DNA of 37,343 bases. Origin: Pseudomonas phage LUZ100. The stretch lies in the sequence record OP329100.1. One strand, 5' to 3'. Numbering within the stretch: the first letter of the stretch is position 1; the number at the start of each line of letters is the position of its first letter. Positions 1 to 37,343 of this stretch are shown here, one piece after another. A program made the translations under genes and the position numbers. A model generated the notes under the pieces. The model searched no databases, had not been told where the DNA came from, and saw only the letters and a list, made by a program, of their open reading frames with translations.

Positions 1-244
1 TGGCCCTGGAGTTCCCCCCGGTGGGGTGGGCACCTGGTCTGCGAATCGAGGCCGGTGCCGGGGGCTGCCGGTGCTGGTCGGGGGGCTGGCGACACAAGCC
101 ACGACACAAGATGCCCGCCAAGCCGCGCCGTTGCTGGGCTTGCGAGAGATTAGGAATCCATCGGCCTATCTAGTGGGCGCGCTACCGGGGCAATCCTGGG
201 GCTTTCCTGGGCGTTCTAGTGGGCTGGCCTGGGGCTTGGCCTTG
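1..244. repeat. Left direct terminal repeat (DTR), identical to 37100-37343
   Basis: Bases 1-244 read identically at 37100-37343 (tggccctggagttcccc...ggcttggccttg), as in T7-like linear genomes with terminal redundancy. Confidence 0.9.
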
Positions 245-367
245 CGCTTTTTCTTGTGTGGTCTTGTGGTGCGGTGTCTTATTTTTTTCCTTCGACCACA
301 ATATCTAGTGGTTCCCATGCAGTCACACCACAAGATATAGCGTTATGCCTACCTTCACGCAAAAGAC

Positions 368-396
368 TTGACATCCTATCCACCAGCGCATAAGAT
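368..396 (+). promoter_or_regulatory. Sigma70-type early promoter P1 (TTGACA-17 bp-TAAGAT)
   Basis: Perfect -35 TTGACA (368-373), 17-bp spacer, -10 TAAGAT (391-396); spacer carries B element copy 1. Confidence 0.6.
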
Positions 397-568
397 GCGC
401 AGCCATGGACGGTCATCTAGCGGCCTTCCAGCCCAGCCCCAAGCGCTGAACAGTCAAGGATAAAGACGTTAAAACCCGCGTAGCACTAGGGGCGCAGCAC
501 TGACCACTGGTACAGCCTCAAACGGTCAAGGCCAGACGATACAGACTGCAGGGCGATCCAAAAGCCGC

Positions 569-597
569 TTGACAAACTATCCACCAGCGCATAAGAT
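569..597 (+). promoter_or_regulatory. Sigma70-type early promoter P2 (TTGACA-17 bp-TAAGAT), tandem with P1
   Basis: TTGACA 569-574, 17-bp spacer, TAAGAT 592-597; identical 29-mer ctatccaccagcgcataagatgcgcagcc at 376-404 and 577-605. Confidence 0.6.
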
Positions 598-833
598 GCG
601 CAGCCAAGAGGGAAGCGAAAGCCAACCTCACCGACCTTCGGGTCACTGCTCTTTAACAATCTGGATGATGGTGCCCGTAGGTAACACAAACGGCAAGGAT
701 TGCCGGTAATCCCCAAGGATGGTGGATGCCTCAAGGCACATTGACTGGGTCATTCCCAGGATCAGTGCGCCTTGAAGTATCCACCCGCGAGATGGATGCG
801 TTGACGTATTGCCCAACAACTGGAGAACTACAG

Positions 834-989
834 ATGGCAAACGGTTTTGTGTTGTATGAAGGCCCGTCCGTTCTGGATGGCGCCCCTATTGTCGCAATCG
901 CCACTATGTCCACCAAGAACGCCAAGACTGGCGCGATGGTGCAAACGTGGATTCTGCGGGCTAATATGGCTCCCCTGGCTGCTTGCTGA
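834..989 (+). CDS. Small early hypothetical protein (51 aa), internal ATG of ORF 726-989
   Basis: ATG 834 preceded by GGAGAA RBS; downstream of P2; no recognisable domain. Confidence 0.3.
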   Translation: MANGFVLYEGPSVLDGAPIVAIATMSTKNAKTGAMVQTWILRANMAPLAAC

Positions 990-1116
990 CCGCTCTCGTG
1001 ACTGCCCGGTGGTTCCACCGCCAGGGCATTCGCACTGGACTCACCCGAGTTCGCAAAGGCCACTGGGTTGTGACGCCCAGGGCTTGAATTACCCCCACTA
1101 CTAGGAGAAATGACCT

Positions 1117-1518
1117 ATGAACGAAGCACTGAAAAAACTGGCCCTGGTCGCTCACGCCACCCTGGTCGCTAAGACTGTCGAGAAGGCTGTGACCTGCGAT
1201 GCCCTGGATGACCTGCAGATCGGCCAGACCTTCACCTTCGATGCTGTGAACCGTACCAAGACAGGTCGCCTCATGGTCGAGGGCATCGTGGAGAAGGTCT
1301 GTCACATGGACTTGGCCAAACTGATGCAGCACGGCCCGTTCACCATCGTGGCCACCTACAAGGGTGCGCTGACCGATGTTGTCTGCCAGGACGTGAGTGG
1401 TGAGCACTTCATGCTGCCGAGCGGTGTGTTCGTCCTGTTGAAGCGCTTCGAGAACGGCGACCTGCCGCCCGAGCTGCCCTTCGGTCTCGACTTTGAGGAT
1501 CTGCGAAAAGCTGCCTGA
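1117..1518 (+). CDS. Early hypothetical protein (133 aa)
   Basis: Strong RBS aggagaaatgacctATG; position of T7 class I (host-takeover) genes; no recognisable motif. Confidence 0.6.
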   Translation: MNEALKKLALVAHATLVAKTVEKAVTCDALDDLQIGQTFTFDAVNRTKTGRLMVEGIVEKVCHMDLAKLMQHGPFTIVATYKGALTDVVCQDVSGEHFMLPSGVFVLLKRFENGDLPPELPFGLDFEDLRKAA

Positions 1519-1540
1519 TTGATCATAAGTAGTGGCCTTC

Positions 1541-1568
1541 TAATGCCATTTCGATATTAGAGGGCCAC
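1541..1568 (+). promoter_or_regulatory. Intergenic extended hairpin, candidate RNase III-type processing site
   Basis: AGTGGCC...GGCCACT outer stem with inner TCTAAT/ATTAGA pairing; lies between two early genes like T7 R-sites. Confidence 0.3.
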
Positions 1569-1650
1569 TTGAAAGAAAGGCTTCTAGCCCCCAACCATTT
1601 GCGCCCGGATTCATACACAAAAGGGGCAATGCACCAAAGGAGCACACCGG

Positions 1651-1935
1651 ATGAATCAAACCATTGACAAACTGATCGAGTCCTCGAACGGACGCTTCCT
1701 GACCATCAAGTTCCTCAAGGACAACGGCGAAGTCCGCACCTTGAATGGACGTGTAGGTGTCCGCTGGGGCAACGTCCCGAGCAGCTACCGGCGGGACTCA
1801 AAGCACCGCAAGTTCTACCTGATCTACGTCCCTCACAAAGGTTACCGCCGAGTCAACGCTGACGCCGTGCTGGAGGTATCGCTGGACGGTGTCACGGTGA
1901 AGAACAACACGGTTCCTCCAGAGATCGCCGCATGA
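1651..1935 (+). CDS. Early hypothetical basic protein (94 aa)
   Basis: RBS aaaggagcacaccggATG; K/R-rich; no recognisable domain. Confidence 0.6.
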   Translation: MNQTIDKLIESSNGRFLTIKFLKDNGEVRTLNGRVGVRWGNVPSSYRRDSKHRKFYLIYVPHKGYRRVNADAVLEVSLDGVTVKNNTVPPEIAA

Positions 1936-2320
1936 TCTCCCTGGAGGATGCGCTGGACATCGGGGTGATCGTTCTCCTGATAGGCGTGACCGTGTTTTTC
2001 GTGAGCATCACTTAGGAGTAACTCGGTCTGGAATCGTCTGTCGTCGAGGCGGTACAGGGCGAAAGGAACTCGCAGGGCAAGACGTACTAGAGAGGCAGAC
2101 GCCCGAAGTCTGCTAAGTGCATAAGTTACAAGGGTTATACGAGAAGATGTACATCAGTTTTTGCTCTCCCCAAATCTTCGGAAAGCGGTGCTTTTTTGAG
2201 TTCGATAGTAATTCACGTCCGCAACAGATGCTAGACTGGATTGTCGAACCGAATGATGTTTTACTGTGGGTGTGGAGGTTCCACATCGTCATATCCAAAG
2301 AAACTAGGAGGTAACAAACC

Positions 2321-2650
2321 ATGGCTCTGACAGCTCTCGCAGTGATCGAGGAAGTACTCAAGCGGTTCCGCGACTTCGATCAGGAGATGCAGACTGCCCA
2401 GACATTCATCGCGGTCGCTATGCAGCCCGGCATCACCATGAAGGAGCTATCGGAGAAGGTTGGCATTTCTCAAGCGTCCTGCAGCCGCAACGTCTCGGCC
2501 CTGTCCCGAGTTCACCGGCTGAACAAGCCAGGGATGGATCTGGTTGTGGCTGCAGAAGACCCGATGGAACGCCGCCGTAAGGTAGTCAAGCTGACCCCGA
2601 AAGGGCAGCGCCTTGCCGAGACACTGACCCAACTGATCGAGGAGAAGTAA
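2321..2650 (+). CDS. MarR-family winged-helix transcriptional regulator (109 aa)
   Basis: RBS ctaggaggtaacaaaccATG; motif ELSEKVGISQASCSRNVSAL...ERRRKVVKLTPKGQRL typical of the MarR HTH and wing; lies just upstream of the integrase. Confidence 0.6.
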   Translation: MALTALAVIEEVLKRFRDFDQEMQTAQTFIAVAMQPGITMKELSEKVGISQASCSRNVSALSRVHRLNKPGMDLVVAAEDPMERRRKVVKLTPKGQRLAETLTQLIEEK

Positions 2651-2657
2651 CAGAGGT

Positions 2658-2743
2658 TGGTGCTCGGAGCGGGACTCGAACCCGCAAGACCGTAGGTCGG
2701 AGCATTTTAAGTGCTCTGTGTCTACCAATTTCACCATCCGAGC
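2658..2743 (-). tRNA. tRNA-Leu (anticodon TAA), 86 nt with long variable arm; likely attP core
   Basis: Minus-strand read GCTCGGATGGTGAAATTGGTAGACACAGAGCACTTAAAATGCTCCGACCTACGGTCTTGCGGGTTCGAGTCCCGCTCCGAGCACCA folds with a 7-bp acceptor stem, 3-bp D stem, anticodon loop CTTAAAA, 5-bp T stem GCGGG/CCCGC and CCA. Confidence 0.8.
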
Positions 2744-2755
2744 GAGGAGATACCC

Positions 2756-3829
2756 ATGCCGGTAAAGCCAAGAGGTCGTGGCTTTGAGGCCACAGTTAAC
2801 CACCAAGGGGGGAAGTACCGGAGGCAATTCACAACCCAGGTCGAAGCCGAAGCCTGGGAGAAGGCGACCAAAGCCGCCCTGATGAGGGGCGAGATGGTAT
2901 CAGAAACAACCAACTCTGCCAACGGAAATCCTAGCACTCTCAAGGAGTTGGCTGACTTAACTTACAAGCGATTCTGGCAAGGGCGCCCTGGAGGAGAAAC
3001 GGCCCTACGAAACGCAAAGCAGTGCATCAATATCCTCGGTGAGGGGATGTCCCCAGGCTCAGTAAACGAACAGCGCATCGACGACATGGTGTTCGCCCTA
3101 GAGCAGCTCGGGCTGTTCGACAGTACGATCAACCGCAAGCTCTCCGCTTTGTCCAAGATGCTGACCTTCGCCTATGAGCGGGGCTACATCAGCCGCAAGC
3201 CGAAGATCGAACGCAAGAAAGAACCCCAGAACCGCATCCGCTACTTCGACGAAGCAGAGGAGCAGCTCATCCTGGGAGCCTTCACCCACTTCGGGATGCT
3301 CGACATGGTCGACTTCTGCATCGTTGCAATCGACACCGGTATGCGGGTCGGTGAGATTCTGCGGATCGAAGACCGGGACGTAGCCAATGGGCTGGTGTCC
3401 GTGTGGCGCACGAAGAACGGTAAGGCAAGATCCATCCCGATGACGAAGCGCGTGGCTGAGGTATTGGAACGCCGCTTCAAGGAGGAGCGTCGCCGGATGA
3501 ACACCATCGGCAACGTGAAAGCCTTTGAGGGGTGGAACCACAGCAAGATCCGCACGCTGTGGGATCGAGTGCGCCGTCACCTGAAACTCATGACCGACCC
3601 GCAGTTCGTACCCCATGCAATGCGGCACACCTTCTGCTCCCGGCTGGTTCAGCGTGGAGTGGACATCGTGACGGTCTCGAAGCTGGCCGGTCACAGCTCC
3701 ATCGTAGTCACCATGCGGTACGCTCACCTCGCTCCCGATAGTCTGGCCCATGCCATTCGGAAGCTGGAAGAACCCGCAAAAGATGTAAATCCCCAAGCTC
3801 GACACACGACACAAGTTGTGTCGCGGTAG
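2756..3829 (+). CDS. int: Tyrosine-type site-specific integrase
   Basis: RBS gaggagataccc-ATG at 2756; C-terminal catalytic motifs HAMRHTFCSRLVQRGVDIVTVSKLAGHSSIVVTMRYAHL (H-x-x-R...H...Y); the ORF-track extension from 2711 would overlap the tRNA. Confidence 0.85.
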   Translation: MPVKPRGRGFEATVNHQGGKYRRQFTTQVEAEAWEKATKAALMRGEMVSETTNSANGNPSTLKELADLTYKRFWQGRPGGETALRNAKQCINILGEGMSPGSVNEQRIDDMVFALEQLGLFDSTINRKLSALSKMLTFAYERGYISRKPKIERKKEPQNRIRYFDEAEEQLILGAFTHFGMLDMVDFCIVAIDTGMRVGEILRIEDRDVANGLVSVWRTKNGKARSIPMTKRVAEVLERRFKEERRRMNTIGNVKAFEGWNHSKIRTLWDRVRRHLKLMTDPQFVPHAMRHTFCSRLVQRGVDIVTVSKLAGHSSIVVTMRYAHLAPDSLAHAIRKLEEPAKDVNPQARHTTQVVSR

Positions 3830-3960
3830 TGTCGAGAGCCGTGTTTGATGCGGTAGTGGAAAGGTTGAACATCAATAAAATCAACCACTTACGCTACGCA
3901 TAGTCTCCTGCAACAGACTTAAAAGGTCTTGCATCCGACTATCCACTGGCACATTGAATA

Positions 3961-3988
3961 ACCCGGCATCGTCCGGGTTTTCTTTTCC
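3961..3988 (+). terminator. Rho-independent terminator after int
   Basis: acccgg-catcgt-ccgggt stem-loop followed by tttctttt. Confidence 0.6.
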
Positions 3989-4019
3989 CATCAACTATCC
4001 ACTGTCGCAACCTTTGCAG

Positions 4020-4052
4020 ACCGCTCGACACAGGACACGAGCGGTTTGTGTC
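4020..4052 (+). terminator. Second hairpin (8-bp stem accgctcg/cgagcggt) with a weak T-tract, terminator or processing site
   Basis: Perfect 8-bp inverted repeat with 10-nt loop, then ttgtgtcg. Confidence 0.35.
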
Positions 4053-4080
4053 GTCACGGCTCTCTGACGCCCTGCTTGGC

Positions 4081-4103
4081 AATTACCACACAGTCTTGGA
4101 GCA
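4081..4103 (+). promoter_or_regulatory. Phage RNAP promoter, family A copy 1 (AATTACCACACAGTCTT|GGAGCA), upstream of the RNAP gene
   Basis: Matches the 7-copy family A consensus; resembles K11/T7/T3 promoters (AATTA at -17..-13, CACA at -9..-6, purine-rich GGA start). Confidence 0.6.
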
Positions 4104-4160
4104 CCGAGAGGTGACCTCCGAGGCCGGTTCCTTAAAGCCAAACTCAGAGAGATCCAATAG

Positions 4161-6686
4161 ATGACTTCCATCATCACCAACCAACTGATTCAGGAAATTG
4201 AGAACAACCAAGAGTGGCAAGAGAAGTTCGACCGTCAGGTAGAACTTGAGGAGAAGATGCGAGGTATGGGCGTCGACCGTCACTGGTCGGAGGTAGCCAA
4301 GGCCAGGGAGCGTGGTCAGGAAACCAGCGTCCGCTCCGTCCGCCGACTGATGAACTCGTCAGTCGCCAAGATCGCAGAAGGCATCCGCCAGTTCATCGAG
4401 AGCTGCGAGTCCGGCAAGGCTGGCCGCAAGCACAGCGCATACCCACTGCTCAAGCAGATCGAACCCGAGTCCGCAGCCCTGATCACCGCACGGGTGGTAC
4501 TGGATGGCGTGGCCAAGGGTGACCTGCTGGTTCCCCTGGCTCGCCGCGTTGCGTCCCTGATCGAGGACGAGCTGGCCTTCCGTGAGTTCGCCAAGGCGGA
4601 CAAGAAGACCTACGACTGGCTGGTCAAGCGCGAGAAGCGAGTCAACGGCAGCAGCTACCGCCGCCAGCGGCTGACCATGCTGCACAACATGGAGGCCCGC
4701 AACATCGCATGGCAGGAGTGGACTGCCCGCGAGTCCCTGCTGGTCGGCTCCAAGCTGATCGAGATCATGACCGAGACCACCGGCCTGATCCAGAAAGTCA
4801 CCCGCACCGTGGATGTGAAGCGCCAGGAGGTAGCCATCGAGGCCACCCCTGAGACCATCGCCTGGATCAACGAGGAGAACAACCGCTGCGAAGCTCTCTC
4901 CCCGGTGTACCTGCCCACCATCATCCCGCCTCGCCCCTGGACTTCACCGTTCGAGGGCGGCTACTGGACTCCGCGTGTCCGCCGACTGGCCCTGGTCAAG
5001 ACCCACTCGAAGGGGTACTTGGAGGAGCTGGCCGAACACGACATGCCGGAAGTCTACGATGCGATCAACGCCATGCAGCACACCGCCTGGGCCATCAATG
5101 GCCGGGTGCTGGAGGTGGTTCGCAACCTGTGGAACAACGGTGCCACTCTGGGTGGTATCCCTGCGGCTGACGATCTGCCGCTCCCGCCGAAGCCCCTGTT
5201 CCTTGAGCAGGAGCTGCCCCGCGAGGAGTGGTCGGAGGATCAGGTGCGCCAGTTCAAGGAGTGGAAGCGCGAGGCAACCGACACCTATGCGTCCAACGCG
5301 AAGCTGAAGTCCCTGCGTCTGCAGTTCGCCAAGGTGTTGATGATTGCCGAGATGTTCGAGCATGAGGAGGAAATCTACTTCCCGCACCAGTTCGACTTCC
5401 GTGGCCGGGCCTACGCTGTGCCGATGTTCCTGAACCCCCAAGGCAGCGACATCGCCAAGGGTCTGCTGGAGTTCGCCAATGCGGTAGCGATCAACGACGA
5501 GGAAGGTGCCAACTGGCTGGCCATCCACGGTGCCAACAGCTACGGCTACGACAAGGTCTCCCTGGCCGAGCGTGTGCGCTGGGTGCAGGAGAACGAGGGC
5601 GAGATCCTGGCCTGTGCTGCTGACCCGTACAGCCACAGCATGTGGGCCAAGGCCGACAAACCGTTCCAGTTCCTGGCGTTCTGCATCGAGTGGGCAGAGT
5701 TCAAGCGCGAGGGCTACGGCTACCTGTCGACCCTGCCCATCGCAATGGACGGTAGCTGCAACGGGCTGCAGAACTTCTCGGCCATGCTGCGTGATGCCAT
5801 CGGCGGCGAGGCCGTGAACCTCGTGCCCCAGGAGAAACCGGCGGACATCTACCAGAAGGTGGCCGACCGTGTGGTGCTGCGTGTCGAGGCTGATGCCATC
5901 GGCCAGGACGAGGAGCTGGCGAAGCTGGCCCAGGGCTGGCTCAAGCACGGCATCAACCGCAAGGTGTGCAAGCGCCCGGTGATGACCCTGGCCTACGGCG
6001 CCAAGGAGTTCGGCTTCAAGACCCAGGTGTTCGAGGACACCGTCATGCCGTACAAGCTGAAGGCTGGCAAGGAGTTCCCCTGGGAAGGCTCCGGCTGGGC
6101 TGCCGCTGAGTACATGGGCAAGCTGATCTGGGAGTGTGTCGGTGAGGTGGTGGTCGCTGCTCGTCAGGCTATGGACTGGCTGCAGAAGGCTGCGCGTCTG
6201 GCCGCGAAGGAAGGACTGCCGGTGCGCTGGAACACCCCGGACAATCTGGTCGTGCTCCAGGCGTACCCGAAGATGCTGACCGAGCGCATCGACCTGACCT
6301 TCGGGGGCAGCCGTCACCTGCTCACCGTGGCAGTCAGCCCGACCACCGAGCTGGATCGCAACAAGCAAGCCAACGGGATCAGCCCGAACTGGGTTCACTC
6401 GATGGACGCCAGCCACATGCGGGCCACTGTCCGCCGCTGCTGGAACGAGGGGATGCGCAGCTTCTCCCTGATCCACGACAGCTACGGCACCCACGCCGGG
6501 AACGCCTGGGCCTTGGCCAAGTTCCTGCGGGAGGAGTTCGTCATCATGTACGAGGAGGATGTGCTGGAAGACTTCAAGCGAGAACTGGAGCGGCAGCTCC
6601 CCGAAGGATCGGTGCTCGATCCGCTACCCCCGAAGGGCAACCTGAACTTGGCTCTGGTGCTGGAGTCCGCGTTCTTTTTTGCCTGA
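4161..6686 (+). CDS. T7-like single-subunit DNA-dependent RNA polymerase (841 aa)
   Basis: Collinear with T7 gene 1 product: PRPWTSPFEGGYWTPRVRRLALVKTHSK, DMPEVYDAINAMQHTAW, FPHQFDFRGRAYA, AMDGSCNGLQNFSAML, HDSYGTH, C-terminus PKGNLNLALVLESAFFFA. Confidence 0.95.
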   Translation: MTSIITNQLIQEIENNQEWQEKFDRQVELEEKMRGMGVDRHWSEVAKARERGQETSVRSVRRLMNSSVAKIAEGIRQFIESCESGKAGRKHSAYPLLKQIEPESAALITARVVLDGVAKGDLLVPLARRVASLIEDELAFREFAKADKKTYDWLVKREKRVNGSSYRRQRLTMLHNMEARNIAWQEWTARESLLVGSKLIEIMTETTGLIQKVTRTVDVKRQEVAIEATPETIAWINEENNRCEALSPVYLPTIIPPRPWTSPFEGGYWTPRVRRLALVKTHSKGYLEELAEHDMPEVYDAINAMQHTAWAINGRVLEVVRNLWNNGATLGGIPAADDLPLPPKPLFLEQELPREEWSEDQVRQFKEWKREATDTYASNAKLKSLRLQFAKVLMIAEMFEHEEEIYFPHQFDFRGRAYAVPMFLNPQGSDIAKGLLEFANAVAINDEEGANWLAIHGANSYGYDKVSLAERVRWVQENEGEILACAADPYSHSMWAKADKPFQFLAFCIEWAEFKREGYGYLSTLPIAMDGSCNGLQNFSAMLRDAIGGEAVNLVPQEKPADIYQKVADRVVLRVEADAIGQDEELAKLAQGWLKHGINRKVCKRPVMTLAYGAKEFGFKTQVFEDTVMPYKLKAGKEFPWEGSGWAAAEYMGKLIWECVGEVVVAARQAMDWLQKAARLAAKEGLPVRWNTPDNLVVLQAYPKMLTERIDLTFGGSRHLLTVAVSPTTELDRNKQANGISPNWVHSMDASHMRATVRRCWNEGMRSFSLIHDSYGTHAGNAWALAKFLREEFVIMYEEDVLEDFKRELERQLPEGSVLDPLPPKGNLNLALVLESAFFFA

Positions 6687-6736
6687 TACAATCCACTAGC
6701 GCATAGGTTGCGCATGTGTAACGTCGAGCCAGGCGG

Positions 6737-6759
6737 GATTACCACACAGGTATGGAAGA
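6737..6759 (+). promoter_or_regulatory. Phage RNAP promoter, family A copy 2 (GATTACCACACAGGTAT|GGAAGA)
   Basis: Family A consensus; tandem pair just after the RNAP gene, analogous to T7 phi1.1A/phi1.1B. Confidence 0.6.
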
Positions 6760-6783
6760 CCGCGCTGGCTCCACCCCCAAGGC

Positions 6784-6806
6784 GATTACCACACAGGTAT
6801 GGAAGA
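6784..6806 (+). promoter_or_regulatory. Phage RNAP promoter, family A copy 3, 47 bp from copy 2
   Basis: Identical 26-mer attaccacacaggtatggaagaccgc to copy 2. Confidence 0.6.
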
Positions 6807-6838
6807 CCGCCCACCCACCAGATCACGAGGAGAACTTC

Positions 6839-6964
6839 ATGAGCGCACTCGACAGAGCAATCACCTACTGGAGCGAAGACATGCCGATCCCCTTGGATCT
6901 GGCCATGGAGCTGGCCAGCGAGGGCTACGACGTGGAAGCCCTTGAGGACTTCTATCGCCAGTAA
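6839..6964 (+). CDS. Very acidic small protein (41 aa; MSALDRAITYWSEDMPIPLDLAMELASEGYDVEALEDFYRQ)
   Basis: RBS gaggagaacttcATG; first gene after the RNAP and tandem promoters (T7 gene 1.1/1.2 position); 11 D/E against 2 K/R. Confidence 0.5.
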   Translation: MSALDRAITYWSEDMPIPLDLAMELASEGYDVEALEDFYRQ

Positions 6965-7010
6965 CTATCCACAAACGCATTTAACCCACGACAACTGTGA
7001 GGACAACTGA

Positions 7011-7667
7011 ATGACCGACAAGAAAGCCCGCAACCCCCGTTACGTCACCCAGGTTGGTGTTGCCATCTACCCGCACCTCGTTGAGCCGGACACCAAGTTC
7101 AACGCCGAGGGCGAGTACAAGGTGAAGCTGCGCCTGTCCCCGGACTCGGTAATCACCGACGCCAAGGGCAAGCGTGTTGCTGACGTGCAGAGCTTCATCG
7201 ACGAGATGATGGGCAAAGCCCTGGAGAAGGCGCAGCAGGAGAACAAGGGCAAGATCAAGGAGGCCGATGCGCCCTACGAGATCGACGACGAGACCGGCGA
7301 AGTGCTGGTCAACTTCAAGCTGAAGGCCACCGGCAAGACCCGCGATGGCAAGGAGTTCACCCAGAAGCCCGCGCTGTTCGACGCCAAGGGCAAGCCCGCT
7401 GAGGTCAAGGGTGTCTGGGGCGGCAGCAAGATCAAGGTTTCGTTCGAGGTCGTGCCGTTCTACACCAAGCTGATCGGTGCCGGTGTCTCGCTACGCCTCA
7501 AGGCCGTGCAGATCATCGAGCTGGTAGCCGGTGGCAACGGCGGTTCCGCTGACAGCTACGGCTTCGGTGAGGAAGAAGGCTTCGAGGCTGAGGACGAAGC
7601 AGCCGACAACGGGTTCAGCTCCGACGACGAAGGCGGCTCCGCACCGGCTGACGACGAGGACTTCTGA
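7011..7667 (+). CDS. ssDNA-binding protein, T7 gp2.5-like (218 aa)
   Basis: Position after RNAP; acidic C-terminal tail ending ...ADDEDF (terminal Phe as in gp2.5); RBS gagga. Confidence 0.75.
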   Translation: MTDKKARNPRYVTQVGVAIYPHLVEPDTKFNAEGEYKVKLRLSPDSVITDAKGKRVADVQSFIDEMMGKALEKAQQENKGKIKEADAPYEIDDETGEVLVNFKLKATGKTRDGKEFTQKPALFDAKGKPAEVKGVWGGSKIKVSFEVVPFYTKLIGAGVSLRLKAVQIIELVAGGNGGSADSYGFGEEEGFEAEDEAADNGFSSDDEGGSAPADDEDF

Positions 7668-8113
7668 TGGCTGCTCCCCGAGAGGCCGGGCTTCGGCTCG
7701 GCTTCCGGTCGGGACTTGAGGAGAAGATCGCCCGAGAACTGGATGCCCACGGCATCGAGGTTCAGTACGAAACCGAACAGATCCGCTACGTCAAACCCGC
7801 CCGCGAAGCCAAGTACACCCCCGACTGGATACTGCCCAACGGAATCATCGTCGAGACCAAAGGCAGGTTCGTCGTCGAAGACCGCCAGAAACACCTGATC
7901 ATCAAGGAGCAGCACCCCGGCCTGGACGTGCGCTTCGTCTTTTCCAACTCCCGTACCCGCATCAGCAAGAACAGCAAGACCACCTACGCAATGTGGTGTG
8001 AGAAGTACGGGTTCCTGTTTGCCGACAAGTCCATCCCCGAGGCGTGGCTCAAAGAGCCGCACAGCCCGGAGCGTTGGGCTGCCCTGGAGAATGCACGAGT
8101 CAAGAAGAAATGA
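7667..8113 (+). CDS. Endonuclease I (T7 gp3-like Holliday junction resolvase)
   Basis: FRSGLEEKIARELD...YTPDWILPNGIIVETKG...KHLIIKEQHPGLDVRFVFS...FADKSIPEAWLKE collinear with T7 endonuclease I; start overlaps SSB stop (ATGA). Confidence 0.9.
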   Translation: MAAPREAGLRLGFRSGLEEKIARELDAHGIEVQYETEQIRYVKPAREAKYTPDWILPNGIIVETKGRFVVEDRQKHLIIKEQHPGLDVRFVFSNSRTRISKNSKTTYAMWCEKYGFLFADKSIPEAWLKEPHSPERWAALENARVKKK

Positions 8114-8622
8114 ACCGCGAGATTGACACCCTGATCATCCACACCGCCGCGACCAAGGCGACTGCGGACATAGGTGCCGTCGACATCGACAAGTGGCACC
8201 GCGCCCGTGGTTGGCTGGGCTGTGGCTACCACTTCGTTATCCGCCGCAACGGAACCATCGAGTCCGACGAGTTGGGTCACCGCTGCCGTCCGCTGGCCCA
8301 GGCCGGTGCCCATGTCGGTGACTGCGGCCCTGGCTGGAACAAGCGCAGTATCGGCATCTGTCTGGCCGGTGGTATCGACGCCAACGGTAAGGCCGAGAAC
8401 AACTACACCCCCGAGCAATGGAAGTCCCTGGAAGAAGTGGTGCTGTCCCTGCTCGAACGCTTCCCCTCCATCAAGACCATCGGTGGTCACCGCGACCTGA
8501 TCCGCAAGACTGGCGCACCGCCGAAGGACTGCCCGTGCTTCAACGTGAAGGACTGGTTCGAGAAGGAAGTGAAGCCGAAGTACCCCGAGGCCGCGTACAT
8601 CCAGGCCGTGAAGTACATCTGA
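8101..8622 (+). CDS. N-acetylmuramoyl-L-alanine amidase (T7 lysozyme gp3.5-like)
   Basis: IIHTAATKA...WHRARGWLGCGYHFVIRRNGTIE...HVGDCGPGWNKRSIGICLAGGID...CPCFNV matches the T7 lysozyme zinc-amidase signature; ATG 8101 overlaps the gp3 end. Confidence 0.85.
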   Translation, partial: QEEMNREIDTLIIHTAATKATADIGAVDIDKWHRARGWLGCGYHFVIRRNGTIESDELGHRCRPLAQAGAHVGDCGPGWNKRSIGICLAGGIDANGKAENNYTPEQWKSLEEVVLSLLERFPSIKTIGGHRDLIRKTGAPPKDCPCFNVKDWFEKEVKPKYPEAAYIQAVKYI

Positions 8623-8624
8623 CC

Positions 8625-8647
8625 AATTACCACACAGGTATGGAAGA
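8625..8647 (+). promoter_or_regulatory. Phage RNAP promoter, family A copy 4 (AATTACCACACAGGTAT|GGAAGA), phi3.8 analogue
   Basis: Family A consensus, immediately after the amidase gene. Confidence 0.6.
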
Positions 8648-8650
8648 CCG

Positions 8651-8688
8651 CCCCCGGTATGCCCAGCGCTGCCGGGGGTTTCTGTTTC
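8651..8688 (+). terminator. GC-rich hairpin plus U-tract at +10 of promoter A4 (attenuator or terminator)
   Basis: cccccgg-N14-ccggggg followed by tttctgtttc. Confidence 0.4.
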
Positions 8689-8718
8689 AAGACCCACGAC
8701 AACTGTGAGGAGAACCCC

Positions 8719-8961
8719 ATGACCCACACCCAAATCCGTGCTCTGTCCCCGCAATGTGAACTGATCCTGAACCACCTGATGGCTGGCCACACGATCACCC
8801 AGCGCTCGGCCCTGATGGACTTCGGCGTGATGGCTCTGCCGCGCCGCATCGCTGACCTCAAGGAGCGTGGCTACGACATCGTGTCCGTGATGGAGCACAA
8901 CAAGCTCACCGGCCAGCGCTATGCCCGCTACTCCCTGAAAGCCCAGAAGCGCCGCGCATAA
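8719..8961 (+). CDS. Small winged-helix DNA-binding protein (HTH_39-like), 80 aa
   Basis: RBS gaggagaacccc-ATG; pattern ILNHLMAGHTITQRSALMDFGVMALPRRIADLKERGYDI resembles the phage HTH_39 family. Confidence 0.5.
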   Translation: MTHTQIRALSPQCELILNHLMAGHTITQRSALMDFGVMALPRRIADLKERGYDIVSVMEHNKLTGQRYARYSLKAQKRRA

Positions 8962-8971
8962 GGAGGCCCGC

Positions 8972-9172
8972 ATGATCCAGCTCAACAAGATCCTCAAGTC
9001 CTTCCAGAAGACCATCGACCAGCTCGAACAACTGACCGCCGCCAACAACGTGGAGGTCAGCCGCAACACCGAGCAGATCGACCGACTGCAGGAGAAGAAC
9101 CTGATCCTGATTGCAGAAGCCCAGGCTGCCAAGGAGACCGCCGAGAACCTGAAAGCCCTGATCGGCCACTGA
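8972..9172 (+). CDS. Small coiled-coil protein (66 aa)
   Basis: RBS taaggaggcccgcATG; heptad-like charged/hydrophobic pattern; followed by a terminator. Confidence 0.55.
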   Translation: MIQLNKILKSFQKTIDQLEQLTAANNVEVSRNTEQIDRLQEKNLILIAEAQAAKETAENLKALIGH

Positions 9173-9216
9173 CCTGACCCGACGATTCACCGGGTCAGCT
9201 ACCAACGAACACCCAT

Positions 9217-9248
9217 AGCCCGCCTCTGAGCGGGCTTCGTCTTTTCTG
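9217..9248 (+). terminator. Rho-independent terminator (agcccgc-ctctga-gcgggct + tcgtcttttct)
   Basis: 7-bp GC stem, 6-nt loop, U-rich tail; a second hairpin ctgacccg...cgggtcag at 9173-9198. Confidence 0.6.
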
Positions 9249-9259
9249 GAGGACAGAAC

Positions 9260-9916
9260 ATGAGCAAGCAACTGACTGTATGCGGCGTGGACATCAAGCA
9301 GGACGCCGAGGGCCGCTACTGCCTGAACGATTTCCACAGGGCTGCAGGTGATGACCAGAAGCACCGACCCAAGTATTGGTTGGAGAACTGCAACACCCAA
9401 GCCCTCGTAGCAGAAATTGAAAAGGGCGGATTCCCGCCTGTTTCGGTTAAGCCCGGACGCAGCGGCGGCACCTTCGTGGTGAAGGAACTGGTCTACGCCT
9501 ACGCCATGTGGATCAGCCCGAAGTTCCACCTCGAAGTCATCCGCTCCTACGACCGGCTGGCCACCGAGGGCGTGGCTGTCCACCAGAACGCAGCCGCTGA
9601 TGTGCTGGCCAACCCGCTCAAGTACATGCGCTCCCTGATCGAACAGGCAGAGAAGCTCCAGGCCGAGAACGAGGCCATGCACAAGGAGCTGAACCTCCTG
9701 ACTGTCGACGAGTACCGGGCGCTGACTCACCGCTACTTCAGCCACGGTTACAAGGTGCGCCTTGGCCGAGAGGCTGCCCGCGTCATGCGTGAGCAAGGGG
9801 GTCACCCTGAGCGTCAGGAGCGAACCATCCGCTCCGGTAAGGGAGAGCGAGTCGTGTCGGTCGGCGTCTACACCCGCGCTGCCTTGGAGCAAGCAGAACG
9901 TGAGCTGAGTGCATGA
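9260..9916 (+). CDS. KilA-N domain protein (218 aa)
   Basis: N-terminal LNDFHRAAG...KHRPKYWLENCNTQALVAEIE matches the KilA-N DNA-binding domain pattern; RBS ctggaggacagaacATG. Confidence 0.55.
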   Translation: MSKQLTVCGVDIKQDAEGRYCLNDFHRAAGDDQKHRPKYWLENCNTQALVAEIEKGGFPPVSVKPGRSGGTFVVKELVYAYAMWISPKFHLEVIRSYDRLATEGVAVHQNAAADVLANPLKYMRSLIEQAEKLQAENEAMHKELNLLTVDEYRALTHRYFSHGYKVRLGREAARVMREQGGHPERQERTIRSGKGERVVSVGVYTRAALEQAERELSA

Positions 9917-11568
9917 GCGAGTGGGTGCAAACCCACTTGCCTTGTCCCTGTGGCCAATCCTCTGACGCCTACTCGATCAACGACAAAGGTTGGGGGAAGT
10001 GCTTCTCGTGCGGGAAGAACTTCAACGAGGAGGCGTCGGACTCAACACCCAGAGGTAAACAGCAAGTGGCAGCAGTGAAAGAACTGGTGCCCTTCGGAGA
10101 GTACCGGGCACTAAGCAAACGCAAGATCACAGAGGAGACCTGCAAGAAGTTCGGCTACTTCGTCGGTGAGTTCAAAGAGCAGACCGTCCAAGTGGCCCCG
10201 TACCGCAACAACGAAGGCGAGGTCATCGCCCAGAAGGTGCGGTTCGCTGACAAGTCCTTCACCACCAGGGGCAAGTTCAAGGGCGTGGCCCTGTTCGGCC
10301 AGCACCTGTGGGGTGAAGGCGGCAAGAAGCTGGTCATCACCGAGGGCGAGATCGACTGCCTCACCGTGAGCCAGCTCCAGGGCAACAAGTGGCCCGTGGT
10401 GTCCATCCCCAACGGCGCTCAAGGCGCAGCCAACTCCATCAAGGAGAACCTCGAATGGGTGCTCACCTTCGAGGAAGTCATCCTGATGTTCGATCAGGAC
10501 GAGCCTGGACGTGAGGCTGCCATCAAGGTGGCCGAGCTGTTACCCCCAGGCAAAGCCAAGATCGCGTCCCTCCCGCTGAAAGACCCGAACGACATGCTCG
10601 TCGCTGGCCGTGGCCAGGAAGTGATCCAAGCAATCTGGAACGCAAAGGAGTACCGGCCCGATGGGCTGGTCTCCATCGACGACATCCTCGACGAGGTCGA
10701 GAAGCCCATCGAATGGGGCAAGCCCTGGTGCTTCGAGTCCCTGACCAAGCTGACCTACGGTCGCCGCGAGGGTGAGCTGTACGCCATCGGCGCTGGTACT
10801 GGCGTGGGCAAGACCGACTTCATGACCCAGCAGATCGCCTTCGACGTGGTCGAGCTGGGCGAGCATGTCGGCGTCATCTTCCTTGAGCAGAAGCCAGTCG
10901 AGACCGCCAAGCGGGTGGCCGGGAAGATCGCCGGTCGGCGCTTCCATGTGCCGGATGCTGGCTGGACTCCCGAGGAATTGAAGACAGCCGTGGCCAACCT
11001 CAAGGGGAAGGTCACCTTCTATGACTCCTGGGGCGAGACCGAGTGGGATGCGGTCAAGTCCAAGATCCGCTTCATGGTGGTCAGCCTGGGCATCAGGCAC
11101 ATCTACCTCGACCACCTCACGGCGATGGCCGACACCTCGAACGAGAAGGAATCCATCGAGCAACTGATGAAAGAGATGGCGGGCTTGGCCAACGAGCTGG
11201 GCTGCATCATCCACTTCGTCAGCCACCTGTCCACCCCGGAGGGCAAGCCTCACGAGGAAGGTGGCCGCGTGATGATCCGCCACTTCAAGGGCAGCCGCGC
11301 CATCGGCTTCTGGTCGTACTTCATGTTCGGCCTGGAGCGGAACCAGCAAGCCGAGGATGAGGAGGAACGGCAGACCACCACCTTCCGCATCCTCAAAGAC
11401 CGCTACACCGGCCAGTCCACCGGCCACACCTTGAGCCTCGGCTACGACCAAGAGACTGGTCGCCTGTTCGAGATCGCTCAGACCGCCGACGACTACGGCT
11501 TCGACGACAACCCGGCCAATCCCCAGGAGGGCATCGACCTGCCTTGGGAGGAAAAGCCGGATTTCTAA
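9913..11568 (+). CDS. DNA primase/helicase (T7 gp4-like)
   Basis: N-terminal Cys4 zinc ribbon CPCG...CFSCG, TOPRIM acidic residues (ITEGEIDCLT, FDQDEPG), Walker A GAGTGVGKTDF, Walker B IYLDHL. Confidence 0.9.
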   Translation: MSEWVQTHLPCPCGQSSDAYSINDKGWGKCFSCGKNFNEEASDSTPRGKQQVAAVKELVPFGEYRALSKRKITEETCKKFGYFVGEFKEQTVQVAPYRNNEGEVIAQKVRFADKSFTTRGKFKGVALFGQHLWGEGGKKLVITEGEIDCLTVSQLQGNKWPVVSIPNGAQGAANSIKENLEWVLTFEEVILMFDQDEPGREAAIKVAELLPPGKAKIASLPLKDPNDMLVAGRGQEVIQAIWNAKEYRPDGLVSIDDILDEVEKPIEWGKPWCFESLTKLTYGRREGELYAIGAGTGVGKTDFMTQQIAFDVVELGEHVGVIFLEQKPVETAKRVAGKIAGRRFHVPDAGWTPEELKTAVANLKGKVTFYDSWGETEWDAVKSKIRFMVVSLGIRHIYLDHLTAMADTSNEKESIEQLMKEMAGLANELGCIIHFVSHLSTPEGKPHEEGGRVMIRHFKGSRAIGFWSYFMFGLERNQQAEDEEERQTTTFRILKDRYTGQSTGHTLSLGYDQETGRLFEIAQTADDYGFDDNPANPQEGIDLPWEEKPDF

Positions 11569-11590
11569 CTATCCACTAGCGCATAGGTAC
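11567..11590 (+). promoter_or_regulatory. B element copy 7 (AACTATCCACTAGCGCATAGGTAC), 18 bp upstream of the DNAP start
   Basis: One of 9 copies of the ACTATCCACYAGCGCATAGG family; function unresolved (see findings). Confidence 0.4.
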
Positions 11591-11607
11591 TCCCATGAGA
11601 GGCCCAG

Positions 11608-13404
11608 ATGAAGACCCTTGAGTTCGACTGTGAAACAAACGGGCTGCTACACCAGCTCGACCGCGTCCATTCCCTCGTGATCAAGGACGCAACCACCGGG
11701 GAGCGTGGCTCCTTCGCTGACCAGCCGGGCTACTCGCCCATCAAAGAGGGGCTGGCTTGGCTGATGGAGGCTGACCTTGCGGTTGGTCATAATGTGGTCA
11801 AGTTCGACGTACCTGCGCTGCAGCAGGTCTACCCCTGGTTCGACATCCCGCTCGAACGGCTGCGTGACACTCTGGTACTGACCCGCCTGATCTGGCCGGA
11901 GATCGGTGACCGGGACACCGGCCTGATCCGCAAGGGGAAACTGCCAGGGAAGCTGCGAGGCTCCCACTCCTTGGAAGCCTGGGGCTATCGCCTCGGGGTC
12001 TACAAGGGTGAGTTCGGTAAGACCTCGGACTGGCAGGTCTGGACGCCTGAGATGCAGACGTACTGCGAGCAGGACGTTGAGGTCACCGATGCGCTGTGGA
12101 AGAAGATCCAGTCCAAGGAAGTGGCCGAGCGCGCCGTCGAGCTGGAGCACTGGTTCGCCTTCATCATCGGTCTGCAAGAGCGCCACGGGTTCGCCTTCAA
12201 CACCCAGGCAGCCGCTGCTCTGTACACCACCCTGGTGGCCGAGCGGGAGAAGCTGGACTCGGAACTCAAAGGCGCCTTCCGGCCCTGGTACGTCAACGCC
12301 GGGGTCGTCATGCCCAAGCGCCCGAACCGTACCCAGGGCATCGAGGCCGGGGTTCCGTACTGCAAGGTCACCCTGCAGGAGTTCAACCCAGCCAGCCGAC
12401 TGCAGATCGCTGACCGCCTGACCAAGCTGCACGGCTGGAAACCCCAGGAGTTCACCGATAGTGGCCAGCCCAAGGCCGACGAGACGGTGCTCTCCAAGCT
12501 GCCGTACCCAGCGGCCAAGCTCCTGGCTCGCCGGTTCCTGATCGAGAAGCGCATCGGGCAACTGGCCGAGGGGAACCAGGCTTGGCTCAAGCTGGAGCGC
12601 AAGGGGCGCATCCATGGCTCGGTGAACACCATCGGTGCCGTGACCGGGCGCTGTACCCACAGCCACCCCAACGTCGCCCAGGTGCCGTCAGTCCGCGCCC
12701 CATTCGGCAAGGAGTGTCGGGCACTGTTCGGTGCTGACCCTGGCTACGTCCAGATCGGTGCCGATGCCTCGGGCCTTGAGCTGCGCTGCTTGGCCCACTA
12801 CATGGCGCGGTATGACGGGGGAGCCTACGCCAAGGTTCTGCTCGAAGGTGACATCCACACGGAGAACCAGAAGGCAGCCGGTCTGCCCACTCGGGATAAC
12901 GCGAAGACGTTCATCTACGCCTACCTCTACGGGGCTGGCGACGAGAAGATCGGGCAGATCGTTGGCAAGGGTGCGAAGGAAGGGAAGAAGCTCAAGGAGA
13001 ACTTCCTGAAACGCACCCCCGCATTGAAGCGGCTACGCGAAGACGTTGCGTCAGCCGTGAAAAAGCGGGGCTACCTCGTCGGGATCGACGGGCGACACCT
13101 GCACATCCGATCCGACCACGCCGCCCTCAACACCCTCCTGCAATCAGCCGGTGCCCTGTTGGTTAAACAAGCCACGGTCAACTTGTATCGGGAGCTATCC
13201 ACCCGTGGATACGTCTTCGGCAAGGACTGGGCGATGTTGGCCCACGTTCACGACGAGTACCAGCTCCAGGCCAGGAAGGAGATCGCAGACGAAGTTGCCC
13301 AGGTAGCCGTGTGGGCCTTCCAGCAAGCGGGCCGCGACTTCAACTGGCGGTGCCCCCTGGATGGTGAGGCCAAGACCGGCACGAACTGGGCGGAGTGCCA
13401 CTGA
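11608..13404 (+). CDS. Family A DNA polymerase with 3'-5' exonuclease (T7 gp5-like, compact 598 aa)
   Basis: Exo I LEFDCETNGL; motif A GADASGLELRCLAHY; motif B KTFIYAYLYGAG; motif C HVHDEY. Confidence 0.9.
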   Translation: MKTLEFDCETNGLLHQLDRVHSLVIKDATTGERGSFADQPGYSPIKEGLAWLMEADLAVGHNVVKFDVPALQQVYPWFDIPLERLRDTLVLTRLIWPEIGDRDTGLIRKGKLPGKLRGSHSLEAWGYRLGVYKGEFGKTSDWQVWTPEMQTYCEQDVEVTDALWKKIQSKEVAERAVELEHWFAFIIGLQERHGFAFNTQAAAALYTTLVAEREKLDSELKGAFRPWYVNAGVVMPKRPNRTQGIEAGVPYCKVTLQEFNPASRLQIADRLTKLHGWKPQEFTDSGQPKADETVLSKLPYPAAKLLARRFLIEKRIGQLAEGNQAWLKLERKGRIHGSVNTIGAVTGRCTHSHPNVAQVPSVRAPFGKECRALFGADPGYVQIGADASGLELRCLAHYMARYDGGAYAKVLLEGDIHTENQKAAGLPTRDNAKTFIYAYLYGAGDEKIGQIVGKGAKEGKKLKENFLKRTPALKRLREDVASAVKKRGYLVGIDGRHLHIRSDHAALNTLLQSAGALLVKQATVNLYRELSTRGYVFGKDWAMLAHVHDEYQLQARKEIADEVAQVAVWAFQQAGRDFNWRCPLDGEAKTGTNWAECH

Positions 13405-13616
13405 TGAACCGCAAGACCCTGATCGTCCTGCAGCGAGCCTACATCGAGCCATTCACCGTGCAGAGCAACTACGCACGGGAGAACGCAGTGCGCGTGGCCG
13501 AGCTGGCAAGCCGAGGACTACTGACCACCCATGCTGGCCATGGGCTTTACAGCAAACACTGGCGCGTTACCCCAGCGGGGCGCGCTCTCTTGGAGTACAC
13601 CGGAGGAGAATCCTGA
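13404..13616 (+). CDS. Small hypothetical protein, possible wHTH (70 aa)
   Basis: ATG overlaps DNAP stop (ctgATGa); segment VRVAELASRGLLTT resembles an HTH recognition helix. Confidence 0.45.
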   Translation: MNRKTLIVLQRAYIEPFTVQSNYARENAVRVAELASRGLLTTHAGHGLYSKHWRVTPAGRALLEYTGGES

Positions 13617-13945
13617 TGTTCAAGAACCTGATCGCCACCCTGTTGATCGTTGTCGCCCTGGTCGCTGGCCCGGCCCAAGCCCGTGGCTTCTCGGCACCGG
13701 CTGTCCGTGTTGCCCCTGTGGTTCGCATGGCGCCGACCCCGAAGCCGGTCTACACGCCCAAGCCGCAGGTGGCCCCGCGTTCCACCGCTTCGACCGTCAC
13801 CACCACCAGCTCGACCTCTCGCACCTCCACCGATAGCGGCAGCTCTGCAGTCAGCACCGCCATCACCTGGGGCTTCATCGGCGCCATGCTCGGCTCGACC
13901 TTCGGTGACGACGATGACGAGGAGGAGCAGGAGGACGCCCAGTGA
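13616..13945 (+). CDS. Secreted protein with Sec signal peptide, S/T-rich middle and acidic tail (110 aa)
   Basis: MFKNLIATLLIVVALVAGPAQA|RG signal peptide (AxA site); then PTPKPVYTPKPQ... TSSTSRTSTDSGSS...; C-terminus DDDDEEEQEDAQ. Confidence 0.55.
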   Translation: MFKNLIATLLIVVALVAGPAQARGFSAPAVRVAPVVRMAPTPKPVYTPKPQVAPRSTASTVTTTSSTSRTSTDSGSSAVSTAITWGFIGAMLGSTFGDDDDEEEQEDAQ

Positions 13946-14676
13946 GAGCGCAGTACGTTGACCACATGGGCAGCGACCTGAGCGTGGTGAACGCTGCCCG
14001 CGTGTCCTTCGACAAGGTGTCCCAATGGGAACGCCCGGTGCTGCGGGTCGAGACCTACATCCACCCGCACAACGGCGACGAGATAGAGCACAAGGTACTG
14101 GGCGAGCCGCGCCTCTCCCAGGCCGACTCCAGGCTGATCCGCTACCTCGCCAAGCACGACCACTGGACACCCTTCGCCCACACCAACATCACCCTGCGCA
14201 TGAAAGCTCCGGTGCCGATCCGCACGCAATGCTTCAAGCACAAGCAGGGTCTGGTGGAGAACGAGGAGTCTCGCCGGTACATCAGCTCGACCCCTGAGCT
14301 GTTCGTCCCGTCCGTGTTCCGCAGCAAGCCCGAAGGCTCGGCCAAGCAAGGCTCTGCCGGTGAGCACCCGCGCAGCCATGAGTGGCGCCGGGAGTACCGC
14401 ATGGCTGGCGAGTACGCGATCCGCCTGTACGAGGACATGATCCGTGACGGCGTCTGCCCGGAACAGGCCCGCTTCATCCTGCCGCAAGGCTGCGAGGTGA
14501 ACTGGATCTGGACTGGCAACCTGTACGCCTTCGCCAACTTCTACCTGAAACGCACCGACCCGCACGCCCAGCACGAGATTCAAGTGCTGGCCCAGGAGGT
14601 CGGCTCAATCATCGAACCGCTGTTCCCAGTCTCCTGGGCGGCTTTGACACGTCTGGAGGAATCCACCAGTGGATGA
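13942..14676 (+). CDS. ThyX-like (flavin-dependent thymidylate synthase fold) protein with a divergent active-site motif
   Basis: HWTPFAHTNITL...FKHKQGLVENEESRRY aligns to the ThyX RHRx7SxRY signature (RHR replaced by KHK); ARFILPQGCEVNWIWTGNLYAFANFYLKR matches the ThyX C-terminal AR..LP...NLR.W..F..LR block. Confidence 0.5.
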   Translation: MRAQYVDHMGSDLSVVNAARVSFDKVSQWERPVLRVETYIHPHNGDEIEHKVLGEPRLSQADSRLIRYLAKHDHWTPFAHTNITLRMKAPVPIRTQCFKHKQGLVENEESRRYISSTPELFVPSVFRSKPEGSAKQGSAGEHPRSHEWRREYRMAGEYAIRLYEDMIRDGVCPEQARFILPQGCEVNWIWTGNLYAFANFYLKRTDPHAQHEIQVLAQEVGSIIEPLFPVSWAALTRLEESTSG

Positions 14677-14902
14677 ATTGAACCTTGATCTGAGCGGCAT
14701 CGAAGACCCGGTGACCGCCCGCGTGACCGATCTGATCCGCCTCAGTGAAGCCCTGGACAAGGCCCAGGAGGAAGTCGGCCAGAACGCCTTGAAGGCTGGC
14801 CTAGCGTTCGTGCTGGAAGACCTCAAGCGCGTGGTGTTCCCGCCCGTTGCAGTCCAGGGCGACAACATCATCCCGTTCCCCGGAGGCCGCGATGTCCACT
14901 GA
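14669..14902 (+). CDS. Small acidic hypothetical protein (77 aa, GTG start)
   Basis: GTG start overlapping the ThyX-like stop; no domain recognised. Confidence 0.35.
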   Translation: MDELNLDLSGIEDPVTARVTDLIRLSEALDKAQEEVGQNALKAGLAFVLEDLKRVVFPPVAVQGDNIIPFPGGRDVH

Positions 14903-15674
14903 AACCATCGCACTGATCGACGGCGACATCTTCGCCTATGAGATCGCTGCCGGTGCCGAGGAGCCGATCCACTGGGGTGACGGCCTCTGGACTCTCCATG
15001 CGTGGGAAGACCAGGGCCGACTCCGGGTGGTCGACCGGGTGCATGAGGTGGCCGATGCGATCAACGCCGACCGCATCATCGTGGCCCTGACGGATGACGT
15101 GAACTGGCGCAACTCGGTGCTCCCTTCCTACAAGGAGAACCGGGTCGGCCAGCGCAAGCCGATGATCCTCAAGCCGCTCAAGGAGCAGCTCAAGGAGAGC
15201 TTCGAGACCTTCATCCGTCCGGGCCTGGAGGCTGACGACGTGCTCGGCATCCTCTCCACATGGCCGAAGCTCAAGGGCCGCAAGGTCATCATCACCAAGG
15301 ACAAAGACCTCAAGACCATCCCCGGTCTGCACTTCCACACGCACCGCACCGAGCTGGGTGTGTTCGAGGTCACCGAGCACCAAGCCAACTACCACCACCT
15401 GCAGCAAGCCCTGACCGGCGACATCACCGATGGCTACAAGGGCTGCCCAGGTATCGGCCCGGCCAAGGCCGACAAGATCCTCCTGCCGTTCGCCCACGAG
15501 ACCAAGCACGACCAGTTCTTCGACGTGCAAGGCGCCTGGGAGAAGGTCGTCGAGGCGTTCGCCAAGGCCGGTCTCTCCGAAGAAGAAGCCCTGGTTCAGG
15601 CCCGCGTGGCCCGCATCTGCAGGGCATCCGACTACGACTTCAAGACTAAGAAGGTGAAGCTATGGAATCCGTGA
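14892..15674 (+). CDS. 5'-3' exonuclease (T7 gp6-like, FEN/PIN fold)
   Basis: RBS ccggaggccgcgATG; IDGDIFAYE, GLEADDVLG, ITKDKD, GDITDGYKGCPGIGPAKA (H3TH) motifs. Confidence 0.85.
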   Translation: MSTETIALIDGDIFAYEIAAGAEEPIHWGDGLWTLHAWEDQGRLRVVDRVHEVADAINADRIIVALTDDVNWRNSVLPSYKENRVGQRKPMILKPLKEQLKESFETFIRPGLEADDVLGILSTWPKLKGRKVIITKDKDLKTIPGLHFHTHRTELGVFEVTEHQANYHHLQQALTGDITDGYKGCPGIGPAKADKILLPFAHETKHDQFFDVQGAWEKVVEAFAKAGLSEEEALVQARVARICRASDYDFKTKKVKLWNP

Positions 15675-15982
15675 TCGACATGGTCAACCACCCTGGCCAT
15701 TACAAGGGGAAGCTCGACCCCATGCTTGCCGCTGTACGCGGTGCCCTCGTCGAGGACGTGGACGGCATCAACATCGAGTGCTTCGAGGCCATGGTCTCGA
15801 TGATGACCATCGAGGAGCTGCGCGGTTACCTGCGTGGCAACTCCTTCAAGTACCGCTGGCGTTACCAGAAGAAGGCCGGGATTCAGGACTTGGAGAAGGC
15901 CGAGTGGTACGAGAAGAAGCTGCTGCGCCTGGAGCGTGCGGTGCGTGACTACCTGTTCGCCCAGGAGGACGCAGCAGCATGA
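15662..15982 (+). CDS. DUF3310-like phage protein (VNHPGHY...INIEC motif)
   Basis: N-terminal VNHPGHYKG and IECFEAM resemble the DUF3310 signature common in phage nucleotide-metabolism clusters. Confidence 0.45.
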   Translation: MESVIDMVNHPGHYKGKLDPMLAAVRGALVEDVDGINIECFEAMVSMMTIEELRGYLRGNSFKYRWRYQKKAGIQDLEKAEWYEKKLLRLERAVRDYLFAQEDAAA

Positions 15983-16281
15983 TCGAGAGCCTGGAAACCG
16001 CTGTGATCAAGTGGGCGGAAGACCGGGGCATCTTCGAGAAAGCCACGCCCGCCAGCCAATGGGAGAAGACCCACGAGGAGGTCTTGGAGTTGATCGAGGG
16101 CATCGTCAAGAACGACCGCCGCGAGATCGAGGATGCCATTGGCGACACCGTCGTGACCCTCATCATCCAGGCCCGAATGCACGGGCTGTCCCTCGGTCAG
16201 TGCCTCGCCTCGGCCTACGACCAGATCAAGAACCGAACCGGAAAGATGATCAACGGAGTTTTTGTCAAAGATGCACCTTGA
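15979..16281 (+). CDS. MazG-like nucleotide pyrophosphohydrolase (100 aa)
   Basis: THEEVLELIEGIVKNDRREIEDAIGDTVVTLIIQARMHGLSL matches the MazG EExxE...E..D metal-binding helix pattern. Confidence 0.6.
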   Translation: MIESLETAVIKWAEDRGIFEKATPASQWEKTHEEVLELIEGIVKNDRREIEDAIGDTVVTLIIQARMHGLSLGQCLASAYDQIKNRTGKMINGVFVKDAP

Positions 16282-16392
16282 GACCTACCACGGACTCACC
16301 CTGGACAATGGGCGTGATGCCCGACTGACAGCCCTCGCAGGAGACCTTCTGCGGGGGTTTTATCTTTCTGGGGGTGAGAATGACCCCCGGTC

Positions 16393-16415
16393 AATTACCA
16401 CACAGTCTTGGAGGA
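16393..16415 (+). promoter_or_regulatory. Phage RNAP promoter, family A copy 5 (AATTACCACACAGTCTT|GGAGGA), phi6.5 analogue
   Basis: Family A consensus; followed by an A-rich leader shared with the right-end copy. Confidence 0.6.
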
Positions 16416-16442
16416 CAGGGAAAAAACTCATAGGGATAACTT

Positions 16443-16640
16443 ATGGATCAACTACCTGTGATTCCTAAAGACCTACTTGATGCTCTGGATCAGCGGTTCC
16501 CTGATCGCTGTCCTGAGCCTGAGTGGTCTGATCGTGAAATCTGGATGCGCGTCGGTGAGCGCCGGGTAATCCGGTTGCTCCGTCGCGTGTATGAGCAACA
16601 GCAAGAGAACGTGTTGGAGAACACCCATGTGCTTCGCTAA
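16443..16640 (+). CDS. Small hypothetical protein (65 aa), gp6.5 position
   Basis: First ORF after promoter A5; weak RBS aggga. Confidence 0.4.
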   Translation: MDQLPVIPKDLLDALDQRFPDRCPEPEWSDREIWMRVGERRVIRLLRRVYEQQQENVLENTHVLR

Positions 16641-16830
16641 GACTCCGAAGATGAAGTCCAGCACTCCCGCAGCAGCTCCACCCGCACCGGAGAAATCCGC
16701 TGCTGATGAGCAAGGCGTCCCCGAGAACGAGGACACCAACGTCGCCAAGAAGACCCCGCTGCGGAACAAACTGCGCATTGACCTCGACCGCAACGAGGAG
16801 GAGCGCAAGTTCAGCGGTTACCGCGTCTGA
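16627..16830 (+). CDS. T7 gp6.7-like small virion protein (67 aa)
   Basis: N-terminus MCFAKTPKMKSS parallels T7 gp6.7 MCFSPKIKTPKM; overlaps the previous gene. Confidence 0.55.
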   Translation: MCFAKTPKMKSSTPAAAPPAPEKSAADEQGVPENEDTNVAKKTPLRNKLRIDLDRNEEERKFSGYRV

Positions 16831-16837
16831 GGTAGCC

Positions 16838-17290
16838 GTGTTCATCCCCCAGTATCTGCGCCTGGATGCTGGAACCCCAACCCCACTGACCCGTGAGCAG
16901 ATCGAGCCGACCGTTCGGGAGGCCATGAAGCTCTACTTCGACATCCACAAGGCCGACTACGGCCAGTGGCTACTGTCCGCAGACGAAGCTGCAGAGGTCT
17001 CCCTTCGAGACCACCACATCGCCCTCATCAACTCCGACTACCTGATCGGCTACTCGAAAGCCTCCGAGTGGTACGCCCGTGGCTTCGTGCTCACCGAGGA
17101 GTACCTGCTTCGCGTAGGGACTGGGAGCACCCGGTTGTCCGAGGTGTTCGAGGTGATGAAGACCTTCGCGCTGCTCCACGGGGCAAGGGGTTGTGAGTTC
17201 GGCACACGCGCAGCCAGCAACAAAGCGGCCATCCGACGGCTTTACGCCCGGCATGGCCTGACCGAAACCATGACTGTGATGAGGTGTTAA
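16838..17290 (+). CDS. GNAT-fold putative acetyltransferase (about 150 aa, GTG start) at the gp7 position
   Basis: RBS tgaggtagccGTG; C-terminal HGARGCEFGTRAASNKAAIRRLYARHGL resembles GNAT motif A and the A..LY.k.GF strand. Confidence 0.4.
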   Translation: MFIPQYLRLDAGTPTPLTREQIEPTVREAMKLYFDIHKADYGQWLLSADEAAEVSLRDHHIALINSDYLIGYSKASEWYARGFVLTEEYLLRVGTGSTRLSEVFEVMKTFALLHGARGCEFGTRAASNKAAIRRLYARHGLTETMTVMRC

Positions 17291-17293
17291 CCA

Positions 17294-17578
17294 GTGGGTG
17301 GCATCAAGAAGGCGGTTAAGTCCGTCACCAAGTCCATCAATAAGGTGGTCTCGAAGACCGTGGGCGGTGTGTTCGGCATCAAGCAGGACAAGCCCAAGGT
17401 AGTCGAGCAAGCACCACCGGCCCAGGAAGCCCCGAAGCCGGAACAGAACGCGGAGACCATGACCCAGAACGAGGAGCTGAGTACCCGCAAGCGCAACCGC
17501 CGCAACGGCTTGCGTATCGACCTGAACCAAGCTGGTGGAGCGAACACCGGCAGCGGCCTGAACATCCCCGTGGGCTAA
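17294..17578 (+). CDS. T7 gp7.3-like small virion/tail protein (94 aa, GTG start)
   Basis: MGGIKKAVKSVTKSINKVV parallels T7 gp7.3 MGKKVKKAVKKVTKSVKKV; C-terminal GSGLNIPVG vs T7 GGGINI. Confidence 0.6.
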   Translation: MGGIKKAVKSVTKSINKVVSKTVGGVFGIKQDKPKVVEQAPPAQEAPKPEQNAETMTQNEELSTRKRNRRNGLRIDLNQAGGANTGSGLNIPVG

Positions 17579-17590
17579 CCGAGGAGGCGT

Positions 17591-19132
17591 ATGGAACAAA
17601 CGGCTGGCGGGCGCTACAACGCCCTGATCAGCTTCCGTGAGCCATTCCTTCAACGCGCACGAGAAGCTGCCAAACTCACCATCCCGTCGCTCCTCCCTCC
17701 TGCAAACCACTCCGCACACTCCAAGCTCCCGACCCCGTTCCAGGGGCTGGGCGCTCGCGGCGTCAACAACCTCTCCTCGAAGCTGCTCCTGGCACTCATG
17801 CCGCCGAACAGTCCGTTCTTCCGGCTGACGGTGGACGACTACACCCTGGAGCAGATGACCCAGCAAGAGGGCATGAGGGCCGAGGTTGAGGAAGCCCTGG
17901 GCAAGATCGAGCGTGCTGTCATGTACGACATCGAGTCCCAGGCCATCCGCGTCTCGACCGGCGAAGGTCTCAAGCAGTTGCTCGTTGCGGGCAACGTGCT
18001 GCTGTACCTCGCCCCCGAGGGAGGCATGAAGGTCTACCGCCTGGATCGCTACGTCGTCCGCCGTGACCCCATGGGGAACGTGCTGGAGATCATCGTGCAG
18101 GACGTGGTCTCGCCCGAGGCACTACCTCAGGACTTCCTGGCCAAGCTCAAGGACGCCCCGCAGTTGACCAAGGAGAAGACCCTGGAGCTGTACACCCGGA
18201 TCTACCGGGACGGCAACGAGTGGCGGATCTACCAAGAGGTCAAGGGTGAGCGTGTCCCCGGCACCGAGGGCACCTATCCGCTGGACAAGTCCCCGTGGCT
18301 GGCCTTGCGGTTCACCAAGATCGACGGCGAAGACTATGGCCGTGGCTACGTCGAGGAGTACTACGGTGACCTCCGGTCGCTGGAAGCCTTGACCCAGGCC
18401 ATCGTTGAAGGCTCGGCTGCCGCTGCCAAGGTGCTGTTCCTCGTGAACCCTAATGGCACCACCGAGCAGCGAACCCTGACCGAGTCCCCCAACGGGGCTG
18501 TCCGTACCGGTAATGCCCAGGACGTCACTGTCCTGCAGGTGGAGAAGTTCGCTGACTTCCGCATCGCCTTCGAGACCATCGAGGCGATCAGCCAGCGGCT
18601 GTCCTTCGCGTTCCTGCTCAACACCGCCGTTCAGCGTGGTGGCGAGCGCGTGACCGCCGAGGAGATTCGGTACATGGCCGGTGAGCTGGAGGATGCCCTT
18701 GGCGGCGTCTACTCGATCCTCTCCCAGGAGTTCCAGTTCCCCCTGGTGCAGCGCCTGATCCTGCAACTGGAGAAGCGCAAGAAGATCCCGGCACTCCCGA
18801 AGGACACCGTCCGCCCGACCATCACCACCGGCCTGGAAGCCCTTGGCCGTGGGCACGACCTGAACAAGCTCGATGCCTTCATCCAGGGCGTGAACCAGAC
18901 GTTCGGCCCGGAGGTGGTCGCTCGCTACCTCAACGTCGGGGACTACATGACCCGTCGCGGTACAGCGCTTGGCCTGGACATGAAGGGTCTGGTGCGCAGC
19001 GAAGACGAAGTCAAGGCGATGGAGCAACAGCAAGCCCAGGAAGAACAGATGGCCCAGCTCGGCCAGATGCTCGCCCAGGGCGGTATGGGAATGGCAACCG
19101 AAGTAGTCAAGGCAGGTGTGAAGAATGGCTGA
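17591..19132 (+). CDS. Head-to-tail connector (portal) protein, T7 gp8-like
   Basis: Collinear with T7 gp8: TIPSLLPP, GARGVNNLSSKLLLALMPP, YRLDRYVVRRDPMGNVLEI, GERVTAEEIRYMAGELEDALGGVYSILSQEFQFPLVQ. Confidence 0.95.
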   Translation: MEQTAGGRYNALISFREPFLQRAREAAKLTIPSLLPPANHSAHSKLPTPFQGLGARGVNNLSSKLLLALMPPNSPFFRLTVDDYTLEQMTQQEGMRAEVEEALGKIERAVMYDIESQAIRVSTGEGLKQLLVAGNVLLYLAPEGGMKVYRLDRYVVRRDPMGNVLEIIVQDVVSPEALPQDFLAKLKDAPQLTKEKTLELYTRIYRDGNEWRIYQEVKGERVPGTEGTYPLDKSPWLALRFTKIDGEDYGRGYVEEYYGDLRSLEALTQAIVEGSAAAAKVLFLVNPNGTTEQRTLTESPNGAVRTGNAQDVTVLQVEKFADFRIAFETIEAISQRLSFAFLLNTAVQRGGERVTAEEIRYMAGELEDALGGVYSILSQEFQFPLVQRLILQLEKRKKIPALPKDTVRPTITTGLEALGRGHDLNKLDAFIQGVNQTFGPEVVARYLNVGDYMTRRGTALGLDMKGLVRSEDEVKAMEQQQAQEEQMAQLGQMLAQGGMGMATEVVKAGVKNG

Positions 19133-19283
19133 CGAAGCTCAACCGAAAGTCACCAGCCAGGAAACCAAAGGGGGTCGCCGCAAGACGGCCCCTTCAGTTT
19201 CTGCGGCTGAAACCAACAAGCAACCCCAAGAGGCCAAGCGCGTGGAGAAAACCGAAAGCGGCCTCGTGATCGTTTACCACTAA
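19125..19283 (+). CDS. Possible small ORF (52 aa) between portal and scaffold
   Basis: ATG 19125 with aggtg 9 nt upstream; below the ORF-track size cutoff; no homology signal. Confidence 0.2.
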   Translation: MADEAQPKVTSQETKGGRRKTAPSVSAAETNKQPQEAKRVEKTESGLVIVYH

Positions 19284-19295
19284 GAGGAGAACCAA

Positions 19296-20072
19296 ATGGC
19301 TGAAGTCCTGAACACCCAAGGCACCCCGAACAGCGAAGCCCCGGCTGGCCACGATGCAGCCATGGCCGCTGCAGTTGACCAGAAGAACGCCGAGCTGGCG
19401 AACCTGGGCAACGACGCGCCGAAACCGCAAGAGCCTCTGCTGGGCAAGTTCCAGTCCGTCGACGATCTGGCCAAGGCGTATCAGGAGCTGGAGCGCAAGC
19501 TGGGCCAGAAGCCCCAGGAACCGGCCAAGCCGGATGTCACCGACATGACCCCCGAGAAACTCGACGAGCTGGCCCAGAAGAACGGCTTCGACATCGAGGA
19601 GATGTCCAGCTTCTACGAGGCCAACGGCGGTCTGTCCGAAGACCACTACGCCCAACTGGAGAAGGCTGGCATCCCGCGTGCCTACGTCGACCAGTACATC
19701 GCTGGCGTGGAAGCTGAGGCCGAGCGCGCCCGTGATGCCATCTTCCAAGAGGTCGGCGGCGAGCAAGCCTTCCAGGCCATGTCGCAGTGGGCACTGGCCA
19801 ACCTGAGCAAGGAAGACCTGAACCGCTACAACCTTGCTGTCGAGAGCGGCGACATGGACACCGTGCGCAGTGCCGTGATGTCCCTGGCGTACCGCTACCA
19901 GAAGGCAGTCGGCTCCGATCCGAAGCTGGTCAATGGCCAGAACGGTGGCGGTGCCGGTGGTTATGAGTCCCTGGCTCAACTGACCGCAGCAATGCAAGAC
20001 CCCCGCTATGAGAAAGACCCGGCCTACCGCCGCGAGGTAGAGGCCCGTCTGGCTCGTTCCAACATCTTCTGA
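19296..20072 (+). CDS. Capsid assembly (scaffolding) protein, T7 gp9-like
   Basis: RBS agaggagaaccaaATG; acidic, helical, LLGKFQSVDDLAKAYQELERKLG; position between portal and capsid. Confidence 0.8.
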   Translation: MAEVLNTQGTPNSEAPAGHDAAMAAAVDQKNAELANLGNDAPKPQEPLLGKFQSVDDLAKAYQELERKLGQKPQEPAKPDVTDMTPEKLDELAQKNGFDIEEMSSFYEANGGLSEDHYAQLEKAGIPRAYVDQYIAGVEAEAERARDAIFQEVGGEQAFQAMSQWALANLSKEDLNRYNLAVESGDMDTVRSAVMSLAYRYQKAVGSDPKLVNGQNGGGAGGYESLAQLTAAMQDPRYEKDPAYRREVEARLARSNIF

Positions 20073-20080
20073 GGTGAACC

Positions 20081-20278
20081 ATGATCGAAACTGTCCTCGA
20101 AAACTGGGACGGCATCCTGGCAGTCATCGTGGCTGCCCATGCCCTGGCCCTGGCCATCGTCAACCTGACCCCGACCCCTCGTGATGACGAGATCGTGGGC
20201 AAGGTCTACAAGGTCGTCGAAGCGCTCGCTGGCGTTGTCACCCGCAAGGCCAAGGAGCTGCCCGGCGAGAAGCTGTGA
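20081..20278 (+). CDS. Small single-TM membrane protein (65 aa), holin-like or antiholin-like, directly upstream of the spanins
   Basis: Hydrophobic stretch ILAVIVAAHALALAIV with a charged C-terminus; RBS ctgaggtgaaccATG. Confidence 0.4.
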   Translation: MIETVLENWDGILAVIVAAHALALAIVNLTPTPRDDEIVGKVYKVVEALAGVVTRKAKELPGEKL

Positions 20279-20511
20279 AGGCGCTCCTCAAGGCGCTCCA
20301 GTCGATCCTCCAACTAGCCACCCTGGTGCTCACCCTCCTGCGTGACGACAAGTTGCGCCAGGAAGGTGAGCGCAAGGTGCGCCTGGAGGCGATGGAGGCC
20401 GAGCAACAGCGCCGTGGAGAAGCCCATGAGATTGACCTGCAGGTGGCTCGTGGTGGCCTGTCTGACGCTGATCTTGAGCGGATGCGCCGCTACCAACGCG
20501 CCAGTCGATGA
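20275..20511 (+). CDS. i-spanin (Rz-like): N-terminal TM plus charged coiled-coil (78 aa)
   Basis: GTG start overlapping the previous stop; ILQLATLVLTLL TM, then R/E-rich helix; contains the o-spanin start in another frame. Confidence 0.55.
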   Translation: MKALLKALQSILQLATLVLTLLRDDKLRQEGERKVRLEAMEAEQQRRGEAHEIDLQVARGGLSDADLERMRRYQRASR

Positions 20512-20617
20512 GTGCTCCTGGGTGAAGCCCATCAGTTGGCATGAAGACGACACCCCGACTACCAAGCAGGAGGTCTTCGCCCACAACCTCAAGTGGGAGA
20601 AGTTCTGCCTCCGGTAA
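20426..20617 (+). CDS. o-spanin (Rz1-like outer-membrane lipoprotein), overlapped with the i-spanin gene
   Basis: MRLTCRWLVVACLTLILSGC: positive n-region, hydrophobic core and lipobox L-S-G-C; starts in the +1 frame inside the i-spanin and extends past it. Confidence 0.65.
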   Translation: MRLTCRWLVVACLTLILSGCAATNAPVDECSWVKPISWHEDDTPTTKQEVFAHNLKWEKFCLR

Positions 20618-20638
20618 TTACCACACAGTTATGGAGAA
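20616..20638 (+). promoter_or_regulatory. Phage RNAP promoter, family A copy 6 (AATTACCACACAGTTAT|GGAGAA), phi10 analogue
   Basis: Family A consensus; transcript begins with perfect hairpin GGAGAACaagatcGTTCTCC (20633-20652). Confidence 0.6.
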
Positions 20639-20830
20639 CAAGATCGTTCTCCGATCTCTCCTGTTGGTTGGTACTTCGGGGCTGGCTTCATGTCGGCCTC
20701 GCTTTTTCCCAGGATTCCATCGCCCCCAAGCCTCTGGCCGGGTTCCCCGTCACCCGCGTATCTAAGGCCACGCTCAAATCGTGGGGCCGCTAGGCAGCTT
20801 GCTCCGTCTGCCGAATCACGGAGCTTTCAC

Positions 20831-20906
20831 TGGCATGTAGCTCAGATGGTAGAGCACCCGGCTGTTAACCGGGCGGTCGCAGGTTCGAGTCCTGCCGTGC
20901 CAGCCA
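20831..20906 (+). tRNA. tRNA-Asn (anticodon GTT), 76 nt
   Basis: TGGCATGTAGCTCAGATGGTAGAGCACCCGGCTGTTAACCGGGCGGTCGCAGGTTCGAGTCCTGCCGTGCCAGCCA: cloverleaf with 7-bp acceptor stem (one G-U), anticodon loop CTGTTAA, T-loop TTCGAGT, CCA end. Confidence 0.85.
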
Positions 20907-21191
20907 AATCCCATAGAGAAGGAGGTGATCCTGTATCTCCGGGTGCAGCTACGGAAACTGCACAAGCCCTAGCACGTCGGGAGACGTTACTGGGCAACCC
21001 CTACCTCGAACGACGAGTGCCTCAAGTCGCACTGGCAGCAAAGCCGGTGACTTAGCACCCAAAGCATTTCATGCACGAGCCTCGGCCCAACTGGCCCACC
21101 TGCGGGTGGAGCCGGAAGGACAACCTTGTGCGCAGCGCGTGGATGGCTGCTGGGAGCAACCCACTCTCATCAATCGTTCACGAGGTAACAA

Positions 21192-22145
21192 ATGGCTGAC
21201 GCTATCGTTTCGCGTCTGGGTCAGATCAACGGCAGCGGCGCTGTCGATGCTCTGTTCCTGAAAGTGTTTGCTGGTGAAGTTCTGACCAGCTTCGAGAAGA
21301 CCAACGTGATGATGGGCAAGCACCAAGTGCGAACCATCGCCAACGGCAAGTCTGCTCAATTCCCGGTAATGGGCCGCGCGAGCGCCTACTACCACACTCC
21401 GGGCCAGGAGATTCTGGGCGGCACCCTGAAGCACGCCGAGAAGATCATCACCATTGATGAACTCCTGATCGCGCCGACCTTCATCGCCAACATCGACGAG
21501 GCGAAGAACCACTACGACGTTCGCTCGGTTTACACCCGCGAGATGGGTGCCAAGCTGGCGAACACCATGGACAAGCACATCCTGCAAACTGGTGTGCTGG
21601 CTGCCCGTACCGCCAAGACCATCAACGACCCGGATCAGTTCGGTGGCACCACCATCAACAACGTGGCCGCTGATAACGGCGATGCCCTGGCAGACGCCAT
21701 GTTCGAGGCTGCTCGCATCCTCGACGAGAAGGACGTTCCGGCTGACGAGCGGTACCTGTTCGTGCGCCCGGCTCAGTTCTACGCCCTGGCGAAGTCGACC
21801 AAGGTTCTGAACCGCGACTGGGGTGGCGAAGGTTCTTACGCTGGCGGCAACGTGATCCGCGTTGCTGGCATCACCATCGTCAAGACCAACAACCTGCCGA
21901 ACACCGTTGTCGCTGCAGGTTCCCTGGACGCTGGCACTGGCGACAAGTACGCCGGTGACTTCTCCAAGACTGTCGGTCTGGTGATGCACCCGTCGGCAAT
22001 CGGCACTGTGAAGCTGCTCGACCTGGGCATGGAGTCCGAGTACCAGATCAGCCGTCAGGGCACCCTGATGGTTGCTAAGTACGCGGTCGGCCACGGCGTT
22101 CTGCGCCCGGAAGCTGCAGTGGAACTGTCCACCGCTGTTGCGTAA
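21192..22145 (+). CDS. Major capsid protein, T7 gp10A-like
   Basis: LFLKVFAGEVLTSFEKT, GKSAQFPVMGR, HAEKIITIDELL, NHYDVRSVYT, GHGVLRPEAA collinear with T7 gp10A. Confidence 0.95.
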   Translation: MADAIVSRLGQINGSGAVDALFLKVFAGEVLTSFEKTNVMMGKHQVRTIANGKSAQFPVMGRASAYYHTPGQEILGGTLKHAEKIITIDELLIAPTFIANIDEAKNHYDVRSVYTREMGAKLANTMDKHILQTGVLAARTAKTINDPDQFGGTTINNVAADNGDALADAMFEAARILDEKDVPADERYLFVRPAQFYALAKSTKVLNRDWGGEGSYAGGNVIRVAGITIVKTNNLPNTVVAAGSLDAGTGDKYAGDFSKTVGLVMHPSAIGTVKLLDLGMESEYQISRQGTLMVAKYAVGHGVLRPEAAVELSTAVA

Positions 22146-22146
22146 G

Positions 22147-22168
22147 CAACTATCCACCATCGCATAGG
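22147..22168 (+). promoter_or_regulatory. B element copy 8 (AACTATCCACCATCGCATAGGA), between capsid stop and gp11 RBS
   Basis: Member of the 9-copy B family. Confidence 0.4.
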
Positions 22169-22178
22169 AGGGCCAGAA

Positions 22179-22787
22179 ATGGCTCTCCTATTTTTTTCTT
22201 ATGGGGGTTCCATGATTTCTCCAACCACTGAGCTGGAAGCCATCAACACGATGCTCTCCACCATCGGTGAAGCCCCGATCAGTACCGTCGAGGACAGTGG
22301 CGTTATCGACGCCGTAATGGCCCGCCAGATCCTCCGTTCGGTTGACCGGGAAGTCCAGGCCAGGGGCTGGCACTGGAACACCGATAAGGGCTACCCGCTG
22401 ACCCCGAACCAAGAGGGTGAATGCGAGCTACCCAACGGGGTGCTCCGCTGCGACACCGTCACTCCTGACGACCAGATCGACGTGGTGGTGCGAGGCAAGC
22501 GCCTCTACGACCGCCGCAACCACACCTACCAGATCAACAAGATGGTACGGGTGGACATGGTGACCCAGCTTCCCTTCGAGGAGCTGCCGGAAGCCGCCCG
22601 CCAGTACATCACCATCCGTGCCGCCCGCATCTTCCAAGAGCGTGTCCTGGGTTCGCTGGAGCTTTCCAAGTTCTCGACCATCGACGAGACCCGCGCCCTG
22701 GTGACCCTCAAGGAGATGGAAGCAGACACGGCTGACTACAACATCCTGTCCGACAACTACTCGGTCTTCCGGGTACTGGATCGCTAA
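22179..22787 (+). CDS. Tail tubular protein A, T7 gp11-like
   Basis: RBS aggaggGCCAGAAATG; MLSTIGEAPISTVE and RGWHWN parallel T7 gp11 ILASIGEPPVSTLE and RGWTFN. Confidence 0.85.
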   Translation: MALLFFSYGGSMISPTTELEAINTMLSTIGEAPISTVEDSGVIDAVMARQILRSVDREVQARGWHWNTDKGYPLTPNQEGECELPNGVLRCDTVTPDDQIDVVVRGKRLYDRRNHTYQINKMVRVDMVTQLPFEELPEAARQYITIRAARIFQERVLGSLELSKFSTIDETRALVTLKEMEADTADYNILSDNYSVFRVLDR

Positions 22788-22789
22788 CC

Positions 22790-25186
22790 ATGAGCCTGAT
22801 CTCCACGACCATTCCCAACTTGGTGAATGGGGTGAGTCAGCAGCCCTATGCGATGCGACTGGCCTCTCAATGCCAGGAGCAGATCAACGCCCACTCGTCC
22901 GTGGTCGAAGGGCTGCGGAAGCGCCCCGGTACTCGCCACCTCGCCAAGCTGCCCAACATCACCGGCAGCCTGTACGTCCACACCATCAACCGCGACGCGG
23001 TCGAGCAGTACATCGTCCTGATTCAGAACGGCAACCTGCGAGTGTTCGACCTGAACGGCGTTGAGAAGACCGTGACGTTCCCCAACGGCAAGACCTACCT
23101 GTCCTCGACCAACCCGGCTGAGGAGTTCCGGTGCGTCACCGTTGCGGACTACACCTTCGTGCTGAACACCAAGGTCGCCACCAAGGAATCCACCACGCTG
23201 ACCGCAAGCCGTCCCTACGAGGCTCTGGCCTGGGTCAAGCAAGGCGCCTACGGTGCCAAGTACTACCTGACGGTCGACGGCAAGACGGCGAGCTTCTCGG
23301 CGCCTGACGGCTCCCAGGCTGCGCACGTCAACCAAGTCACCACCGACTACATCGCCACCCAGCTCACCAGCGGCATCACCTCTGCACTGGGCACCGGCTG
23401 GTCGGTTGTTCGGTACGGCTCGACGATCCACATCAAGCGCACCGATGGGGCCAGCTTCACGATCAGCTCCGATGACTCTATCGGGGACAACGGCCTGGAG
23501 GTGATTGCCCAGAAGGCCCAGCGGTTCTCCGATCTTCCGGCCAGGGCCATCGCTGGCTTCACGGTCGAGATCGTCGGTGACCAGTCGTCGTCCTTCGACA
23601 ACTACTTCGTGGCCTATGACACCACCGGCACCGGCACCACTTCGGGTGTCTGGAAGGAAACCGTCAAGGGCGGCGAGTCGGTGGGCTTCGATTCCTCGAC
23701 CATGCCCCATGCCCTGATCCGCAACGCTGACGGCACGTTCACCTTCAAGCGTCTCGACTGGGATCAGCGCAAGGTGGGCGATCTGGACAGTAACCCGCTG
23801 CCGTCCTTCGTGGGGCGACCGCTGAACGACATCTTCTTCCACCGCAACCGGCTGGGATTCATCAGCGACGAGAACATCGTCTTCTCCCGCTCGGGTGAGT
23901 ACTTCAGCTTCTTCCGGGGCACGGCCACCACGGTGCTGGACACCGATCCCATCGACATCGGGGTATCCCACGTCAAGGTCTCGATCCTGCGCCATGCGGT
24001 GCCGTTCAACGAGACCATGCTGCTGTTCAGCGACAAGACGCAGTTCCAGCTCGGCACGGCTGACGTGCTCACGCCTGACACCATCTCGGTGAACCAGACG
24101 ACCGAGTACGAGTGCTCCCTGCGAGCCAAGCCGGTGGGCGCCGGTCGGTACGTCTACTTCGCCGTCAACCGGGGCACCTTCACGGGGCTGCGGGAGTACT
24201 ACGTCGACGGTGAGACTGAGTCCGAGGATGCGGCAGACATCACCGGCCATGTGCCCAAGTACATCCCAGGTGGGGTCTTCAAGATCGCCGCAAGCTCCAA
24301 CGAGGACTGCGTGGTGGTGCTCTCCGACGAGAAGCGCAACTGCGCCTGGGTCTACAAGTACTACTGGAGCAACGGCGAGAAGCTGCAGTCCTCGTGGTCG
24401 CGCTGGGAGTTCCACCCCGATGACCAGATCCTCAACTGCGACTTCATCGAGTCGCGCCTGTACTTTGTCATCCGGCGAAGCGACGGGCTGCACCTTGAGG
24501 TGATCAACCTCGAACCCGGTGCGATTGAGGCCAACTGGAACATTGCCGTCCACCTCGACAGCATGGTCACCCAGGCCCGCTGCACGGTGGCCTTCGTGGA
24601 GAACGACCCGGCCCTGGAGGCGGACAACGTCACCCAGGTCACGCTGCCCTACAAGCTGCGCACCGGGGAGACCGTGCAACTGGTCACCGCGCCTGGAGGC
24701 TCCCGAGTTCCTGGCTTCGTGGTGAGCGACTACACCCTGGACAACACCGGGACGTTCTCGGTGCTGAGCTTCAAGGGTGACTGGCGGGGCCAGCCGTTCT
24801 ACATCGGCAAGCCGTACACCTTCCGCTATCGGTTCTCCACCCTGGTGATCAAAGAGGAGGCCATCGGCGGGGGCCAGTTGACCATCGGTGAGGGCCGCAT
24901 CCAGCTCCGCAGAATGTCGGTGCTCTACAACAACGCCGGGCACTTCCGGGCCGAGGTAACGCCGTTCCGCAGGGATACCTACAGGTACATCTTCTCGGGG
25001 CGTGTGGTCGGCTCCGGTCGGAACATCCTGGGCCAAGTGGCTATCGAGGAAGGCAAGTTCAGCTTCCCCGTCATGGCCAAGAACGATCAGGTCGAGATCG
25101 AGCTGGTCAACGACAGCTACCTCCCGTGCTTCTTCCTGAGCGCCGAATGGGAGGCGTTCTACGTCATTCGTTCAAGGAGACTGTGA
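22790..25186 (+). CDS. Tail tubular protein B, T7 gp12-like (798 aa)
   Basis: N-terminus MSLISTTIPNLVNGVSQQP...GLRKRPG parallels T7 gp12 MALISQSIKNLKGGISQQP...GLQKRPP; matching size. Confidence 0.9.
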   Translation: MSLISTTIPNLVNGVSQQPYAMRLASQCQEQINAHSSVVEGLRKRPGTRHLAKLPNITGSLYVHTINRDAVEQYIVLIQNGNLRVFDLNGVEKTVTFPNGKTYLSSTNPAEEFRCVTVADYTFVLNTKVATKESTTLTASRPYEALAWVKQGAYGAKYYLTVDGKTASFSAPDGSQAAHVNQVTTDYIATQLTSGITSALGTGWSVVRYGSTIHIKRTDGASFTISSDDSIGDNGLEVIAQKAQRFSDLPARAIAGFTVEIVGDQSSSFDNYFVAYDTTGTGTTSGVWKETVKGGESVGFDSSTMPHALIRNADGTFTFKRLDWDQRKVGDLDSNPLPSFVGRPLNDIFFHRNRLGFISDENIVFSRSGEYFSFFRGTATTVLDTDPIDIGVSHVKVSILRHAVPFNETMLLFSDKTQFQLGTADVLTPDTISVNQTTEYECSLRAKPVGAGRYVYFAVNRGTFTGLREYYVDGETESEDAADITGHVPKYIPGGVFKIAASSNEDCVVVLSDEKRNCAWVYKYYWSNGEKLQSSWSRWEFHPDDQILNCDFIESRLYFVIRRSDGLHLEVINLEPGAIEANWNIAVHLDSMVTQARCTVAFVENDPALEADNVTQVTLPYKLRTGETVQLVTAPGGSRVPGFVVSDYTLDNTGTFSVLSFKGDWRGQPFYIGKPYTFRYRFSTLVIKEEAIGGGQLTIGEGRIQLRRMSVLYNNAGHFRAEVTPFRRDTYRYIFSGRVVGSGRNILGQVAIEEGKFSFPVMAKNDQVEIELVNDSYLPCFFLSAEWEAFYVIRSRRL

Positions 25187-25650
25187 TGCTCACCGTTCGA
25201 CGAGCAACCCATGAGGATGCCGTCGATATGGCACCGCGTCTTCGCCAAGCTGACCTTCGAGAACTCCAAGCAGTGGGGCGGAAAGATCCCCTGGAAGCCC
25301 TGCTGGTTGGGGTCGACTCGCCTGATCCTTGCTTCGTGGCAGTCGATGCGCAGGACAAGCCTCAGATCATCTGGGGCACCTGCCCATCCGATGAACCCTA
25401 CCTGGGGTACGTCTGGATGATGGCCACCGACGCCATCAAGGATCACTGGGTTCAGATCCTGCGCGAGACCCGTCCGTATCTGGCGCGTATCCGAGAGCAC
25501 TACCGCGTACTGGCCAACGCCGTCCACGCGGAAAACCAAGTCCACATCCGGTGGCTCAAGTGGGCCGGGTTCACGTTCCTGCGTGAGTTCGACTTCAACG
25601 GCCACAGGTTCTATGAGTTCGCCAAACTGATTCCCTTGGAGGGGCGCTGA
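25186..25650 (+). CDS. Internal virion protein A position (gp13 locus) with GNAT-like motifs (154 aa)
   Basis: RBS aaggagactgtgATG; start LTVRRATHEDAVDMAPRL (GNAT-like beta1/alpha1) and C-terminal VHIRWLKWAGFTFL (fY.k.GF-like). Confidence 0.4.
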   Translation: MLTVRRATHEDAVDMAPRLRQADLRELQAVGRKDPLEALLVGVDSPDPCFVAVDAQDKPQIIWGTCPSDEPYLGYVWMMATDAIKDHWVQILRETRPYLARIREHYRVLANAVHAENQVHIRWLKWAGFTFLREFDFNGHRFYEFAKLIPLEGR

Positions 25651-26240
25651 TGTGTGAACCAACCACCTTAGCAATCGCTTCCTTCGCCCTTAGTGCAGTC
25701 TCCAGCATCGCTGCGTACCAGCAAGGATCGGCACAGGCGAAGATGCAGACCAAACAGCACGAGCAAAACCAACGTAACGCTCAGGCTGCCCTGCGGGACA
25801 GCTACATCGCCATCCAGAACCGACAGCAGCAAGAAGCCCAAAGCGCTGCCCAGCAGATCGAGGAGCGCCGCCGCGAGTCGGTACGGCAGATGTCCTCGGC
25901 CTACGCAGCAGCCGGTGAGGCTGGAGTCTCTGGCTTCTCCGTTCAATCCATCCTGGCCGACATCGGCGCCACTGCATCCCGTGACATCAGCACCATCGAG
26001 CAGAACCGCGATTGGTCGCTCGACCAGCTCAACTCCGAGATGGCCGGTGCCCGTAACCAGGCCATGGGTCAGATGAACGCAACTGCTCCTGGCGTCAAAC
26101 CCAGTGCTTGGGCAACAGCCTTCCAGATCGGCGCTGCGGCGACGGACTCGTACAGCGGCTATGTCAAGCAGACAGGCTCTAACCCGTTGGCAGAGTTCTT
26201 CGGAAAGAGCACGTCAAAACCCACCACCAAGACGACCTAA
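25650..26240 (+). CDS. Internal virion protein B, gp14-like (196 aa)
   Basis: Position and size identical to T7 gp14; Q/A-rich helical. Confidence 0.6.
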   Translation: MCEPTTLAIASFALSAVSSIAAYQQGSAQAKMQTKQHEQNQRNAQAALRDSYIAIQNRQQQEAQSAAQQIEERRRESVRQMSSAYAAAGEAGVSGFSVQSILADIGATASRDISTIEQNRDWSLDQLNSEMAGARNQAMGQMNATAPGVKPSAWATAFQIGAAATDSYSGYVKQTGSNPLAEFFGKSTSKPTTKTT

Positions 26241-26250
26241 GAGGTAACCA

Positions 26251-27963
26251 ATGGACAACGTACCGGGGCTGCGGCCCTCGACTTCCTCGCGTCCCTCTGT
26301 CCGCCAAAAGAGGGGCCGAGTGGTAACCCAGCGGGATACGTCCGCCCGAGTAGGTCTGGCCCCGGCTGCGGCTCGGGTCGACACCTACGTCCGTCCTCAA
26401 GCCATCGCCCAGGACAACCGCATGGGCCAGCTTGCTGACGCTCTTGCCTCCCTGAACCCGGCCCTGGAGAAGTACGCAGCAGCGACCACCAAGGCCGTGG
26501 AAAAGGAGCAGATGCAGAAGCTGCGGTTCTACACCGAGCAGTTCATGCGCGACAAAGAGTCCGGGGCTGTCTCTGCCACCCAGGTGCAGGAGCAGTTCCC
26601 CGAGCTGGTTCCCACCGTGGCTGCCCGTATCGCCCAGGCAACGGGTGAGCAAGAGGCCAAGCAATGGGCGCTCGATCAGGTGCAGGAAATCCTGCAGAAC
26701 GACGAGCTGCGTCTGAACACGGCCAACCGCAAGCAGTTCCTCGACGGCATCCGCAAGCAAGCCTTCGAGCGCACTGGTGGCCAGGACTTCTACGGCACCG
26801 GCTTCCTCGATCAGGTCGACCGAACCCTCAACGAGTTCGAGACCACTTGGATGCGAGAAACTGCTCAGTACCATCAGGAACTCCAGAAGAACTCCTTCTC
26901 GGATGCCGTGGTGAACACCCTCAAATCCGGCGGTGACCTCCTGGCCCTGGACAACGAGTGGAAGCAGTCGTCCTCGCTGAACAACGTGGAGCGCAACAAG
27001 ATCATCGTGGGCTCGGTGATCGCCCAGGCCATCGCTGACAGCAACCCCAAGATGCTCGACACGGTGCCCACCCGGTTCCTCAATGCCGAGTCCAAGGCTG
27101 AACTGGCCAAGGTCGGTCAGCAGATCGAAGCTGCCAAGTACTCCGAGTTCGTCCGGGCCAAGGAGATCGCTGAGTTCCAGCGGTCGCAGAGCATCCGCGC
27201 CGGGAAGGCGGCGATCCTGCAGCGTCTGGTCAGTGGCGATGCCGTGAACCCGGCTGACTACTACAAGACCCCGGAGCTGTACGAGTACGCCCTGCGGCTG
27301 AACTCCCAGCCCACCCTGGATGCCACCTACAGCACCCGCAATGCTGCCTCGGTGCGCTCCAAGCTGCTCCAGGCTGGCACCACCGGCTCCTTCACCCAGG
27401 CGTTCGAGGCCGATCCTGAGTTCCTGTACGACTTCCGCCAGGACGGTGAAGTGACCGAAGACCGTCTGCGCGACCACATCATGGCCCGTAGTGACCTGAA
27501 CCCGAACGACAAGCAGAAGCTGATCGACGAGATTCCGGTGCTGATGGGTGGGGTCAACATGCTCCGCGATCAGGACGTGACCACCTACTTCGACTCCAAC
27601 CTGGGAGACGACCTCAAGGTGTTCGCCCAGTCCCCGCAGGGCCAGATCCTCCAGATCCAGGGGGTGAACGCCCAGGGCGCTGTCCGCTCCACGTTCTTCA
27701 ACACGCTGGCCTACGAGGTCAACGCCTACATCGAGGAGAACGGTGAGCTACCCCGTGGCCGCGCCAAGCTGGAGCTGATGGAGCGTGCCCGCCAAGCCGC
27801 TGACATGCGCCTCCAGACCCTGCAGAACCGCTCCATGCCGCAACCTGCGGCTCAACCGCAAGCAACCAATAAACCCGCACCGACCCCGCAACGGGCTGCG
27901 CCGGAAGGCTCGGCCAACTCGTTCCGTCTACCGAACGGCGTGGAGGTGCGCCGAGTAGAGTGA
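26251..27963 (+). CDS. Internal virion (core) protein C, gp15-like (570 aa)
   Basis: Position between the gp14 and gp16 analogues; RBS taagaggtaaccaATG. Confidence 0.6.
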   Translation: MDNVPGLRPSTSSRPSVRQKRGRVVTQRDTSARVGLAPAAARVDTYVRPQAIAQDNRMGQLADALASLNPALEKYAAATTKAVEKEQMQKLRFYTEQFMRDKESGAVSATQVQEQFPELVPTVAARIAQATGEQEAKQWALDQVQEILQNDELRLNTANRKQFLDGIRKQAFERTGGQDFYGTGFLDQVDRTLNEFETTWMRETAQYHQELQKNSFSDAVVNTLKSGGDLLALDNEWKQSSSLNNVERNKIIVGSVIAQAIADSNPKMLDTVPTRFLNAESKAELAKVGQQIEAAKYSEFVRAKEIAEFQRSQSIRAGKAAILQRLVSGDAVNPADYYKTPELYEYALRLNSQPTLDATYSTRNAASVRSKLLQAGTTGSFTQAFEADPEFLYDFRQDGEVTEDRLRDHIMARSDLNPNDKQKLIDEIPVLMGGVNMLRDQDVTTYFDSNLGDDLKVFAQSPQGQILQIQGVNAQGAVRSTFFNTLAYEVNAYIEENGELPRGRAKLELMERARQAADMRLQTLQNRSMPQPAAQPQATNKPAPTPQRAAPEGSANSFRLPNGVEVRRVE

Positions 27964-27971
27964 GGAATTGA

Positions 27972-30900
27972 ATGGCCGTTTACGAGATCGGCGGCGCTCG
28001 TTATGAGCTGCCCGATGACCTCCAGGGTGACCAACTCAACGAGACCCTGATGTACCTCTCCCAGGCCGAAGCGCCCCAGGAAGCTGCCCCGGCCCCGACT
28101 GATTACCAGTATGGGGCTGTGGCCGAGGACATCGACCCCGATACCCTGGCCAGCAACCAAGACTGGCTCAACGCCTCCCGCGTGCTGTACCAGATGAACG
28201 AGGGGCAACCCTTCCAGGGCAGCGACCAAGAGTTGGCCGAGTGGGGTCTCGACATGATGGGCTGGTTCAATTACAACCTGCCCGTAATGGCGGTGGATGC
28301 TGCCAAGATCGGCAACGCAGAGCAGTACGAGAAGGATGCCTTCCTGTACCTGATGGACTCCTACGACAACCTCAACGTGTCCTGGGAGGGAGCCGGTCGA
28401 TTCTTCAAGGGCGTCCTGACTGACCCTACAACCTACGTCGGTCTGGGCACCCTGGGTGTCGGCCTCGCTGGTAAGGAAGGTGCCAAGCAAGCCACCAAGG
28501 CTGGCGTCCGAGAGCTGCTCAAGGCTGGCCTCAAGACCGGCACCGTGGCTGGCGTCGAGGGTGCCATGTACGGCGCGGTCGACAACACCATCCGCCAGAG
28601 CATCGAGGTATCTGCAGGACGTAAGGAGGAGATTGATGGCACGTCTGTTCTGGGCAGTGCTGCCCTGGGTGCAGGGGTTGGCTTGGCTGGGGGTACTGTA
28701 CTCTCTGCTGTTTCAGACTCACTAGCCAACAAGTGGCGCAACTTCCGGGCTGGGCCGGAGGAAACCCTTCCGGTTCCAGTCCAAGCGGCACCAGAGGCTC
28801 AGCCGAAAGCTGCTGTTGACAGTGCAGCACCCACTACCCCCGATGCGGCTCCCACTCCTAGCCAACCGGCTCAACTCGAAGCCCCGCCGACCGATCTTGT
28901 TCGGGTGGCTCCGGGCACCGATGCAGCCATCCCGGCCCGCGAAGGCGAGCTGATCTTCAACCGCACCCTGGAGCAGCTCAACACCCCCGAGCTGGACAAC
29001 CAGATCCCGTTCGTTCCCAGGAACATGGACGAGGTGACCCAGTTCGCTGAGTCCCTGGCCGAAGACCTTCGAGACCTGCACTACACCCAGGTCGAGGACA
29101 TCGTCGACCAACTCCGCACCACCAAGATGACCCAGGCCGAATGGGGCAGCTTCAACCGCTCCACCCAGATCGCCGTGGATCAGCTCCGCGTCGAGCTGGC
29201 CAGGGTCATCAAGGAAACCCAGGGCACCACCGATCCCGAGAAGCTGTACCTCCTGGGCAAACAACAGGAGAAGCTGGAGCGTCTGCTGTCGCCGGTAGCC
29301 GCCATGGACGAGGCGTTCTCCTCGCTCACCGGCTCCATGCTGCGGCAACGCCAGGAGGGTCTGACGGCTCTTCGTGGTTTGAGTCCCGAGGAGCTGGCCA
29401 AGCAAGGGATGACCAAGGAAGCAGCCGATGCCGAGTACGCTCGCCGTGTCGATGCAGTCATGGAAAGCGCGGAGTTCAAGCAGAAGACCCAGGAGTACGA
29501 CTCCGCGATCTCTGCAGCCCTGGCCAAGGGTGACGTTGGGGAAGCCGCAAGGCTCACCGTGATCAAGCAGGAGGAGCTGGCTATCGACGCTGAGTCGGCT
29601 GCTGGCACCAACCCTGGGTTCATCCGCAAGGCCAACGAGCTGATCATCTCCAACGTGTTCAGCATGACCACCCTGATGGTCAACGCCGTGCCTTCCATGG
29701 CCAAGGTGCTGTACCGGCCCACGCTCAACGCGGCCCTGTCGAACCCCTTCGAGAAGGCTACCCGCCGCGAGATGATGGCCACTTACAGCGCCATGCGGTC
29801 GGCTACTGGCGGTGCCTGGAGAGCGGCCAAGGCTGCCTTCCGGTACGAACAGGCGATCCTCACCAGGGAGTCTGGCCGGTTGCTGGAGGGCGAGCTGGCG
29901 ATCAAGGGACTCAAGGGAGGCGTCATCCGCATGTTCCCGCGACTGCTGAACGCCTCCGACGAGTTCATGTCGCGCATCACCTACGAGGGCTTCATCGCCG
30001 GTAAGGTGGCAAACGACGCATTCGAGGAAGGTGAACGCCAGGGACTCAAGGGCAAGGCGCTGAACCAGTTCGTGAAGACCAAGGTGCGGGAAGCCATCGA
30101 GGCGTCCTACGCCAACCCCACGGCCCAGGAGAACCTGAACGTCGTGCTGAACAAGGGCCGAACCCTGGGCTACTCCGGGCAGAAGCTGATCAACTACGTC
30201 CAGCGCGAGGTGGCCCGAGACCCCGAGGCACTACGCCACGGTCACGACTCCGAGGCCATCGACTACGTCCGCGACGTACTCTACAAGCGGGCGTTCAGTG
30301 GTGAGGGCTTCGCGTCCAGCACCGCCAAGCGCTACGAGGACTGGGTCAACGAGCATCCGATCGTTCGCCTCATGGGGCAGTTGTTCTTCCGTACCCCCGT
30401 GCGTGTCTTCGAGGAAGGCATGAGGATGACTCCCGGTGTGCAGGTACTGGCCCCTGGCTTCATTCGTGACCTGCGTGGCCTGAATGGTCGCCGGGCGCAG
30501 ATGCGTGCCCAGGGCGAGGCGATGATGTCGTTGGCCGCTACCAGTGCTGTCCTGACGCTGTACGCCCAAGGGCGGATCACTGGCGACGGTGCCTACTCGG
30601 ACTGGCGGCAGCAGCGTGCCCGTGGGGATTCCGATCTACCTGAGCCGTACACCATCCGGTTCGACGACGGTTCCACCTGGAGCTACCGCAACTTCGACCC
30701 GCTGGCGACCCCGTTGAAGATCATGATCAACGGCCTGGAGCGCTACGAGAACCTAGTGCGCCGGGAGCGTCAGGGTGAGTTCGTGGCCAAGACCGAGTGG
30801 GATCGAGCCAAGGCAGCGGTGTCTGTCGGAACCGGGGCAATCGCCCAGGCCATCCGCGATGCCAACCTCATGGCCGGTGTCGACGCAATGCTGACCCTTG

Positions 30901-31604
30901 GAGAGGACGCCACCGATCCCGAGAAGTCCGACGCTGCGATGCTCAAGTTCCTGGGCGAGAAGCTGCGCACCCTGGTGCCCAACACCATGCAGAAGATCGC
31001 CAAGACCAACGACCCGACCATCGACGACCCGACTACGTTCTGGCAGATGGTGGAGTCGAAGGTGCTCTTTGGGGGAACCCTGGGAGCCTACGAGCGCAGT
31101 GCCCCGAAGTCCTACGACTTCCTGGGGAACGTGCGGCAGATGGGCGACGAGGGGGCAATGTGGAACATCTTCTCCCTGTCCACTCCCGAGGAGCGGGCCA
31201 AGGGCATGAACGAGCAGCAGCTCGATGTGCTCCGCAAGCTCGACTACATCAGCAAGCAGACCGGGACGACCTTCGCTGCGCCCAACAAGCACCGGCTGAT
31301 GGGCAACACCGATCTTCGCAAGACGTTGACGGCGGACGGCCAGGAGTCCCTGTATGACCGCTGGCAGCGCTACTACAAGGAGCAGCAGCCCGAGGTCGGC
31401 CTGTCGCAGATCCTCAACGCCGGTCTCCCGGTGGGCACCCAGTCCATCAGCGGGCCGGTGGTGCAGCAGGTGAACCGCTACATCAACTCCCTCCGTGATG
31501 CCGCTTTCTACCGGCTCATGGCCGAGGAAGCTGGCGTCCAGCAAGGAGTCATCCAGAACCTGCACCGCAAAGCTGAGGTGAAAGCGGGCTTCTGGGATCA
31601 GTAA
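27972..31604 (+). CDS. Internal virion (core/ejection) protein D, gp16-like (1210 aa)
   Basis: Largest structural ORF just before the tail fiber, as in T7; RBS gagga. Confidence 0.65.
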   Translation: MAVYEIGGARYELPDDLQGDQLNETLMYLSQAEAPQEAAPAPTDYQYGAVAEDIDPDTLASNQDWLNASRVLYQMNEGQPFQGSDQELAEWGLDMMGWFNYNLPVMAVDAAKIGNAEQYEKDAFLYLMDSYDNLNVSWEGAGRFFKGVLTDPTTYVGLGTLGVGLAGKEGAKQATKAGVRELLKAGLKTGTVAGVEGAMYGAVDNTIRQSIEVSAGRKEEIDGTSVLGSAALGAGVGLAGGTVLSAVSDSLANKWRNFRAGPEETLPVPVQAAPEAQPKAAVDSAAPTTPDAAPTPSQPAQLEAPPTDLVRVAPGTDAAIPAREGELIFNRTLEQLNTPELDNQIPFVPRNMDEVTQFAESLAEDLRDLHYTQVEDIVDQLRTTKMTQAEWGSFNRSTQIAVDQLRVELARVIKETQGTTDPEKLYLLGKQQEKLERLLSPVAAMDEAFSSLTGSMLRQRQEGLTALRGLSPEELAKQGMTKEAADAEYARRVDAVMESAEFKQKTQEYDSAISAALAKGDVGEAARLTVIKQEELAIDAESAAGTNPGFIRKANELIISNVFSMTTLMVNAVPSMAKVLYRPTLNAALSNPFEKATRREMMATYSAMRSATGGAWRAAKAAFRYEQAILTRESGRLLEGELAIKGLKGGVIRMFPRLLNASDEFMSRITYEGFIAGKVANDAFEEGERQGLKGKALNQFVKTKVREAIEASYANPTAQENLNVVLNKGRTLGYSGQKLINYVQREVARDPEALRHGHDSEAIDYVRDVLYKRAFSGEGFASSTAKRYEDWVNEHPIVRLMGQLFFRTPVRVFEEGMRMTPGVQVLAPGFIRDLRGLNGRRAQMRAQGEAMMSLAATSAVLTLYAQGRITGDGAYSDWRQQRARGDSDLPEPYTIRFDDGSTWSYRNFDPLATPLKIMINGLERYENLVRRERQGEFVAKTEWDRAKAAVSVGTGAIAQAIRDANLMAGVDAMLTLGEDATDPEKSDAAMLKFLGEKLRTLVPNTMQKIAKTNDPTIDDPTTFWQMVESKVLFGGTLGAYERSAPKSYDFLGNVRQMGDEGAMWNIFSLSTPEERAKGMNEQQLDVLRKLDYISKQTGTTFAAPNKHRLMGNTDLRKTLTADGQESLYDRWQRYYKEQQPEVGLSQILNAGLPVGTQSISGPVVQQVNRYINSLRDAAFYRLMAEEAGVQQGVIQNLHRKAEVKAGFWDQ

Positions 31605-31625
31605 CAACCATTCGTTCAACGCACA

Positions 31626-31657
31626 GGGGCGGCCTTCGGGTCGCCCTTTTTCTTTGT
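31626..31657 (+). terminator. Rho-independent terminator with UUCG tetraloop between gp16 and the tail fiber gene
   Basis: ggggcggcc-TTCG-ggtcgccc then tttttctttg. Confidence 0.6.
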
Positions 31658-31670
31658 CTGGAGGAAAAGC

Positions 31671-33623
31671 ATGGCTCTTGCACGAGTCACCTATACCCAG
31701 AGCGTCAACGGTAACCGCAACTTCTCGGTGCCTTTCCCGTACCTGTCCAAGGATCACGTCAAGGTCACCGTGAACGGCGCAGCCGTGACGTTCTCCTGGC
31801 TGTCGGCCTCGTCCATCCAGTTGACCACGGCACCGGCCATCGGCGCCAAGGTCGAGGTTCGCCGGGTAACCGAGCGCAACTCTCTGCTGGTGGACTTCGC
31901 GGACGGCTCCACGCTCACCGAAAGCCAGCTCGATCTGGCCAGCAAGCAGAACTTCTATCTGTCCCAGGAAGCGGATGACCTGGCTGTCGAATCCAATGGT
32001 CTGGCGAACAATGCAGTGAGCATCGCCAATGGTGCTACCACTACGGCCAATGAGGCGAAGACCCTCGCCAACAGCGCGGTGAGTACCGCAAACACAGCGA
32101 ACTCCACTGCCAACCAAGCCAAGACCTCTGCTGATAGCGCTGTGGTAACTGCCGGTAACGCCGCCAACACCGCTTCATCTGCAGTGGTGACTGCCAACGG
32201 AGCGGTTCAAACCGCCCAACAGGCTGACTCTAAGGCTGGCTCCGCCGTGACAACCGCTTCCCAAGCGAATAGCCGTGCAGCCAGCGCGGAATCCAAAGCT
32301 GATTCGGCAGTAGCCACCGCCAATGGGGCTAACACGAAGGCAGACGCCGCCACGAACACAGCGAACACCGCACTGAGTACCGCGAACACCGCACTGAGCA
32401 ATTCGGAAGCCGCTGTGTCTCTAGCTAACGCGGCGTCGATCAGCTCCGACGAAGCTCAGGCATCCTCAAGCGCTGCCCAGGCTGCTGCCCAGGCTGCTGC
32501 CCAGGACGCCCAAACAGCGGTGAACACTGCTCTAGGGTTAGAGTCAACAGTCAATCAGGTTCTGCAGGATGTCCAAGCGATTGCCGGTGGTGACCTCTCG
32601 GACTTCGCAAAGAACTCCGAGAACTTGTCCGGCCTAACTAATAAGGCAGCGGCAAGAAGTAACTTGGGCCTTGGTCAGGTAGACAACACCCGTGACTTGG
32701 ATAAGCCGATCTCGAACGCTACACAACAAGCGCTCGACACAAAAGCTGAATCCGTTCATGTACACACCAAGTCTCAGATCACTGACTTCACTGTAAGTTG
32801 GGACGAGGTCACAGGTAAACCGTCAACTTTCACCCCGAGCAGTCACAGTCATGCCGCTACGGACTTGCCGGGTTCCGTGCGGGGTCTGGTAGCGTCCTAC
32901 GGGAGCGGTTGGGGAGATCCAAATAGCTCAGTAGACCACATCCTACTTTCCAATCACGCGAATACCCCAAATTCGTCGTTCTACTGGCACATCTACACGA
33001 GCTTCTACTCGTCGATTAGCTCGACAGCGAACCGCTCGCAGTTGGCCATCCAATATAACGGCGGCAATCAAGTATACGCCCGCTCGTGTTTCAACTCGAC
33101 GTGGACGCCTTGGGTGCGTTTGGATGTTGGCGATTGGGATACGCTGCTGAATAAGCCGAGCAGTTTTACACCCTCGGCTCACTCTCACGTATGGGCGGAT
33201 ATTACCAACCCTCCGGCACAAGCGACTCGGTGGCCTACTTGGACAGAAGTAACCAGTAAGCCCACTACCTTCCCCCCGAGTAGCCACACGCACGGCGTAA
33301 ATGACATTGCCACAGCATTTACCGCTGCGGGTTTGCAGAGTCTCGGAACTGACGGTTACCAGCAGTTCCCTGGTGGGTTAATCCTGCAGTGGGGTAGAAC
33401 TGCCAGCATAGCTGGTGATTCGAGCACCACCATTACCTTTCCCATCACTTTCCCTTCAGTTGTCGCAGTGGCCCATGCAACGCCACTTGTAACCGGCAAC
33501 GCGGTCACCAGCGACAACTGGGGCATGGTAGAGCCGATTAGCACCTCCCAACTACGTGTGTACCGTGGGTTAAAAGGTGTCAGCCAGAAAAACCTTGTTT
33601 ATTGGACGGCTATTGGATACTGA
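31671..33623 (+). CDS. Tail fiber protein: gp17-like N-terminal adaptor domain fused to repeat-rich and low-GC C-terminal domains
   Basis: N-terminus VTYTQSVNGNRNFSVPFPYL...VEVRRVTERNSLLVDFADGS parallels T7 gp17 (LTYQLDGSNRDFNIPFEYL...ELRRVTSTTDRLVDFTDGS); then Ala/Ser/Thr/Asn-rich repeats; C-terminal part has different base composition. Confidence 0.9.
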   Translation: MALARVTYTQSVNGNRNFSVPFPYLSKDHVKVTVNGAAVTFSWLSASSIQLTTAPAIGAKVEVRRVTERNSLLVDFADGSTLTESQLDLASKQNFYLSQEADDLAVESNGLANNAVSIANGATTTANEAKTLANSAVSTANTANSTANQAKTSADSAVVTAGNAANTASSAVVTANGAVQTAQQADSKAGSAVTTASQANSRAASAESKADSAVATANGANTKADAATNTANTALSTANTALSNSEAAVSLANAASISSDEAQASSSAAQAAAQAAAQDAQTAVNTALGLESTVNQVLQDVQAIAGGDLSDFAKNSENLSGLTNKAAARSNLGLGQVDNTRDLDKPISNATQQALDTKAESVHVHTKSQITDFTVSWDEVTGKPSTFTPSSHSHAATDLPGSVRGLVASYGSGWGDPNSSVDHILLSNHANTPNSSFYWHIYTSFYSSISSTANRSQLAIQYNGGNQVYARSCFNSTWTPWVRLDVGDWDTLLNKPSSFTPSAHSHVWADITNPPAQATRWPTWTEVTSKPTTFPPSSHTHGVNDIATAFTAAGLQSLGTDGYQQFPGGLILQWGRTASIAGDSSTTITFPITFPSVVAVAHATPLVTGNAVTSDNWGMVEPISTSQLRVYRGLKGVSQKNLVYWTAIGY

Positions 33624-33632
33624 GGAGCATTT

Positions 33633-34043
33633 ATGTACTTCTACTCCCCAACAACAAAAGGGTTTTACCCAGCGGAGTTTGCCTCGAACTATAAAGAGGC
33701 TGATGCGTGGCCTAGCGATTGTGTTGAGGTCACGCTTGAAGAGCACCGTGCTCTTATTGAAGGCCAAAACGGTGAGACTGAGATCGCTTTCGATGCGACG
33801 CTAGGTAAGCCTGTTTTGAGGAAGCGGGTTCCGCCTCCCTTGGAGGAGCGGCGGGCCTTCATCGAACGGCAGCGTCGTAACGCCTACGCAGACCCTCAGA
33901 CGGGAAGCGACCGTCTTTTCGCTGAGGCAAACCGGATGCAGCTCACAGGCGAGACCGGATGGGAGGAGCTTCTGGAGAAAGCCAAGGCCCGCTACACGGA
34001 GATTAAGGAGACGCTCCCTTGGCCTTCGGAGGCTTCTGAATGA
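33633..34043 (+). CDS. Tail fiber assembly protein / chaperone (Tfa-like), 136 aa
   Basis: N-terminal MYFYSPTTKGFYPAEF...DCVEVTLEEHRALIEGQ matches the tail fiber assembly protein start pattern (Y-F-Y/S...GFY...V.V..eeh..L); low GC. Confidence 0.6.
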   Translation: MYFYSPTTKGFYPAEFASNYKEADAWPSDCVEVTLEEHRALIEGQNGETEIAFDATLGKPVLRKRVPPPLEERRAFIERQRRNAYADPQTGSDRLFAEANRMQLTGETGWEELLEKAKARYTEIKETLPWPSEASE

Positions 34044-34267
34044 CCGTCCGCCACGCTGCTGAGCAAGTCGCTCTCGTCACCACTCCCGTACCGGTGGGTG
34101 TCTCGGGCATGACTATGTTCGGGATCACCCTGCAGGACTGGGTGTTCATCGGCACCGCGATGCTGCTGGTGTTCCAGATCATCGTGTTCCTGCCCAAGGT
34201 ACGGGATGCCTTCAAATCCCTGTTCGGTAAGGAGAAACCCAATGACCGCACCGAAAGAGCTTCTTGA
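34040..34267 (+). CDS. Holin, T7 gp17.5-like (class II)
   Basis: PVPVGVSGMTMFGITLQDWVFIGTAMLLVFQI parallels T7 holin PIVGTGVADVSARLFFGLSLNEWFYVAAIAYTVVQI; canonical position before small terminase. Confidence 0.8.
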   Translation: MTVRHAAEQVALVTTPVPVGVSGMTMFGITLQDWVFIGTAMLLVFQIIVFLPKVRDAFKSLFGKEKPNDRTERAS

Positions 34268-34475
34268 GGCTCTCCATGCGGCGGTCGGTGAGAAGCTCCT
34301 GGCTCGCATCCAGTCTGGAGAGGCGACTGCCTCGGATTTCGCCCAGGCCATCAAGTTCTTGAAGGACAACGGCATCGAGGCAATCCCGACTGCCGGTAAC
34401 TCCCTGGAGCGACTGACCAATTCGTTGACCAGCCAGCTCCCGTTCACCGATCCCAACGATCCCGCATACCACTAA
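34242..34475 (+). CDS. Terminase small subunit (gp18-like), 77 aa
   Basis: RBS ggtaaggagaaacccaATG; position between holin and large terminase; helical small protein. Confidence 0.55.
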   Translation: MTAPKELLEALHAAVGEKLLARIQSGEATASDFAQAIKFLKDNGIEAIPTAGNSLERLTNSLTSQLPFTDPNDPAYH

Positions 34476-34510
34476 CCAAACCGCCTAGAAGGCCCGTAGA
34501 GCGTCTCCAG

Positions 34511-34532
34511 CAATCCACCAGTGCATAGGTAC
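34511..34532 (+). promoter_or_regulatory. B element copy 9 (CAATCCACCAGTGCATAGGTAC) upstream of the HNH and terminase genes
   Basis: Member of the B family. Confidence 0.4.
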
Positions 34533-34557
34533 AGGGTGGGTTCGCTGGCGGCGCTCT

Positions 34558-35010
34558 ATGCGTTTCTGTGGAGCTTACAGCCCTATGAAAATCTGTACCC
34601 AATGCAAACAAAACAAGCCCCTAGATGGATTTCATAAACACCCTAATGGCACTTACGGAGTGGCTTCAAAGTGCAAGGATTGCCTGAAGTTCGCTCATAG
34701 GAAGAAGTCAGTACACAAAGTCCTACTGAACAACGCAAAGAACAGGGCGCGTAATAGAGGTCTGGACTTTTCTCTGTCCAGCGAGTGGTTGGCGGCCAAG
34801 TTGGAGAAAGGAGTGTGTGAAGTAACCGGAATCAGGTTTGAAGGTTACTGCTCCTCGTTCGCCCCCTCCCTCGACAGGAAAGACCCTGCCAAAGGCTACA
34901 CCGAAGATAACACTCAAGTTGTCGTTTGGATTTATAACCGCTGCAAAAACAGCGGGAGTCATGAAGATGTACTCCGCATGGCTTTAGCTTTGTCTGGGGG
35001 TATCCACTGA
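34558..35010 (+). CDS. HNH endonuclease (possible alternative start at 34585)
   Basis: Cys-rich N-terminus (CTQCKQNKPLDGFHKH...CKDC) and HNH core PSLDRKDPAKGYTEDNTQVVVWIYNRCKN; markedly lower GC than its neighbours. Confidence 0.7.
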   Translation: MRFCGAYSPMKICTQCKQNKPLDGFHKHPNGTYGVASKCKDCLKFAHRKKSVHKVLLNNAKNRARNRGLDFSLSSEWLAAKLEKGVCEVTGIRFEGYCSSFAPSLDRKDPAKGYTEDNTQVVVWIYNRCKNSGSHEDVLRMALALSGGIH

Positions 35011-36704
35011 TGGATAGCAAAAAAGGTCACAAACTCCCAGAGGGGCACCCACTCTACGACTTTCGCAACTTCCTGTTCGTCGTGTGGGAGTTCCTGTGGA
35101 ATGCCGGGGCCATCACGGCAGCAAAGCCAGACCCCACCCCAATACAATACGACATCGCTCACTTCCTCCAGCACGGCCCTCGACGCAAGGTCATCGAGGC
35201 GTTCCGGGGGGTGGGCAAGAGCTGGATCACCTCGGCCTACGTCTGCTGGCGACTCCTGCTCGATCCCAACCTCAACTTCCTCGTGGTCTCGGCCTCGAAG
35301 GATCGCGCTGACCAGTTCTCGACGTTCACCAAGCGGCTGATCTTCGAGCTGCCCATCCTGGCCCACCTGCGGCCCAGGGACGGCCAACGCAACTCCAACA
35401 TCATGTTCGACGTTGGCCCGGCTGGTATCAGCCACTCCCCTTCCGTGAAGTCCGTGGGTATCACCGGCCAGCTCACTGGTAGCCGTGCTGACGAGATCAT
35501 CGCGGACGACGTTGAGTCTTTGAACAACTCGCTCACCCAGGTGATGCGCGACCAGCTCTCCGAGCGGATCAAGGAGTTCGACGCGATCATCAAGCCTGGT
35601 GGGCGCATCACGTTCCTGGGCACGCCTCAGACCGAGATGTCGATCTACAACCAGCTCACCGAGCGTGGCTACCAGATCCGCGTCTGGCCAGCTCGTATCC
35701 CAGAAGACCCCGACAAGTACCAGGGCCGTCTGGCTCCCTACATCATGGACATGATCGCCCGTGGTGCTAAGACCAGGGAGACCACCGATCCCAAGCGGTT
35801 CAGCTCGGAGGACTTGCTGGAGCGTGAAGCCTCCTACGGTCGATCCGGCTTCGCCCTGCAGTTCATGCTGGACACCAGCCTGAGCGACCAAGAGAAGTAC
35901 CCGCTGCGGCTACAAGACCTGATCGTCATGCCCCTGGATACCCGCATGGCCCCCGTGAAGGTGGTCTGGTCGTCTGGCCCGGAGTACGTCCTGAACGATG
36001 TCCCGTGTGTGGGCATGGGTGGTGATCGGTTCTACCGGCCCATGTGGACTGCCCAGGACATGGCCGAGTACACCGGCTCGGTGATGTTCATCGACCCGTC
36101 CGGTCGCGGTAAGGACGAGACCTCCTACGCGGTCGTGAAGATGCTCCACGGGTGGCTCTACTTGGTCGACTGCGGGGGTTTCACCGGGGGCTACAACGAC
36201 GAGACCCTCAAGAGCCTGTGCCTCGTGGCAGCCAAGCACTCGGTCAATCTGGTGCTGATCGAGCCCAACTTCGGTGACGGTATGTTCCTCGAACTCCTCA
36301 AGCCCTGGATGACTCGGTTCCACCCGGTCACCCTGGAGGAAGCCCCAAGGGCATCCATGCAGAAGGAGAAGCGGATCATCGACGTACTGGAGCCTGTGAT
36401 GAACCAGCACCGTCTGGTGATCGACAAGGCGCTCGTGAAGAAGGACTACGACTCAGCCCCTGATCCCAAGTACAGCCTGTTCTACCAGCTCACCCGAATC
36501 ACCAAGGACAAGGGCGCATTGATCCACGATGACCGCCTGGATGCGCTTGCAGGGGCCGTTGCGTACTGGGTGGAGCAGATGGGTAGGGATACCGAGAAAG
36601 CCGCTCAGAGCCACCGGGAGAGGCTCCTAGACGCTGAACTGCAGAAGTTCGCACGCAGCGTCCTGGGCTATTCGCCCCAGGCTGACACATGGATGGTTAT
36701 GTAG
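35010..36704 (+). CDS. Terminase large subunit (gp19-like)
   Basis: PDPTPIQYDIAHFLQHGPRRKVIEAFRGVGKSWITSAYVCW...LVVSASKDRADQFS parallels T7 gp19; ATPase Walker A/B then nuclease domain. Confidence 0.9.
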   Translation: MDSKKGHKLPEGHPLYDFRNFLFVVWEFLWNAGAITAAKPDPTPIQYDIAHFLQHGPRRKVIEAFRGVGKSWITSAYVCWRLLLDPNLNFLVVSASKDRADQFSTFTKRLIFELPILAHLRPRDGQRNSNIMFDVGPAGISHSPSVKSVGITGQLTGSRADEIIADDVESLNNSLTQVMRDQLSERIKEFDAIIKPGGRITFLGTPQTEMSIYNQLTERGYQIRVWPARIPEDPDKYQGRLAPYIMDMIARGAKTRETTDPKRFSSEDLLEREASYGRSGFALQFMLDTSLSDQEKYPLRLQDLIVMPLDTRMAPVKVVWSSGPEYVLNDVPCVGMGGDRFYRPMWTAQDMAEYTGSVMFIDPSGRGKDETSYAVVKMLHGWLYLVDCGGFTGGYNDETLKSLCLVAAKHSVNLVLIEPNFGDGMFLELLKPWMTRFHPVTLEEAPRASMQKEKRIIDVLEPVMNQHRLVIDKALVKKDYDSAPDPKYSLFYQLTRITKDKGALIHDDRLDALAGAVAYWVEQMGRDTEKAAQSHRERLLDAELQKFARSVLGYSPQADTWMVM

Positions 36705-36780
36705 AACATGGATGTGACTGAGGGGAGCAGGAGGCTCCTCTCGGTCTCTTTGCAAGATCGCTGCAAGATCGACGACGTTC

Positions 36781-36803
36781 AATTACCACACAGTTCTGGA
36801 GGA
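36781..36803 (+). promoter_or_regulatory. Phage RNAP promoter, family A copy 7 (AATTACCACACAGTTCT|GGAGGA), phiOR analogue at the right end
   Basis: Family A consensus; A-rich leader about 80% identical to the leader of copy 5. Confidence 0.6.
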
Positions 36804-36860
36804 AAGGGGAAAAAGAATAGGGAAAAACTTATTGATTACTTATAGATACAGACACTAGAT

Positions 36861-36962
36861 CCTCTGTCAGATGTCTGCTGCTTTCCCTCCACTGACCATG
36901 ATCATCATTGTCCATCCATCCAATCACTGACACCAGGGCTTCACCCTCTGTCAGTTGTCTGC
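36861..36962 (+). repeat. Right-end repeats: 18-mer cctctgtcagaTgtctgc / cctctgtcagtTgtctgc (36861-36878, 36945-36962)
   Basis: Two copies with one mismatch in the AT-rich region before the DTR; 11-bp tandem tgcaagatcg(c) x2 at 36751-36771. Confidence 0.5.
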
Positions 36963-37099
36963 AAGTCCCGCCTCAAGTCCTACCTCAAGCCTCCCATCAA
37001 GCCCAACCTAAACCCGACCTGACCCGTTGAATCGACGGGGCAGCTTCAGGGGAACCCCTTGGTTTTTGCCAAAAATGCGAGACGGTATAGCGCCAACCC

Positions 37100-37343
37100 T
37101 GGCCCTGGAGTTCCCCCCGGTGGGGTGGGCACCTGGTCTGCGAATCGAGGCCGGTGCCGGGGGCTGCCGGTGCTGGTCGGGGGGCTGGCGACACAAGCCA
37201 CGACACAAGATGCCCGCCAAGCCGCGCCGTTGCTGGGCTTGCGAGAGATTAGGAATCCATCGGCCTATCTAGTGGGCGCGCTACCGGGGCAATCCTGGGG
37301 CTTTCCTGGGCGTTCTAGTGGGCTGGCCTGGGGCTTGGCCTTG
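37100..37343. repeat. Right direct terminal repeat (DTR)
   Basis: Exact copy of bases 1-244. Confidence 0.9.

Follow-up and report, generated by a model that had tools for sequence, protein, structure and literature searches.

T7-like phages have long been regarded as strictly lytic. Integrase-carrying T7-like relatives are common, including abundant ocean phages and therapy candidates, and the question addressed here is how such phages silence a self-amplifying phage RNA polymerase (RNAP). Classical MarR-family regulators (MarR on marO, MexR, MepR, SlyA, OhrR) are homodimeric winged-helix proteins whose operators are 16–22 bp pseudo-palindromes lying over the −35/−10 region. In phage lambda, OL and OR hold palindromic repressor sites that overlap the early lytic promoters. 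For Pseudomonas phage LUZ100, MarR sites were hypothesised near the promoter of the RNAP gene, with no sequence given, and the same authors regarded these sites as possibly defective (Putzeys et al. 2023, PMC10134795). According to an earlier proposal, a MarR-like protein bound to specific sites near that promoter would keep the polymerase cascade silent during lysogeny (Boeckman et al. 2022, Virology 568:86, as relayed in PMC10134795).

Here we analysed the complete LUZ100 genome (the window, 37,343 bp with 244-bp terminal repeats), in which a preliminary description had listed copies of a conserved element, called B, and had offered a second promoter class, an operator or a processing signal as its function. 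Like the sites of lambda, the B palindromes of LUZ100 overlap early promoters, but a divergent repressor/cro pair is absent: regulator and integrase are transcribed together, all genes lie on the same strand, the sites are spread genome-wide, and their target would be a cascade run by a phage-encoded single-subunit RNA polymerase. The candidate binder, gp10, is modelled with the fold of the classical MarR regulators, but it is short (109 aa, five helices), and B occurs throughout the genome with one copy inside a coding sequence, whereas classical operators number one or two at a single divergent promoter. As in the switch proposed by Boeckman et al., so far as it is relayed, a MarR-like gene lies next to the integrase and upstream of the RNAP gene; unlike it, LUZ100 offers a concrete palindrome in at least 12 copies, and these lie in the host promoters P1 and P2 and directly past the RNAP stop codon, not only around the phage promoter phi1. 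Very likely a dimeric DNA-binding protein of some kind binds at B, which, as predicted from sequence, is probably the operator of gp10.

Element B is a pseudo-palindrome repeated along the genome

The consensus of B is (A)CTATCCAC-NN-GYGCATAG(GT), a pseudo-palindrome of 18–22 bp, which in operator style reads (A/C)CTAT(C/G)CAC-NN-GTG(C/G)ATAG(GT). The consensus is self-complementary with a free central dinucleotide, and flank positions −1 and 20 (A/T) are mirror images, though they were unused in site selection. A pattern search with up to 3 mismatches gave 6 matches, against none in 100 shuffles, and palindrome scoring against CTATSCAC-NN-GTGSATAG gave 9 sites of at least 13/16, against 0.3 expected and a maximum of 3 in 200 shuffles. 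The copies, with their scores where assigned, are as follows.

376..393: B palindrome in host promoter P1, CTATCCAC-CA-GCGCATAA, 14/16, occupying the whole spacer plus 3 nt at the start of the −10
577..594: the corresponding palindrome in host promoter P2, 14/16
777..799: disrupted copy, GTATCCAC-N8-TGGATGC
3939..3956: perfect left and weak right half, 13/16, directly upstream of terminator T4
3995..4012: perfect left and degenerate right half, 11/16, between T4 and phi1
6689..6706: copy after the RNAP gene, 14/16, beginning 3 nt past the RNAP stop codon
6965..6982: copy with a weak right half over the stop codon of gp14, ahead of the SSB gene, 12/16
11569..11586: copy between primase/helicase and DNA polymerase, 15/16
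13195..13212: near-perfect palindrome CTATCCAC-CC-GTGGATAC inside the DNA polymerase ORF, 15/16
14659..14676: ATCCAC-CA-GTGGAT palindrome at the gp25 stop/gp26 start, between the Shine–Dalgarno sequence and the GTG start of gp26, 12/16
22150..22167: copy following the capsid gene, with the base of terminator T16 formed by its right end, 14/16
34511..34528: copy between terminase-S and gp52, 15/16, inside a long hairpin (about 34487–34571)
35000..35017: GTATCCAC-TG-ATGGATAG palindrome where gp52 stops and terminase-L starts, 14/16

Six copies are strong (376, 577, 6689, 11569, 22150 and 34511), three retain the left half alone (3939, 3995 and 6965), and the two at the left end (376 and 577) are identical 30-mers within TTGACA-17-TAAGAT. 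All nine copies listed in the preliminary description are present, to within 1–2 nt, but three more (13195, 14659 and 35000) had been missed. Most copies, but not all, are intergenic as described (13195..13212 is inside the DNA polymerase ORF), and a position 10–40 bp upstream of gene starts does not hold for copy 3995, which sits ~150 nt before the RNAP start codon. That all copies lie on the plus strand says little, because the element has dyad symmetry.

Orthologous copies in relatives can be perfect palindromes (L031 GTATCCACCAGTGGATAC, L011 CTATCCATAAGTGGATAG), and the counterpart of the disrupted copy 777..799 is perfect in prophage relatives (L031 GTATCCACCAGTGGATAC, L034 GTATCCACTCATGGATAC). 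The LUZ100 copies consistently have the better match in their left half, and position 14 is mostly C, not G; an asymmetry this regular is not what a purely symmetric operator predicts, and it counts against the operator reading. The half-site bias is reversed in relative L011. Relatives keep both half-sites of the P1 copy, with divergence in the flanks. The most widely conserved position is that of the post-RNAP copy (6689), and syntenic equivalents were found for copy 6965 in L009–L012 and for copy 11569 in L010–L012 and L083. The intra-coding copy 13195 encodes L-S-T-R-G-Y via CTA and GGA codons, and 6/6 relatives examined retain it at the nucleotide level, with the CTA Leu codon, down to ~55% protein identity.

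Several pairs of copies enclose variable cassettes in a way that would suit a recombination linker, placed at module boundaries mainly for cassette exchange between related phages: 34511 and 35000 flank gp52 (an HNH gene that close relatives do not have), 6689 and 6965 flank gp14, and 13195 and 14659 flank gp23–25. We consider this role very improbable, since a linker needs neither dyad symmetry nor a free central dinucleotide, and it leaves unexplained both the placement in promoter spacers and the conservation across phages of 31–67% GC that share almost no other DNA; exchange at B can be a by-product of any conserved motif.

Two copies fill host promoters and no published start lies at the others

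The transcription signals near the copies, together with the attachment site, are as follows.

368..396, + strand: host sigma70 promoter P1 (TTGACA, 17 nt, TAAGAT; published start 405)
569..597, + strand: host sigma70 promoter P2 (TTGACA, 17 nt, TAAGAT; published start 606)
3917..3925, + strand: putative attP core GACTTAAAA, matching the anticodon loop of host tRNA-Leu(UAA)
3960..3979, + strand: intrinsic terminator T4 (published 3′ end 3985), with B copies on both sides
4082..4101, + strand: phage-RNAP promoter phi1, a family A copy and not B (start 4100)
6738..6804, + strand: tandem family A promoters phi2 and phi3, past the post-RNAP B copy (starts 6756 and 6801)

The left-end copies had been placed in genuine sigma70 promoters, and the published ONT-cappable-seq starts at 405 and 606, 9 nt past TAAGAT, bear this out. 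Sigma70 geometry, i.e. −35 and −10 16–18 bp apart with a start 6–9 nt downstream, was found at these two copies only, where B overlaps the core promoter (spacer and start of the −10) as MarR operators do. At the B copies outside P1 and P2 no acceptable −35/−10 pair was found: they have no −35, or 19-bp spacing, or no −7 T, in keeping with the earlier view that sigma70 alone does not account for the conservation. A sigma70 reading of the non-early copies was rejected, as the −35-like TTGCCT hexamers are coding sequence for the RNAP C-terminus (..FFFA, stop), with 19-bp spacing and poor −10 hexamers. Readings of B as a sigma54, ECF-sigma, MotA-like or LuxR-box site were also discarded for misfits of spacing or key bases. 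Each TTGAC-type early promoter detected in another six loci of relatives has B in its spacer, and the invariant parts of these promoters are the −35, the two B half-sites and the −10 only.

Eleven starts are published for LUZ100: 405, 606, 2273, 4100, 6756, 6801, 8644, 8786, 16410, 20635 and 36799 (PMC10134795). Seven of the eight phage starts (4100, 6756, 6801, 8644, 16410, 20635 and 36799) correspond to the seven copies of another repeat, family A (ATTACCACACAG..GGAG), which are the true promoters of the phage polymerase. Like the promoters of T7, T3 and SP6, family A has an AT-rich −17..−13 region, a specificity block at −12..−8 and a GGA start, whereas B is palindromic, without start sites and independent of the specificity loop. 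Among relatives the −12..−8 block (CCACA, GGTGA, GGGGA, GTGAA) varies with the RNAP specificity-loop residues, which at T7 positions 746/748/756/758 are R-D-R-L in the window, R-K-E-Q in L009, R-K-Q-K in L010 and R-K-N-R in L012. No co-variation of B with this loop was found, TATCCAC being kept in relatives with a changed loop.

These data bear on the suggestion that B is a second promoter class, used by the phage RNAP or by the host polymerase with a phage factor. B copies do stand at gene boundaries as promoters do, B has CCAC in common with the family A promoter of LUZ100, and its right half finishes with CATAGG, resembling T7 −4 to +2; the ATAGG that had been likened to T7 is simply the right half-site, a mirror of the left flank (A)CCTAT. 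Among the 11 starts checked, however, none lies at copies 3939, 3995, 6689, 6965, 11569, 22150 or 34511, so that P1 and P2 are the only B copies with one. Starts 405 and 606 fit a sigma70 −10, not CATA/AG, and lie 11–12 nt downstream of the expected T7-type start. Moreover, two copies run directly into intrinsic terminators. With B palindromic, and constant while loop and promoter change, a second promoter class is largely refuted, and we give it next to no probability.

A role in RNA, either as a target of RNase III/E processing or as a hairpin that stabilises the transcript, would suit the distribution of B, which is like that of T7 RNase III sites, and two copies do lie in structures: 22150 in a terminator stem, and 34511 in a long hairpin of −54 kcal/mol (z −5.6). 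Both structures are formed with flanking sequence, and B itself is no extended stable hairpin of the RNase III type. The other six of the eight folded regions show no significant RNA structure (z −1.4 to +0.7), the LUZ100 palindrome itself pairs at 6/8 positions only, and the P1 copy is upstream of the start of its own promoter. The only published 3′ ends at B are those of the intrinsic terminators T4 and T16, and the processing signal suggested earlier is therefore highly improbable.

The element follows a MarR-type regulator across phages

Two winged-helix proteins of LUZ100 were considered as binders.

2321..2650, + strand: gp10, MarR-type winged-helix regulator of 109 aa, candidate B binder (recognition helix ..GISQASCSRNVSALS..)
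8659..8961: gp18, HTH_39 winged helix, made from phage promoter phi4

The translated gp10 is 100% identical to the LUZ100 ‘transcriptional regulator’. In Pfam, HTH_24 passes its cut-off and MarR_2 reaches 23.8 bits against a cut-off of 27. The AlphaFold model (pLDDT 89.5) has five helices and no sixth, and in a Foldseek search of the PDB with this model the best 50 matches were all MarR-family dimers. Thus the genome encodes a MarR-fold regulator, predicted to be a dimer, and carries an element of the size and symmetry of MarR operators (pseudo-palindromes of ~16–22 bp).

The distribution of B was compared between phages with and without such a regulator. In 39 distant MarR-encoding phage loci (at most 63% identity, GC 31–67%), which were selected for carrying MarR, we found 37 B-type palindromes against 3.4 expected (~11-fold), whereas 10 T7-like control loci (161 kb) in which no MarR homologue was detectable held 1, a chance number. 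A B-type site begins 0–17 nt past the RNAP stop codon in 48/50 MarR-carrying loci, among them cultured Pelagibacter phage HTVC019P. Several AT-rich lineages with the same SQASCSRNV helix score below 13/16, their post-RNAP site being TATACAC-NN-GTGAATTAG, and this counts against gp10 as the binder. Where the helix reads SRH or SRQ rather than SRN, a different element occupies the same places, of TTGCCAA type in L189, L013 and L014 and TCTCGC-N4-GAGA in a Limnohabitans phage. Thus B both co-occurs and co-varies with the regulator. The MarR carriers form one clade, and therefore another clade-specific protein could be the binder. An exact-palindrome scan of a viral collection, which serves as a background estimate only, gave 112 matches, about the chance expectation, ~ten of them from LUZ100-like phages; a scan of a genome collection with the RNAP returned three loci only, with no clear host, and enumeration of perfect palindromes in relatives was too strict for use.

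Another phage DNA-binding protein, for example gp18, could bind B and so silence the early promoters that depend on the host when the phage polymerase has taken over. This winged-helix protein is 67–100% identical in all close B-carrying relatives that cover the region (L001–L012). Yet L013 and L014 keep ATCCA-type elements at syntenic sites with no HTH_39 gene found in the region covered. In HTVC019P, B-type sites are present, but lysozyme and primase, which flank gp18 in LUZ100, have no gene between them. The enrichment, moreover, was measured on loci chosen for MarR; we judge such a binder unlikely. The KilA-N protein (gp20), named earlier as another candidate, is also an unlikely binder, its gene being absent from close relatives that keep B.

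B might instead read or titrate a host protein, for example as head-to-head DnaA boxes. The consensus DnaA box is the 9-mer TTATNCACA, which the half-site (C/G)TAT(C/G)CAC(Y) matches at 7/9 with the same free position, and the halves in L083 (TTATCCACT, CTATCCACA) reach 8/9. Box positions 1 and 9 are usually wrong, however (C/G for T; Y for A), and the element is at chance level both in the T7-like loci where no MarR gene was detectable (1 in 161 kb) and over the whole viral collection (112 exact). A universally conserved host protein does not explain the different element of lineages with an altered MarR helix, and over hosts from Pseudomonas to SAR11 the distribution tracks the MarR gene, not the host, so that a site for DnaA or another host factor is very unlikely.

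The attP core was deduced from the junctions of an integrated relative (attL in L008, attR in L031) and lies 13 nt upstream of B copy 3939. B was rejected as a set of integrase arm-type sites, its copies being genome-wide. The GACACAAG repeats around attP are better arm-type candidates.

Discussion

Data from the present study favour a MarR operator among the functions first suggested for B, through the symmetry of the element, the fold of gp10, the enrichment and the co-variation. Some findings count against gp10 as the binder. At P3, the promoter of the LUZ100 MarR gene itself, there is only a degenerate B-like site (9/16), although relatives L159 and L168 carry good sites at the promoter of their MarR gene. 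Most copies (11569, 13195, 22150, 34511 and 35000) are far from any mapped promoter. Moreover, transcription of gp10 in lytic infection coincides with activity of P1 and P2, so that any repression would be partial or timed.

In the mechanism that we propose, a gp10 dimer bound at P1 or P2 would cover the whole −35/−10 spacer and the first bases of the −10 and, due to this coverage, would exclude the host sigma70 polymerase from the early promoters. Further dimers could occupy the sites that bracket T4 beside attP, ahead of the gene for the phage RNA polymerase, the site past the RNAP stop codon and before the first phage-polymerase promoters, and those at later gene junctions; phi1 is a possible regulated target. 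In this way the polymerase cascade would likely be held down in the prophage state, and the early-to-middle switch of lytic growth would possibly be timed by the same regulator.

A defined 18–22 bp palindrome, mapped to the two strong host promoters and to places beside the polymerase gene, makes the MarR-control proposal of the LUZ100 authors directly testable. Moreover, family A, the true LUZ100 promoter, is now told apart from a similar-looking element, which matters for the use of the polymerase–promoter pair in synthetic biology, and gp10 and B, if the assignment is true, may form an orthogonal repressor–operator pair. Related sites span Pseudomonas phages to Pelagibacter phage HTVC019P. 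We tentatively put forward, as a conjecture somewhat short of even chances, that B is the cis-element of the lysis/lysogeny switch in all integrase-carrying T7-like phages (Pseudomonas phages, SAR11 pelagiphages and some cyanophages): a distributed network of MarR operators, in which the member past the RNAP stop codon is the most conserved and abuts the first phage-polymerase promoter, and through which one regulator would gate both entry at P1 and P2 and the phage-polymerase cascade.

Results

Phage promoters and genome layout

The genome has direct terminal repeats of 244 bp (1-244 = 37100-37343), all of its genes lie on the + strand, and CTAGTGG(G) motifs recur at about 169-180, 215-225 and 305-315, within and just past the terminal repeat. 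The window is the genome of LUZ100, for which the published size (37,343 bp), repeat length (244 bp) and RNAP specificity loop are identical; ONT-cappable-seq has mapped where its transcripts start and end, and the host promoters P1 and P2 as well as the phage promoters were already reported (Putzeys et al. 2023, PMC10134795). The genes concerned are:

2321-2650, +, gp10, small winged-helix protein of 109 residues, 100% identical to the LUZ100 'transcriptional regulator'
2711-3829, +, tyrosine integrase
4161-6686, +, T7-type RNA polymerase (RNAP)

Family A, ATTACCACACAG-NNNN-GGAR, occurs in seven + strand copies (4082, 6738, 6785, 8626, 16394, 20617 and 36782), whose predicted starts match all but one of the eight phage-specific starts published (4100, 6756, 6801, 8644, 16410, 20635 and 36799); the remaining start (8786, phi5) has no copy. 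In relatives with RNAPs 74-79% identical, the equivalent element retains AATTA....CAGTATTGGAG with an altered -12 to -8 block, namely GGTGA in locus L009 (almost an SP6 promoter), GGGGA in L010 and GTGAA in L012, and the residues aligned with T7 R746/N748/R756/Q758 shift in step (R-D-R-L, R-K-E-Q, R-K-Q-K, R-K-N-R). By this start-site coincidence and co-variation with the specificity loop, family A is the real phage-RNAP promoter. Two further features lie near such promoters: in L012 a 12-bp unit (AAAGACAACCTT) is repeated five times in tandem at 418-477, in the stretch that separates the family A promoters from the RNAP gene, and in LUZ100 a tRNA-Asn(GTT) gene occupies 20831-20906, between phi7 and the capsid gene, so that 20690-21055, a mechanical ORF, is unlikely to be a gene.

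Symmetry of family B

All nine copies of family B listed in the preliminary description are present, six of them strong and three with the left half only, and the pattern never occurred in shuffled sequence. The left-end copies are identical 30-mers within TTGACA-17-TAAGAT. Scanning the window with CTATSCAC-NN-GTGSATAG gave 9 sites scoring at least 13/16 vs 0.3 expected, and the palindrome scan added copies absent from the earlier list:

13195, inside the DNA polymerase ORF
35000, at the junction of gp52 (an HNH gene) and terminase-L
14659, scoring 12/16

In a set of 59 distinct copies, drawn from LUZ100 and relatives, both half-sites are highly informative and the two bases at the centre vary almost freely; positions -1 and 20 (A/T) of the flanks, not part of the selection, mirror each other. 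The copy after the RNAP gene in close relatives (CTATCCACTAGTGCATAG) matches on both strands, and perfect palindromes stand at orthologous places in L031 (GTATCCACCAGTGGATAC), L034 (GTATCCACTCATGGATAC) and L011 (CTATCCATAAGTGGATAG). Family B is a palindrome. The ATAGG(T) that had been likened to T7 thus mirrors the left flank (A)CCTAT and is not a T7-like initiation box. A residual asymmetry exists in LUZ100, where the left half is always better and position 14 is mostly C; the bias in L011 is opposite.

The GCGCAT-AAG-ATGCGC palindrome noted at both early copies was also found (386-400 and 587-601), centred on the -10 of P1 and P2. At these two places and at 6699-6713, past the RNAP gene, this dyad shares bases with the right half of family B; at 6699-6713 it reads GCGCA-TAGGT-TGCGC, and the L008 version has both arms changed (TCGCA-TAGGT-TGCGA).

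Placement, promoter activity and RNA structure

In P1 and P2 the palindrome fills the spacer completely and extends into the start of the -10; in nine aligned promoters of this type from six genomes, invariance is limited to the -35, the -10 and both half-sites. Two weaker copies lie on either side of intrinsic terminator T4 (published 3' end 3985; Putzeys et al. 2023, PMC10134795), upstream of phi1 and the RNAP gene, and another lies 3 nt past the RNAP stop codon, before the tandem promoters phi2 and phi3. The DNA polymerase copy codes L-S-T-R-G-Y; its CTA Leu codon is kept in 6/6 relatives examined, to about 55% protein identity, and its GGA codon in 5/6, which suggests selection acting on the DNA sequence itself.

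A second promoter class had been proposed. Among the published start sites, none falls at family B except the sigma70 starts 405 and 606, which lie 9 nt past TAAGAT and 11-12 nt downstream of the place expected for a T7-type start (between CATA and AG), and family B retains TATCCAC at syntenic positions in relatives with a changed family A block. Thus, within the sensitivity of the published data, this class is rejected. The suggested processing signal is likewise unsupported, as the folded family B regions other than 22150 and 34511 have no significant RNA structure and no published 3' ends lie at family B besides T4 and T16.

Copy 22150 leads into terminator T16, and copy 34511, between terminase-S and gp52, is enclosed in a long, irregular hairpin (34487-34571, -54 kcal/mol, z -5.6), at which there is no published 3' end. 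The outer stem arms of this hairpin are apparently retained with sequence changes in L028, L031 and L034, and L032 and L037 have a terminator instead. The adjacent gp52 (HNH/restriction-endonuclease gene, 34585-35010) is an insertion missing in near-identical relatives, where terminase-L begins at the ATG that gp52 uses in LUZ100; the terminase-L N-terminus of LUZ100 differs from theirs. Family B copies border variable cassettes such as gp52; a role as recombination linker may be a by-product, but leaves the symmetry of family B and its location within promoters unexplained.

Family B and the MarR-type protein gp10

The confident gp10 model (pLDDT 89.5) has MarR topology, and its best 50 PDB matches are all MarR-family dimers, including PcaV, MarR, MexR, MepR and SlyA. 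A MarR-type gene lies beside the integrase in every relative with the early region available, and all those with a TATCCAC site share one unchanged recognition helix, ISQ(A/S)SCSRN(V/I), despite drifted RNAP specificity.

A wider test covered 79 viral loci with gp10 homologues (41-97% identity). In 39 non-redundant distant loci (GC 31-67%), 37 B-type palindromes were found vs 3.4 expected from shuffles, and a control set of 10 T7-like loci without a detected MarR homologue (161 kb) held one. Of the 50 loci covering the 3' end of the RNAP gene, 48 have a B-type site, complete or with at least the left half kept, 0-17 nt past the stop codon, e.g. ..TTTGCCTAA-AC-CTATGCACTAATGGATAG or, in AT-rich lineages, TATACAC-TC-GTGAATTAG, which by eye appears to overlap an SP6-like promoter-like sequence (AATTAGATACACATATAG). 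HTVC019P, a cultured, integration-proficient Pelagibacter phage, has CTATGCACACCTGCATAG (15/16) after the RNAP stop codon, and more copies both ahead of its MarR gene and in the interval from integrase to RNAP gene. Lineages with SRH/SRQ helices carry other elements at the same places: a TTGCCAA-type element in L189, L013 and L014, and a TCTCGC-N4-GAGA palindrome in Limnohabitans phage YIMV22061 (L042), whose MarR-like recognition helix differs. The L042 copies (reverse strand; 25966, 26413, 27427, 30321 and 32849) follow early genes, immediately precede the RNAP gene or come directly after its stop codon.

The half-site resembles a DnaA box (7/9 positions alike, with the same free position); however, the palindrome tracks the MarR gene and not the host, its frequency elsewhere is that expected by chance, and the element changes along with the MarR helix. 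Of the regulators proposed for an operator, MarR is favoured as candidate, and KilA-N (gp20) is rejected, its gene being absent in close relatives that retain family B. The HTH_39 protein gp18 is a possible binder among close relatives, but was not found in the regions covered of L013/L014 or HTVC019P, where elements persist.

Probable attachment site

From the junctions of an integrated relative (L008 about 1440-1480, L031 about 18270-18330), the inferred attP core GACTTAAAA maps to about 3917-3925, with family B copy 3939 following 13 nt later; the core equals the anticodon loop of the host's tRNA-Leu(UAA), whose gene is rebuilt at neither junction. The phage has a complete tRNA-Leu(UAA)-like gene of its own (2658-2743, minus strand), a possible substitute for the interrupted host tRNA. 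Copies of CGACACAAGTTGTGTCG and related GACACA(A/G)G repeats on either side of the core (3806-3822, 4026-4053) and again in the terminal repeat (89-117) are possible arm-type sites of the integrase. With the core at this position, integration would sever the RNAP gene from promoter P3 and expose it to read-through from the host tRNA promoter; a family B copy, T4 and a second family B copy would be interposed.

Discussion

The LUZ100 authors, citing Boeckman et al. 2022, hypothesised MarR binding sites near phi1 and considered them possibly defective in LUZ100, but reported no site sequence (Putzeys et al. 2023, PMC10134795). We found no publication defining the family B motif, Boeckman et al. 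2022 being known through the citing paper only. Family B therefore provides a concrete candidate operator for the already hypothesised regulator gp10, and our analysis adds that, even in very distant phages, the copy directly past the RNAP stop codon is the best conserved. In LUZ100 the copy at 777-799 is disrupted, the P3 site is degenerate and the right halves of 3939 and 3995 are weak; at these places prophage relatives carry good palindromes. Speculatively, such degraded sites would fit the failure of LUZ100 to form stable lysogens.

Follow-up and report, generated by a model that had tools for sequence, protein, structure and literature searches.

attP and attB of LUZ100-type T7-like Pseudomonas phages and a proposed replacement role for the tRNA-Leu(UAA) carried beside the integrase gene

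The closest described counterparts of the lysogeny cassette of Pseudomonas phage LUZ100 are those of the pelagiphages HTVC119P and HTVC200P, which integrate in the middle of a tRNA-Leu(TAA) gene that is not complemented, as established by sequencing and PCR (Zhao et al., bioRxiv 10.1101/410191). The same authors proposed that the tRNA located upstream of int "is likely used instead", and they placed attP in the spacer between int and the RNA polymerase gene (RNAP) for all 12 pelagiphages. In the cyanophages P-SSP7 and S-TIP37, as in LUZ100, int lies upstream of RNAP, attP is found downstream of int, and a host tRNA-Leu gene contains attB (Sullivan 2005; PMC8776855). Integration of these cyanophages is detectable, and no stable lysogens resulted (Shitrit et al. 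2021, PMC8776855). A MarR-int cassette is known from several temperate T7-like phages (PMC10134795), and Agrobacterium phage Pasto, in the account given of it there, is temperate and T7-like with a MarR-based switch (Boeckman et al. 2022, via PMC10134795).

The MarR-like regulator, the tRNA-Leu and the integrase of LUZ100 were described in 2023 by Putzeys et al. in mSystems (PMC10134795), who reported a genome of 37,343 bp with 244-bp terminal repeats and two tRNAs. According to their data, the host promoter P3 drives co-transcription of the MarR-like regulator gene and int, terminator T4 follows int, and the phage promoter phi1 precedes RNAP. Related prophages were found in 78 Pseudomonas genomes. 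No stable LUZ100 lysogens were obtained in the laboratory, and a lack of integration sites was one suggested reason. The tRNA-Leu was read as a remnant of imprecise excision; attP and attB were not named, the word attP having no occurrence in the paper. The integrase/MarR-like/tRNA-Leu module of LUZ100 is therefore already known, and the novelty implied for it in a preliminary description of this DNA does not stand, since experiments on pelagiphages have also addressed the tRNA-upstream-of-int layout (bioRxiv 10.1101/410191). What is generally known of temperate T7-like phages was established as well and is unchanged by the LUZ100 map. The present analysis adds a map of attP and attB for LUZ100-type phages and revises the proposed role of the tRNA.

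The window analysed is the whole LUZ100 genome of 37,343 bp. It is T7-like, with an exact 244-bp terminal repeat (1-244, identical to 37100-37343 in a repeat search), its own T7-type RNA polymerase (4161-6686, + strand, from the ORF list) and repeated phage promoters. The preliminary description had outlined a T7-like genome with its own RNAP and terminal repeats, and had placed a MarR-like gene, a tRNA-Leu(TAA) and a tyrosine integrase at 2321-3829; the layout is confirmed, and all three features are found at that place. The early region ends with a small regulator gene, int and RNAP in this order, as in the lysogeny cassettes of temperate T7-like phages (HTVC019P-type, Pasto, RHEph01), and RNAP is the first gene beyond attP. 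Relatives of the RNAP in IMG/VR are 96-99% identical, prophage left ends being among them, and the prophages contain a single copy of the terminal repeat, as circularisation predicts. When the first 12 kb were compared with annotated phages by megablast, only patchy matches of ~73%, to a Limnohabitans phage and to RHEph01, were obtained, and no LUZ100 record appeared at that threshold; the identity with LUZ100 is based on published data and exact protein matches.

The regulator gene (2321-2650, + strand) encodes a winged-helix protein of 109 aa, 100% identical to the LUZ100 'transcriptional regulator' (P0157). The protein scores 28.4 bits against Pfam HTH_24 (cut-off 21.9) and matches PHROG 9665 'transcriptional regulator' at 2e-30. 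Against the MarR profile Pfam MarR_2 it scores 23.8 bits, under the gathering score of 27; a precomputed PF12802 match is present in many of its close homologues. The AF2 model (pLDDT 89.9) consists of H5-19, H21-34, H40-47, H51-61, E75-79, E87-91 and H93-107. The best 50 Foldseek matches of this model in the PDB are all MarR-family or MarR-like proteins (MarR, PcaV, MexR, MepR, SlyA), with a probability of 1.0 and a TM of about 0.6, the 109-aa regulator being shorter than the matched structures (135-150 aa). From the model, the protein is predicted to have the MarR fold, with a winged helix-turn-helix between N- and C-terminal helices. It is 31-63% identical to the regulators encoded upstream of int in RHEph01, in HTVC019P/119P/200P and in Thioalkalivibrio and Litchfieldella prophages. 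Following the published model, the MarR-like protein would act as the lysogeny repressor.

The tyrosine integrase of 357 aa (2756-3829, + strand; 100% identical to LUZ100 Int UXY92547.1, P0124) matches Pfam Phage_integrase (PF00589) with 89.6 bits (cut-off 27.1, E 2.6e-25) and PHROG 1 'integrase' at 5e-55. The solved tyrosine recombinases 5c6k and 4a8e have conserved stretches that correspond in the alignment to its segments TGMRVGE, KNGKARSIP (a hairpin), HAMRH, GHSS and MRYAH; XerD (1a0p) and HP1 Int (1aih) are also matched. In our reading of these motifs, they would hold the catalytic R, K, H-x-x-R, H and Y, respectively, and the integrase looks intact. The start codon is ATG 2756 in all database homologues; the alternative start given by the ORF finder, GTG 2711, would run into the tRNA gene. 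The integrase of Pasto matches LUZ100 Int with 33.7% identity.

Between these two genes lies a complete tRNA-Leu(UAA) (2658-2743, - strand), antisense to all phage genes and called by ARAGORN as tRNA-Leu(taa). Its 3' end is separated from the regulator stop codon by 7 nt, and its 5' end from the ATG of int by 12 nt. The gene matches the Rfam tRNA family over its full length (57.2 bits, gathering score 29, E 6e-10) and forms a class II cloverleaf with a long variable arm, above both the Rfam and the ARAGORN thresholds, with the discriminator A73 and an encoded CCA. When the gene is aligned with 11 relatives, 100% of the 236 pair-cells of the cloverleaf are paired, and compensatory double changes occur in 18 of the 24 pairs, a result reached in 0 of 500 shuffles. 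This pattern points to a tRNA structure maintained by selection. It is noted that LUZ100 also carries a tRNA-Asn, unrelated to integration.

Transcription of the antisense tRNA may start from a sigma-70-type candidate promoter, TTGGCA-17-TGaTACCAT (2894-2922, - strand), which lies ~145 nt upstream of the 5' end of the gene. This is the sole promoter-like match in 2200-4200, where the scan found no promoter immediately upstream of the tRNA, and a single match is no more than expected by chance; among the relatives both hexamers are conserved and the spacer is variable. The LUZ100 transcriptome reports no antisense TSS near the tRNA-Leu (PMC10134795).

Lysogens were located via exact integrase look-ups, and prophages carrying an Int 87-99% identical to that of LUZ100 sit at the predicted site; near-identical prophages are present in P. 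aeruginosa assemblies. The lysogen genomes include GCA_031733975.1 (P. aeruginosa), GCA_036541575.1 and GCA_002806685.1. The comparison of prophage junctions places the attP core, CAACAGACTTAAAA, at 3911-3924 (+ strand), in the non-coding spacer between int and RNAP, where it mimics the 5' strand of the anticodon stem and the anticodon loop of tRNA-Leu(UAA). In nine int-side junctions (P. qingdaonensis L013; P. kilonensis L014 and L011; P. aeruginosa L152; metagenomic L151, L153 and L154; and L148 and L149), phage homology ends at 3924, ~95 bp past the int stop codon. Beyond this position, L013, L014, L011 and L151-L154 continue with the local tRNA-Leu(UAA) gene, of which the 3' half is present, and L148 and L149 with a second element instead. 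In the four RNAP-side junctions (L022 and L016-L018), the 5' half of the host tRNA-Leu, ending in GACTTAAAA, is fused to phage GGTCTTGCATCC, which leads through T4 to RNAP. The crossover lies at about 3914-3924, inside GACTTAAAA (3916-3924). The sequence shared by phage and attB measures 11 bp with the putida group and 9 bp with P. kilonensis and P. aeruginosa. This comparison of natural prophages shows that Int joins attP downstream of int with the anticodon loop of the host tRNA-Leu(UAA), splitting the host gene so that its 5' half comes to lie on the RNAP side of the prophage and its 3' half on the int side. For LUZ100 itself, the expected junctions are ...CAGACTTAAAA|TCCCTCGG... and ...GGGACTTAAAA|GGTCTTGC....

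The host tRNA-Leu(UAA) is cut in the anticodon loop, and neither junction regenerates the gene. To the right of the core the phage has GGTCTTGCATCCGACTATCC followed by the terminator, and to the left non-tRNA sequence; phage and host gene have just 9-11 bp in common, and the phage DNA on either side does not resemble a tRNA, so that the split host tRNA is not rebuilt. ARAGORN called no tRNA at attL and attR of the prophages examined, nor at either junction of a simulated LUZ100 lysogen of P. putida. In the simulated lysogen, which comprises an 8-kb host locus and the prophage, no tRNA-Leu(taa) other than the phage copy is called, and at or near the integration sites the only intact tRNA-Leu(UAA) is the antisense copy of the phage. 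Tyrosine integrases also mediate anticodon-loop crossover in P4, P22, HP1 and genomic islands, where the symmetric anticodon stem is the core-type site. In these classical elements, attP includes the part of the tRNA gene that lies 3' of the crossover, the gene is rebuilt and a displaced fragment is left. LUZ100 has the tyrosine integrase and the anticodon-loop crossover in common with them; its attP, in contrast, is without a tRNA segment and is not a tRNA-regenerating attP of the P4, P22, HP1 or P-SSP7 type. An element of the classical type does exist at tRNA-Leu(UAA) in one of the loci collected (L133). The earlier view of a classic int-attP arrangement must be given up, as attP is just an anticodon-loop mimic and the tRNA is not regenerated. 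The lysogeny-type module as such is genuine; it belongs to a temperate-type T7-like phage and targets a tRNA-Leu gene.

The P. aeruginosa attB, in natural use, is the anticodon loop of tRNA-Leu(UAA), located next to lecA in one natural lysogen. An exact-match scan of putida-group species representatives finds the 3' end of the putida-group tRNA once in each of ~107 assemblies, 4 of which are complete chromosomes. The genes are intact in 109 of the 111 matches, and no LUZ100-type lysogens occur among these 111 matches in GTDB species representatives with the putida-type tRNA. Since attB is a conserved tRNA gene used by natural P. aeruginosa lysogens, a missing site is an unlikely cause of the failed lysogeny of LUZ100. 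With attP and attB mapped, junction PCR can directly test LUZ100 integration. LUZ100 infects P. aeruginosa, and its temperate potential matters for the screening of therapy phages.

We have compared the LUZ100 locus with those of the described phages. HTVC119P and HTVC200P (Votkovvirus) have the same order of MarR regulator, antisense tRNA-Leu(taa), int, attP and RNAP, and the same 14-nt core on the + strand of the int-RNAP spacer. Their regulators are 47-48% and their integrases 32-33% identical to those of LUZ100. They differ in the SAR11 host, in their AT-rich genomes and in the low nucleotide similarity outside the core. The evidence for integration is also of a different kind, being natural prophages for LUZ100-type phages and junction PCR for the two pelagiphages. 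Judged by these sequence features, the LUZ100 cassette appears to be an orthologue of the HTVC119P/HTVC200P-type temperate T7-like cassette; use of the phage tRNA in the lysogen is proposed for LUZ100 and for the two pelagiphages alike. The cyanophage attP matches the tRNA-Leu region exactly (42 bp in P-SSP7), whereas LUZ100 shares 9-11 bp with attB; a carried full-length tRNA-Leu, undescribed for P-SSP7 and S-TIP37 (Sullivan 2005; PMC8776855), is present in LUZ100, away from attP.

We propose, with a probability of roughly 0.78, that LUZ100 has a lysogeny cassette with attP downstream of int, in which the carried tRNA replaces the split host tRNA-Leu(UAA). The host tRNA is cut internally and left unrebuilt, and the phage carries a complete tRNA with the matching anticodon, as in 'split-and-replace' integration of the HTVC119P/HTVC200P/HTVC019P/HTVC025P type. 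The carried tRNA-Leu(UAA) would be the only UUA reader of the lysogen, which would make integration into a single-copy tRNA gene tolerable. The anticodon of the carried tRNA tracks the attP core: LUZ100 and HTVC119P/200P have TAA with CTTAAAA, RHEph01 has TAG with the attP core TTTAGGT, and a further relative (L024) has CAA with TCAAAA at the homologous position. Co-variation of the carried anticodon with the target is also seen in L155 (TAA) and L157 (TAG), and natural lysogens of Thioalkalivibrio (taa) and Litchfieldella (tag) contain split host tRNAs with the matching anticodon. The same integrase lineage occurs without a tRNA in Bordetella BB8, Ralstonia DU_RP_I, roseophage CRP-118 and an Endozoicomonas prophage, so the tRNA is not obligatory for the lineage. 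It should be mentioned that the Endozoicomonas prophage (L156), considered as a test of the mechanism, has neither a carried tRNA nor a tRNA remnant and is uninformative. The pelagiphage strategy of splitting the host tRNA and carrying a substitute would extend to phages of Pseudomonas, Thioalkalivibrio, Halomonadaceae and Rhizobium.

The preliminary description had suggested that the full-length phage tRNA could itself be the attP identity segment; its recombination with the host gene would leave a hybrid tRNA at either end of the prophage. In favour of this, tRNA genes often serve as att sites, this one abuts int, 8 nt of the core (ACTTAAAA) occur in its anticodon loop, and a Limnohabitans phage has a full tRNA-Leu in the int-RNAP spacer, the usual place of attP. 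However, regulator, tRNA and int are contiguous and internal in every lysogen examined, the junctions sit in the core downstream of int, and, where the phage has inserted, its tRNA gene and the host gene lie on opposite strands. Near-identity of its 3' half to host tRNA-Leu had also been anticipated, but overall identity to the host tRNA-Leu(UAA) genes is just 76-79%, with the conserved T-arm alone in common. Integrated copies in bacterial genomes were indeed found as anticipated, but they are flanked by the split host tRNA-Leu(UAA), not by the phage tRNA, which is retained inside each of them. For the natural prophages this use of the phage tRNA as attP is refuted, and for the phage in general we give it almost no credence. 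The published reading of the tRNA-Leu as a functionless remnant of imprecise excision after an earlier integration (PMC10134795) finds some support in the tRNA itself: the T-arm is identical to that of putida-group hosts and the tRNA of the Litchfieldella prophage is like that of its host, both having the unusual T-loop GTTCAAGTC. This likeness makes a host origin of the gene plausible, but a host origin fits the replacement model equally, while an absence of function does not. Imprecise excision takes DNA beside attL or attR in host orientation, whereas the phage gene is complete, beyond the far side of int and on the opposite strand. Its position and orientation are conserved in alpha- and gammaproteobacterial phages with integrases 32-49% identical, its cloverleaf is perfectly kept by compensatory changes, and its anticodon tracks the attP core. 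We consider the remnant reading very improbable; the tRNA beside int is most likely, judging from these sequence comparisons, a conserved and selected part of the cassette and not excision debris.

An ordinary phage tRNA that aids the decoding of rare UUA/UUG codons in lytic growth, with its proximity to int incidental, is another explanation. In LUZ100 the codon TTA is used 13 times (1.15 per thousand), including 3 times in the tail-fibre gene, and it is absent from a host sample of 3,080 codons; and the tRNA-Asn provides a precedent for a tRNA unconnected with integration. However, UUA is the rarest Leu codon in LUZ100 as well (13 of 950 Leu codons), and this explanation accounts neither for the conserved linkage to int and antisense orientation nor for the carried anticodon being always that of the split tRNA gene. 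It is unlikely as the main role, and lytic UUA translation could be a secondary benefit of the carried tRNA.

A wider reading, in which the replacement cassette is a prophage-addiction and target-switching device with TATCCACNNNCGCA as the operator of the MarR-like repressor, appears doubtful to us. If the prophage tRNA were the only UUA reader of the lysogen, imprecise loss of the prophage would be lethal; addiction would then spare only cells in which loss occurs by precise Int-mediated excision. Variants of the carried tRNA-Leu with TAA, TAG and CAA are all seen. Leucyl-tRNA synthetase ignores the anticodon, and under target switching one anticodon change with a matching core change would let the phage hop between tRNA-Leu isoacceptors. 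As for regulation, TATCCACNNNCGCA lies inside each of the two early promoters and has three copies around attP, and it would couple early shut-off with control of attP, T4 and RNAP.

The motif TATCCACNNNCGCA occurs 9 times in the genome, where 0.4 copies would be expected. By motif search, one inverted copy lies left of the core (3849-3862, - strand), one 16 nt right of the core (3940-3953, + strand) and one just past T4 (3996-4009, + strand). The two strong early sigma-70 promoters P1 and P2 (367-606, + strand; repeat family D5, also in PMC10134795) both have the motif TATCCACCAGCGCA between -35 and -10. TATCCACNNNCGCA was also considered as a mapped transcription start or termination signal and rejected, being absent from 11 TSSs and from the termination points of 22 TTSs; it flanks the hairpin terminators T4 and T16. 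The motif could be an operator or may mark Int arm sites, and set beside the Pasto-type MarR switch this distinct over-represented candidate sets LUZ100 apart. An imperfect palindrome, ATAGTCtccTGCAA ... TTGCAtccGACTAT, is centred on the core (3900-3942, inverted repeat I3); it imitates the anticodon stem-loop of tRNA-Leu(UAA) and contains candidate core-type Int binding sites.

The intrinsic terminator T4 (3960-3986, + strand) was found by a terminator scan and is listed in Table S5 of PMC10134795. In the lysogen the 5' half of the host tRNA at attL is immediately followed by T4, which stands ahead of RNAP and is conserved at attL of L016-L018 and L022. T4 would stop read-through from the host tRNA promoter before it reaches the phage RNAP gene. 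The phage-RNAP promoter phi1 (4082-4109, + strand; repeat family D2, 7 copies) follows upstream of the RNAP gene, in agreement with the phage-specific promoter reported directly upstream of RNAP (PMC10134795).

The regulator gene (2321-2650, + strand; a winged-helix protein of 109 aa), the antisense tRNA-Leu(taa) (2658-2743, - strand) and the tyrosine integrase gene, int (2756-3829, + strand; Pfam 2.6e-25), are all real and lie where the preliminary description had placed them. The tRNA is a full-length class II tRNA on which ARAGORN and Rfam agree, and the conserved motifs of the integrase align with those of solved recombinases. The remainder of the window is a complete T7-type genome, as described earlier, with an exact 244-bp terminal repeat, the phage's own RNA polymerase (RNAP, 4161-6686), a family of phage promoters and two strong sigma-70 early promoters. 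The integrase is 100% identical to LUZ100 UXY92547.1 and the regulator 100% identical to LUZ100 P0157. The properties published for the P. aeruginosa phage LUZ100 (37,343 bp, 244-bp direct terminal repeats, 61% GC, two tRNAs; Putzeys et al. 2023, PMC10134795) are those of the window, which is therefore LUZ100.

The description of the regulator as MarR-like agrees with its predicted fold. The Pfam MarR_2 match falls slightly under threshold. Pfam HTH_24 is over threshold, PHROG 9665 'transcriptional regulator' is hit at 2e-30, and PcaV is the closest sequence in the PDB (E 0.005); on these matches the protein would be only marginally MarR. The AlphaFold model, based on 48 homologues, is confident (pLDDT 89.9) and has MarR topology, and its top 50 Foldseek matches in the PDB are MarR-family or MarR-like regulators. 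As modeled, the regulator is a short MarR-fold protein with a putative role as repressor.

Integrated copies, which had been expected from the module, are present in bacterial genomes including those of P. qingdaonensis, P. kilonensis and P. aeruginosa, with the halves of a host tRNA-Leu(UAA) gene at their ends. A 99% identical integrase is found on a 994-kb P. qingdaonensis contig and an 87% identical one in P. kilonensis; integrases >90% identical to that of LUZ100 are also found in P. aeruginosa, P. putida, Stutzerimonas and Metapseudomonas. Every integrated copy fetched has the order terminase, single terminal repeat, early genes, regulator, antisense tRNA-Leu, int and host DNA, and in every one the nucleotide homology to the window ends at position 3924. 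Directly past ...CAACAGACTTAAAA, the sequence continues with the 3' half of the tRNA-Leu(UAA) of the respective host, from within the anticodon loop onwards. In the P. aeruginosa locus L152, this host 3' half reads TCCCTCGGGGGTAACCCCGTGCCGGTTCGACCCCGGCTCCGGGCACCA, and the lecA lectin gene comes next. At the RNAP-side junctions (loci L022 and L016-L018), the host tRNA-Leu 5' half, preceded by a tRNA-Cys in L016 and L022, ends in GACTTAAAA and is fused to phage GGTCTTGCATCC, terminator T4 (3960-3986, +), phage promoter phi1 (4082-4109, +) and the RNAP gene; L022 and the P. kilonensis locus L011 belong to one isolate-derived contig. Because the prophage junctions on both sides fall there, attP is located in the int-RNAP spacer, with its core at 3911-3924, and this is where the crossover has taken place in natural prophages. 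Around the core is an imperfect palindrome (3900-3942) in imitation of an anticodon stem-loop.

The sequence common to phage and host is limited to 9 bp (P. kilonensis, P. aeruginosa) or 11 bp (putida group), and the phage DNA flanking the core on both sides is not tRNA-like. ARAGORN called no tRNA at any attL or attR, and when a LUZ100 lysogen of P. putida QH1 was simulated (the prophage within 8 kb of host locus), the phage-borne gene was the only tRNA-Leu(taa) called. The host gene is split and is not regenerated. When one genome per species was scanned with the last 28 nt of the putida-group tRNA-Leu(UAA), 111 stretches were obtained. Of these, 109 are intact genes, each the only one in its assembly, and four of the assemblies are complete chromosomes; two contigs each were found in only two metagenome bins. 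With one intact gene per assembly, the target is single-copy in the putida group as far as the scan reaches. By established decoding rules, tRNA-Leu(UAA) is the sole reader of UUA.

In locus L149 (P. aeruginosa GCA_036541575.1, 7162-7824), and also in L148, a second, unrelated element follows the LUZ100-type prophage instead of the host tRNA 3' half. In L149 this element has its own junction, GACTTAAAA/TTACCTGTG, another MarR-like ORF and its own complete tRNA-Leu(taa) (7274-7358, +), which is not host sequence. Two different elements thus appear to be stacked at one anticodon-loop site, each with a spare tRNA. In the uncultured Pseudomonas MAG CALUCI01, one contig starts exactly at GACTTAAAATCTG..., the attP/attB core, and another contig of the bin ends with an intact tRNA-Leu(UAA), the pattern expected for a mixture of lysogen and non-lysogen or for an assembly break at the integration site. 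Pseudomonas sp. 10-1B has a displaced tRNA-Leu(UAA) 3' fragment (TCTGTCGGCGTG...CACCA), preceded by non-tRNA DNA, and an intact tRNA-Leu(taa) ~2 kb away (1749-1833 of the oriented locus). Here, unlike in the LUZ100 type, the same gene has been targeted by a classical island that regenerates the tRNA.

All close relatives have retained the carried tRNA. When 12 carried tRNA-Leu genes are aligned, the cloverleaf shows pairing in 236/236 cells, with compensatory double changes in 18 of the 24 pairs; judged from this conservation and covariation, it is a selected, functional-looking tRNA. Its anticodon tracks the attP core, being TAA with core CTTAAAA in LUZ100, TAG with TTTAGGT in Rhizobium phage RHEph01, and CAA in an IMG/VR relative in which the homologous counterpart of the LUZ100 core reads GATTCAAAA. 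A Thioalkalivibrio prophage (Int 49% identical) has anticodon taa and a host 3' half starting ACTTAAAA, and a Litchfieldella prophage (Int 43% identical) has tag and a host 3' half starting GGATTTAGGTTCC. In all five, the tRNA is antisense and lies between regulator and int. In the simplest interpretation, the phage would supply a replacement for the tRNA gene destroyed by its integration. The RHEph01 gene (NC_047738, 2900-2984, -; ARAGORN), complete and located between the 'transcriptional regulator' gp08 and the integrase, is without annotation in the RefSeq record; the TTTAGGT loop mimic is in the int-RNAP spacer at ~4130.

Other roles for the tRNA were considered. The preliminary description had suggested it as the attP identity segment, but the gene at 2658-2743 is refuted as recombination site by the prophage junctions, which lie in the int-RNAP spacer where homology ends at 3924. 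The LUZ100 paper explains the tRNA-Leu as recruited through imprecise excision (PMC10134795). That the gene came from a host nevertheless remains plausible, the T-arm being identical to that of the putida-group hosts and the Litchfieldella prophage tRNA resembling its host's. However, a functionless relic of such an event is difficult to reconcile with a complete gene on the far side of int and on the opposite strand, its position conserved across phages with integrases only 32-49% identical and its tRNA structure maintained. Supplementation of rare codons, also raised earlier, is a possible small benefit, as a host sample of 3,080 codons is without UUA; yet UUA is the rarest Leu codon of the phage (13/11,339 codons), and supplementation leaves the linkage to int and the anticodon-core covariation unexplained.

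Splitting and replacement of the host gene, the best-fitting mechanism, has been published before for orthologous pelagiphages by Zhao et al. (bioRxiv 10.1101/410191), who came to the same interpretation. In their work, HTVC119P and HTVC200P insert midway in tRNA-Leu(TAA). The split gene 'could not be complemented', and of the phage's own tRNA-Leu, located upstream of int, they state that it 'is likely used instead'. All the pelagiphage attP sites are between int and RNAP. These two phages share the LUZ100 gene order (MarR regulator, antisense tRNA-Leu(taa), int, RNAP), their MarR regulators are 47-48% identical to that of LUZ100, and their spacer holds the same 14 nt, CAACAGACTTAAAA, on the same strand. 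From the like gene order and the same 14 nt, the LUZ100 cassette is the orthologue of an experimentally characterised one. In Limnohabitans phage YIMV22061 (region 4252-4379, -), a complete tRNA-Leu(taa) lies between int and RNAP, and a second ACAGACTTAAAAGAC core copy adjoins its 3' side, likewise on the minus strand, so that the att site is inverted relative to LUZ100. Here the spare tRNA adjoins the att site, as described for pelagiphage HTVC011P.

The presence of MarR and tRNA beside int, in a lysogeny-type module of a T7-like genome, is likewise already published for LUZ100 and several related groups. According to the LUZ100 paper, integrase and MarR-like regulator are co-transcribed under host promoter P3, int is followed by T4, a strong terminator, RNAP is preceded by a phage promoter, 78 Pseudomonas genomes contain related prophages, and a tRNA-Leu lies 'immediately upstream of the integrase'; the paper reports no stable LUZ100 lysogens and nowhere defines attP (PMC10134795). 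Against the literature consulted, what appears to be new is the explicit mapping of attP and attB in LUZ100-type Pseudomonas phages, the existence of a P. aeruginosa attB used by natural lysogens, and the extension of anticodon-core covariation to Pseudomonas, Thioalkalivibrio, Halomonadaceae and Rhizobium phages, an incremental advance overall.

In lysogens, the phage tRNA is presumably expressed and charged, and the lysogen may depend on it. T4 could insulate the RNAP gene from read-through of the host tRNA promoter, since it stands directly behind the tRNA 5' half in the lysogen. A sigma-70-like sequence (2922 to 2894, -) ~145 nt upstream of the tRNA has conserved hexamers and a variable spacer among relatives. 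It is a weak promoter candidate, not statistically distinguishable from chance, and no antisense TSS is listed there in the LUZ100 transcriptome (PMC10134795). The stretch from the tRNA 5' end through ~55 nt of int (2756-2810, the first ~18 codons) is almost invariant, synonymous sites included, between the window and seven relatives that differ elsewhere in int (loci L009, L010, L012, L013, L014, L149 and L152). Such invariance points to a further constraint, for instance from the 5' leader or the processing signals of the tRNA, or from signals for initiating translation. The published T3 (window 2504-2603) places a + strand transcript 3' end at ~2563, inside the MarR-like gene (PMC10134795) and ~95 nt short of where the antisense tRNA has its 3' end; interference by convergent transcription of the tRNA is one possible cause.

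The motif TATCCACNNNCGCA (extended consensus AACTATCCACyAGCGCATAGGT) is present in 9 copies vs 0.4 expected, at 377-390, 578-591, 3849-3862 (-), 3940-3953, 3996-4009, 6690-6703, 6966-6979, 11570-11583 and 22151-22164, with a variant at 34512. In each of the early promoters P1 and P2 (367-606, +), it is within the spacer and -10 region; it also occurs three times around the attP core and T4 and just after the RNAP, helicase and capsid genes, and is conserved at equivalent places in prophage relatives. It is not among the mapped TSS or TTS of the LUZ100 paper (PMC10134795). The MarR-like repressor may use it as an operator, or the copies may serve as arm sites for Int.

A second tRNA, tRNA-Asn(gtt) (20831-20906, +; Rfam 71 bits), has a phage promoter (20617) on one side and the major capsid gene on the other, and is flanked by the published termination sites T14 and T15 (PMC10134795). 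No anticodon-loop mimic for tRNA-Asn was seen in the int-RNAP spacer. The 121-aa ORF that overlaps this tRNA (20690-21055) is probably spurious.

Follow-up and report, generated by a model that had tools for sequence, protein, structure and literature searches.

The region between the integrase and RNA polymerase (RNAP) genes of Pseudomonas phage LUZ100 likely constitutes a compound junction (positions 3916 to 4160), in which an attP core, a transcriptional insulator, a promoter recognized by the phage polymerase, and the gene for that polymerase follow one another and take part in a positive feedback mechanism. The window (i.e., the whole stretch of DNA analyzed) is the LUZ100 genome of 37,343 bp, which has terminal repeats of 244 bp. 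The occurrence of a terminator and a phage promoter before the RNAP gene was confirmed. This part of the finding has been known for LUZ100 since 2023, because Putzeys et al. (mSystems, PMC10134795) mapped the same elements (T4, transcript end at 3985; phi1, start at 4100) and proposed the same positive feedback. To the published model, our analysis adds the location of attP beside this terminator/promoter block.

Upstream of the junction lies a lysogeny operon (2273 to 3829, + strand), which was delimited from Pfam matches and published transcription units and is composed of the host-type promoter P3, a MarR-like gene (gp10, 2321 to 2650), and a tyrosine integrase gene (2756 to 3829; Pfam Phage_integrase). 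The MarR-like protein matched HTH_24 at 28.4 bits (cutoff, 21.9), and its MarR_2 score (23.8 bits) was just under the cutoff of 27. P3 has a published start at 2273 and a palindrome at 2271 to 2286, with units running from 2273 to 2563 and from 2273 to 3985. An initial reading of the sequence, made without database searches (here called the sequence-only reading), had the early host-promoter operon end at a terminator before the RNAP gene. The terminator is real (i.e., T4), but the operon that it closes is that of P3, MarR, and integrase (start at 2273) rather than that of P1 and P2, for which the mapped transcription units end at 732.

T4 spans 3960 to 3988 on the + strand, with a stem at 3960 to 3979 followed by TTCTTTTCCC, the U tract extending to 3988. 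It was the best match of the terminator scan; the scan count by itself was not significant (9 found versus 5.6 expected in 7 kb). The 7-pair stem with five G-C pairs, followed by TTCTTTT, is the structure of an intrinsic terminator. The RNA fold reached −12.1 kcal/mol (z = −2.9), and the stem was unchanged in all five haplotypes compared. The published LUZ100 terminator T4 corresponds to the 100-nt piece at 3926 to 4025, in which transcripts end at 3985; its published termination efficiency by RNA-seq is 61%, and trap assays in E. coli, P. putida, and P. aeruginosa placed it in the top nine for strength. P3 transcripts terminate strongly at T4, with some read-through (PMC10134795). The published sequences of T4, T16, and T1 matched the genome exactly, each at its own coordinates. 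The strong terminator that had been claimed at 3961 to 3988 is therefore borne out by its published transcript end and by its strength in trap assays.

The published annotation places a small protein gene, gp12, over the same stretch (3954 to 4067; 37 codons with a TTG start). We give a protein-coding role almost no credence: two relatives (L002 and L008) lack the start codon, the reading frame is interrupted by stops in L002 and L003, and the ORF crosses the terminator and a second hairpin and has no homologues.

Downstream of T4, the phage-RNAP promoter phi1 (AATTACCACACAGTCTTGGAGCA; 4081 to 4103, + strand) lies 58 bp ahead of the RNAP ATG. It is the first copy of family A (AATTACCACACAG[T/G]), which occurs seven times, always on the + strand (expected: 23-mer, 0; 12-mer, 1.5). 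Each of the seven copies coincides with a published phage-RNAP start, at positions +1 to +3. The family has the features of T7-group promoters, namely, a conserved motif of ~20 to 23 bp in one orientation, intergenic positions, and initiation at the 3′ G run. From the published phi1 start at 4100, transcription units extend to 7711 and 8683 and include the RNAP gene (gp13; 4161 to 6686, + strand), which encodes a T7-type single-subunit polymerase of 841 aa (Pfam RNA_pol, 7.7e-111; RPOL_N, 1.2e-24). A promoter for the gene's own product upstream, together with transcripts that cover the gene, is the arrangement of an autoregulatory polymerase gene. Both the family A promoter at 4081 to 4103 and the broader proposal of the sequence-only reading (i.e., an RNAP gene insulated from early transcription and equipped with its own phage promoter) agree with published data, since T4 termination of P3 transcripts and phi1 units over RNAP have both been reported.

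The phi1 transcript begins with a stem-loop, as had been predicted (4098 to 4119, + strand; −11.0 kcal/mol). In L008, a relative at 96% identity, the stem-loop is kept with changed bases and an extra pair (−14.9 kcal/mol). The structure of the entire phi1 leader was not unusual (z = −1.2). Alignment also revealed a block immediately 5′ of phi1 (4047 to 4080, + strand) that is nearly invariant in five haplotypes; it contains CGTCA-N8-TGACG (4052 to 4069) and is possibly a regulator site.

The layout is conserved in five lineages, with one promoter word per lineage. Relatives with 74 to 79% RNAP identity have an att core (or tRNA 5′ half), one or more strong terminators, one or two phage promoters, and RNAP in this order; the flank of L009 is short and shows only the two promoters. 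The lineage promoter words recur at syntenic sites 3′ of RNAP, and in relatives at 46% and 43% identity the word upstream of RNAP is repeated just downstream of it. The specificity loop of RNAP is variable between lineages amid near-invariant flanks and is identical in L008, which has the LUZ100 promoter word. Promoter and specificity loop thus covary across the five lineages, as T7-group promoters do with their polymerases. A blastn search of the region against a phage database gave at best ~69% identity, to RNAP genes of Rhizobium phages, and a scan of genome contigs with RNAP returned only three matches, which were distant or partial and did not include a Pseudomonas host. The host was therefore assigned from the publication and from IMG/VR prophage contigs.

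The attP common core GACTTAAAA (3916 to 3924, + strand) has the same sequence as the anticodon loop region in the host tRNA-Leu(UAA). In three independent left junctions of prophages (L002, L003, and L008), homology between phage and prophage begins at this core: the host tRNA-Leu 5′ half runs to GACTTAAAA and is followed by the repeat element B1, T4, a second repeat element (B2), hairpin 2, phi1, and RNAP, as in LUZ100. The right junction, in L030, consists of the integrase gene, the phage left arm, GACTTAAAA, and the host tRNA 3′ half. The same core is therefore found at LUZ100 attP, at attL (L002, L003, and L008), and at attR (L030), which is the pattern of an attP site targeting a tRNA gene. 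The junctions are those of relatives with 96 to 99% RNAP identity, not of LUZ100 itself. Comparison of these junction sequences places the attP core at 3916 to 3924, with the tyrosine integrase gene adjoining. The core lies 13 bp upstream of the region that the sequence-only reading had addressed, and it was missed there.

The core is only 9 bp long, and neither junction restores the tRNA. ARAGORN detected no tRNA-Leu at attL (L002, L003, and L008) or attR (L030), and the sequence past the core at the junctions is not tRNA-like. A complete tRNA-Leu(UAA) gene was detected by ARAGORN at 2658 to 2743 (− strand), antisense between the MarR and integrase genes. This antisense arrangement with a matching anticodon is present in three lineages (UAA in LUZ100 and L030, CAA in L010 and L033, and UAG in L034), and the phage tRNA-Leu probably replaces the host tRNA-Leu(UAA) that is split by integration. 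The phage gene was also considered as the attP site and was rejected, the prophage junctions falling at 3916 to 3924. The promoter scan of L008 did not call a host promoter for the split tRNA-Leu and gave only subthreshold −10-like matches; L011 and L012 appear to transcribe the tRNA-Leu together with an upstream tRNA.

Given that attP lies between integrase and T4, a lysogen would carry the P3 operon ~37 kb away, at the other prophage end. With P3 displaced in this way, read-through from the host-type promoter could act as a trigger only on unintegrated DNA. RNAP would then be the first gene behind a truncated host tRNA-Leu in the lysogen, with T4 facing host read-in.

The feedback mechanism that we favor would operate as follows. 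On unintegrated DNA, host RNAP would read the MarR and integrase genes from P3, and most of the transcripts would end at T4. Rare read-through of T4 would give rise to the first phage polymerase, which would fire phi1 (start at ~4098 to 4100) and amplify its own mRNA. Integration at GACTTAAAA would move the P3-MarR-integrase operon to the far prophage end and leave RNAP as the first phage gene after the host tRNA-Leu(UAA) 5′ half, where T4, and perhaps hairpin 2, would shield it from transcription of the host tRNA operon. The role of read-through as the trigger, the switch-like behavior of the loop, and selection for insulation against the tRNA promoter are inferences from these elements. A self-amplifying loop in need of a trigger had been suggested from the sequence at the outset; as a reading it finds support here, and the same model has been published for LUZ100 (PMC10134795). 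The published data set captured no long read from P3 over the whole RNAP gene, and no stable LUZ100 lysogen was obtained (PMC10134795). LUZ100 may itself have ceased to use the part of the design that serves lysogeny.

One could argue that phi1 only boosts the polymerase supply in lytic growth and has no role in lysis/lysogeny, the off state of the lysogen coming from separation from P3, from the terminators, and from repression of host-type promoters. The attP position, which parts RNAP from every phage host-type promoter after integration, is compatible with this idea, as are the transcript data, all of which stem from lytic infection, and the sequence of phi1, which forms a single subtype with the late promoters at 16394, 20617, and 36782 (with TNNTGGAG). 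However, RNAP lies behind a host tRNA operon, and phi1 would amplify any leak past T4, so that a self-promoter beside attL would demand extra control. Moreover, one or two phage promoters stand ahead of RNAP in every temperate lineage examined, a conservation that suggests more than incidental boosting. We thus regard a purely lytic role for phi1 as rather unlikely.

The favored feedback mechanism can be extended, tentatively, to a model in which integration is a topological switch of the polymerase loop, ignition is tied to excision, and the B elements are operators of a prophage repressor. P3, via read-through of T4, would be the only phage-borne host promoter that seeds the polymerase, and its link to RNAP would exist only while the phage DNA is unintegrated or has just been excised. 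Once the phage is integrated, T4 and hairpin 2 would keep out transcription from the host tRNA operon. A repressor bound at B, whether the MarR-like gp10 or a different protein, would shut P1 and P2 and reinforce the insulator.

The B core CTATCCAC occurs in eight exact copies versus 0.6 expected, all on the + strand. The two B elements that had been noted at 3937 to 3954 and 3993 to 4009 were recovered by the repeat search at 3939 to 3954 (B1, CTATCCACTGGCACAT, with TTGCAT ahead at 3929 to 3934) and at 3995 to 4010 (B2, CTATCCACTGTCGCAA), both on the + strand. B is identical at 14 of 16 positions to the perfect palindrome TATCCACnnGTGGATA, which also occurs in the genome. The copies at 376 and 577 overlap the spacer and −10 element of P1 and P2, which are sigma-70-like promoters (TTGACA-17-TAAGAT) with B inside the spacer. 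The B2 core was retained in four of five close haplotypes, and the B1 core was mutated in four of the five (L007, L002, L003, and L008). B appears to be a real dispersed family but, because B1 is poorly conserved, at best a weak candidate for the switch.

The proposal of MarR sites reportedly originates with Boeckman et al. in 2022. Taken literally, the published model would have gp10 silence the lysogen at sites flanking phi1, with B elements as the operators and bound gp10 blocking the phage polymerase. A real, oriented family with such an excess of copies would suit operators, and the overlap with the spacer and −10 of P1 and P2 is an ideal place for a repressor. The other B copies have no transcript start in lytic infection and are therefore not promoters. 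B-like copies occupy syntenic intergenic positions in the relatives at 74 to 79%, and a B copy adjoins the RNAP-proximal phage promoter in L010 and L012. Between LUZ100 and L010, the recognition helix of MarR differs very little, and the left half of B is likewise nearly identical; the near match to a palindrome that itself occurs in the genome points in the same direction. All of this is offset by the lack of a B copy close to phi1 in LUZ100 (B2 ends 70 bp upstream), by the mutated B1 core next to 34 bp 5′ of phi1 that are nearly invariant and contain no B, and by a right half of B that is nonpalindromic in relatives. A search for a motif shared by the P3 and phi1 regions (a possible MarR operator) yielded only two common 8-mers, which we found unconvincing. 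On balance, this use of B by gp10 seems doubtful.

It is very improbable that the trigger is a host-RNAP promoter within the region, formed by B1 and the TTGCAT at 3929 to 3934, or that B elements generally are host-type promoters. P1 and P2 do contain B, and in L012 a site between two terminators 5′ of RNAP reads TTGCAA-17-TAAAAT, its spacer containing B. In LUZ100, however, TTGAAT follows at a spacing of 19 bp and the promoter scan did not call the site; a transcript from B1 would run into T4; and ONT-cappable-seq gave no start between 2273 and 4100, or at B copies beyond P1 and P2.

Other roles for B were considered. The resemblance of CATAGG to T7 TATAGG raised the possibility of another class of promoter for the phage polymerase, which was rejected because none of the B copies outside P1 and P2 has a published start. 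Integrase arm sites were rejected because B copies are scattered across the genome and occur within P1 and P2. DnaA boxes (TATCCAC resembles TTATCCACA) were not favored; the first and last positions are consistently nonconsensus, and conservation reaches 8 to 10 bp further.

The second hairpin, which had been placed at 4020 to 4052, is present at 4016 to 4053 on the + strand (hairpin 2), with a 12-bp stem (4016 to 4027/4038 to 4049) and a fold of −20.6 kcal/mol (z = −2.9). Its pairing is preserved in five haplotypes, in one of which the stem sequence differs. The terminator scan did not call it, and the published mapping reports no transcript end there. The fold, the clustering of motifs, and the comparison with L003 suggest a second, weak terminator, two candidate arm-type sites in inverted orientation (P′ arm), or both. 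CGACACA (4026 to 4032) straddles the boundary between the 5′ arm and the loop, and TGTGTCG (4047 to 4053) runs from the last part of the 3′ arm into the tail. Candidate P-arm sites are found over the integrase stop codon (3800 to 3834), as the nested repeats CGACAC-A-CGACAC-AAGTT-GTGTCG-CGGTA-GTGTCG, and a prophage relative retains these repeats at its attR. Of the 27 copies of CGACAC/GTGTCG in the genome, six fall within the 254 bp from 3800 to 4053 (corrected Poisson P, ~1e-5), clustered on either side of the attP core; the same 254 bp hold 5 of the 14 copies of GACACA.

Hairpin 2 may therefore be mainly a DNA element, in which inverted integrase arm-type sites (CGACACA/TGTGTCG) would form a P′ arm matched by the four P-arm copies at 3800 to 3834. 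Besides the clustering, L003 has a different stem yet retains GACACA and TGTGTCG. At the position of hairpin 2, L010 and L012 carry other inverted hexamer pairs (TGTGGC...GCCACA and ATGTGG...CCACAT), and ACCACA is repeated four times at the 3′ end of the L010 integrase gene. The lack of a published transcript end at hairpin 2 is also consistent with a DNA element. Conversely, compensatory changes maintain the stem pairing, which favors the folded form; the tail UUUGUGUCG, which is U-poor with U's partly within the stem, could still allow weak termination; and the terminal repeat has two more copies of CGACACA, far from attP. Taken together, a mainly DNA-level role is a serious possibility, to which we assign somewhat less than even weight.

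This refinement is relevant to temperate T7-like phages, to the safety of phage therapy, and to orthogonal polymerase/promoter parts. With attP at 3916 to 3924, the published model reads differently: P3 read-through could not be the trigger in a lysogen, and T4 would gain a second, conserved job, i.e., keeping host tRNA operon transcription away from a polymerase gene that amplifies its own expression. The missing LUZ100 lysogens may be explained by the requirements for an attB in a tRNA-Leu(UAA) gene that has the GACTTAAAA loop and for a phage tRNA that substitutes for the split one. The five lineage promoter words, together with the matching specificity-loop variants, are candidate orthogonal RNAP-promoter pairs.

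In T7, with its A1 to A3 promoters, gene 1, and terminator TE, host RNAP must make the first phage polymerase, as in LUZ100, and the two polymerases belong to the same family. The tandem phage promoters just 3′ of RNAP in LUZ100 (6738 and 6785) correspond to T7 phi1.1A/B, and both phages have stem-loops at the 5′ ends of phage-promoter transcripts. Unlike in LUZ100, TE lies after gene 1, so that host RNAP reads gene 1 freely; no phage promoter is known to lie right before gene 1, the only one upstream being the distant phiOL; and T7 is not known to carry an integrase or attP. T7 gene 1 can be transcribed from phiOL, and self-transcription is therefore not unique to the temperate relatives. The T7 autogene, in which T7 RNAP is placed under a T7 promoter and which is said to go back to Dubendorff and Studier in 1991, likewise has a polymerase on its own promoter with explosive positive feedback, and it needs upstream terminators plus a repressor or inhibitor to stay off. 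It is engineered, with lac repressor and T7 lysozyme, whereas the LUZ100 layout is natural and conserved across lineages.

The LUZ100 model of Putzeys et al. (PMC10134795) shares with ours the P3-MarR-integrase operon, T4, and phi1 directly before RNAP, as well as rare T4 read-through that seeds the polymerase, amplification by phi1, and MarR as the proposed repressor. It differs in that attP was not located and the tRNA-Leu was taken as a relic of imprecise excision, in that it includes neither the B family nor hairpin 2 and annotates the gp12 ORF over the terminator, and in that its P3 read-through trigger ignores the separation of P3 and RNAP by integration.

tRNA-dependent lysogeny has been reported for actinobacteriophages (Guerrero-Bustamante and Hatfull 2024, PMC10865867), in which, as in LUZ100, a short core (~10 bp) lies within a tRNA gene and the tRNA is not rebuilt on integration. 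That system was demonstrated genetically in Mycobacterium siphoviruses, whereas the LUZ100 type is deduced from junctions and concerns T7-like podoviruses of Gram-negative hosts. Temperate T7-like pelagiphages (HTVC019P group; Zhao et al., bioRxiv 410191/Environ Microbiol 2019) differ from LUZ100 in host (SAR11) and in sequence, and a terminator and phage promoter between attP and RNAP are not described in the available portion of the preprint. According to that portion, attP lies between integrase and RNAP in all of them, and they share with LUZ100 the order MarR, integrase, attP, and RNAP, a noncoding attP, and attB sites in tRNA genes. In HTVC119P and HTVC200P, as described there, the split tRNA-Leu(TAA) is not restored and a tRNA-Leu upstream of integrase is likely used instead, as we propose for LUZ100.

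The complete genome of the T7-like phage LUZ100 spans 37,343 bp, its two ends (1-244 = 37100-37343) being direct terminal repeats of 244 bp, and has all genes on the plus strand; the same length and terminal repeats have been published for this Pseudomonas aeruginosa phage (Putzeys et al. 2023, PMC10134795). The published 100-nt sequences of terminators T4 (3926-4025), T16 (22135), and T1 (about 675) were present at their published coordinates. Upstream of the gene for the T7-type RNA polymerase (RNAP; ATG at 4161; 841 aa; Pfam RNA_pol, 7.7e-111), the plus strand carries repeat B1 (3939-3954; CTATCCACTGGCACAT), the T4 hairpin (3960-3979, then TTCTTTTCC), repeat B2 (3995-4010; CTATCCACTGTCGCAA), a second hairpin with a 12-bp stem (hairpin 2; 4016-4027/4038-4049), and phi1, a copy of the family A phage-type promoter (4081-4103; AATTACCACACAGTCTTGGAGCA). 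All of these elements, noticed in the sequence-only reading, were confirmed by terminator scan, folding, and motif counts. T4 was the best match in the scan (-12.1 kcal/mol; z = -2.9), and hairpin 2 folded at -20.6 kcal/mol (z = -2.9). Family A was found seven times, only on the plus strand (4082, 6738, 6785, 8626, 16394, 20617, and 36782); the counts expected by chance are 0 (23-mer) and 1.5 (12-mer). The B word CTATCCAC occurs eight times (0.6 expected; all plus strand), and the longer word ATCCACYNNYGCAT six times (0.01 expected). Because these counts are far above chance, the elements are real and non-random.

The published transcript map was generated by ONT-cappable-seq (cap-selective long-read RNA sequencing) during infection. 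It comprises host-type starts at 405 (P1), 606 (P2), and 2273 (P3), phage-type starts at 4100, 6756, 6801, 8644, 8786, 16410, 20635, and 36799, and transcript ends, among them T1 (732) and T4 (3985) (PMC10134795). Each family A copy (7/7) matches a published phage-type start. Two subtypes are visible, namely, ...CAGT(N)2TGGAG at 4082 (phi1) and the late promoters 16394, 20617, and 36782, and ...CAGGTATGGAAGACCGC at the middle promoters 6738, 6785, and 8626; phi1 thus belongs to the late subtype. The RNAP gene lies within the two transcription units that start at 4100 (ends at 7711 and 8683), the genes for integrase and MarR-like gp10 lie within the two that start at 2273 (ends at 2563 and 3985), and the P1 and P2 units stop at 732 (PMC10134795). 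The proposal that the RNAP gene, driven by its own promoter behind a terminator, forms a positive feedback loop is essentially right; as the LUZ100 paper gives the same elements and model (mapped T4; phi1 start at 4100), it coincides with a hypothesis already published, at which the sequence-only reading arrived independently. T4 does end a host-promoter operon, as had been claimed, yet this is the P3 lysogeny operon and not the P1/P2 early transcripts, which end at 732. In a follow-up study, T4 had an RNA-seq termination efficiency of 61% and was among the nine strongest of 25 terminators in trap assays in E. coli, P. putida, and P. aeruginosa (PMC10204088). Part of the transcripts continue past the integrase gene (PMC10134795). 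The suggested switch role of the B elements or MarR is an unproven candidate.

Relatives in IMG/VR (L-numbered contigs) presented this locus in two forms, i.e., a phage form and a prophage junction form. L007 (99% RNAP identity) has the integrase gene upstream, as in LUZ100. In L002, L003/L004, and L008 (96-99%), the match starts at GACTTAAAAGGTCTTGC and runs rightwards as far as RNAP, across B1, T4, B2, hairpin 2, and phi1; its left flank is a host tRNA-Leu(UAA) 5' half, GCCCGAATGGCGAAA.TGGTAGACGCA...GACTTAAAA, preceded by tRNA-Cys in two of these junctions. At its opposite end (L030), the L008 contig carries the integrase gene, phage sequence left of the core, GACTTAAAA, and the tRNA 3' half (TCCCCCGCTCGTAAGGGCGTGCCGGTTCGATTCCGGCTTCGGGCACCA). 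Together, the left junctions and the L030 right junction place the common core of the attachment site (attP) at 3916-3924, 13 bp upstream of the start of the region studied (3929-4160). This core was noticed neither in the sequence-only reading nor in the LUZ100 paper (PMC10134795).

In the prophage, the order from the left would be attL, B1, T4, B2, hairpin 2, phi1, and RNAP, followed by the remaining genome to the terminase gene and terminal repeat, and then P1, P2, P3, MarR, tRNA-Leu, integrase, and attR. Integration would thereby put P3 and the RNAP gene at opposite prophage ends, so that T4 read-through from P3 could start the loop only while the phage DNA is unintegrated or after its excision. 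In the lysogen, the RNAP gene and its self-promoter would come first after the truncated host tRNA gene, where host transcription would enter. T4 begins 36 bp downstream of the attP core, and we infer a second role for it as an insulator in the lysogen.

Conservation of the layout in more distant relatives backs this role. In L010 (RNAP identity of 79%; phage form), L011 (78%), and L012 (74%), the att core (or tRNA 5' half) is followed by one or two strong intrinsic terminators, then by one or two phage promoters, and then by RNAP; L009 (79%), with a flank of only 151 bp, has two visible promoters. The promoter words are lineage specific (ATTAGGGGACAG, ATTAGGTGACAG, ATTAGGACGCAC, and ATTAGTGAACAG; ATTACCACACAG in LUZ100), and each was found again downstream of RNAP at syntenic positions. 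The C-terminal region of RNAP is near-invariant except for one variable stretch, the specificity loop (about 6270-6370), and L008 shares both loop and promoter word with LUZ100. Even in L014 (46%) and L024 (43%), the word upstream of RNAP reappears just 3' of the gene. Across LUZ100 and L008 to L012, five related polymerases differ chiefly in this loop, each having its own promoter word, and are natural candidates for orthogonal RNAP-promoter pairs. L014 also has a plus-strand tRNA-Leu(UAA) between integrase and RNAP, a phage promoter copy inverted to face integrase, and, immediately before the RNAP-proximal promoter, a B-like element in inverted orientation (sites at 4706-4794, 5024-5039, 5100-5117, and 5141-5164).

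The B elements form a genuine family (consensus AACTATCCAC[CT]AGCGCATA[AG]G) dispersed genome-wide in one orientation (AACTATCCACYAGCGCATAGG; plus strand; 376, 577, 3939, 3995, 6689, 6965, 11569, 22150, and 34511), with syntenic B-like copies in the 74-79% relatives. P1 and P2 (TTGACA-17-TAAGAT) each have a B copy as spacer and -10; the copies at 6689, 6965, 11569, 22150, and 34511 lie directly past stop codons. The usual start is 1 to 5 nt past a stop codon or about 8 to 10 nt past a terminator U tract. Except at P1/P2, no start published for lytic infection coincides with a B copy, and we therefore rejected these other copies as promoters in lytic growth. At 14/16 positions, B matches the perfect palindrome TATCCACnnGTGGATA, and near-perfect half-site palindromes (TATCCAC-N2-4-GTGGATA) occur at 13196-13211, 14660-14675, and 35001-35016 (two at gene junctions and one within the DNA polymerase gene) and in L011 (201-218). 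The most economical reading is that B is a dispersed candidate operator for a phage regulator. MarR-like gp10, whose recognition helix is nearly the same in L010, is one candidate for that regulator. The case for B as a switch of the RNAP gene is weak because the B1 core varies among four other close haplotypes (ACCCAC, ATGCAC, ATGCAC, and ATACGT), while the sequence between 4047 and about 4110, which includes phi1 and is free of B, hardly varies; B2 is kept in 4/5 haplotypes. LUZ100 B2 is without both promoter hexamers. In L012 (209-237), a sigma-70-like TTGCAA-17-TAAAAT whose spacer contains a B element lies between the first and second terminators; L010 has TTGCAG-17-TAATCT (about 4400-4435), likewise with B in the spacer and downstream of the first terminator, identified by eye and not called by the scan. 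In both relatives, this promoter-like element precedes the phage promoters and RNAP and may act as a repressor-controlled trigger read by host RNAP. A perfect inverted repeat, TGTGGA-GGT-TCCACA (2271-2286), coincides in position with the published start of P3 (2273) and is a candidate autoregulatory operator of the MarR-integrase operon.

Hairpin 2 pairing is kept in 5/5 haplotypes; L003 has a different stem with the loop-edge GACACA and tail TGTGTCG unchanged. CGACAC/GTGTCG occurs six times in 3800-4053 and 27 times genome-wide (corrected P of about 1e-5), with four nested copies across the integrase stop codon (3800-3834) and two in hairpin 2 (4026-4053). L010 and L012 have another inverted hexamer pair at the hairpin 2 position, and the L010 integrase 3' end has ACCACA four times. 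This pattern fits putative integrase arm-type sites on both attP arms. Weak terminator activity of hairpin 2 is possible; no published LUZ100 transcript end falls there. The terminal repeat contains two direct copies of CGACACAAG (90-96 and 102-108 = 37189 and 37201), a word that also clusters around attP. The annotated gp12 (3954-4067; 37 codons) was rejected as a gene and is probably not one, because its start codon (missing in L002 and L008) and frame (in-frame stops in L002 and L003) vary in close relatives.

Between MarR and integrase, ARAGORN detected a complete minus-strand tRNA-Leu(UAA) (2658-2743); it detected no tRNA-Leu at either prophage junction (L008, 1439-1480; L030, 6150-6220). 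The junction sequences thus indicate that integration at the 9-bp core splits the host tRNA-Leu at the anticodon loop without rebuilding it. The L010/L033 lineage (L010, 3071-3155 and about 4330-4340) has the core GATTCAAAA, with a tRNA-Leu(CAA) 3' half at the right junction and a phage tRNA-Leu(CAA); L034 has the core GACTTAGGA, and its junction 3' half and phage tRNA are both Leu(UAG). L011 and L012 lie downstream of a tRNA-Leu(UAG) 5' half. The phage tRNA, intact and antisense, therefore has the anticodon of the split host tRNA in 3/3 lineages (UAA, CAA, and UAG), which fits tRNA-dependent lysogeny as defined in mycobacteriophages. A replacement tRNA would contradict the published reading of tRNA-Leu as a relic of imprecise excision (PMC10134795). 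Inside the integrase gene, a minus-strand sigma-70-like TTGGCA-17-TACCAT with TG (2922-2894), about 150 nt upstream, could drive the antisense tRNA-Leu.

To the published loop model we add the attP position with its consequences for the trigger and for T4, the layout conserved across lineages with co-varying polymerase and promoter, the likely arm-site nature of hairpin 2, and the replacement reading of the phage tRNA-Leu. In temperate T7-like pelagiphages, every attP lies between integrase and RNAP (bioRxiv 410191), and the LUZ100 placement agrees; a remark there on the tRNA-Leu of HTVC119P and HTVC200P also fits the replacement reading. To date, tRNA-dependent lysogeny has been shown in actinobacteriophages (PMC10865867), whereas in the LUZ100 group it is read from sequences.

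Follow-up and report, generated by a model that had tools for sequence, protein, structure and literature searches.

What reads a 23-bp motif that occurs seven times in a phage genome encoding its own RNA polymerase? An earlier note on this DNA had taken the motif, here called family A, for the promoter of that polymerase. The window, by which we mean the whole stretch of 37,343 nucleotides analyzed, holds the entire genome of a T7-like phage, 37.3 kb in length and bounded by terminal repeats of 244 bp; the phage is uncultured and probably temperate. We found the seven copies at the positions given in the note, all on the + strand and all co-directional with the genes:

4081..4103, + strand: predicted promoter copy 1 (AATTACCACACAGTCTTGGAGCA); predicted start at G 4098, 63 nt 5' of the polymerase ATG
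6737..6759, + strand: predicted promoter copy 2, first member of a tandem pair, just 3' of the polymerase gene; predicted start 6754
6784..6806, + strand: predicted promoter copy 3, second member of the tandem pair; predicted start 6801
8625..8647, + strand: predicted promoter copy 4, beginning 3 nt 3' of the amidase stop codon; predicted start 8642
16393..16415, + strand: predicted promoter copy 5, directly 3' of a strong terminator-like hairpin; predicted start 16410
20616..20638, + strand: predicted promoter copy 6; predicted start 20633
36781..36803, + strand: predicted promoter copy 7, 3' of the large terminase gene and directed into the right terminal repeat; predicted start 36798

The chance expectation for the motif was 0, dinucleotide-preserving shuffles giving 0 matches against the 7 observed. 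When both strands of the window were scanned with a weight matrix derived from the seven copies, these scored 36.1 to 39.7 bits; the best non-member site on either strand reached 10.4 bits, and the maximum in shuffled sequence was 14.3. Since the next best site thus falls within the shuffled range, there are exactly seven sites, without weak extra copies. In particular, the scan found none before the tail-fibre or internal-virion genes, unlike in T7 (compare phi13/phi17). The degenerate consensus of the earlier note fits copies 8625 and 36781 exactly, but the other five each depart from it at one position, namely, the initial letter G in 6737 and 6784, TC rather than T[A/C/T] at -4/-3 in 4081 and 16393, and GGAGAA in 20616. 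The core that is invariant in all seven copies is ATTACCACACAG-N3-TGGA-N2-A, in which ATTA and CAGTATTGGA are spaced by 5 nt. The copies are all intergenic as claimed, except that 20616 shares its first 2 nt with the TAA stop of a small, o-spanin-like ORF (lipobox LSGC). We also considered a host sigma-70 promoter and rejected it, as the copies have neither a -35/-10 pattern nor a conserved upstream flank. Among the papers available for searching, the motif string gave nothing relevant, the only matches being unrelated primer sequences.

The genome does encode the 841-aa T7-type single-subunit RNA polymerase announced in the note (PHROG 414, E=2e-281); residues 25-841 match T7 RNA polymerase structures (E=6e-159). 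It is about 40% identical to the T7 enzyme and 47% identical to that of its closest cultured relative, the best of the 30 best GenBank phage matches. The gene and the codons of its two recognition loops are as follows:

4161..6686, + strand: T7-type single-subunit RNA polymerase gene, 841 aa
4410..4436, + strand: codons of SGKAGRKHS (residues 84-92), the counterpart of AT-rich recognition loop 93-101 in T7
6285..6329, + strand: codons of the specificity-loop core RIDLTFGGSRHLLTV (residues 709-723, equal to T7 746-760)

Within the specificity loop, R709 corresponds to T7 R746, D711 to T7 N748 and T3 D749, and R718 to T7 R756, the equivalences at 756 and 758 being the most likely, not the sole, reading of a one-residue alignment gap around T7 754-759. 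In the T7 family, positions 746, 748, 756, and 758 pair with bases -7, -11/-10, -9, and -8, respectively; 748D goes with -11C, 748N or 748K goes with -11G, and 746R goes with -7C in 91% of pairs (PMC11880802). The window obeys this code, with C at -7 for R709, C at -11 for D711, and C at -9 for R718, which occupies the 756 position. As for the other loop, SGKAGRKHS is kept across the clade, and so is AATTA at -17..-13.

The note had further placed AATTA at -17..-13, CACA at -9..-6, and GGA at +1. This register holds in an ungapped alignment with the annotated K11, T3, and T7 promoters, and the full layout reads AATTA (-17..-13), CCACA (-12..-8), CA (-7/-6), and GGARSA from +1. A 23-bp promoter with AATTA at -17..-13, a 5-nt block at -12..-8, CA at -7/-6, and a purine-rich G start, together with a homologous single-subunit polymerase, is common to the window and K11, T7, T3, and SP6. 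The specificity, however, differs from all four, as had been proposed: the -12..-8 block is CCACA in the window versus GGGCA in K11, CGACT in T7, ACCCT in T3, and GGTGA in SP6. K11 promoters read AATTAGGGCACACTATAGGGAGA, and 15/23 positions of copy 8625 are common to K11 phiOL (counted by hand). We found no TATA-like melting region at -4..-1. Positions -5..-1 are instead G-(G/T)-(T/C)-(A/T/C)-T, that is, G-K-Y-H-T with T at -1, compared to CTATA in T7, T3, K11, and SP6. Because of this, only the register fixes the exact nucleotide of the start. CTATA is typical of the enterobacterial group and does not define the wider family.

We then compared the window with some 10 uncultured relatives, among them phages with polymerases 63-79% identical. 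At the syntenic sites, AATTA and the start region are conserved, and the -12..-8 block changes with the specificity loop. The following loops and blocks were found together:

loop RID..RHL, block CCACA (window, L169, L319, L322, L323/L324)
loop RVK..ERQ, block GGTGA
loop RVK..QHK, block GGGGA
loop RIK..NHR, block GTGAA
loop RIK..VHY, block GGTTG
loop RAK..RID, block GG(A/T)CG
loop RIN..RVQ, block C(G/A)ACT (the T7 block with the T7 residues N/R/Q)
loop QIQ..RIT, block CCACG-A (R746 and C -7 are lost together)

Overall, about 10 loop classes pair with about 10 block classes, and there is no exception to the pairing. An arginine at the 756 position is accompanied by C at -9 in every class and a residue other than arginine by a base other than C. 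The T7 and SP6 blocks both recur among the relatives beside matching loop residues, one lineage recreating the T7 block CGACT with the T7 Asn/Arg/Gln. The loops of L170 (RVKLTFGGVERQYTV) and L188 (RINLTFNGLRVQLSV) would be expected to favor templates with AATTAGGTGACAG and AATTACGACTCAG, respectively. L173 has a lysine at the 748 position yet T at -11, indicating that the code is not strictly one-to-one. A tree computed from loop-masked sequences shows CCACA to be paraphyletic, and several independent joint switches of loop and block are therefore needed. Furthermore, a prediction made in advance held: L174/L175, only 46% identical and with the loop K..RID, carry (A/G)G(A/G)CG-CAC. In relatives at about 72% DNA identity, the 12-mer ATTACCACACAG is kept exactly, while the flanks have diverged. 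The window and its relatives follow the same logic and rules as the genome-mined polymerase-promoter pairs of Zhu et al. (NAR 2025, PMC11880802), although those were mined from published phage genomes, whereas the window clade has no cultured member. Our reading of the sequence is that the seven sites almost certainly serve as promoters for the T7-type RNA polymerase that the phage itself encodes, and initiation at them is predicted. As elements they are of an ordinary kind, but their sequence specificity had not been described before.

The T7-like placement put forward in the note was borne out, site by site, on the annotated T7 map. As in T7 phi1.1A/B, a tandem pair follows the polymerase gene (gene 1). 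Its spacing is indeed 47 bp, compared to 75 bp in phi1.1A/B. Some close relatives have three tandem copies at this post-polymerase site. In the window, a small ORF (ATG 6839) begins 38 nt 3' of the predicted start of copy 3 and is followed by the SSB, endonuclease, and amidase genes. Copy 8625 comes after the amidase gene, like phi3.8. In its leader, a stable hairpin and a conserved box precede a winged-helix gene (8719-8961), after which come the KilA-N, primase/helicase, and DNA polymerase genes. Copy 16393 lies at the start of the late genes, like phi6.5, and heads a structural block of small ORFs, portal, and scaffold. Copy 20616 stands before the capsid gene, like phi10, with a Tphi-like terminator after that gene, and copy 36781 follows the large terminase gene, like phiOR. 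Two terminator-like hairpins on this map are:

16330..16359, + strand: terminator-like hairpin (13 pairs and T-run), closing the DNA-metabolism block before copy 5
22164..22191, + strand: terminator-like hairpin (12 pairs and a T-run, T7), directly 3' of the capsid gene, at the position of T7 Tphi

The window differs from T7 in the number of promoters (7 versus 17) and in the copy directly 5' of the polymerase gene, which has no counterpart in T7. A tRNA-Asn gene is located between the capsid promoter and the capsid gene. After 20633, the order is a 7-bp 5' hairpin, a terminator-like hairpin, tRNA-Asn (20831-20906), and the major capsid gene (21192-22145). The leader at 20633 is the only one whose folding is distinct from shuffled sequences (z = -3.4), the others being no different. 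Terminator-like hairpins lie 10-45 nt past the predicted starts 8642 and 20633 and could attenuate their transcripts. Copy 7 and its leader form a 61-nt paralogue of copy 5 and its leader (77% identical).

Copy 1 lies at the end of a left-end module made up of the following features:

368..396, + strand: sigma-70-like early promoter (TTGACA-N17-TAAGAT), with a second copy at 569-597
2321..2650, + strand: MarR-like winged-helix regulator gene (HTH_24 1.2e-6, above cut-off; MarR_2 5e-5, below the curated cut-off)
2711-3829: integrase gene (Phage_integrase 2.9e-25), between the MarR-like gene and the polymerase gene
3960..3979, + strand: terminator-like hairpin and T-run, in the interval from the integrase gene to copy 1
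~4016-4049: second hairpin, 12-bp, between the integrase gene and copy 1

The two sigma-70-like promoters are presumed to be entry points for the host RNA polymerase. The composition of the DNA (60.6% G+C) and the nearest cultured relatives, which are phages of Rhizobium, Ralstonia, and Limnohabitans, suggest that this host is a proteobacterium. Matches among genome contigs were metagenome bins and distant prophage-like sequences (Rhodopseudomonas, 38%; Hypericibacter, 43%). A tRNA-Leu-like sequence is found on the minus strand between the MarR-like and integrase genes. The module is of the type seen in the temperate-like T7 relative LUZ100, with a MarR-like gene and an integrase gene 5' of the polymerase gene and, as judged from the sequence, a promoter of the latter's own behind hairpins. 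Copy 4081 has its counterpart in LUZ100 phi1, 5' of the polymerase gene (PMC10134795). The LUZ100 sites were mapped by ONT-cappable-seq (PMC10134795), whereas those of the window are predicted, and the likeness drawn here is one of arrangement. The two polymerases are distant: that of LUZ100 is absent from the 30 best matches to the window polymerase, all of which are at most 47% identical. Pre-polymerase copies are also present at syntenic positions, often in tandem, in L169, L171, L173, L170/L317, L319, L322-L324, L172, and L175.

The motif, its placement, its register against known promoters, and its co-variation with the specificity loop are observations; what follows on binding, melting, start site, relative strengths, and order of events is what we infer. 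If the solved complex of T7 polymerase and promoter is taken as a guide, the polymerase would bind the duplex from -17 to -5. Its N-terminal AT-rich recognition loop would read AATTA (-17..-13) in the minor groove, and the specificity loop would read -12..-7 in the major groove through D711/C -11, R718/C -9, and R709/C -7. The pyrimidine/AT-rich stretch at -4..-1 (KYHT) would then melt, and RNA synthesis would begin with the G of TGGA, which lies 18 nt downstream of the first A. During infection, the host RNA polymerase would transcribe the early, MarR-like, and integrase genes from the two left-end sigma-70-like promoters, and slight read-through past the two hairpins would provide the first polymerase mRNA. 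The polymerase would next amplify its own gene from 4081, which is predicted to drive it. Transcripts from 6737/6784 and 8625 would serve the DNA-metabolism genes, and those from 16393 and 20616 the structural genes, with 20616 also covering tRNA-Asn and the Tphi-like terminator acting after the capsid gene. Finally, 36781 would give rise to a right-end transcript running into the terminal repeat.

Other readings of the motif have to account for the same observations. Several DNA-binding proteins are encoded in the genome, and family A might be an operator or a packaging/replication signal for the MarR-like, the winged-helix (8719-8961), or the KilA-N protein; the co-variation with the polymerase would then reflect lineage divergence, and between lineages it is in fact partly confounded by shared descent. 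Yet the 23-mer has no palindromic symmetry, the co-variation obeys the residue-base rules of T7-family polymerases (PMC11880802) and recurs in unrelated branches, the T7 and SP6 blocks reappear with their matching residues, the loop-based prediction held at 46% identity, and the placement agrees with the T7 promoters at each site. We regard this reading as very improbable. A processing or ribosome-loading signal on transcripts from other promoters seems to us the hardest of all to credit. It would fit the location of the motif on the + strand only and 5' of genes, and in some relatives GGAG at +1..+4 lies 8-12 nt before an ATG as a possible Shine-Dalgarno sequence. However, the next start codon is 33 nt to more than 550 nt away, no gene follows copy 7, the motif itself has no conserved secondary structure, and there is no reason for an RNA signal to track the DNA-recognition loop of a polymerase.

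The genome contains a second repeat, family B, and we asked whether this could be the real promoter of the phage polymerase, family A being something else:

378, 579, 3941, 3997, 6691, 6967, 11571, 22152, and 34513, + strand: family B repeat (approximately CTATCCAC-N3-CGCATAGG)

Family B is intergenic, about 20 nt long, and restricted to the + strand; it ends in CATAGG, reminiscent of TATAGG in T7, and precedes the polymerase, SSB, DNA polymerase, tail, and terminase genes. It is nevertheless essentially constant in relatives with different loops (L170, L171, L172, L050, and L001), in which family A changes with the loop. Placed in the T7 register, its bases would be G at -7 and T at -9, although R709 and R718 are conserved. 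Moreover, two copies lie within the spacers of perfect sigma-70-type promoters, and one shares sequence with the 5' arm of the terminator behind the capsid gene. Because family B does not co-vary with the specificity loop, we rejected it as a phage promoter and give this possibility hardly more credit than the RNA signal. Around copy 4081, family B sites occur upstream, at 3941 and 3997, and none was found downstream; these are candidate MarR sites. Boeckman et al. 2022 (Virology 568:86) are said to have dealt with MarR sites in temperate T7-like phages. In L172, family B forms a near-perfect palindrome. Its strand bias is strong (8 versus 0), and it may work at the RNA level rather than as a MarR site.

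With family A as the set of polymerase promoters, transcription can be mapped from sequence alone in a T7-like lineage that is uncultured and probably temperate. The map comes with a new polymerase-promoter pair (AATTACCACACAG-KYHT-GGA, loop RIDLTFGGSRHLL), an addition to those used in orthogonal expression. Together, the relatives amount to a compact series found in nature, with a few loop residues retuning -12..-8 on a scaffold that is otherwise 63-79% identical, which makes them suitable for tests of the recognition code. The pre-polymerase promoter behind terminators, beside a MarR-like gene and an integrase gene, represents a second, independent LUZ100-type arrangement. Its presence throughout the clade supports the idea of self-amplified polymerase expression as a component of the lysis/lysogeny switch in temperate T7-like phages. 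Since the polymerase gene stands behind its own promoter, a positive feedback beside the MarR-like gene and the integrase, a superinfecting relative of the same specificity could activate a prophage already in the cell or be hijacked by it. In that event, the many joint switches of loop and promoter among closely related phages might reflect diversifying selection that favors transcriptional orthogonality, a system akin to immunity groups but based on the specificity of the polymerase. We consider this whole idea rather unlikely. If it were true, the clade would also offer a natural set of polymerase-promoter pairs, each orthogonal to the others. Behind this idea is the finding that polymerases 63-79% identical fall into at least 9 specificity classes, two of which occur within one metagenome sample, 3300035494.

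A 23-bp motif (family A) had been proposed in the earlier note as the promoter of the T7-type RNA polymerase encoded in the window (841 aa). Its seven copies were confirmed at 4081, 6737, 6784, 8625, 16393, 20616 and 36781, all on the + strand, and the 23-mer had no match in dinucleotide-preserving shuffles of the window. The degenerate consensus given with it fitted two copies exactly, the other five each departing from it at one position; the invariant core common to all seven is ATTACCACACAG-N3-TGGA-N2-A. Using a weight matrix trained on the seven copies themselves, we obtained 36-40 bits for the copies and 10.4 bits for the best other site on either strand. Since the latter lies inside the shuffled-sequence range, there are exactly seven sites, with no degenerate extra copies on either strand of the window. 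As proposed, all copies lie between genes, save for 2 nt that copy 20616 shares with the stop of an o-spanin-like ORF; copy 8625 begins 3 nt past the amidase stop codon. Two copies with their leaders form 61-nt paralogues (16388-16448 and 36776-36836, 77% identical), and in the right-end one ATT replaces the downstream gene's ATG.

In agreement with the suggested kinship, the motif aligned without gaps with the annotated K11, T3 and T7 promoters (AATTA at -17 to -13, CCACA at -12 to -8, CA at -7/-6, GGA at +1 to +3). This register alone sets the start nucleotides of the predicted transcripts, at 4098, 6754, 6801, 8642, 16410, 20633 and 36798. The alignment of the polymerase with T7 RNA polymerase spanned the whole length. 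Within the specificity loop (equivalent to T7 746-760), R709 corresponds to T7 R746 and D711 to T7 N748 (Asp in T3), and R718 is most probably the equivalent of T7 R756, the 756 and 758 equivalences hinging on a one-residue gap. In a direct-coupling study of T7-like polymerase-promoter pairs (PMC11880802), the dominant rules match C at -11 to 748D, G at -11 to 748N or 748K, and C at -7 to 746R, the last in 91% of pairs. The window polymerase and motif agree with every applicable rule of that study, and the seven copies are in kind a predicted standard T7-family promoter set.

The exact core was found in 53 stretches of IMG/VR contigs, some from close relatives (88-97% DNA identity) and others about 72% identical, in which ATTACCACACAG was unchanged in every letter and the flanks had diverged. 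Further relatives were recovered by polymerase search. At the syntenic sites, namely upstream of the polymerase gene, downstream of it as a tandem, and past the amidase, relatives carry AATTA-(5 nt)-CAG-TATT-GGA, with a lineage-specific five-base block paired with a lineage-specific loop.

Loop classes (residues at T7 746-748, then 756-758 equivalents) and promoter blocks; L-numbers are loci of related phages in metagenome contigs.
RID..RHL: CCACA; window, L169, L319, L322, L323/L324 (polymerases 64-96% identical to the window's)
RVK..ERQ: GGTGA, the SP6 block; L170, L317
RVK..QHK: GGGGA; L171
RIK..NHR: GTGAA; L173
RIK..VHY: GGTTG; L325
RAK..RID: GG(A/T)CG, then CAC; L172
RIN..RVQ: C(G/A)ACT, T7's block with T7's Asn748/Arg756/Gln758; L188
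QIQ..RIT: CCACG, then A at -7; L321

In all classes, Arg at position 756 went with C at -9 and any other residue with another base. Furthermore, the only class to have lost Arg746 (L321) was also the only one to have lost C at -7. An L172-like block, predicted beforehand for L174/L175 from their loop K..RID, was indeed present: these loci (46% identical) have (A/G)G(A/G)CG-CAC in the corresponding positions. When the specificity loop was masked, neighbour-joining of the polymerases put CCACA classes on several separate branches, interleaved with other classes; CCACA is therefore probably the ancestral block, and loop and block switched jointly several times independently. Two IMG/VR contigs from one metagenome sample, 3300035494_000018 (L168, CCACA) and 3300035494_000004 (L173, GTGAA), belong to different classes; specificity classes therefore coexist.

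A second intergenic + strand repeat, family B (approximately CTATCCAC-N3-CGCATAGG), was weighed as the phage-polymerase promoter; exact CTATCCAC has eight + strand occurrences and none on the - strand.

Family B copies.
376-394, 577-595, 3939-3957, 3995-4013, 6689-6707, 6965-6983, 11569-11587, 22150-22168 and 34511-34529, +
13195, 14659 and 35000, weaker copies

We rejected this role because family B is conserved in relatives with differing loops, two copies lie inside the spacers of the two sigma-70-like early promoters (TTGACA-N17-TAAGAT) and one overlaps the post-capsid terminator. Other copies precede the SSB, DNA polymerase, tail and terminase genes, one directly follows the polymerase stop codon, and the repeat also stands upstream of the pre-polymerase promoter. 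The copy behind the polymerase gene supplies the 5' side of a hairpin; the 3' side varies among relatives with pairing retained. The L172 version of the repeat is almost perfectly palindromic (CTATCCA-TAAG-TGGATAG). Family B is a candidate MarR-like repressor operator, RNA processing site, for which T7 RNase III sites are the model, or DnaA-box-like site (core TATCCAC).

Bounded by 244-bp direct terminal repeats (1-244 and 37100-37343), the window is a complete T7-like genome, its recognisable genes all on the + strand and in T7 order. No close DNA-level relative was found among GenBank phages; the closest cultured polymerase is that of Rhizobium phage RHEph01 (47% identical).

Genes in order, all +.
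Early ORFs
2321-2650, MarR-like regulator
2711-3829, integrase
4161-6686, RNA polymerase
SSB, endonuclease I, amidase
Winged-helix protein, KilA-N protein
Primase/helicase, DNA polymerase
Thymidylate synthase, exonuclease, kinase, MazG
Portal, scaffold
20081-20278, holin-like ORF (by inspection)
20275-20511, i-spanin-like ORF (by inspection)
Ending at 20617, overlapping o-spanin-like frame with lipobox LSGC (by inspection)
Capsid
Tail fibre, HNH endonuclease, large terminase

On the annotated T7 map, phi1.1A/B lie directly after gene 1 and phi3.8 is 19 nt past the amidase gene; phi6.5 follows the exonuclease block, the capsid gene is flanked by phi10 upstream and Tphi downstream, and phiOR follows gene 19. 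Copies 2-7 correspond to these one for one, which bears out the T7-like placement, and a hairpin with T-run at 22164-22191 is the positional counterpart of Tphi. T7 has no equivalent of copy 1 (4081), which lies 63 nt upstream of the polymerase ATG, preceded by hairpins at 3960-3979 and about 4016-4049 and, further upstream, by the MarR-like and integrase genes. All members of this clade, and L175 (46% identical) as well, have pre-polymerase copies, which are often in tandem with a spacing of about 40 bp. In Pseudomonas phage LUZ100, a phage-specific promoter before the polymerase gene, phi1, was mapped by ONT-cappable-seq, and positive feedback under MarR control was proposed (PMC10134795). 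The arrangement predicted here for copy 1 is the same.

The self-promoted polymerase gene is already published for LUZ100 (PMC10134795), as are the general approach and recognition code (PMC11880802). Novelty is limited to the predicted specificity, a lineage without a cultured member, and a set of natural specificity variants from close relatives. The claim of a specificity unlike T7, T3, SP6 and K11 holds in that the block CCACA is new, with G-K-Y-H-T in place of CTATA before the predicted start; the motif string had no match in the literature searched.

Among the predicted leaders, only that of 20633 is clearly more stably folded than its shuffles; its extreme 5' end forms a 7-bp hairpin, and another strong hairpin is also present. 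Strong hairpins with T-rich runs lie at 20677-20701 (about 45 nt past 20633) and 8650-8678 (about 10 nt past 8642), the position of the one after copy 8625 being kept in every specificity class; attenuation, 5' stabilisation, or termination of the host polymerase only are possible roles. A tRNA-Asn (anticodon GTT; 20831-20906, +; ARAGORN, Rfam tRNA 71 bits) lies between predicted promoter 20616 and the capsid gene (21192) and would thus form part of the approximately 560-nt capsid leader made by the phage polymerase. The box AGACCCACGACAACTGTGAGGA(G/C)AAC stands directly before the winged-helix and SSB start codons (8690-8712 and 6985-7007), is almost unaltered in relatives about 72% identical elsewhere, and is a possible common signal for translation initiation or regulation. 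In L170 (2896), L171 (7390) and L173 (3102), only 10-12 nt separate the start of the second promoter copy behind the polymerase gene from the ATG that follows, and GGAG (+1 to +4) would then also serve as Shine-Dalgarno sequence of a nearly leaderless transcript.

The lysis cassette (20081-20617, by inspection) lies between the scaffold and capsid genes, unlike in T7, where lysis genes are at the right end. Between the MarR-like and integrase genes, we observed a full-length tRNA-Leu (TAA)-like sequence (2658-2743, -), probably the attachment site, with a host tRNA-Leu gene as the integration target; the true start codon of the integrase is probably the ATG close to 2755.

Follow-up and report, generated by a model that had tools for sequence, protein, structure and literature searches.

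The described enzyme with which the thyX-like gene product of Pseudomonas phage LUZ100 is most readily compared is the flavin-dependent thymidylate synthase (ThyX, FDTS) of T. maritima (TM0449; PDB 1kq4, 1o26), to which it shows approximately 30% identity and a common fold (TM 0.70-0.80). The functional roles of the dUMP- and folate-site residues of the T. maritima protein come from established FDTS structural work. The original signature of the family, RHR-x7-S, is that of Myllykallio 2002, as quoted in PMC2826268. The hydrogen bonds of the RHR triad go mainly to FAD, namely to its AMP phosphate, FMN phosphate and ribityl, and the first Arg of the triad is in contact with the isoalloxazine ring as well; a further FAD-phosphate contact is supplied from the second subunit by an Arg (Mtb R190 = Hp R165 = T. 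maritima R165). R78, R80 and R165 of T. maritima are the documented flavin-anchoring residues (PMC6514825).

Other characterized relatives of this fold, or of this chemistry, are more distant. Gp48 of mycobacteriophages D29 and L5 resembles the LUZ100 protein in being a phage-encoded ThyX, and its gene lies beside replication and ribonucleotide reductase (RNR) genes; unlike the LUZ100 protein, D29 gp48 is of the canonical type, with E58, RHR-x7-SQRY and R165, and is a distant relative only. Bhattacharya et al. (2008) are said to have reported ThyX activity for L5 gp48. PDB entry 4p5a, which we take to be PolB, the UMP/dUMP C5-methylase of polyoxin biosynthesis and a ThyX homologue, illustrates that the ThyX fold is able to shift its substrate from dUMP to UMP. 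Its chain matches the LUZ100 protein with E=2.3e-13; it is much more distant than T. maritima ThyX, and it is an enzyme of Streptomyces secondary metabolism rather than the product of a phage replication gene. The hydroxymethylases of T4 (gp42), SPO1 (gp29) and the M6/ViI pathway are likewise phage-encoded, folate-dependent and active on pyrimidine C5, but they possess the ThyA fold, which is unrelated to ThyX. Known thymidine hypermodification pathways rely on hydroxymethylases of this fold (PMC8989533), and in hypermodifying phages these are accompanied by kinases, transferases or glucosyltransferases (in part PMC8989533).

The thyX gene and its product

The window analyzed is the whole 37,343-nucleotide stretch of LUZ100 DNA (OP329100.1). 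It contains ThyX in single copy, encoded at exactly 13942-14676 on the plus strand by an ORF that begins with GTG, ends with TGA and specifies 244 amino acid residues. The start site is supported by its homologues, which open with the same MK/MR-A-E/Q-Y-(V/I)-D-H-M-G, and by its overlap, as GTGA, with the stop of the upstream ORF (13616-13945, +). The latter specifies 109 residues with a hydrophobic N-terminus, a Ser/Thr-rich middle and an acidic tail, and has no family match in Pfam or PHROG.

Membership in the ThyX/Thy1 family (PF02511; TIGR02170) is evident from a full-length profile match above the cut-off and from the ThyX fold. Pfam PF02511 (Thy1) covers residues 6-230 of the protein over profile positions 3-191 of 191 (E=1.6e-38; 132.9 bits, cut-off 24.8), the NCBIfam thyX equivalog TIGR02170 scores 116.8 bits (cut-off 87.9), and matches are also found to PHROG_85 thymidylate synthase (E=7e-63) and to T. 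maritima ThyX 1kq4 (E=1.3e-23). The AF2 model has a mean pLDDT of 84.3, and its comparison with the PDB using Foldseek returned T. maritima ThyX chains as all of the best 50 matches, at probability 1.00 and with TM values of 0.68-0.72 (query-normalized) and 0.77-0.81 (target-normalized). The homology is far above chance. An earlier note, made from the letters of the DNA, had described a 244-residue ThyX-fold protein here and had proposed a profile search or structure prediction against PF02511 as the check; both bear it out, the latter at TM 0.7-0.8.

The nearest ThyX relatives (80-93% identity) are found in uncultured contigs and in a Pseudomonas kilonensis prophage. Megablast of 12 kb around thyX against cultured phages revealed short patches only, in Rhizobium, Limnohabitans, Ralstonia and Pseudomonas T7-like phages, and this region has no close cultured relative. 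The dN/dS values of thyX versus its relatives lie between 0.17 and 0.56, well below 1, and the gene is under purifying selection.

Signature motif and the SRRY-type subfamily

Alignment with T. maritima ThyX identifies the signature at 14236-14280 (+) as K99-H100-K101-QGLVENEE-S110-R111-R112-Y113, the counterpart of R78-H79-R80-x7-S88-G89-R90-Y91. K99-H100-K101 (nt 14236-14244) aligns with R78-H79-R80, and S110-R111-R112-Y113 (nt 14269-14280) with S88-G89-R90-Y91; the intervening spacer comprises eight residues, where the canonical one has seven. What is found is KHK-x8-S and not the literal RHR-x7-S, so that the earlier reading of KHK for RHR, ESRRY in place of SxRY and a slightly changed spacing holds, the change in spacing being one additional residue. 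The accompanying description of the RHR triad as the binder of the dUMP phosphate needs amending, since this is not its primary role: according to PMC6514825 its partners are chiefly the FAD phosphates and ribityl.

The substrate site is unchanged. The dUMP/folate-site residues present in the LUZ100 protein are H74, Q96, E108, S110, R112, Y113, E174, R177 and R204, which correspond, in the same order, to H53, Q75, E86, S88, R90, Y91, E144, R147 and R174 of T. maritima. The equivalent of E144 is kept in 12 of the 12 sequences of a phage/T. maritima alignment, and the remaining eight are invariant or nearly so among 243 clade members. The R147 equivalent resides in A176-R177-F-I-L-P181 (14467-14484, +; Arg in 243/243 sequences), and those of R174 and H178 in K203-R204-T-D-P-H208-A-Q210 (14548-14571, +), with Arg at the R174 position in 242 of 243; the equivalents of H178, N163 and N169 are also retained. 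Several of these conserved positions are ones altered in T. maritima FDTS mutants deposited in the PDB (H53D, R90A, Y91F, E144R and R174K).

Beyond the signature, the protein departs from T. maritima ThyX at several sites. The sequence H74-W-T-P-F-A-H80 (14161-14181, +) corresponds to H53-E-T-P-F-E58-H59, with H53 kept and E58 replaced by Ala. In addition, R74 is replaced by Thr (the preceding position carrying an Arg), G89 by Arg and L173 by Lys, and at the position of R165, the second-subunit FAD-phosphate Arg, LUZ100 has Y195; among the 243 clade members this position is occupied by Tyr in 153, Ala in 41, Leu in 11, Met in nine and Phe in eight. A hypervariable insertion of 34 residues (residues 26-59; 14017-14118, +), absent from T. 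maritima ThyX, follows the first strand-helix unit and is predicted by AF2 to form a β-hairpin with strands at residues 34-40 and 47-53. A clade-specific loop, K135-Q136-G137-S138 (14344-14355, +), is represented by invariant alignment columns and has no counterpart in T. maritima ThyX.

These features are shared by a large group of proteins. The motif KHK-x8-SRRY occurs in all 120 of the nearest homologues. At 50% identity, 455 clusters score E<=1e-30 against LUZ100 ThyX; among the best 150 of their representatives KHK, KHQ, KHT, RHT, KSx and the like are found, nearly all followed by SRRY, and nearly all are of what we term the SRRY type. This is defined by sequence as [KR]-[HS]-x-x-G-x(4 or more)-[NS]-E-x-S-R-R-Y together with a non-acidic residue at E58 and a non-basic residue at R165; the LUZ100 protein has FKHKQGLVENEESRRY, A79 and Y195. 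The subfamily numbers thousands of sequences. On these sequence features the LUZ100 protein is assigned to the wider ThyX family and, within it, to the SRRY-type subfamily rather than to the canonical RHR type, because KHK-x8-S replaces RHR-x7-S. Across 121 sequences 62 alignment columns are invariant, every substrate-binding position among them. Inteins in relatives sit within the signature motif, a location typical of functionally critical sites.

Five positions co-vary, namely E58, R78, R80, G89 and R165 (T. maritima numbering). In the SRRY type E58 becomes Ala or Arg, R78 becomes Lys, R80 is variable, G89 becomes Arg, and R165 becomes Tyr, Leu or Ala; conserved basic residues new to this type are R111 (G89 position), K203 (L173 position) and, in many members, an Arg at E58. 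That these positions change together, when the RHR triad and R165 are assigned to the AMP and FMN phosphates and ribityl of FAD (PMC6514825), and that new basic residues and an invariant KQGS loop accompany them, could mean that the same chemistry (dUMP to dTMP) is performed with materially different cofactor handling, through FMN or another flavin form, another FAD pose or another reductant. We think this distinctly unlikely, as the positive charge of the R78 position is preserved in K99, the AF2 model retains the overall ThyX fold, and the compensating arginines may do no more than re-establish the contacts to FAD. Nor do we favor the proposition, itself rather unlikely, that the SRRY type represents a functionally distinct, phage-specific third flavor of thymidylate synthase, with another flavin form or pose, another reductant or a product other than dTMP. 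The reading that we prefer is that of a functional ThyX in which the flavin-anchoring residues appear to have been re-wired as a set, while those that would hold and activate dUMP and stack the folate were kept. Counting against it, the original RHR-x7-S signature is not literally present and the equivalents of R80 and R165 are lost; with these FAD-phosphate arginines gone, the cofactor may be bound differently, and the kinetics or the identity of the cofactor may possibly have changed too.

A full-text search of the literature found no paper on a KHK/SRRY-type enzyme, and hence no biochemically or genetically characterized member, and the solved ThyX structures that match the LUZ100 protein are all of the canonical type. 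A variant motif may have been described earlier by Liu and Yang (2004; J Bacteriol 186:6316), whose subject is "distinctive ThyX motifs," while an "extended ThyX motif" is said to be the topic of Ulmer et al. (2008; J Bacteriol 190:2056). Interest in ThyX stems from its potential as a target for antibacterials, and work on its flavin-relay mechanism continues, for which reason a naturally occurring variant that cradles its flavin differently would be useful for comparison. The textbook RHR-x7-S signature fails to describe a large phage-borne branch of ThyX, in which the flavin-phosphate contacts are re-wired and the substrate site is unchanged.

Gene neighborhood and a probable role in dTMP supply

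The replication module of LUZ100 is arranged in the order primase-helicase, PolA, thyX, 5′-3′ exonuclease, gp1.7-like DUF3310 protein and MazG. The family A DNA polymerase (11608-13404, +) lies upstream in the same gene string, and the syntenic genes in two related loci, L002 and L004, carry PF00476. Downstream of thyX are found a T7 gp6-like 5′-3′ exonuclease (14892-15674, +; PF02739 E=4.5e-11, PHROG_107 E=4.5e-61), the DUF3310 protein (15662-15982, +; Pfam E=1e-12) and a MazG-like nucleotide pyrophosphohydrolase (15979-16281, +; PF03819 E=3.3e-6, PHROG_1992 E=4.7e-33). The DUF3310 protein is similar to the final third of gp1.7, the nucleotide kinase of T7, matching PHROGs labeled "nucleotide kinase" (E=1.5e-17) and residues 133-185 of gp1.7 by BLASTP (E=2e-10); as only the C-terminal 50 or so residues of gp1.7 are matched, it is termed gp1.7-like and is not accepted as a bona fide nucleotide kinase.

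In the closest relatives a class I RNR follows directly after MazG, whereas the LUZ100 window is without adjacent RNR genes. The RNR that is missing here, together with the loss of the literal RHR, might be taken as the mark of an inactive or decaying ThyX remnant carried by the phage. The ORF is intact, however, with its start overlapping the upstream stop, the subfamily is very large, and the dN/dS values and the conservation of 62 columns described above speak against it, leaving a remnant as a most improbable explanation.

Among 80 viral loci related to LUZ100 thyX, the RNR large subunit is encoded within 10 kb in 37 and PolA in 43, while ThyA is found within 10 kb on either side in none (0/80). 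The 25 commonest neighbor families comprise RNR, glutaredoxin, exonuclease, PolA, dUTPase, PhoH and similar proteins, and no DNA-modification family is among them; directly next to SRRY-type thyX genes, RNR, glutaredoxin, exonuclease, PolA and dUTPase predominate. RNR, glutaredoxin and dUTPase are standard partners of the dTTP pathway. In the LUZ100 window itself, as in the 80 loci, tblastn with an approximate E. coli ThyA query detected no ThyA homologue (best E=2.7 in the window), and no second thymidylate synthase or hydroxymethylase was found in the window. The ORFs of LUZ100 are assigned by Pfam and PHROG to T7-like replication, lysis and structural genes, with several small ORFs lacking a family match; accessory modification genes (5-hmdU DNA kinase, glycosyl- or aminoacyl-transferases, PLP or radical-SAM enzymes) are not among the annotated ORFs of the window.

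These data bear upon the suggestion of the earlier note that the altered motif denotes a modifying enzyme feeding DNA hypermodification. On this account a neofunctionalized ThyX fold would make a modified pyrimidine nucleotide, acting, for instance, as a synthase of 5-hydroxymethyl-dUMP or as a methylase of dCMP or UMP, and would remodel the nucleotide pool jointly with MazG. The ThyX mechanism passes via an exocyclic methylene intermediate (PMC8989533) that water or some other nucleophile might, in principle, intercept, and the changed RHR, the longer spacer, the nearby MazG gene and the want of a characterized SRRY-type member in the literature are all compatible with it. Yet the positions that contact the base, sugar and phosphate of dUMP are all conserved, as is the folate-stacking His, flavin contacts being among the positions that changed; the window holds no ThyA-fold hydroxymethylase and no recognizable DNA-modifying enzyme (some small ORFs being without a family match); none of the kinases, transferases or glucosyltransferases of hypermodifying phages was identified there or in the top neighbor families, which include the standard dTTP-pathway partners; and numerous groups of phages whose genomes are sequenced routinely, the N4-like and phiEco32-like phages among them, carry the same type of ThyX. 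The suggestion is unsupported, the motif being clade-wide, and we consider such an enzyme very unlikely. The note had also placed MazG and DUF3310 genes within 1.3 kb and seen a nucleotide-pool remodeling cluster: both genes are indeed there, downstream of thyX, and the description is apt for ordinary dNTP supply only; no modification genes were identified in the cluster. Motif deviation should not be equated with neofunctionalization before it has been checked whether the whole clade has the same deviation.

The gene very probably encodes a functional flavin-dependent thymidylate synthase of the SRRY-type subfamily that supplies dTMP during replication of a temperate T7-like phage. We infer catalytic activity, most likely ordinary dUMP-to-dTMP synthesis, and a role in dTTP supply from the demonstrated homology and fold, the conserved residues, the purifying selection and the context of the gene. 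The enzyme would methylate dUMP to dTMP with CH2-H4folate and reduced flavin, presumably topping up dTMP as phage DNA is made. As Pseudomonas-type hosts are expected to carry ThyA already, the benefit to the phage is assumed. The LUZ100 thyX appears to be an ordinary auxiliary nucleotide-metabolism gene, which standard pipelines already name correctly, and the finding is ordinary because the KHK motif is common to a large phage-borne ThyX subfamily.

ThyX types in cultured phages

The split between the two types among phages is seen in the 12-sequence alignment. The canonical type (E58, RHR, S-[GQA]-RY, and R or H at 165) includes T. maritima, D29 gp48, two cyanophages, a Bixzunavirus and phage PAJD-1, whereas the SRRY type includes the LUZ100 protein and those of N4-like, phiEco32-like, Vibrio KIT05, Yersinia PYps16T and Streptomyces Anedea phages. 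SRRY-type ThyX occurs in many cultured phages that are routinely annotated with ThyX, including Chaseviridae. The N4-like Klebsiella phage KpCHEMY26, the phiEco32-like phages (Kuravirus), the Chaseviridae member Yersinia PYps16T and Vibrio KIT05 exhibit the same type as LUZ100, with KHK or KHQ followed by SRRY, R165 replaced by Tyr or Leu, and 36-57% identity to the LUZ100 protein; these phages have different backbones, LUZ100 being a temperate T7-like genome. The ThyX proteins of Rheinheimera phage Barba and Pseudomonas phage PMBT3, compared by identity alone, are 55-57% identical to that of LUZ100. Two of these phage groups have the gene in a replication or nucleotide-metabolism module: in KpCHEMY26 thyX adjoins PolA, and in the phiEco32-like phages the SRRY-type ThyX is encoded near dCTP deaminase and thioredoxin.

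Identity of the gene product and its altered signature

The 244-aa product is beyond any doubt a ThyX homologue. A Pfam search returned PF02511 over the entire profile (E=1.6e-38), PHROG_85 "thymidylate synthase" matched at E=7e-63, and the NCBIfam thyX equivalog TIGR02170 scored 116.8 bits against a curated cut-off of 87.9; HMMER alignment to Thermotoga maritima ThyX (1kq4) gave E=1.3e-23. With 121 sequences as input, AlphaFold2 gave a model (mean pLDDT 84.3, pTM 0.76) whose 50 best PDB matches are all T. maritima ThyX chains (probability 1.00), with TM scores of approximately 0.70 (query-normalised) and 0.80 (target-normalised). Profiles and model thus bear out the fold proposed in the earlier note. 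The gene (13942-14676, plus strand) is an intact ORF of 244 codons that opens with GTG and closes with TGA, and its coordinates are exact, as first given, since homologues share the N-terminus MK/MR-A-E/Q-Y-(V/I)-D-H-M-G. Proteins of Pseudomonas with 80% identity are named "FAD-dependent thymidylate synthase" by NCBI; this is an ordinary phage thyX, correctly named by existing annotation pipelines.

The start codon is preceded by GGAGGA and overlaps, as GTGA, the stop of a 109-aa ORF (13616-13945, plus strand) with a hydrophobic N-terminus (MFKNLIATLLIVVALVAGPAQA), a Pro- and Ser/Thr-rich middle and an acidic DDDDEEEQED tail. Neither Pfam nor PHROG yields a match for it. The related Pseudomonas kilonensis prophage lacks this ORF, and L004, one of the two nearest relatives, has an ORF of 86 aa at that position.

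Residue equivalences come from aligning the query to T. maritima ThyX with HMMER and from a MAFFT alignment of 246 sequences. Query K99-H100-K101 correspond to R78-H79-R80, and S110-R111-R112-Y113 to S88-G89-R90-Y91, with a spacer of 8 rather than 7 residues, confirming the previously noted change from RHR to KHK and the slightly altered spacing. Binding of the dUMP phosphate, the role then ascribed to the triad, is not its chief one: it mainly contacts FAD, hydrogen bonding to the AMP phosphate, FMN phosphate and ribityl, and its first Arg also touches the isoalloxazine ring (PMC6514825). By profile, fold and substrate-site residues the query belongs to the ThyX/Thy1 family; since it carries neither the historical RHRx7S signature nor the conserved R165 contact, it is placed in the SRRY-type subfamily (phage-borne, defined by a KHK-like triad plus S-R-R-Y) and not among the canonical, experimentally characterised enzymes.

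Flavin-site and substrate-site residues across the clade

KHK-x8-SRRY is present in all 120 nearest database proteins (57-93% identity to the query). When 1.84 billion cluster representatives (50% identity) were searched exhaustively, 6,390 clusters proved ThyX-like at E<=0.001, and 455 passed E<=1e-30. Within the alignable subset of the best 150 representatives the triad is KHK in 37, KHQ in 35 and KHT in nine, with RHT, KHM, KHV, KSx, RSx and others being rarer, and V/I-G...N-E-x-SRRY nearly always follows. RHR occurs in no clade member of the alignment, only in the added references T. maritima and D29. Judged from these alignments, the motif deviation is a trait of the clade and not peculiar to this gene.

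Comparison of the query with T. maritima ThyX and the ThyX of ten cultured phages splits the 12 sequences cleanly into two types. The canonical type (T. maritima, mycobacteriophage D29 gp48, Bixzunavirus Atlantean, cyanophages S-ESS1 and ACG-2014b, and Pseudomonas phage PAJD-1) possesses E58, RHR, S-[G/Q/A]-R-Y, and R or H at 165. The SRRY-type (the query, N4-like Klebsiella phage KpCHEMY26, phiEco32-like Kuravirus, Vibrio KIT05, Yersinia PYps16T and Streptomyces phage Anedea) has A/R at 58, K at 78, H/Y at 79, K/Q/V at 80, S-R-R-Y, and Y/L/A at 165. The most extreme variant met is Anedea gene 23, annotated ThyX (L010 2992-3645), where RHR is replaced by K-Y-V, so that the His is also gone, the spacer is 15 residues and Glu stands at the H53 equivalent; SRRY, R147 and R174 are kept.

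Given this clean split, positions 58, 78, 80, 89 and 165 switch as a set. The RHR residues (78, 80) and R165, equivalent to Mtb R190 and Hp R165, have been assigned to anchoring the FAD phosphates and ribityl (PMC6514825). New conserved basic residues (R111, K203 and often Arg at position 58) are found in the clade, and the KQGS loop is invariant. Among 243 clade members, H53, Q75, E86, S88, R90, Y91, R147 and R174 vary hardly or not at all, and all 12 sequences of the two-type comparison keep E144; from T. maritima FDTS structural work we take these nine to serve dUMP binding and activation and folate stacking. The T. maritima mutants H53D, R90A, Y91F, E144R and R174K are among the PDB entries matched by the query model. 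The simplest reading of these patterns is that the flavin cradle was re-wired and the substrate site left unchanged. Replacement of the flavin contacts would also suit an enzyme with canonical ThyX chemistry and materially different cofactor handling, which we regard as unlikely, if the strongest of the alternatives.

In the literature that was covered, no biochemical, genetic or structural study of an SRRY-type member was found. A 2004 paper by Liu and Yang has "distinctive ThyX motifs" in its title, a hint that departures from the usual motif were recognised many years back. What interest remains attaches to the subfamily: a very common phage type of ThyX, with a different set of flavin-binding residues, has apparently never been characterised.

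Genomic setting and proposed role

The window comprises almost all of a temperate T7-like genome, whose genes lie on the plus strand. A tRNA-Leu(taa) (2658-2743, minus strand) borders a tyrosine integrase ORF (2711-3829, plus strand; PHROG_1, E=3e-55) and shares a short stretch with its 5′-end, an arrangement resembling the attachment site of a temperate T7-like phage or prophage. The 2.6 kb left of the tRNA holds only small ORFs without family match, save a 109-aa transcriptional-regulator-like ORF (2321-2650). The early genes further include a single-subunit RNA polymerase, gp2.5-like SSB, endonuclease I and amidase; the replication module runs primase-helicase, PolA, two small ORFs, thyX, a 77-aa ORF, 5′-3′ exonuclease, DUF3310 protein and MazG; and the late genes encode portal, scaffold, capsid, tail, internal virion proteins, tail fibre and terminase. 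A tRNA-Asn(gtt) (20831-20906, plus strand) sits within the structural module, flanked by the scaffold (19296-20072) and major capsid (21192-22145) genes. The match of the DUF3310 protein to T7 gp1.7 nucleotide kinase (E=2e-10) is confined to the last ~50 residues of the kinase, and the protein is described only as gp1.7-like.

The two nearest relatives, a metagenomic contig (93% identity) and an integrated prophage of P. kilonensis GCA_040544595.1 (~81%), share this gene order and carry class I RNR large and small subunits directly after MazG (at L002 12279-14998 and L004 6810-9532). The counterpart in the window (16281-17290) holds only small ORFs without family match, which points either to loss of RNR from this genome or to its gain by the two relatives.

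Within 10 kb either side of the KHK-type gene in 80 viral contigs were found RNR large (37) and small (26) subunits, PolA (43) and 5′-3′ exonuclease (35). The commonest immediate neighbours (two ORFs per side, 39 non-redundant loci) are RNR and glutaredoxin (11 each), 5′-3′ exonuclease (8), RNR small subunit and PolA (5 each), and dUTPase and PhoH (3 each). In phiEco32-like phages ThyX lies near dCTP deaminase and thioredoxin, and in KpCHEMY26 directly after PolA. Since the KHK-type pattern occurs in only 23 of 185,579 species-representative genomes, scattered over unrelated bacteria, its carriers are phages and prophages, and it does not serve cells as a housekeeping gene. Cyanophage S-ESS1 (L117 217-1281) has a canonical RHR-type ThyX followed immediately by a gene annotated dihydrofolate reductase, an odd pairing since the ThyX reaction is not known to yield dihydrofolate.

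This neighbourhood is one of standard dTTP supply and not a hypermodification pathway. Such pathways begin with a ThyA-fold hydroxymethylase (PMC8989533); ThyA is encoded in 0/80 of the viral contigs, and the window contains no ThyA homologue, second ThyX or, in the annotation of its ORFs, recognisable DNA-modification enzyme. The idea that an altered-motif ThyX feeds hypermodification is therefore unsupported, the motif being clade-wide, the substrate residues kept and the neighbours those of dTTP supply; a neofunctionalised modifying enzyme, for which the changed motif might speak, we consider improbable.

We hold it likely that the query acts as a thymidylate synthase in the following manner. 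It would form the usual ThyX homotetramer and bind a flavin reduced by NAD(P)H, whose N5 would accept the methylene of CH2H4folate and pass it to C5 of dUMP, held by the S110/R112/R177/R204 equivalents. Subsequent reduction would yield dTMP, supplying phage replication alongside host or phage RNR and nucleotide kinases, and MazG may be a pool-sanitising pyrophosphohydrolase.

Selection, inteins and insertions

The dN/dS of thyX between the query and six relatives is 0.17-0.56, the 121-sequence alignment has 62 invariant columns, and in several relatives (cluster representatives P0137, P0145, P0147, P0157 and P0173) inteins lie within the ThyX signature itself, as in FFKHKVGF|CLSGD...VVHN|CENEVSRRY and KHKVGLVENE|C...NGN|CSRRY; that of P0157 is at the HxxPFxH motif. 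Inteins placed in this way usually mark a functionally critical site. By these three lines the gene is alive, and an inactive remnant, whatever its departure from RHRx7S, is most improbable.

Query residues 26-59 (14017-14118), a predicted β-hairpin, coincide with a hypervariable insertion of the clade, which in alignment A1 includes a CxxC-bearing segment in the homologue P0023 and amounts to an additional domain of ~70 residues in P0119. In P0140 and P0169 the KQGS loop is followed by a Cys-rich, HNH-like insertion of ~170 residues. In P0224, a 465-aa ENA metagenome protein, an SRRY-type ThyX domain has PLVGIETNPGP on both sides; these peptides resemble 2A-like ribosome-skipping sites and suggest a phage-type ThyX in a eukaryotic or eukaryotic-virus polyprotein context.

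Follow-up and report, generated by a model that had tools for sequence, protein, structure and literature searches.

A purine-rich leader shared by two promoters of Pseudomonas phage LUZ100, located like T7 phi6.5 and phiOR, as a candidate element of transcription-primed replication

Origins of phage T7 combine a phage promoter with A/T-rich DNA, and the transcript annealed to the template primes DNA polymerase. Two of the T7 promoters, phi6.5 and phiOR, are used as origins only when the primary origin has been deleted. The phiOR region is also tied to transcription of the concatemer junction and to packaging, and Chung and Hinkle in 1990 reportedly placed phiOR inside pacB. Replication of T7 starts at phi1.1A/B and secondary origins are possible, "e.g. 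phiOR and phi6.5"; a plasmid with phiOR as its sole origin needs the loss of RNase HI, and the authors discuss R-loop priming (PMC8373140). The use of phiOR as an origin is likewise described in bioRxiv 10.1101/2024.07.25.605042. Ranked by GC content, the T7 leaders begin with phiOL, phi1.1B (GC of 0.25 over +7..+67) and phi6.5, followed by phi10 and phiOR, and those of 6.5, OR, 1.1B and OL belong to the top 0.5% for A/T richness, like the leaders of LUZ100 promoters A5 and A7 described below. The nascent T7 RNAs with MFE values (+1..+30, kcal/mol) of 0.0 (phiOL), -0.5 (phi6.5), -1.6 (phi13) and -1.9 (phiOR) can be set against a structured class comprising phi10 and phi3.8 (-13.4) and phi17 (-11.5).

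In this study, the genome of Pseudomonas phage LUZ100 (OP329100.1) was analysed. The window, i.e. the whole stretch of DNA under analysis (37,343 bp), is a complete T7-like podophage genome with a GC content of ~0.60 and all major genes on the + strand. It is bounded by a direct terminal repeat of 244 bp, bases 1-244 being exactly copied at 37100-37343. The genes to which the text refers are:

2321-2650, + strand: wHTH regulator
2711-3829, + strand: tyrosine integrase
4161-6686, + strand: single-subunit RNAP
7011-7667, + strand: gp2.5-like SSB (PF21265, T7 SSB)
7667-8113, + strand: endonuclease I
9913-11568, + strand: primase-helicase (phrog_239 primase/helicase, E 2.4e-188)
11608-13404, + strand: family A DNA polymerase (PF00476)
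13942-14676, + strand: ThyX
14847-15674, + strand: 5'-3' exonuclease
15662-15982, + strand: DUF3310 protein
15979-16281, + strand: MazG
17591-19132, + strand: portal
35010-36704, + strand: large terminase

A T7-type replisome is therefore encoded (primase-helicase, DNA polymerase and gp2.5-like SSB, according to phrog and Pfam matches). Megablast, together with blastn of the region, gave no DNA-level match among GenBank phages, and the closest RNAP among them, that of Rhizobium phage RHEph01, is only 47% identical, so the function of the leaders is not settled by annotated relatives. Close and intermediate relatives are present in IMG/VR. A scan of genome contigs for hosts yielded three matches, distant or fragmentary and none of them informative on the leaders. 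Searching the whole window against Rfam at the gathering score returned two tRNA matches only, and neither leader fell into any family.

Seven phage-RNAP promoters (ATTACCACACAG) were recognised, all on the + strand; the core CAATTACCACACAGT and its near variants occur 7 times in the window against 0.45 expected. The +1 position was inferred by alignment to the T7 -17..+6 layout (GGAG, 18 nt past the C of CAATT). The promoters are:

4080, + strand: promoter A1, core match
6736..6800 (6736 and 6783), + strand: tandem promoters A2/A3, directly after the RNAP gene and without an A/T-rich tract
8624, + strand: promoter A4, core match
16392..16409, + strand: promoter A5 (CAATTACCACACAGTCTT), exact core, inferred +1 at 16410
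20615, + strand: promoter A6, core match, ahead of the capsid region
36780..36797, + strand: promoter A7 (CAATTACCACACAGTTCT), exact core, inferred +1 at 36798, in the position of phiOR

The leaders of A2/A3, promoters that are present in three copies in some relatives, have an ordinary GC content (0.53-0.60), and those of A1, A4 and A6 are non-coding yet not A/T-rich. Since A1 at 4080 is the first phage promoter after the left repeat in the core search of the window, the comparison with phiOL made in an earlier, sequence-only reading of this DNA has to be dropped for want of a counterpart.

Among the seven promoters, a leader is common only to A5 and A7. The two strings to which the sequence-only reading drew attention are indeed found at 16410-16446 and 36798-36834, and the identity of about 80% claimed for them corresponds to 30/38 positions (79%) with two 1-nt gaps, or 26/37 (70%) ungapped; promoter plus leader are 77% identical across 61 nt. 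Local alignment of +7..+60, from which the promoter and +1..+6 were excluded, scored 27 for A5 with A7 and 8-18 for other promoter pairs, and a score of 27 was reached in 2/5000 composition-preserving shuffles (P ~4e-4). An nhmmer profile of the leaders, taken from the window and from close relatives, had two matches in the window, 16410-16458 and 36798-36856; across ~1.3 Mb of related loci, all its matches fell on the corresponding mid-genome and right-end sites, which gives exactly two leader copies per genome. The motif ACTTATNGA has three occurrences in the genome (0.19 expected), all of them inside the A5 and A7 leaders. Each copy also contains a hairpin, with a C:G to A:U double change between the two that leaves the pairing intact. 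About 14 nt of the A7 leader, those most like the ribosome-site and start region of A5, are missing from the closest relatives, so part of the ~80% identity is peculiar to this genome. The leader observation is confirmed, and it is stronger than first stated.

Both leaders had also been called unusually AT- and purine-rich, and this description holds genome-wide. The lowest-GC 60-nt windows of the genome (GC ~0.60) are 36810-36869 (0.30) and then 16421-16480 (0.35), i.e. those of A7 and A5, and the longest purine run of the genome (20 nt, 36798-36817) is at A7, where 29/30 nucleotides of +1..+30 are purines. Nearest-neighbour energies place the two weakest 60-bp duplexes at 36809-36868 (-68.6 kcal/mol) and 16422-16481 (-72.0 kcal/mol), the genome mean for 60 bp being -90.5 kcal/mol (sd 4.2). 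Over +1..+30, the preference for the RNA:DNA hybrid over the duplex is stronger for A7 (rank 0.0016) and A5 (rank 0.015) than for any of the other five promoters, and the nascent RNA of this segment is unstructured, with an MFE of 0.0 kcal/mol for A7 and -1.6 kcal/mol for A5. The RNAs of A1 (-11.0 kcal/mol) and A6 (-11.1 kcal/mol), in contrast, begin with 5' hairpins, and a stable stem-loop beginning at +1, of the phi10/phi3.8/phi17 type, is absent from the A5 and A7 RNAs. The two tracts are only 60-70% A+T over ~60 bp (65-70% in the two lowest-GC windows), compared with ~75-80% in the T7 primary-origin tract, but relative to the respective genome mean the two phages show a similar drop. Several of the low-GC windows elsewhere in the genome are also intergenic.

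Cumulative G-C was considered as an origin indicator and rejected. It has its maximum at 7745 and its minimum at 37118, at the right end; the curve does not bend at 16.4 kb, and its turn at ~7.7 kb adjoins the tandem promoters after the RNAP gene. As the polarity of the skew is opposite to that of T7/T3 and the same as in RHEph01, the skew reflects something other than the A5 and A7 sites.

Promoter A5 marks the boundary between the DNA-metabolism and structural genes, the order being exonuclease/DUF3310/MazG, A5, a 65-aa ORF (phrog_4970), a 194-aa ORF, a gp7.3-like protein and portal. The elements of this site are:

16330..16369, + strand: terminator-like hairpin and T-run that close off the DNA-metabolism genes (a stem of 13 bp, 16330-16359, followed by TTATCTTTCT)
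16410..16427, + strand: purine-rich initially transcribed segment of A5 with A-runs, GGAGGACAGGGAAAAAAC (RNA MFE -1.6 for +1..+30)
16428..16446, + strand: hairpin TCATAGG-GATAA-CTTATGG, which holds the box ACTTATGGA and is conserved in mid-genome leaders
16421..16481, unstranded: 60-bp stretch ranking second in the genome for both low stability and A/T richness, reaching ~40 nt into the coding region
16443..16640, + strand: predicted 65-aa ORF (phrog_4970), first gene after A5, with homologues in related loci

The two halves of the A5 leader differ in character. Its purine-rich half with A-runs (16410-16427) is common to every right-end leader. The 3' half is best read as the translation-start element of the first late gene: in the hairpin, a ribosome-site-like AGGGA extends from the 5' arm into the loop and the AUG (16443) belongs to the 3' arm, and this 7-bp hairpin (16428-16446 in the window) is the only consensus structure in nine mid-genome leaders. 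Three of its pairs are changed on both sides with pairing kept, all three in one divergent sequence. When 16340-16460 was folded (z -1.43), the small hairpin at the start codon and terminator-like hairpins further upstream were the only structures, and no RNase III-type hairpin spans A5 or A7. Homologues of the 65-aa ORF lie upstream of the portal gene in 74/80 related loci; the product has no Pfam match, and hence shows no DUF2717 (gp6.5) or DUF5476 (gp6.7) domain. Codons 2-16 of this ORF have a GC3 of 0.20 against 0.65 in the remainder, the lowest of 29 genes, and the same early codons have a GC3 of 0.33-0.47 in relatives of the clade. The presence of the A/T tract at synonymous sites, also in the clade, points to selection on the nucleotides themselves, at the DNA or RNA level. 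An origin at A5 has against it that a start codon and a conserved hairpin lie within the A/T-rich DNA, where selection on translation could explain much of the composition.

At the right end, A7 begins 76 nt past the large-terminase stop codon and 320 nt before the terminal repeat, so the sequence-only reading was correct in assigning this copy to the position of phiOR. The elements of this site are:

36750..36771, + strand: tandem TGCAAGATCG (two copies) just upstream of A7, kept in relatives with other promoter sequences
36798..36827, + strand: A7 polypurine tract (29/30 purine; hybrid rank 0.0016; MFE 0.0)
36816..36847, + strand: hairpin AATAGG-GAAAAA-CTTATT, then tandem boxes AACTTATTGAT and TACTTATAGAT; the first ~14 nt are absent from close relatives
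36809..36869, unstranded: least stable (nearest-neighbour) and most A/T-rich 60-bp stretch of the genome
36861..36878, + strand: CCTCTGTCAGATGTCTGC, first repeat copy on the A7 transcript, conserved and multiplied in relatives
36945..36962, + strand: CCTCTGTCAGTTGTCTGC, second repeat copy, conserved and multiplied in relatives
37100..37343, unstranded: right copy of the 244-bp direct terminal repeat, into which A7 transcribes with no conserved ORF between

No conserved ORF was found downstream of A7, the ATG at 36872 being TTG or TCG in relatives. The A7 leader is thus untranslated, and its composition is not owed to translation. The A7 transcript carries two copies of CCTCTGTCAG[A/T]TGTCTGC and short repeats of the CCTCAAG type before it enters the terminal repeat, and the TCTGTCAG repeats situated between A7 and the terminal repeat are conserved. 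An exact + strand copy of ATCTGTT, the class II pause and termination signal of the T7 concatemer junction, occurs nowhere in the window. The related motif TCTGTCAGNTGT is present twice after A7 (0.82 expected; two are reached in 21/100 shuffles) and is conserved and multiplied in relatives, and the RNAP of this phage may read a pause signal different from that of T7. The region downstream of A7 was also considered as a structured non-coding RNA; in an RNAalifold model of it, the 5' purine tract pairs with a CTTTCCCTCC tract ~80 nt further on, with 0 compensatory pairs among 6 near-identical sequences.

The relatives separate what is kept at the two sites from what is not. In close relatives the mid-genome leader is preserved through the ribosome site and ATG, and their right-end leaders keep GGAGGAAAGGGGAAAA and TACTTATAGA while ~14 nt of the A7 leader of the window are missing; these extra nucleotides give rise to the tandem boxes AACTTATTGAT and TACTTATAGAT. 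Lineages with the promoter cores ATTAAGTGACAGT, GATTAGGNCGCAC and ATTAGTGAACAGT retain purine- and A/T-rich leaders at both sites, and the 60-nt GC minima after such other-core promoters are among the lowest 0.01-2% of their loci. Both sites also keep the feature in relatives whose portal is 73-80% identical and whose promoters differ. In RHEph01 the right-end promoter is followed by a 90%-purine leader (rank 0.0002), while the mid-genome promoter abuts a gene and has no A/T-rich leader, as in many distant relatives. This lack of an A/T-rich mid-genome leader in distant relatives, including RHEph01, also speaks against an origin. Within contig 3300029153_000001, the mid and right leaders align with a score of 32 (0/3000 shuffles) against 16 and 23 with their window orthologues; the corresponding pair scores 34 in contig 2927991490_000002 and 27 in the window. 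By these alignments, the mid and right leaders evolve in concert in at least two lineages.

The sequence-only reading took both leaders for candidate replication origins. The part of this proposal that stands is the positional and compositional analogy to T7; the likeness to phiOL does not. By gene order, A5 and A7 are the positional counterparts of T7 phi6.5 and phiOR, and the two sites combine features of T7-type origins, i.e. a promoter, a weak duplex downstream, a cognate replisome and phi6.5/phiOR synteny. These positions, the physical signature of an origin promoter and the untranslated A7 leader together favour the origin reading. By analogy with T7, A5 and A7 are tentatively proposed, at a little under even confidence, to be promoter-coupled unwinding or R-loop elements able to prime DNA synthesis. 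As such they would be secondary-type, transcription-primed initiation sites similar to the back-up starts of T7.

Observed position, composition, duplex weakness, unstructured RNA, conservation and co-evolution suggest a course of events in which an R-loop would form, prime synthesis and be used in infection. The phage RNAP would start at GGAGGA and produce a purine-rich RNA unable to fold on itself; copied from a pyrimidine template across the weakest duplex of the genome, this RNA would tend to remain annealed, the T7-type DNA polymerase could extend its 3' end, and the displaced strand could load the primase-helicase. Each module would have a second job, A5 as the translation start region and leader of the late operon and A7 as a promoter reading through the TCTGTCAG repeats into the terminal repeat and concatemer junction. 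Pentamers compatible with the T7 primase rule 5'-(G/T)2GTC-3' (PMC12839067) are visible (TTGTC inside CAGTTGTCTGC, and TGGTC at ~16535), but they are expected by chance and the T7 rule may not be that of this primase. The composition of T7 secondary sites need not be selected for replication, which is a further point against the origin reading. A major origin role is opposed by the tandem promoters after the RNAP gene, which hold the position of the T7/T3 primary origin, though without an A/T-rich tract. Also opposed to it is the course of cumulative G-C, which peaks at 7745 and has no switch at 16.4 kb. A bolder version, which is distinctly unlikely, would be that in this temperate clade the post-RNAP primary-origin position has lost its A/T tract and that the real origins are the co-evolving pair of A5- and A7-type promoters with polypurine tracts, where RNA would prime as at a retroviral PPT and A5 would link the beginning of late transcription and translation with replication initiation.

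The two sites might instead serve expression and packaging only, with no priming in a normal infection, which is a real possibility if on balance an improbable one. A5 would then be the first late (class III-like) promoter, and its unstructured A-rich 5' UTR and start-codon hairpin would set the translation of the first late gene; in agreement with this, the sole consensus structure of the nine mid-genome leaders has the AUG in its 3' arm, and one relative also has ACTTATAG, a motif of the A7 leader, right in front of the start codon of its RNAP gene, a setting of translation initiation. Promoter A7 would serve junction transcription: it would send the RNAP over the concatemer junction so that ends are processed and DNA is packaged, or cause early genes to be transcribed late. 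The TCTGTCAG and CCTCAAG-type repeats between A7 and the terminal repeat, comparable to the ACCTAAAG repeats of T7, fit such a role, as does the composition of the T7 packaging signal from PacB and PacC (PMC9860248), whereas the lack of an exact + strand ATCTGTT in the window does not. The likeness of the leaders would stem from duplication or gene conversion seeded by identical promoter cores, and the A5-like 14-nt block of A7, missing in close relatives, looks like a recent event of this sort; yet the pairing is always that of mid-genome with right end and not of any two promoters with the same core. Moreover, the extreme purine and A/T richness of an untranslated A7 leader in divergent lineages is left unexplained, and A6, the most highly expressed late leader, and A1 begin instead with stable 5' hairpins.

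Both the origin reading and the expression and packaging explanation are preferred to two others. The shared leader could be a recognition element for one trans-acting factor, on DNA or RNA, such as a protein that binds the CATAGG-N5-CTTATG palindrome or the ACTTATNGAT box and co-regulates the late operon and the right-end transcript, or a translational repressor of the 65-aa gene for which the A7 RNA acts as a decoy. The restriction of the box to the A5 and A7 leaders, the pairing-preserving C:G to A:U double change between their hairpin copies and the concerted evolution of the two leaders within genomes would suit such a factor, and a winged-helix regulator is encoded by the phage; the two copies of TGCAAGATCG upstream of A7, conserved across promoter specificities, point the same way. 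It is nevertheless unlikely, given that the hairpin is missing from the A7 leaders of the closest relatives and that composition is better conserved than sequence across lineages; no candidate binding protein was identified, and the clear palindromic operator-like motif of this genome, TATCCAC..GTGGATA, is a different sequence. Very improbable is a neutral duplication relic with no function beyond the promoters, A/T-rich simply as non-coding sequence in a genome of high GC content. A higher A/T content is usual between genes, where several of the other low-GC windows are indeed located, but the A1, A4 and A6 leaders are non-coding and not A/T-rich, the tract runs into coding sequence at synonymous sites, the feature recurs at both sites despite different promoters in relatives of 73-80% portal identity, and the similarity of A5 and A7 has the low P value given above (~4e-4).

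If the origin reading is true, the T7 origin rule also holds in a distant branch of the Autographiviridae that is GC-rich and carries an integrase; the rule asks for a phage promoter, the weakest genomic duplex after it and a purine-rich transcript free of structure. Duplex stability and nascent-RNA structure downstream of phage promoters would then constitute an origin predictor that needs the sequence only; in T7, the named origins OL, 1.1B, 6.5 and OR are among the lowest-GC leaders, and OL, 6.5 and OR have near-structureless RNA. If it is wrong, A5 and A7 are ordinary late-promoter leaders. Concrete signs of selection on DNA or RNA itself are the co-evolution of the leaders and the bias towards A/T at synonymous positions in the first late gene.

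The most interesting features of the two modules are that their leaders co-evolve and that synonymous sites are biased towards A/T. R-loop origins and polypurine primers (ColE1 RNA II, constitutive stable DNA replication, the retroviral PPT) offer a likeness in working only: a purine-rich RNA lies on a pyrimidine template with the hybrid favoured over the duplex, but there is no homology, and in A5 and A7 the tract is at the very 5' end of the transcript. With the T7/T3 primary origin (phi1.1A/1.1B, or phi1.05) the two sites share the plan of a promoter followed by the weakest duplex and the same type of replisome; that origin, however, is located after gene 1, a position different from those of A5 and A7 and occupied in the window by A2/A3 with their ordinary-GC leaders.

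The correspondence of A7 with T7 phiOR is closer. Both lie between the large-terminase gene and the right terminal repeat, both give a purine-rich, unstructured transcript (GGGAGAGGAGGGACGAAAGG in T7; MFE -1.9) over low-GC DNA, and short repeats precede the terminal repeat in T7 (ACCTAAAG) and in the window alike. The motif ACTTATAG occurs once per genome in T7 (nt 39273) and in the window (36838), in the phiOR and A7 leader, respectively. Among 17 T7 promoter leaders, phiOR is the best match to A7 (score 25, 8/5000 shuffles before correction for 17 comparisons); this sequence likeness is weak, absent with T3 phiOR and chosen after the fact, and is a lead only. The sites differ in that the promoter sequence of A7 is unrelated, an equivalent of gene 19.5 is absent, the distance to the repeat is 320 nt and not 549, ATCTGTT is missing from the window, and origin activity has been demonstrated for T7 only. 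With regard to A5, the phi6.5 promoter of T3 is spanned by an annotated 72-nt RNase III stem-loop, R6.5, whereas A5 has no long spanning hairpin. In T7 and T3, phi6.5 is, like A5, the first promoter past the exonuclease block and stands before small virion-associated genes and the portal gene; in T7 the stretch after it is among the most A/T-rich of that genome (rank 0.0018), the one after A5 being second overall in the window, and its nascent RNA is unstructured, as is that of A5.

Upstream of A5, the mid-genome phage-RNAP promoter, three relatives (L079, L087 and L090) have an ORF ending in ...NFFEGRVTDYNHKGMEGDWGWE and the stop, which abuts the promoter and, with its tail judged by eye, may encode the small subunit of ribonucleotide reductase. 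In LUZ100 the mazG gene stands in place of this ORF, and a remnant of about 25 nt of the ORF's end, TGGGGGTGAGAATGACCCCC, has been kept within 16354-16391, which points to deletion or replacement.

The right-end promoter A7 is adjoined on its upstream side by a tandem direct repeat, two copies of TGCAAGATCG (36750-36771), which looks like an iteron-like or putative protein-binding site. Relatives whose promoter core differs (L069) keep the pair, and another related locus (L089) has a similar pair, GCAAGTTCG/GGAAGTTCG, upstream of its mid-genome promoter. Downstream of A7 there are two copies of CCTCTGTCAG[A/T]TGTCTGC (36861-36878 and 36945-36962), an element multiplied in relatives to reach four or more copies, followed by short repeats of the CAAGTCC/CCTCAAG type (36962-37020) ahead of the terminal repeat. 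These downstream repeats recall the ACCTAAAG repeats of T7 and might be the pause, processing or packaging signals of the phage. In some 99%-identical relatives (L063-L066), the stretch from the terminase gene to the right-end promoter includes an additional promoter and an ORF insertion, and the right-end leader module is kept 3' of the insertion.

The RNAP gene is flanked by phage-RNAP promoters on both sides. A1 (4080-4160 region) lies immediately 5' of the gene itself, which makes autoregulatory or positive-feedback expression of the RNAP possible; T7, unlike LUZ100, is without a phage promoter directly upstream of its RNAP gene. The promoters following the gene (6736-6800) are in tandem: LUZ100 has two copies, 47 nt apart, and several of its close relatives (L015, L023 and L032) have three. 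Since the tandem promoters and A4, the promoter at 8624, have in common a distinct initially transcribed sequence, GGAAGACCGC, it is suggested that they belong to a promoter class of their own, similar to class II.

Another repeated motif, [T/A]ATCCAC..[G/T][C/T]GCATA, was matched 13 times in the genome (0.14 expected), at the following sites:

377-392, 578-593 and 3940-4011, motif sites
6690-6705, 11570-11585 and 13196-13211, motif sites
14660-14675 and 22151-22166, motif sites
34512-34527 and 35001-35016, motif sites

Two copies fall within the spacer of an early promoter with the perfect form TTGACA-N17-TAAGAT; two (TATCCACCCGTGGATA and TATCCACTGATGGATA) are palindromic over their full length, and the non-palindromic copies are all on the plus strand. 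Among the other copies, those at 6690, 11570, 22151 and 34512 lie directly 3' of a stop codon or a few tens of nucleotides 5' of a start codon. The motif looks like an operator bound by a regulator in dimeric form, which may be the wHTH protein encoded at 2321-2650. The core of the motif is also similar to a DnaA box.

The wHTH gene is found close to that of a tyrosine integrase, and a tRNA-Asn is present near the capsid gene:

2321-2650, wHTH regulator
2658-2743, minus strand, full tRNA-Leu(taa)-like sequence overlapping the 5' end of the integrase gene
2711-3829, tyrosine integrase (PF00589), a short way upstream of the RNAP gene
20831-20906, tRNA-Asn(gtt), downstream of promoter A6 and ahead of the capsid gene

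The integrase, the overlapping tRNA-Leu(taa)-like sequence and the wHTH regulator together suggest that this T7-like phage is temperate and that its attachment site is of the tRNA type, as in Rhizobium phage RHEph01. Two IMG/VR relatives have identifiers resembling the isolate-genome type, as inferred from contig names.

RHEph01 also carries a tRNA-Asn at the same place as LUZ100. On the coding strand of LUZ100, C exceeds G over all of the genome to the right of about 7.7 kb. Cumulative G-C reaches its maximum (at 7745 in LUZ100, at 7664 in RHEph01) in both phages no more than about 1 kb from the end of the RNAP gene, and in RHEph01 does so just before that end. In T7 and T3, by contrast, the skew has the opposite polarity to that of LUZ100.
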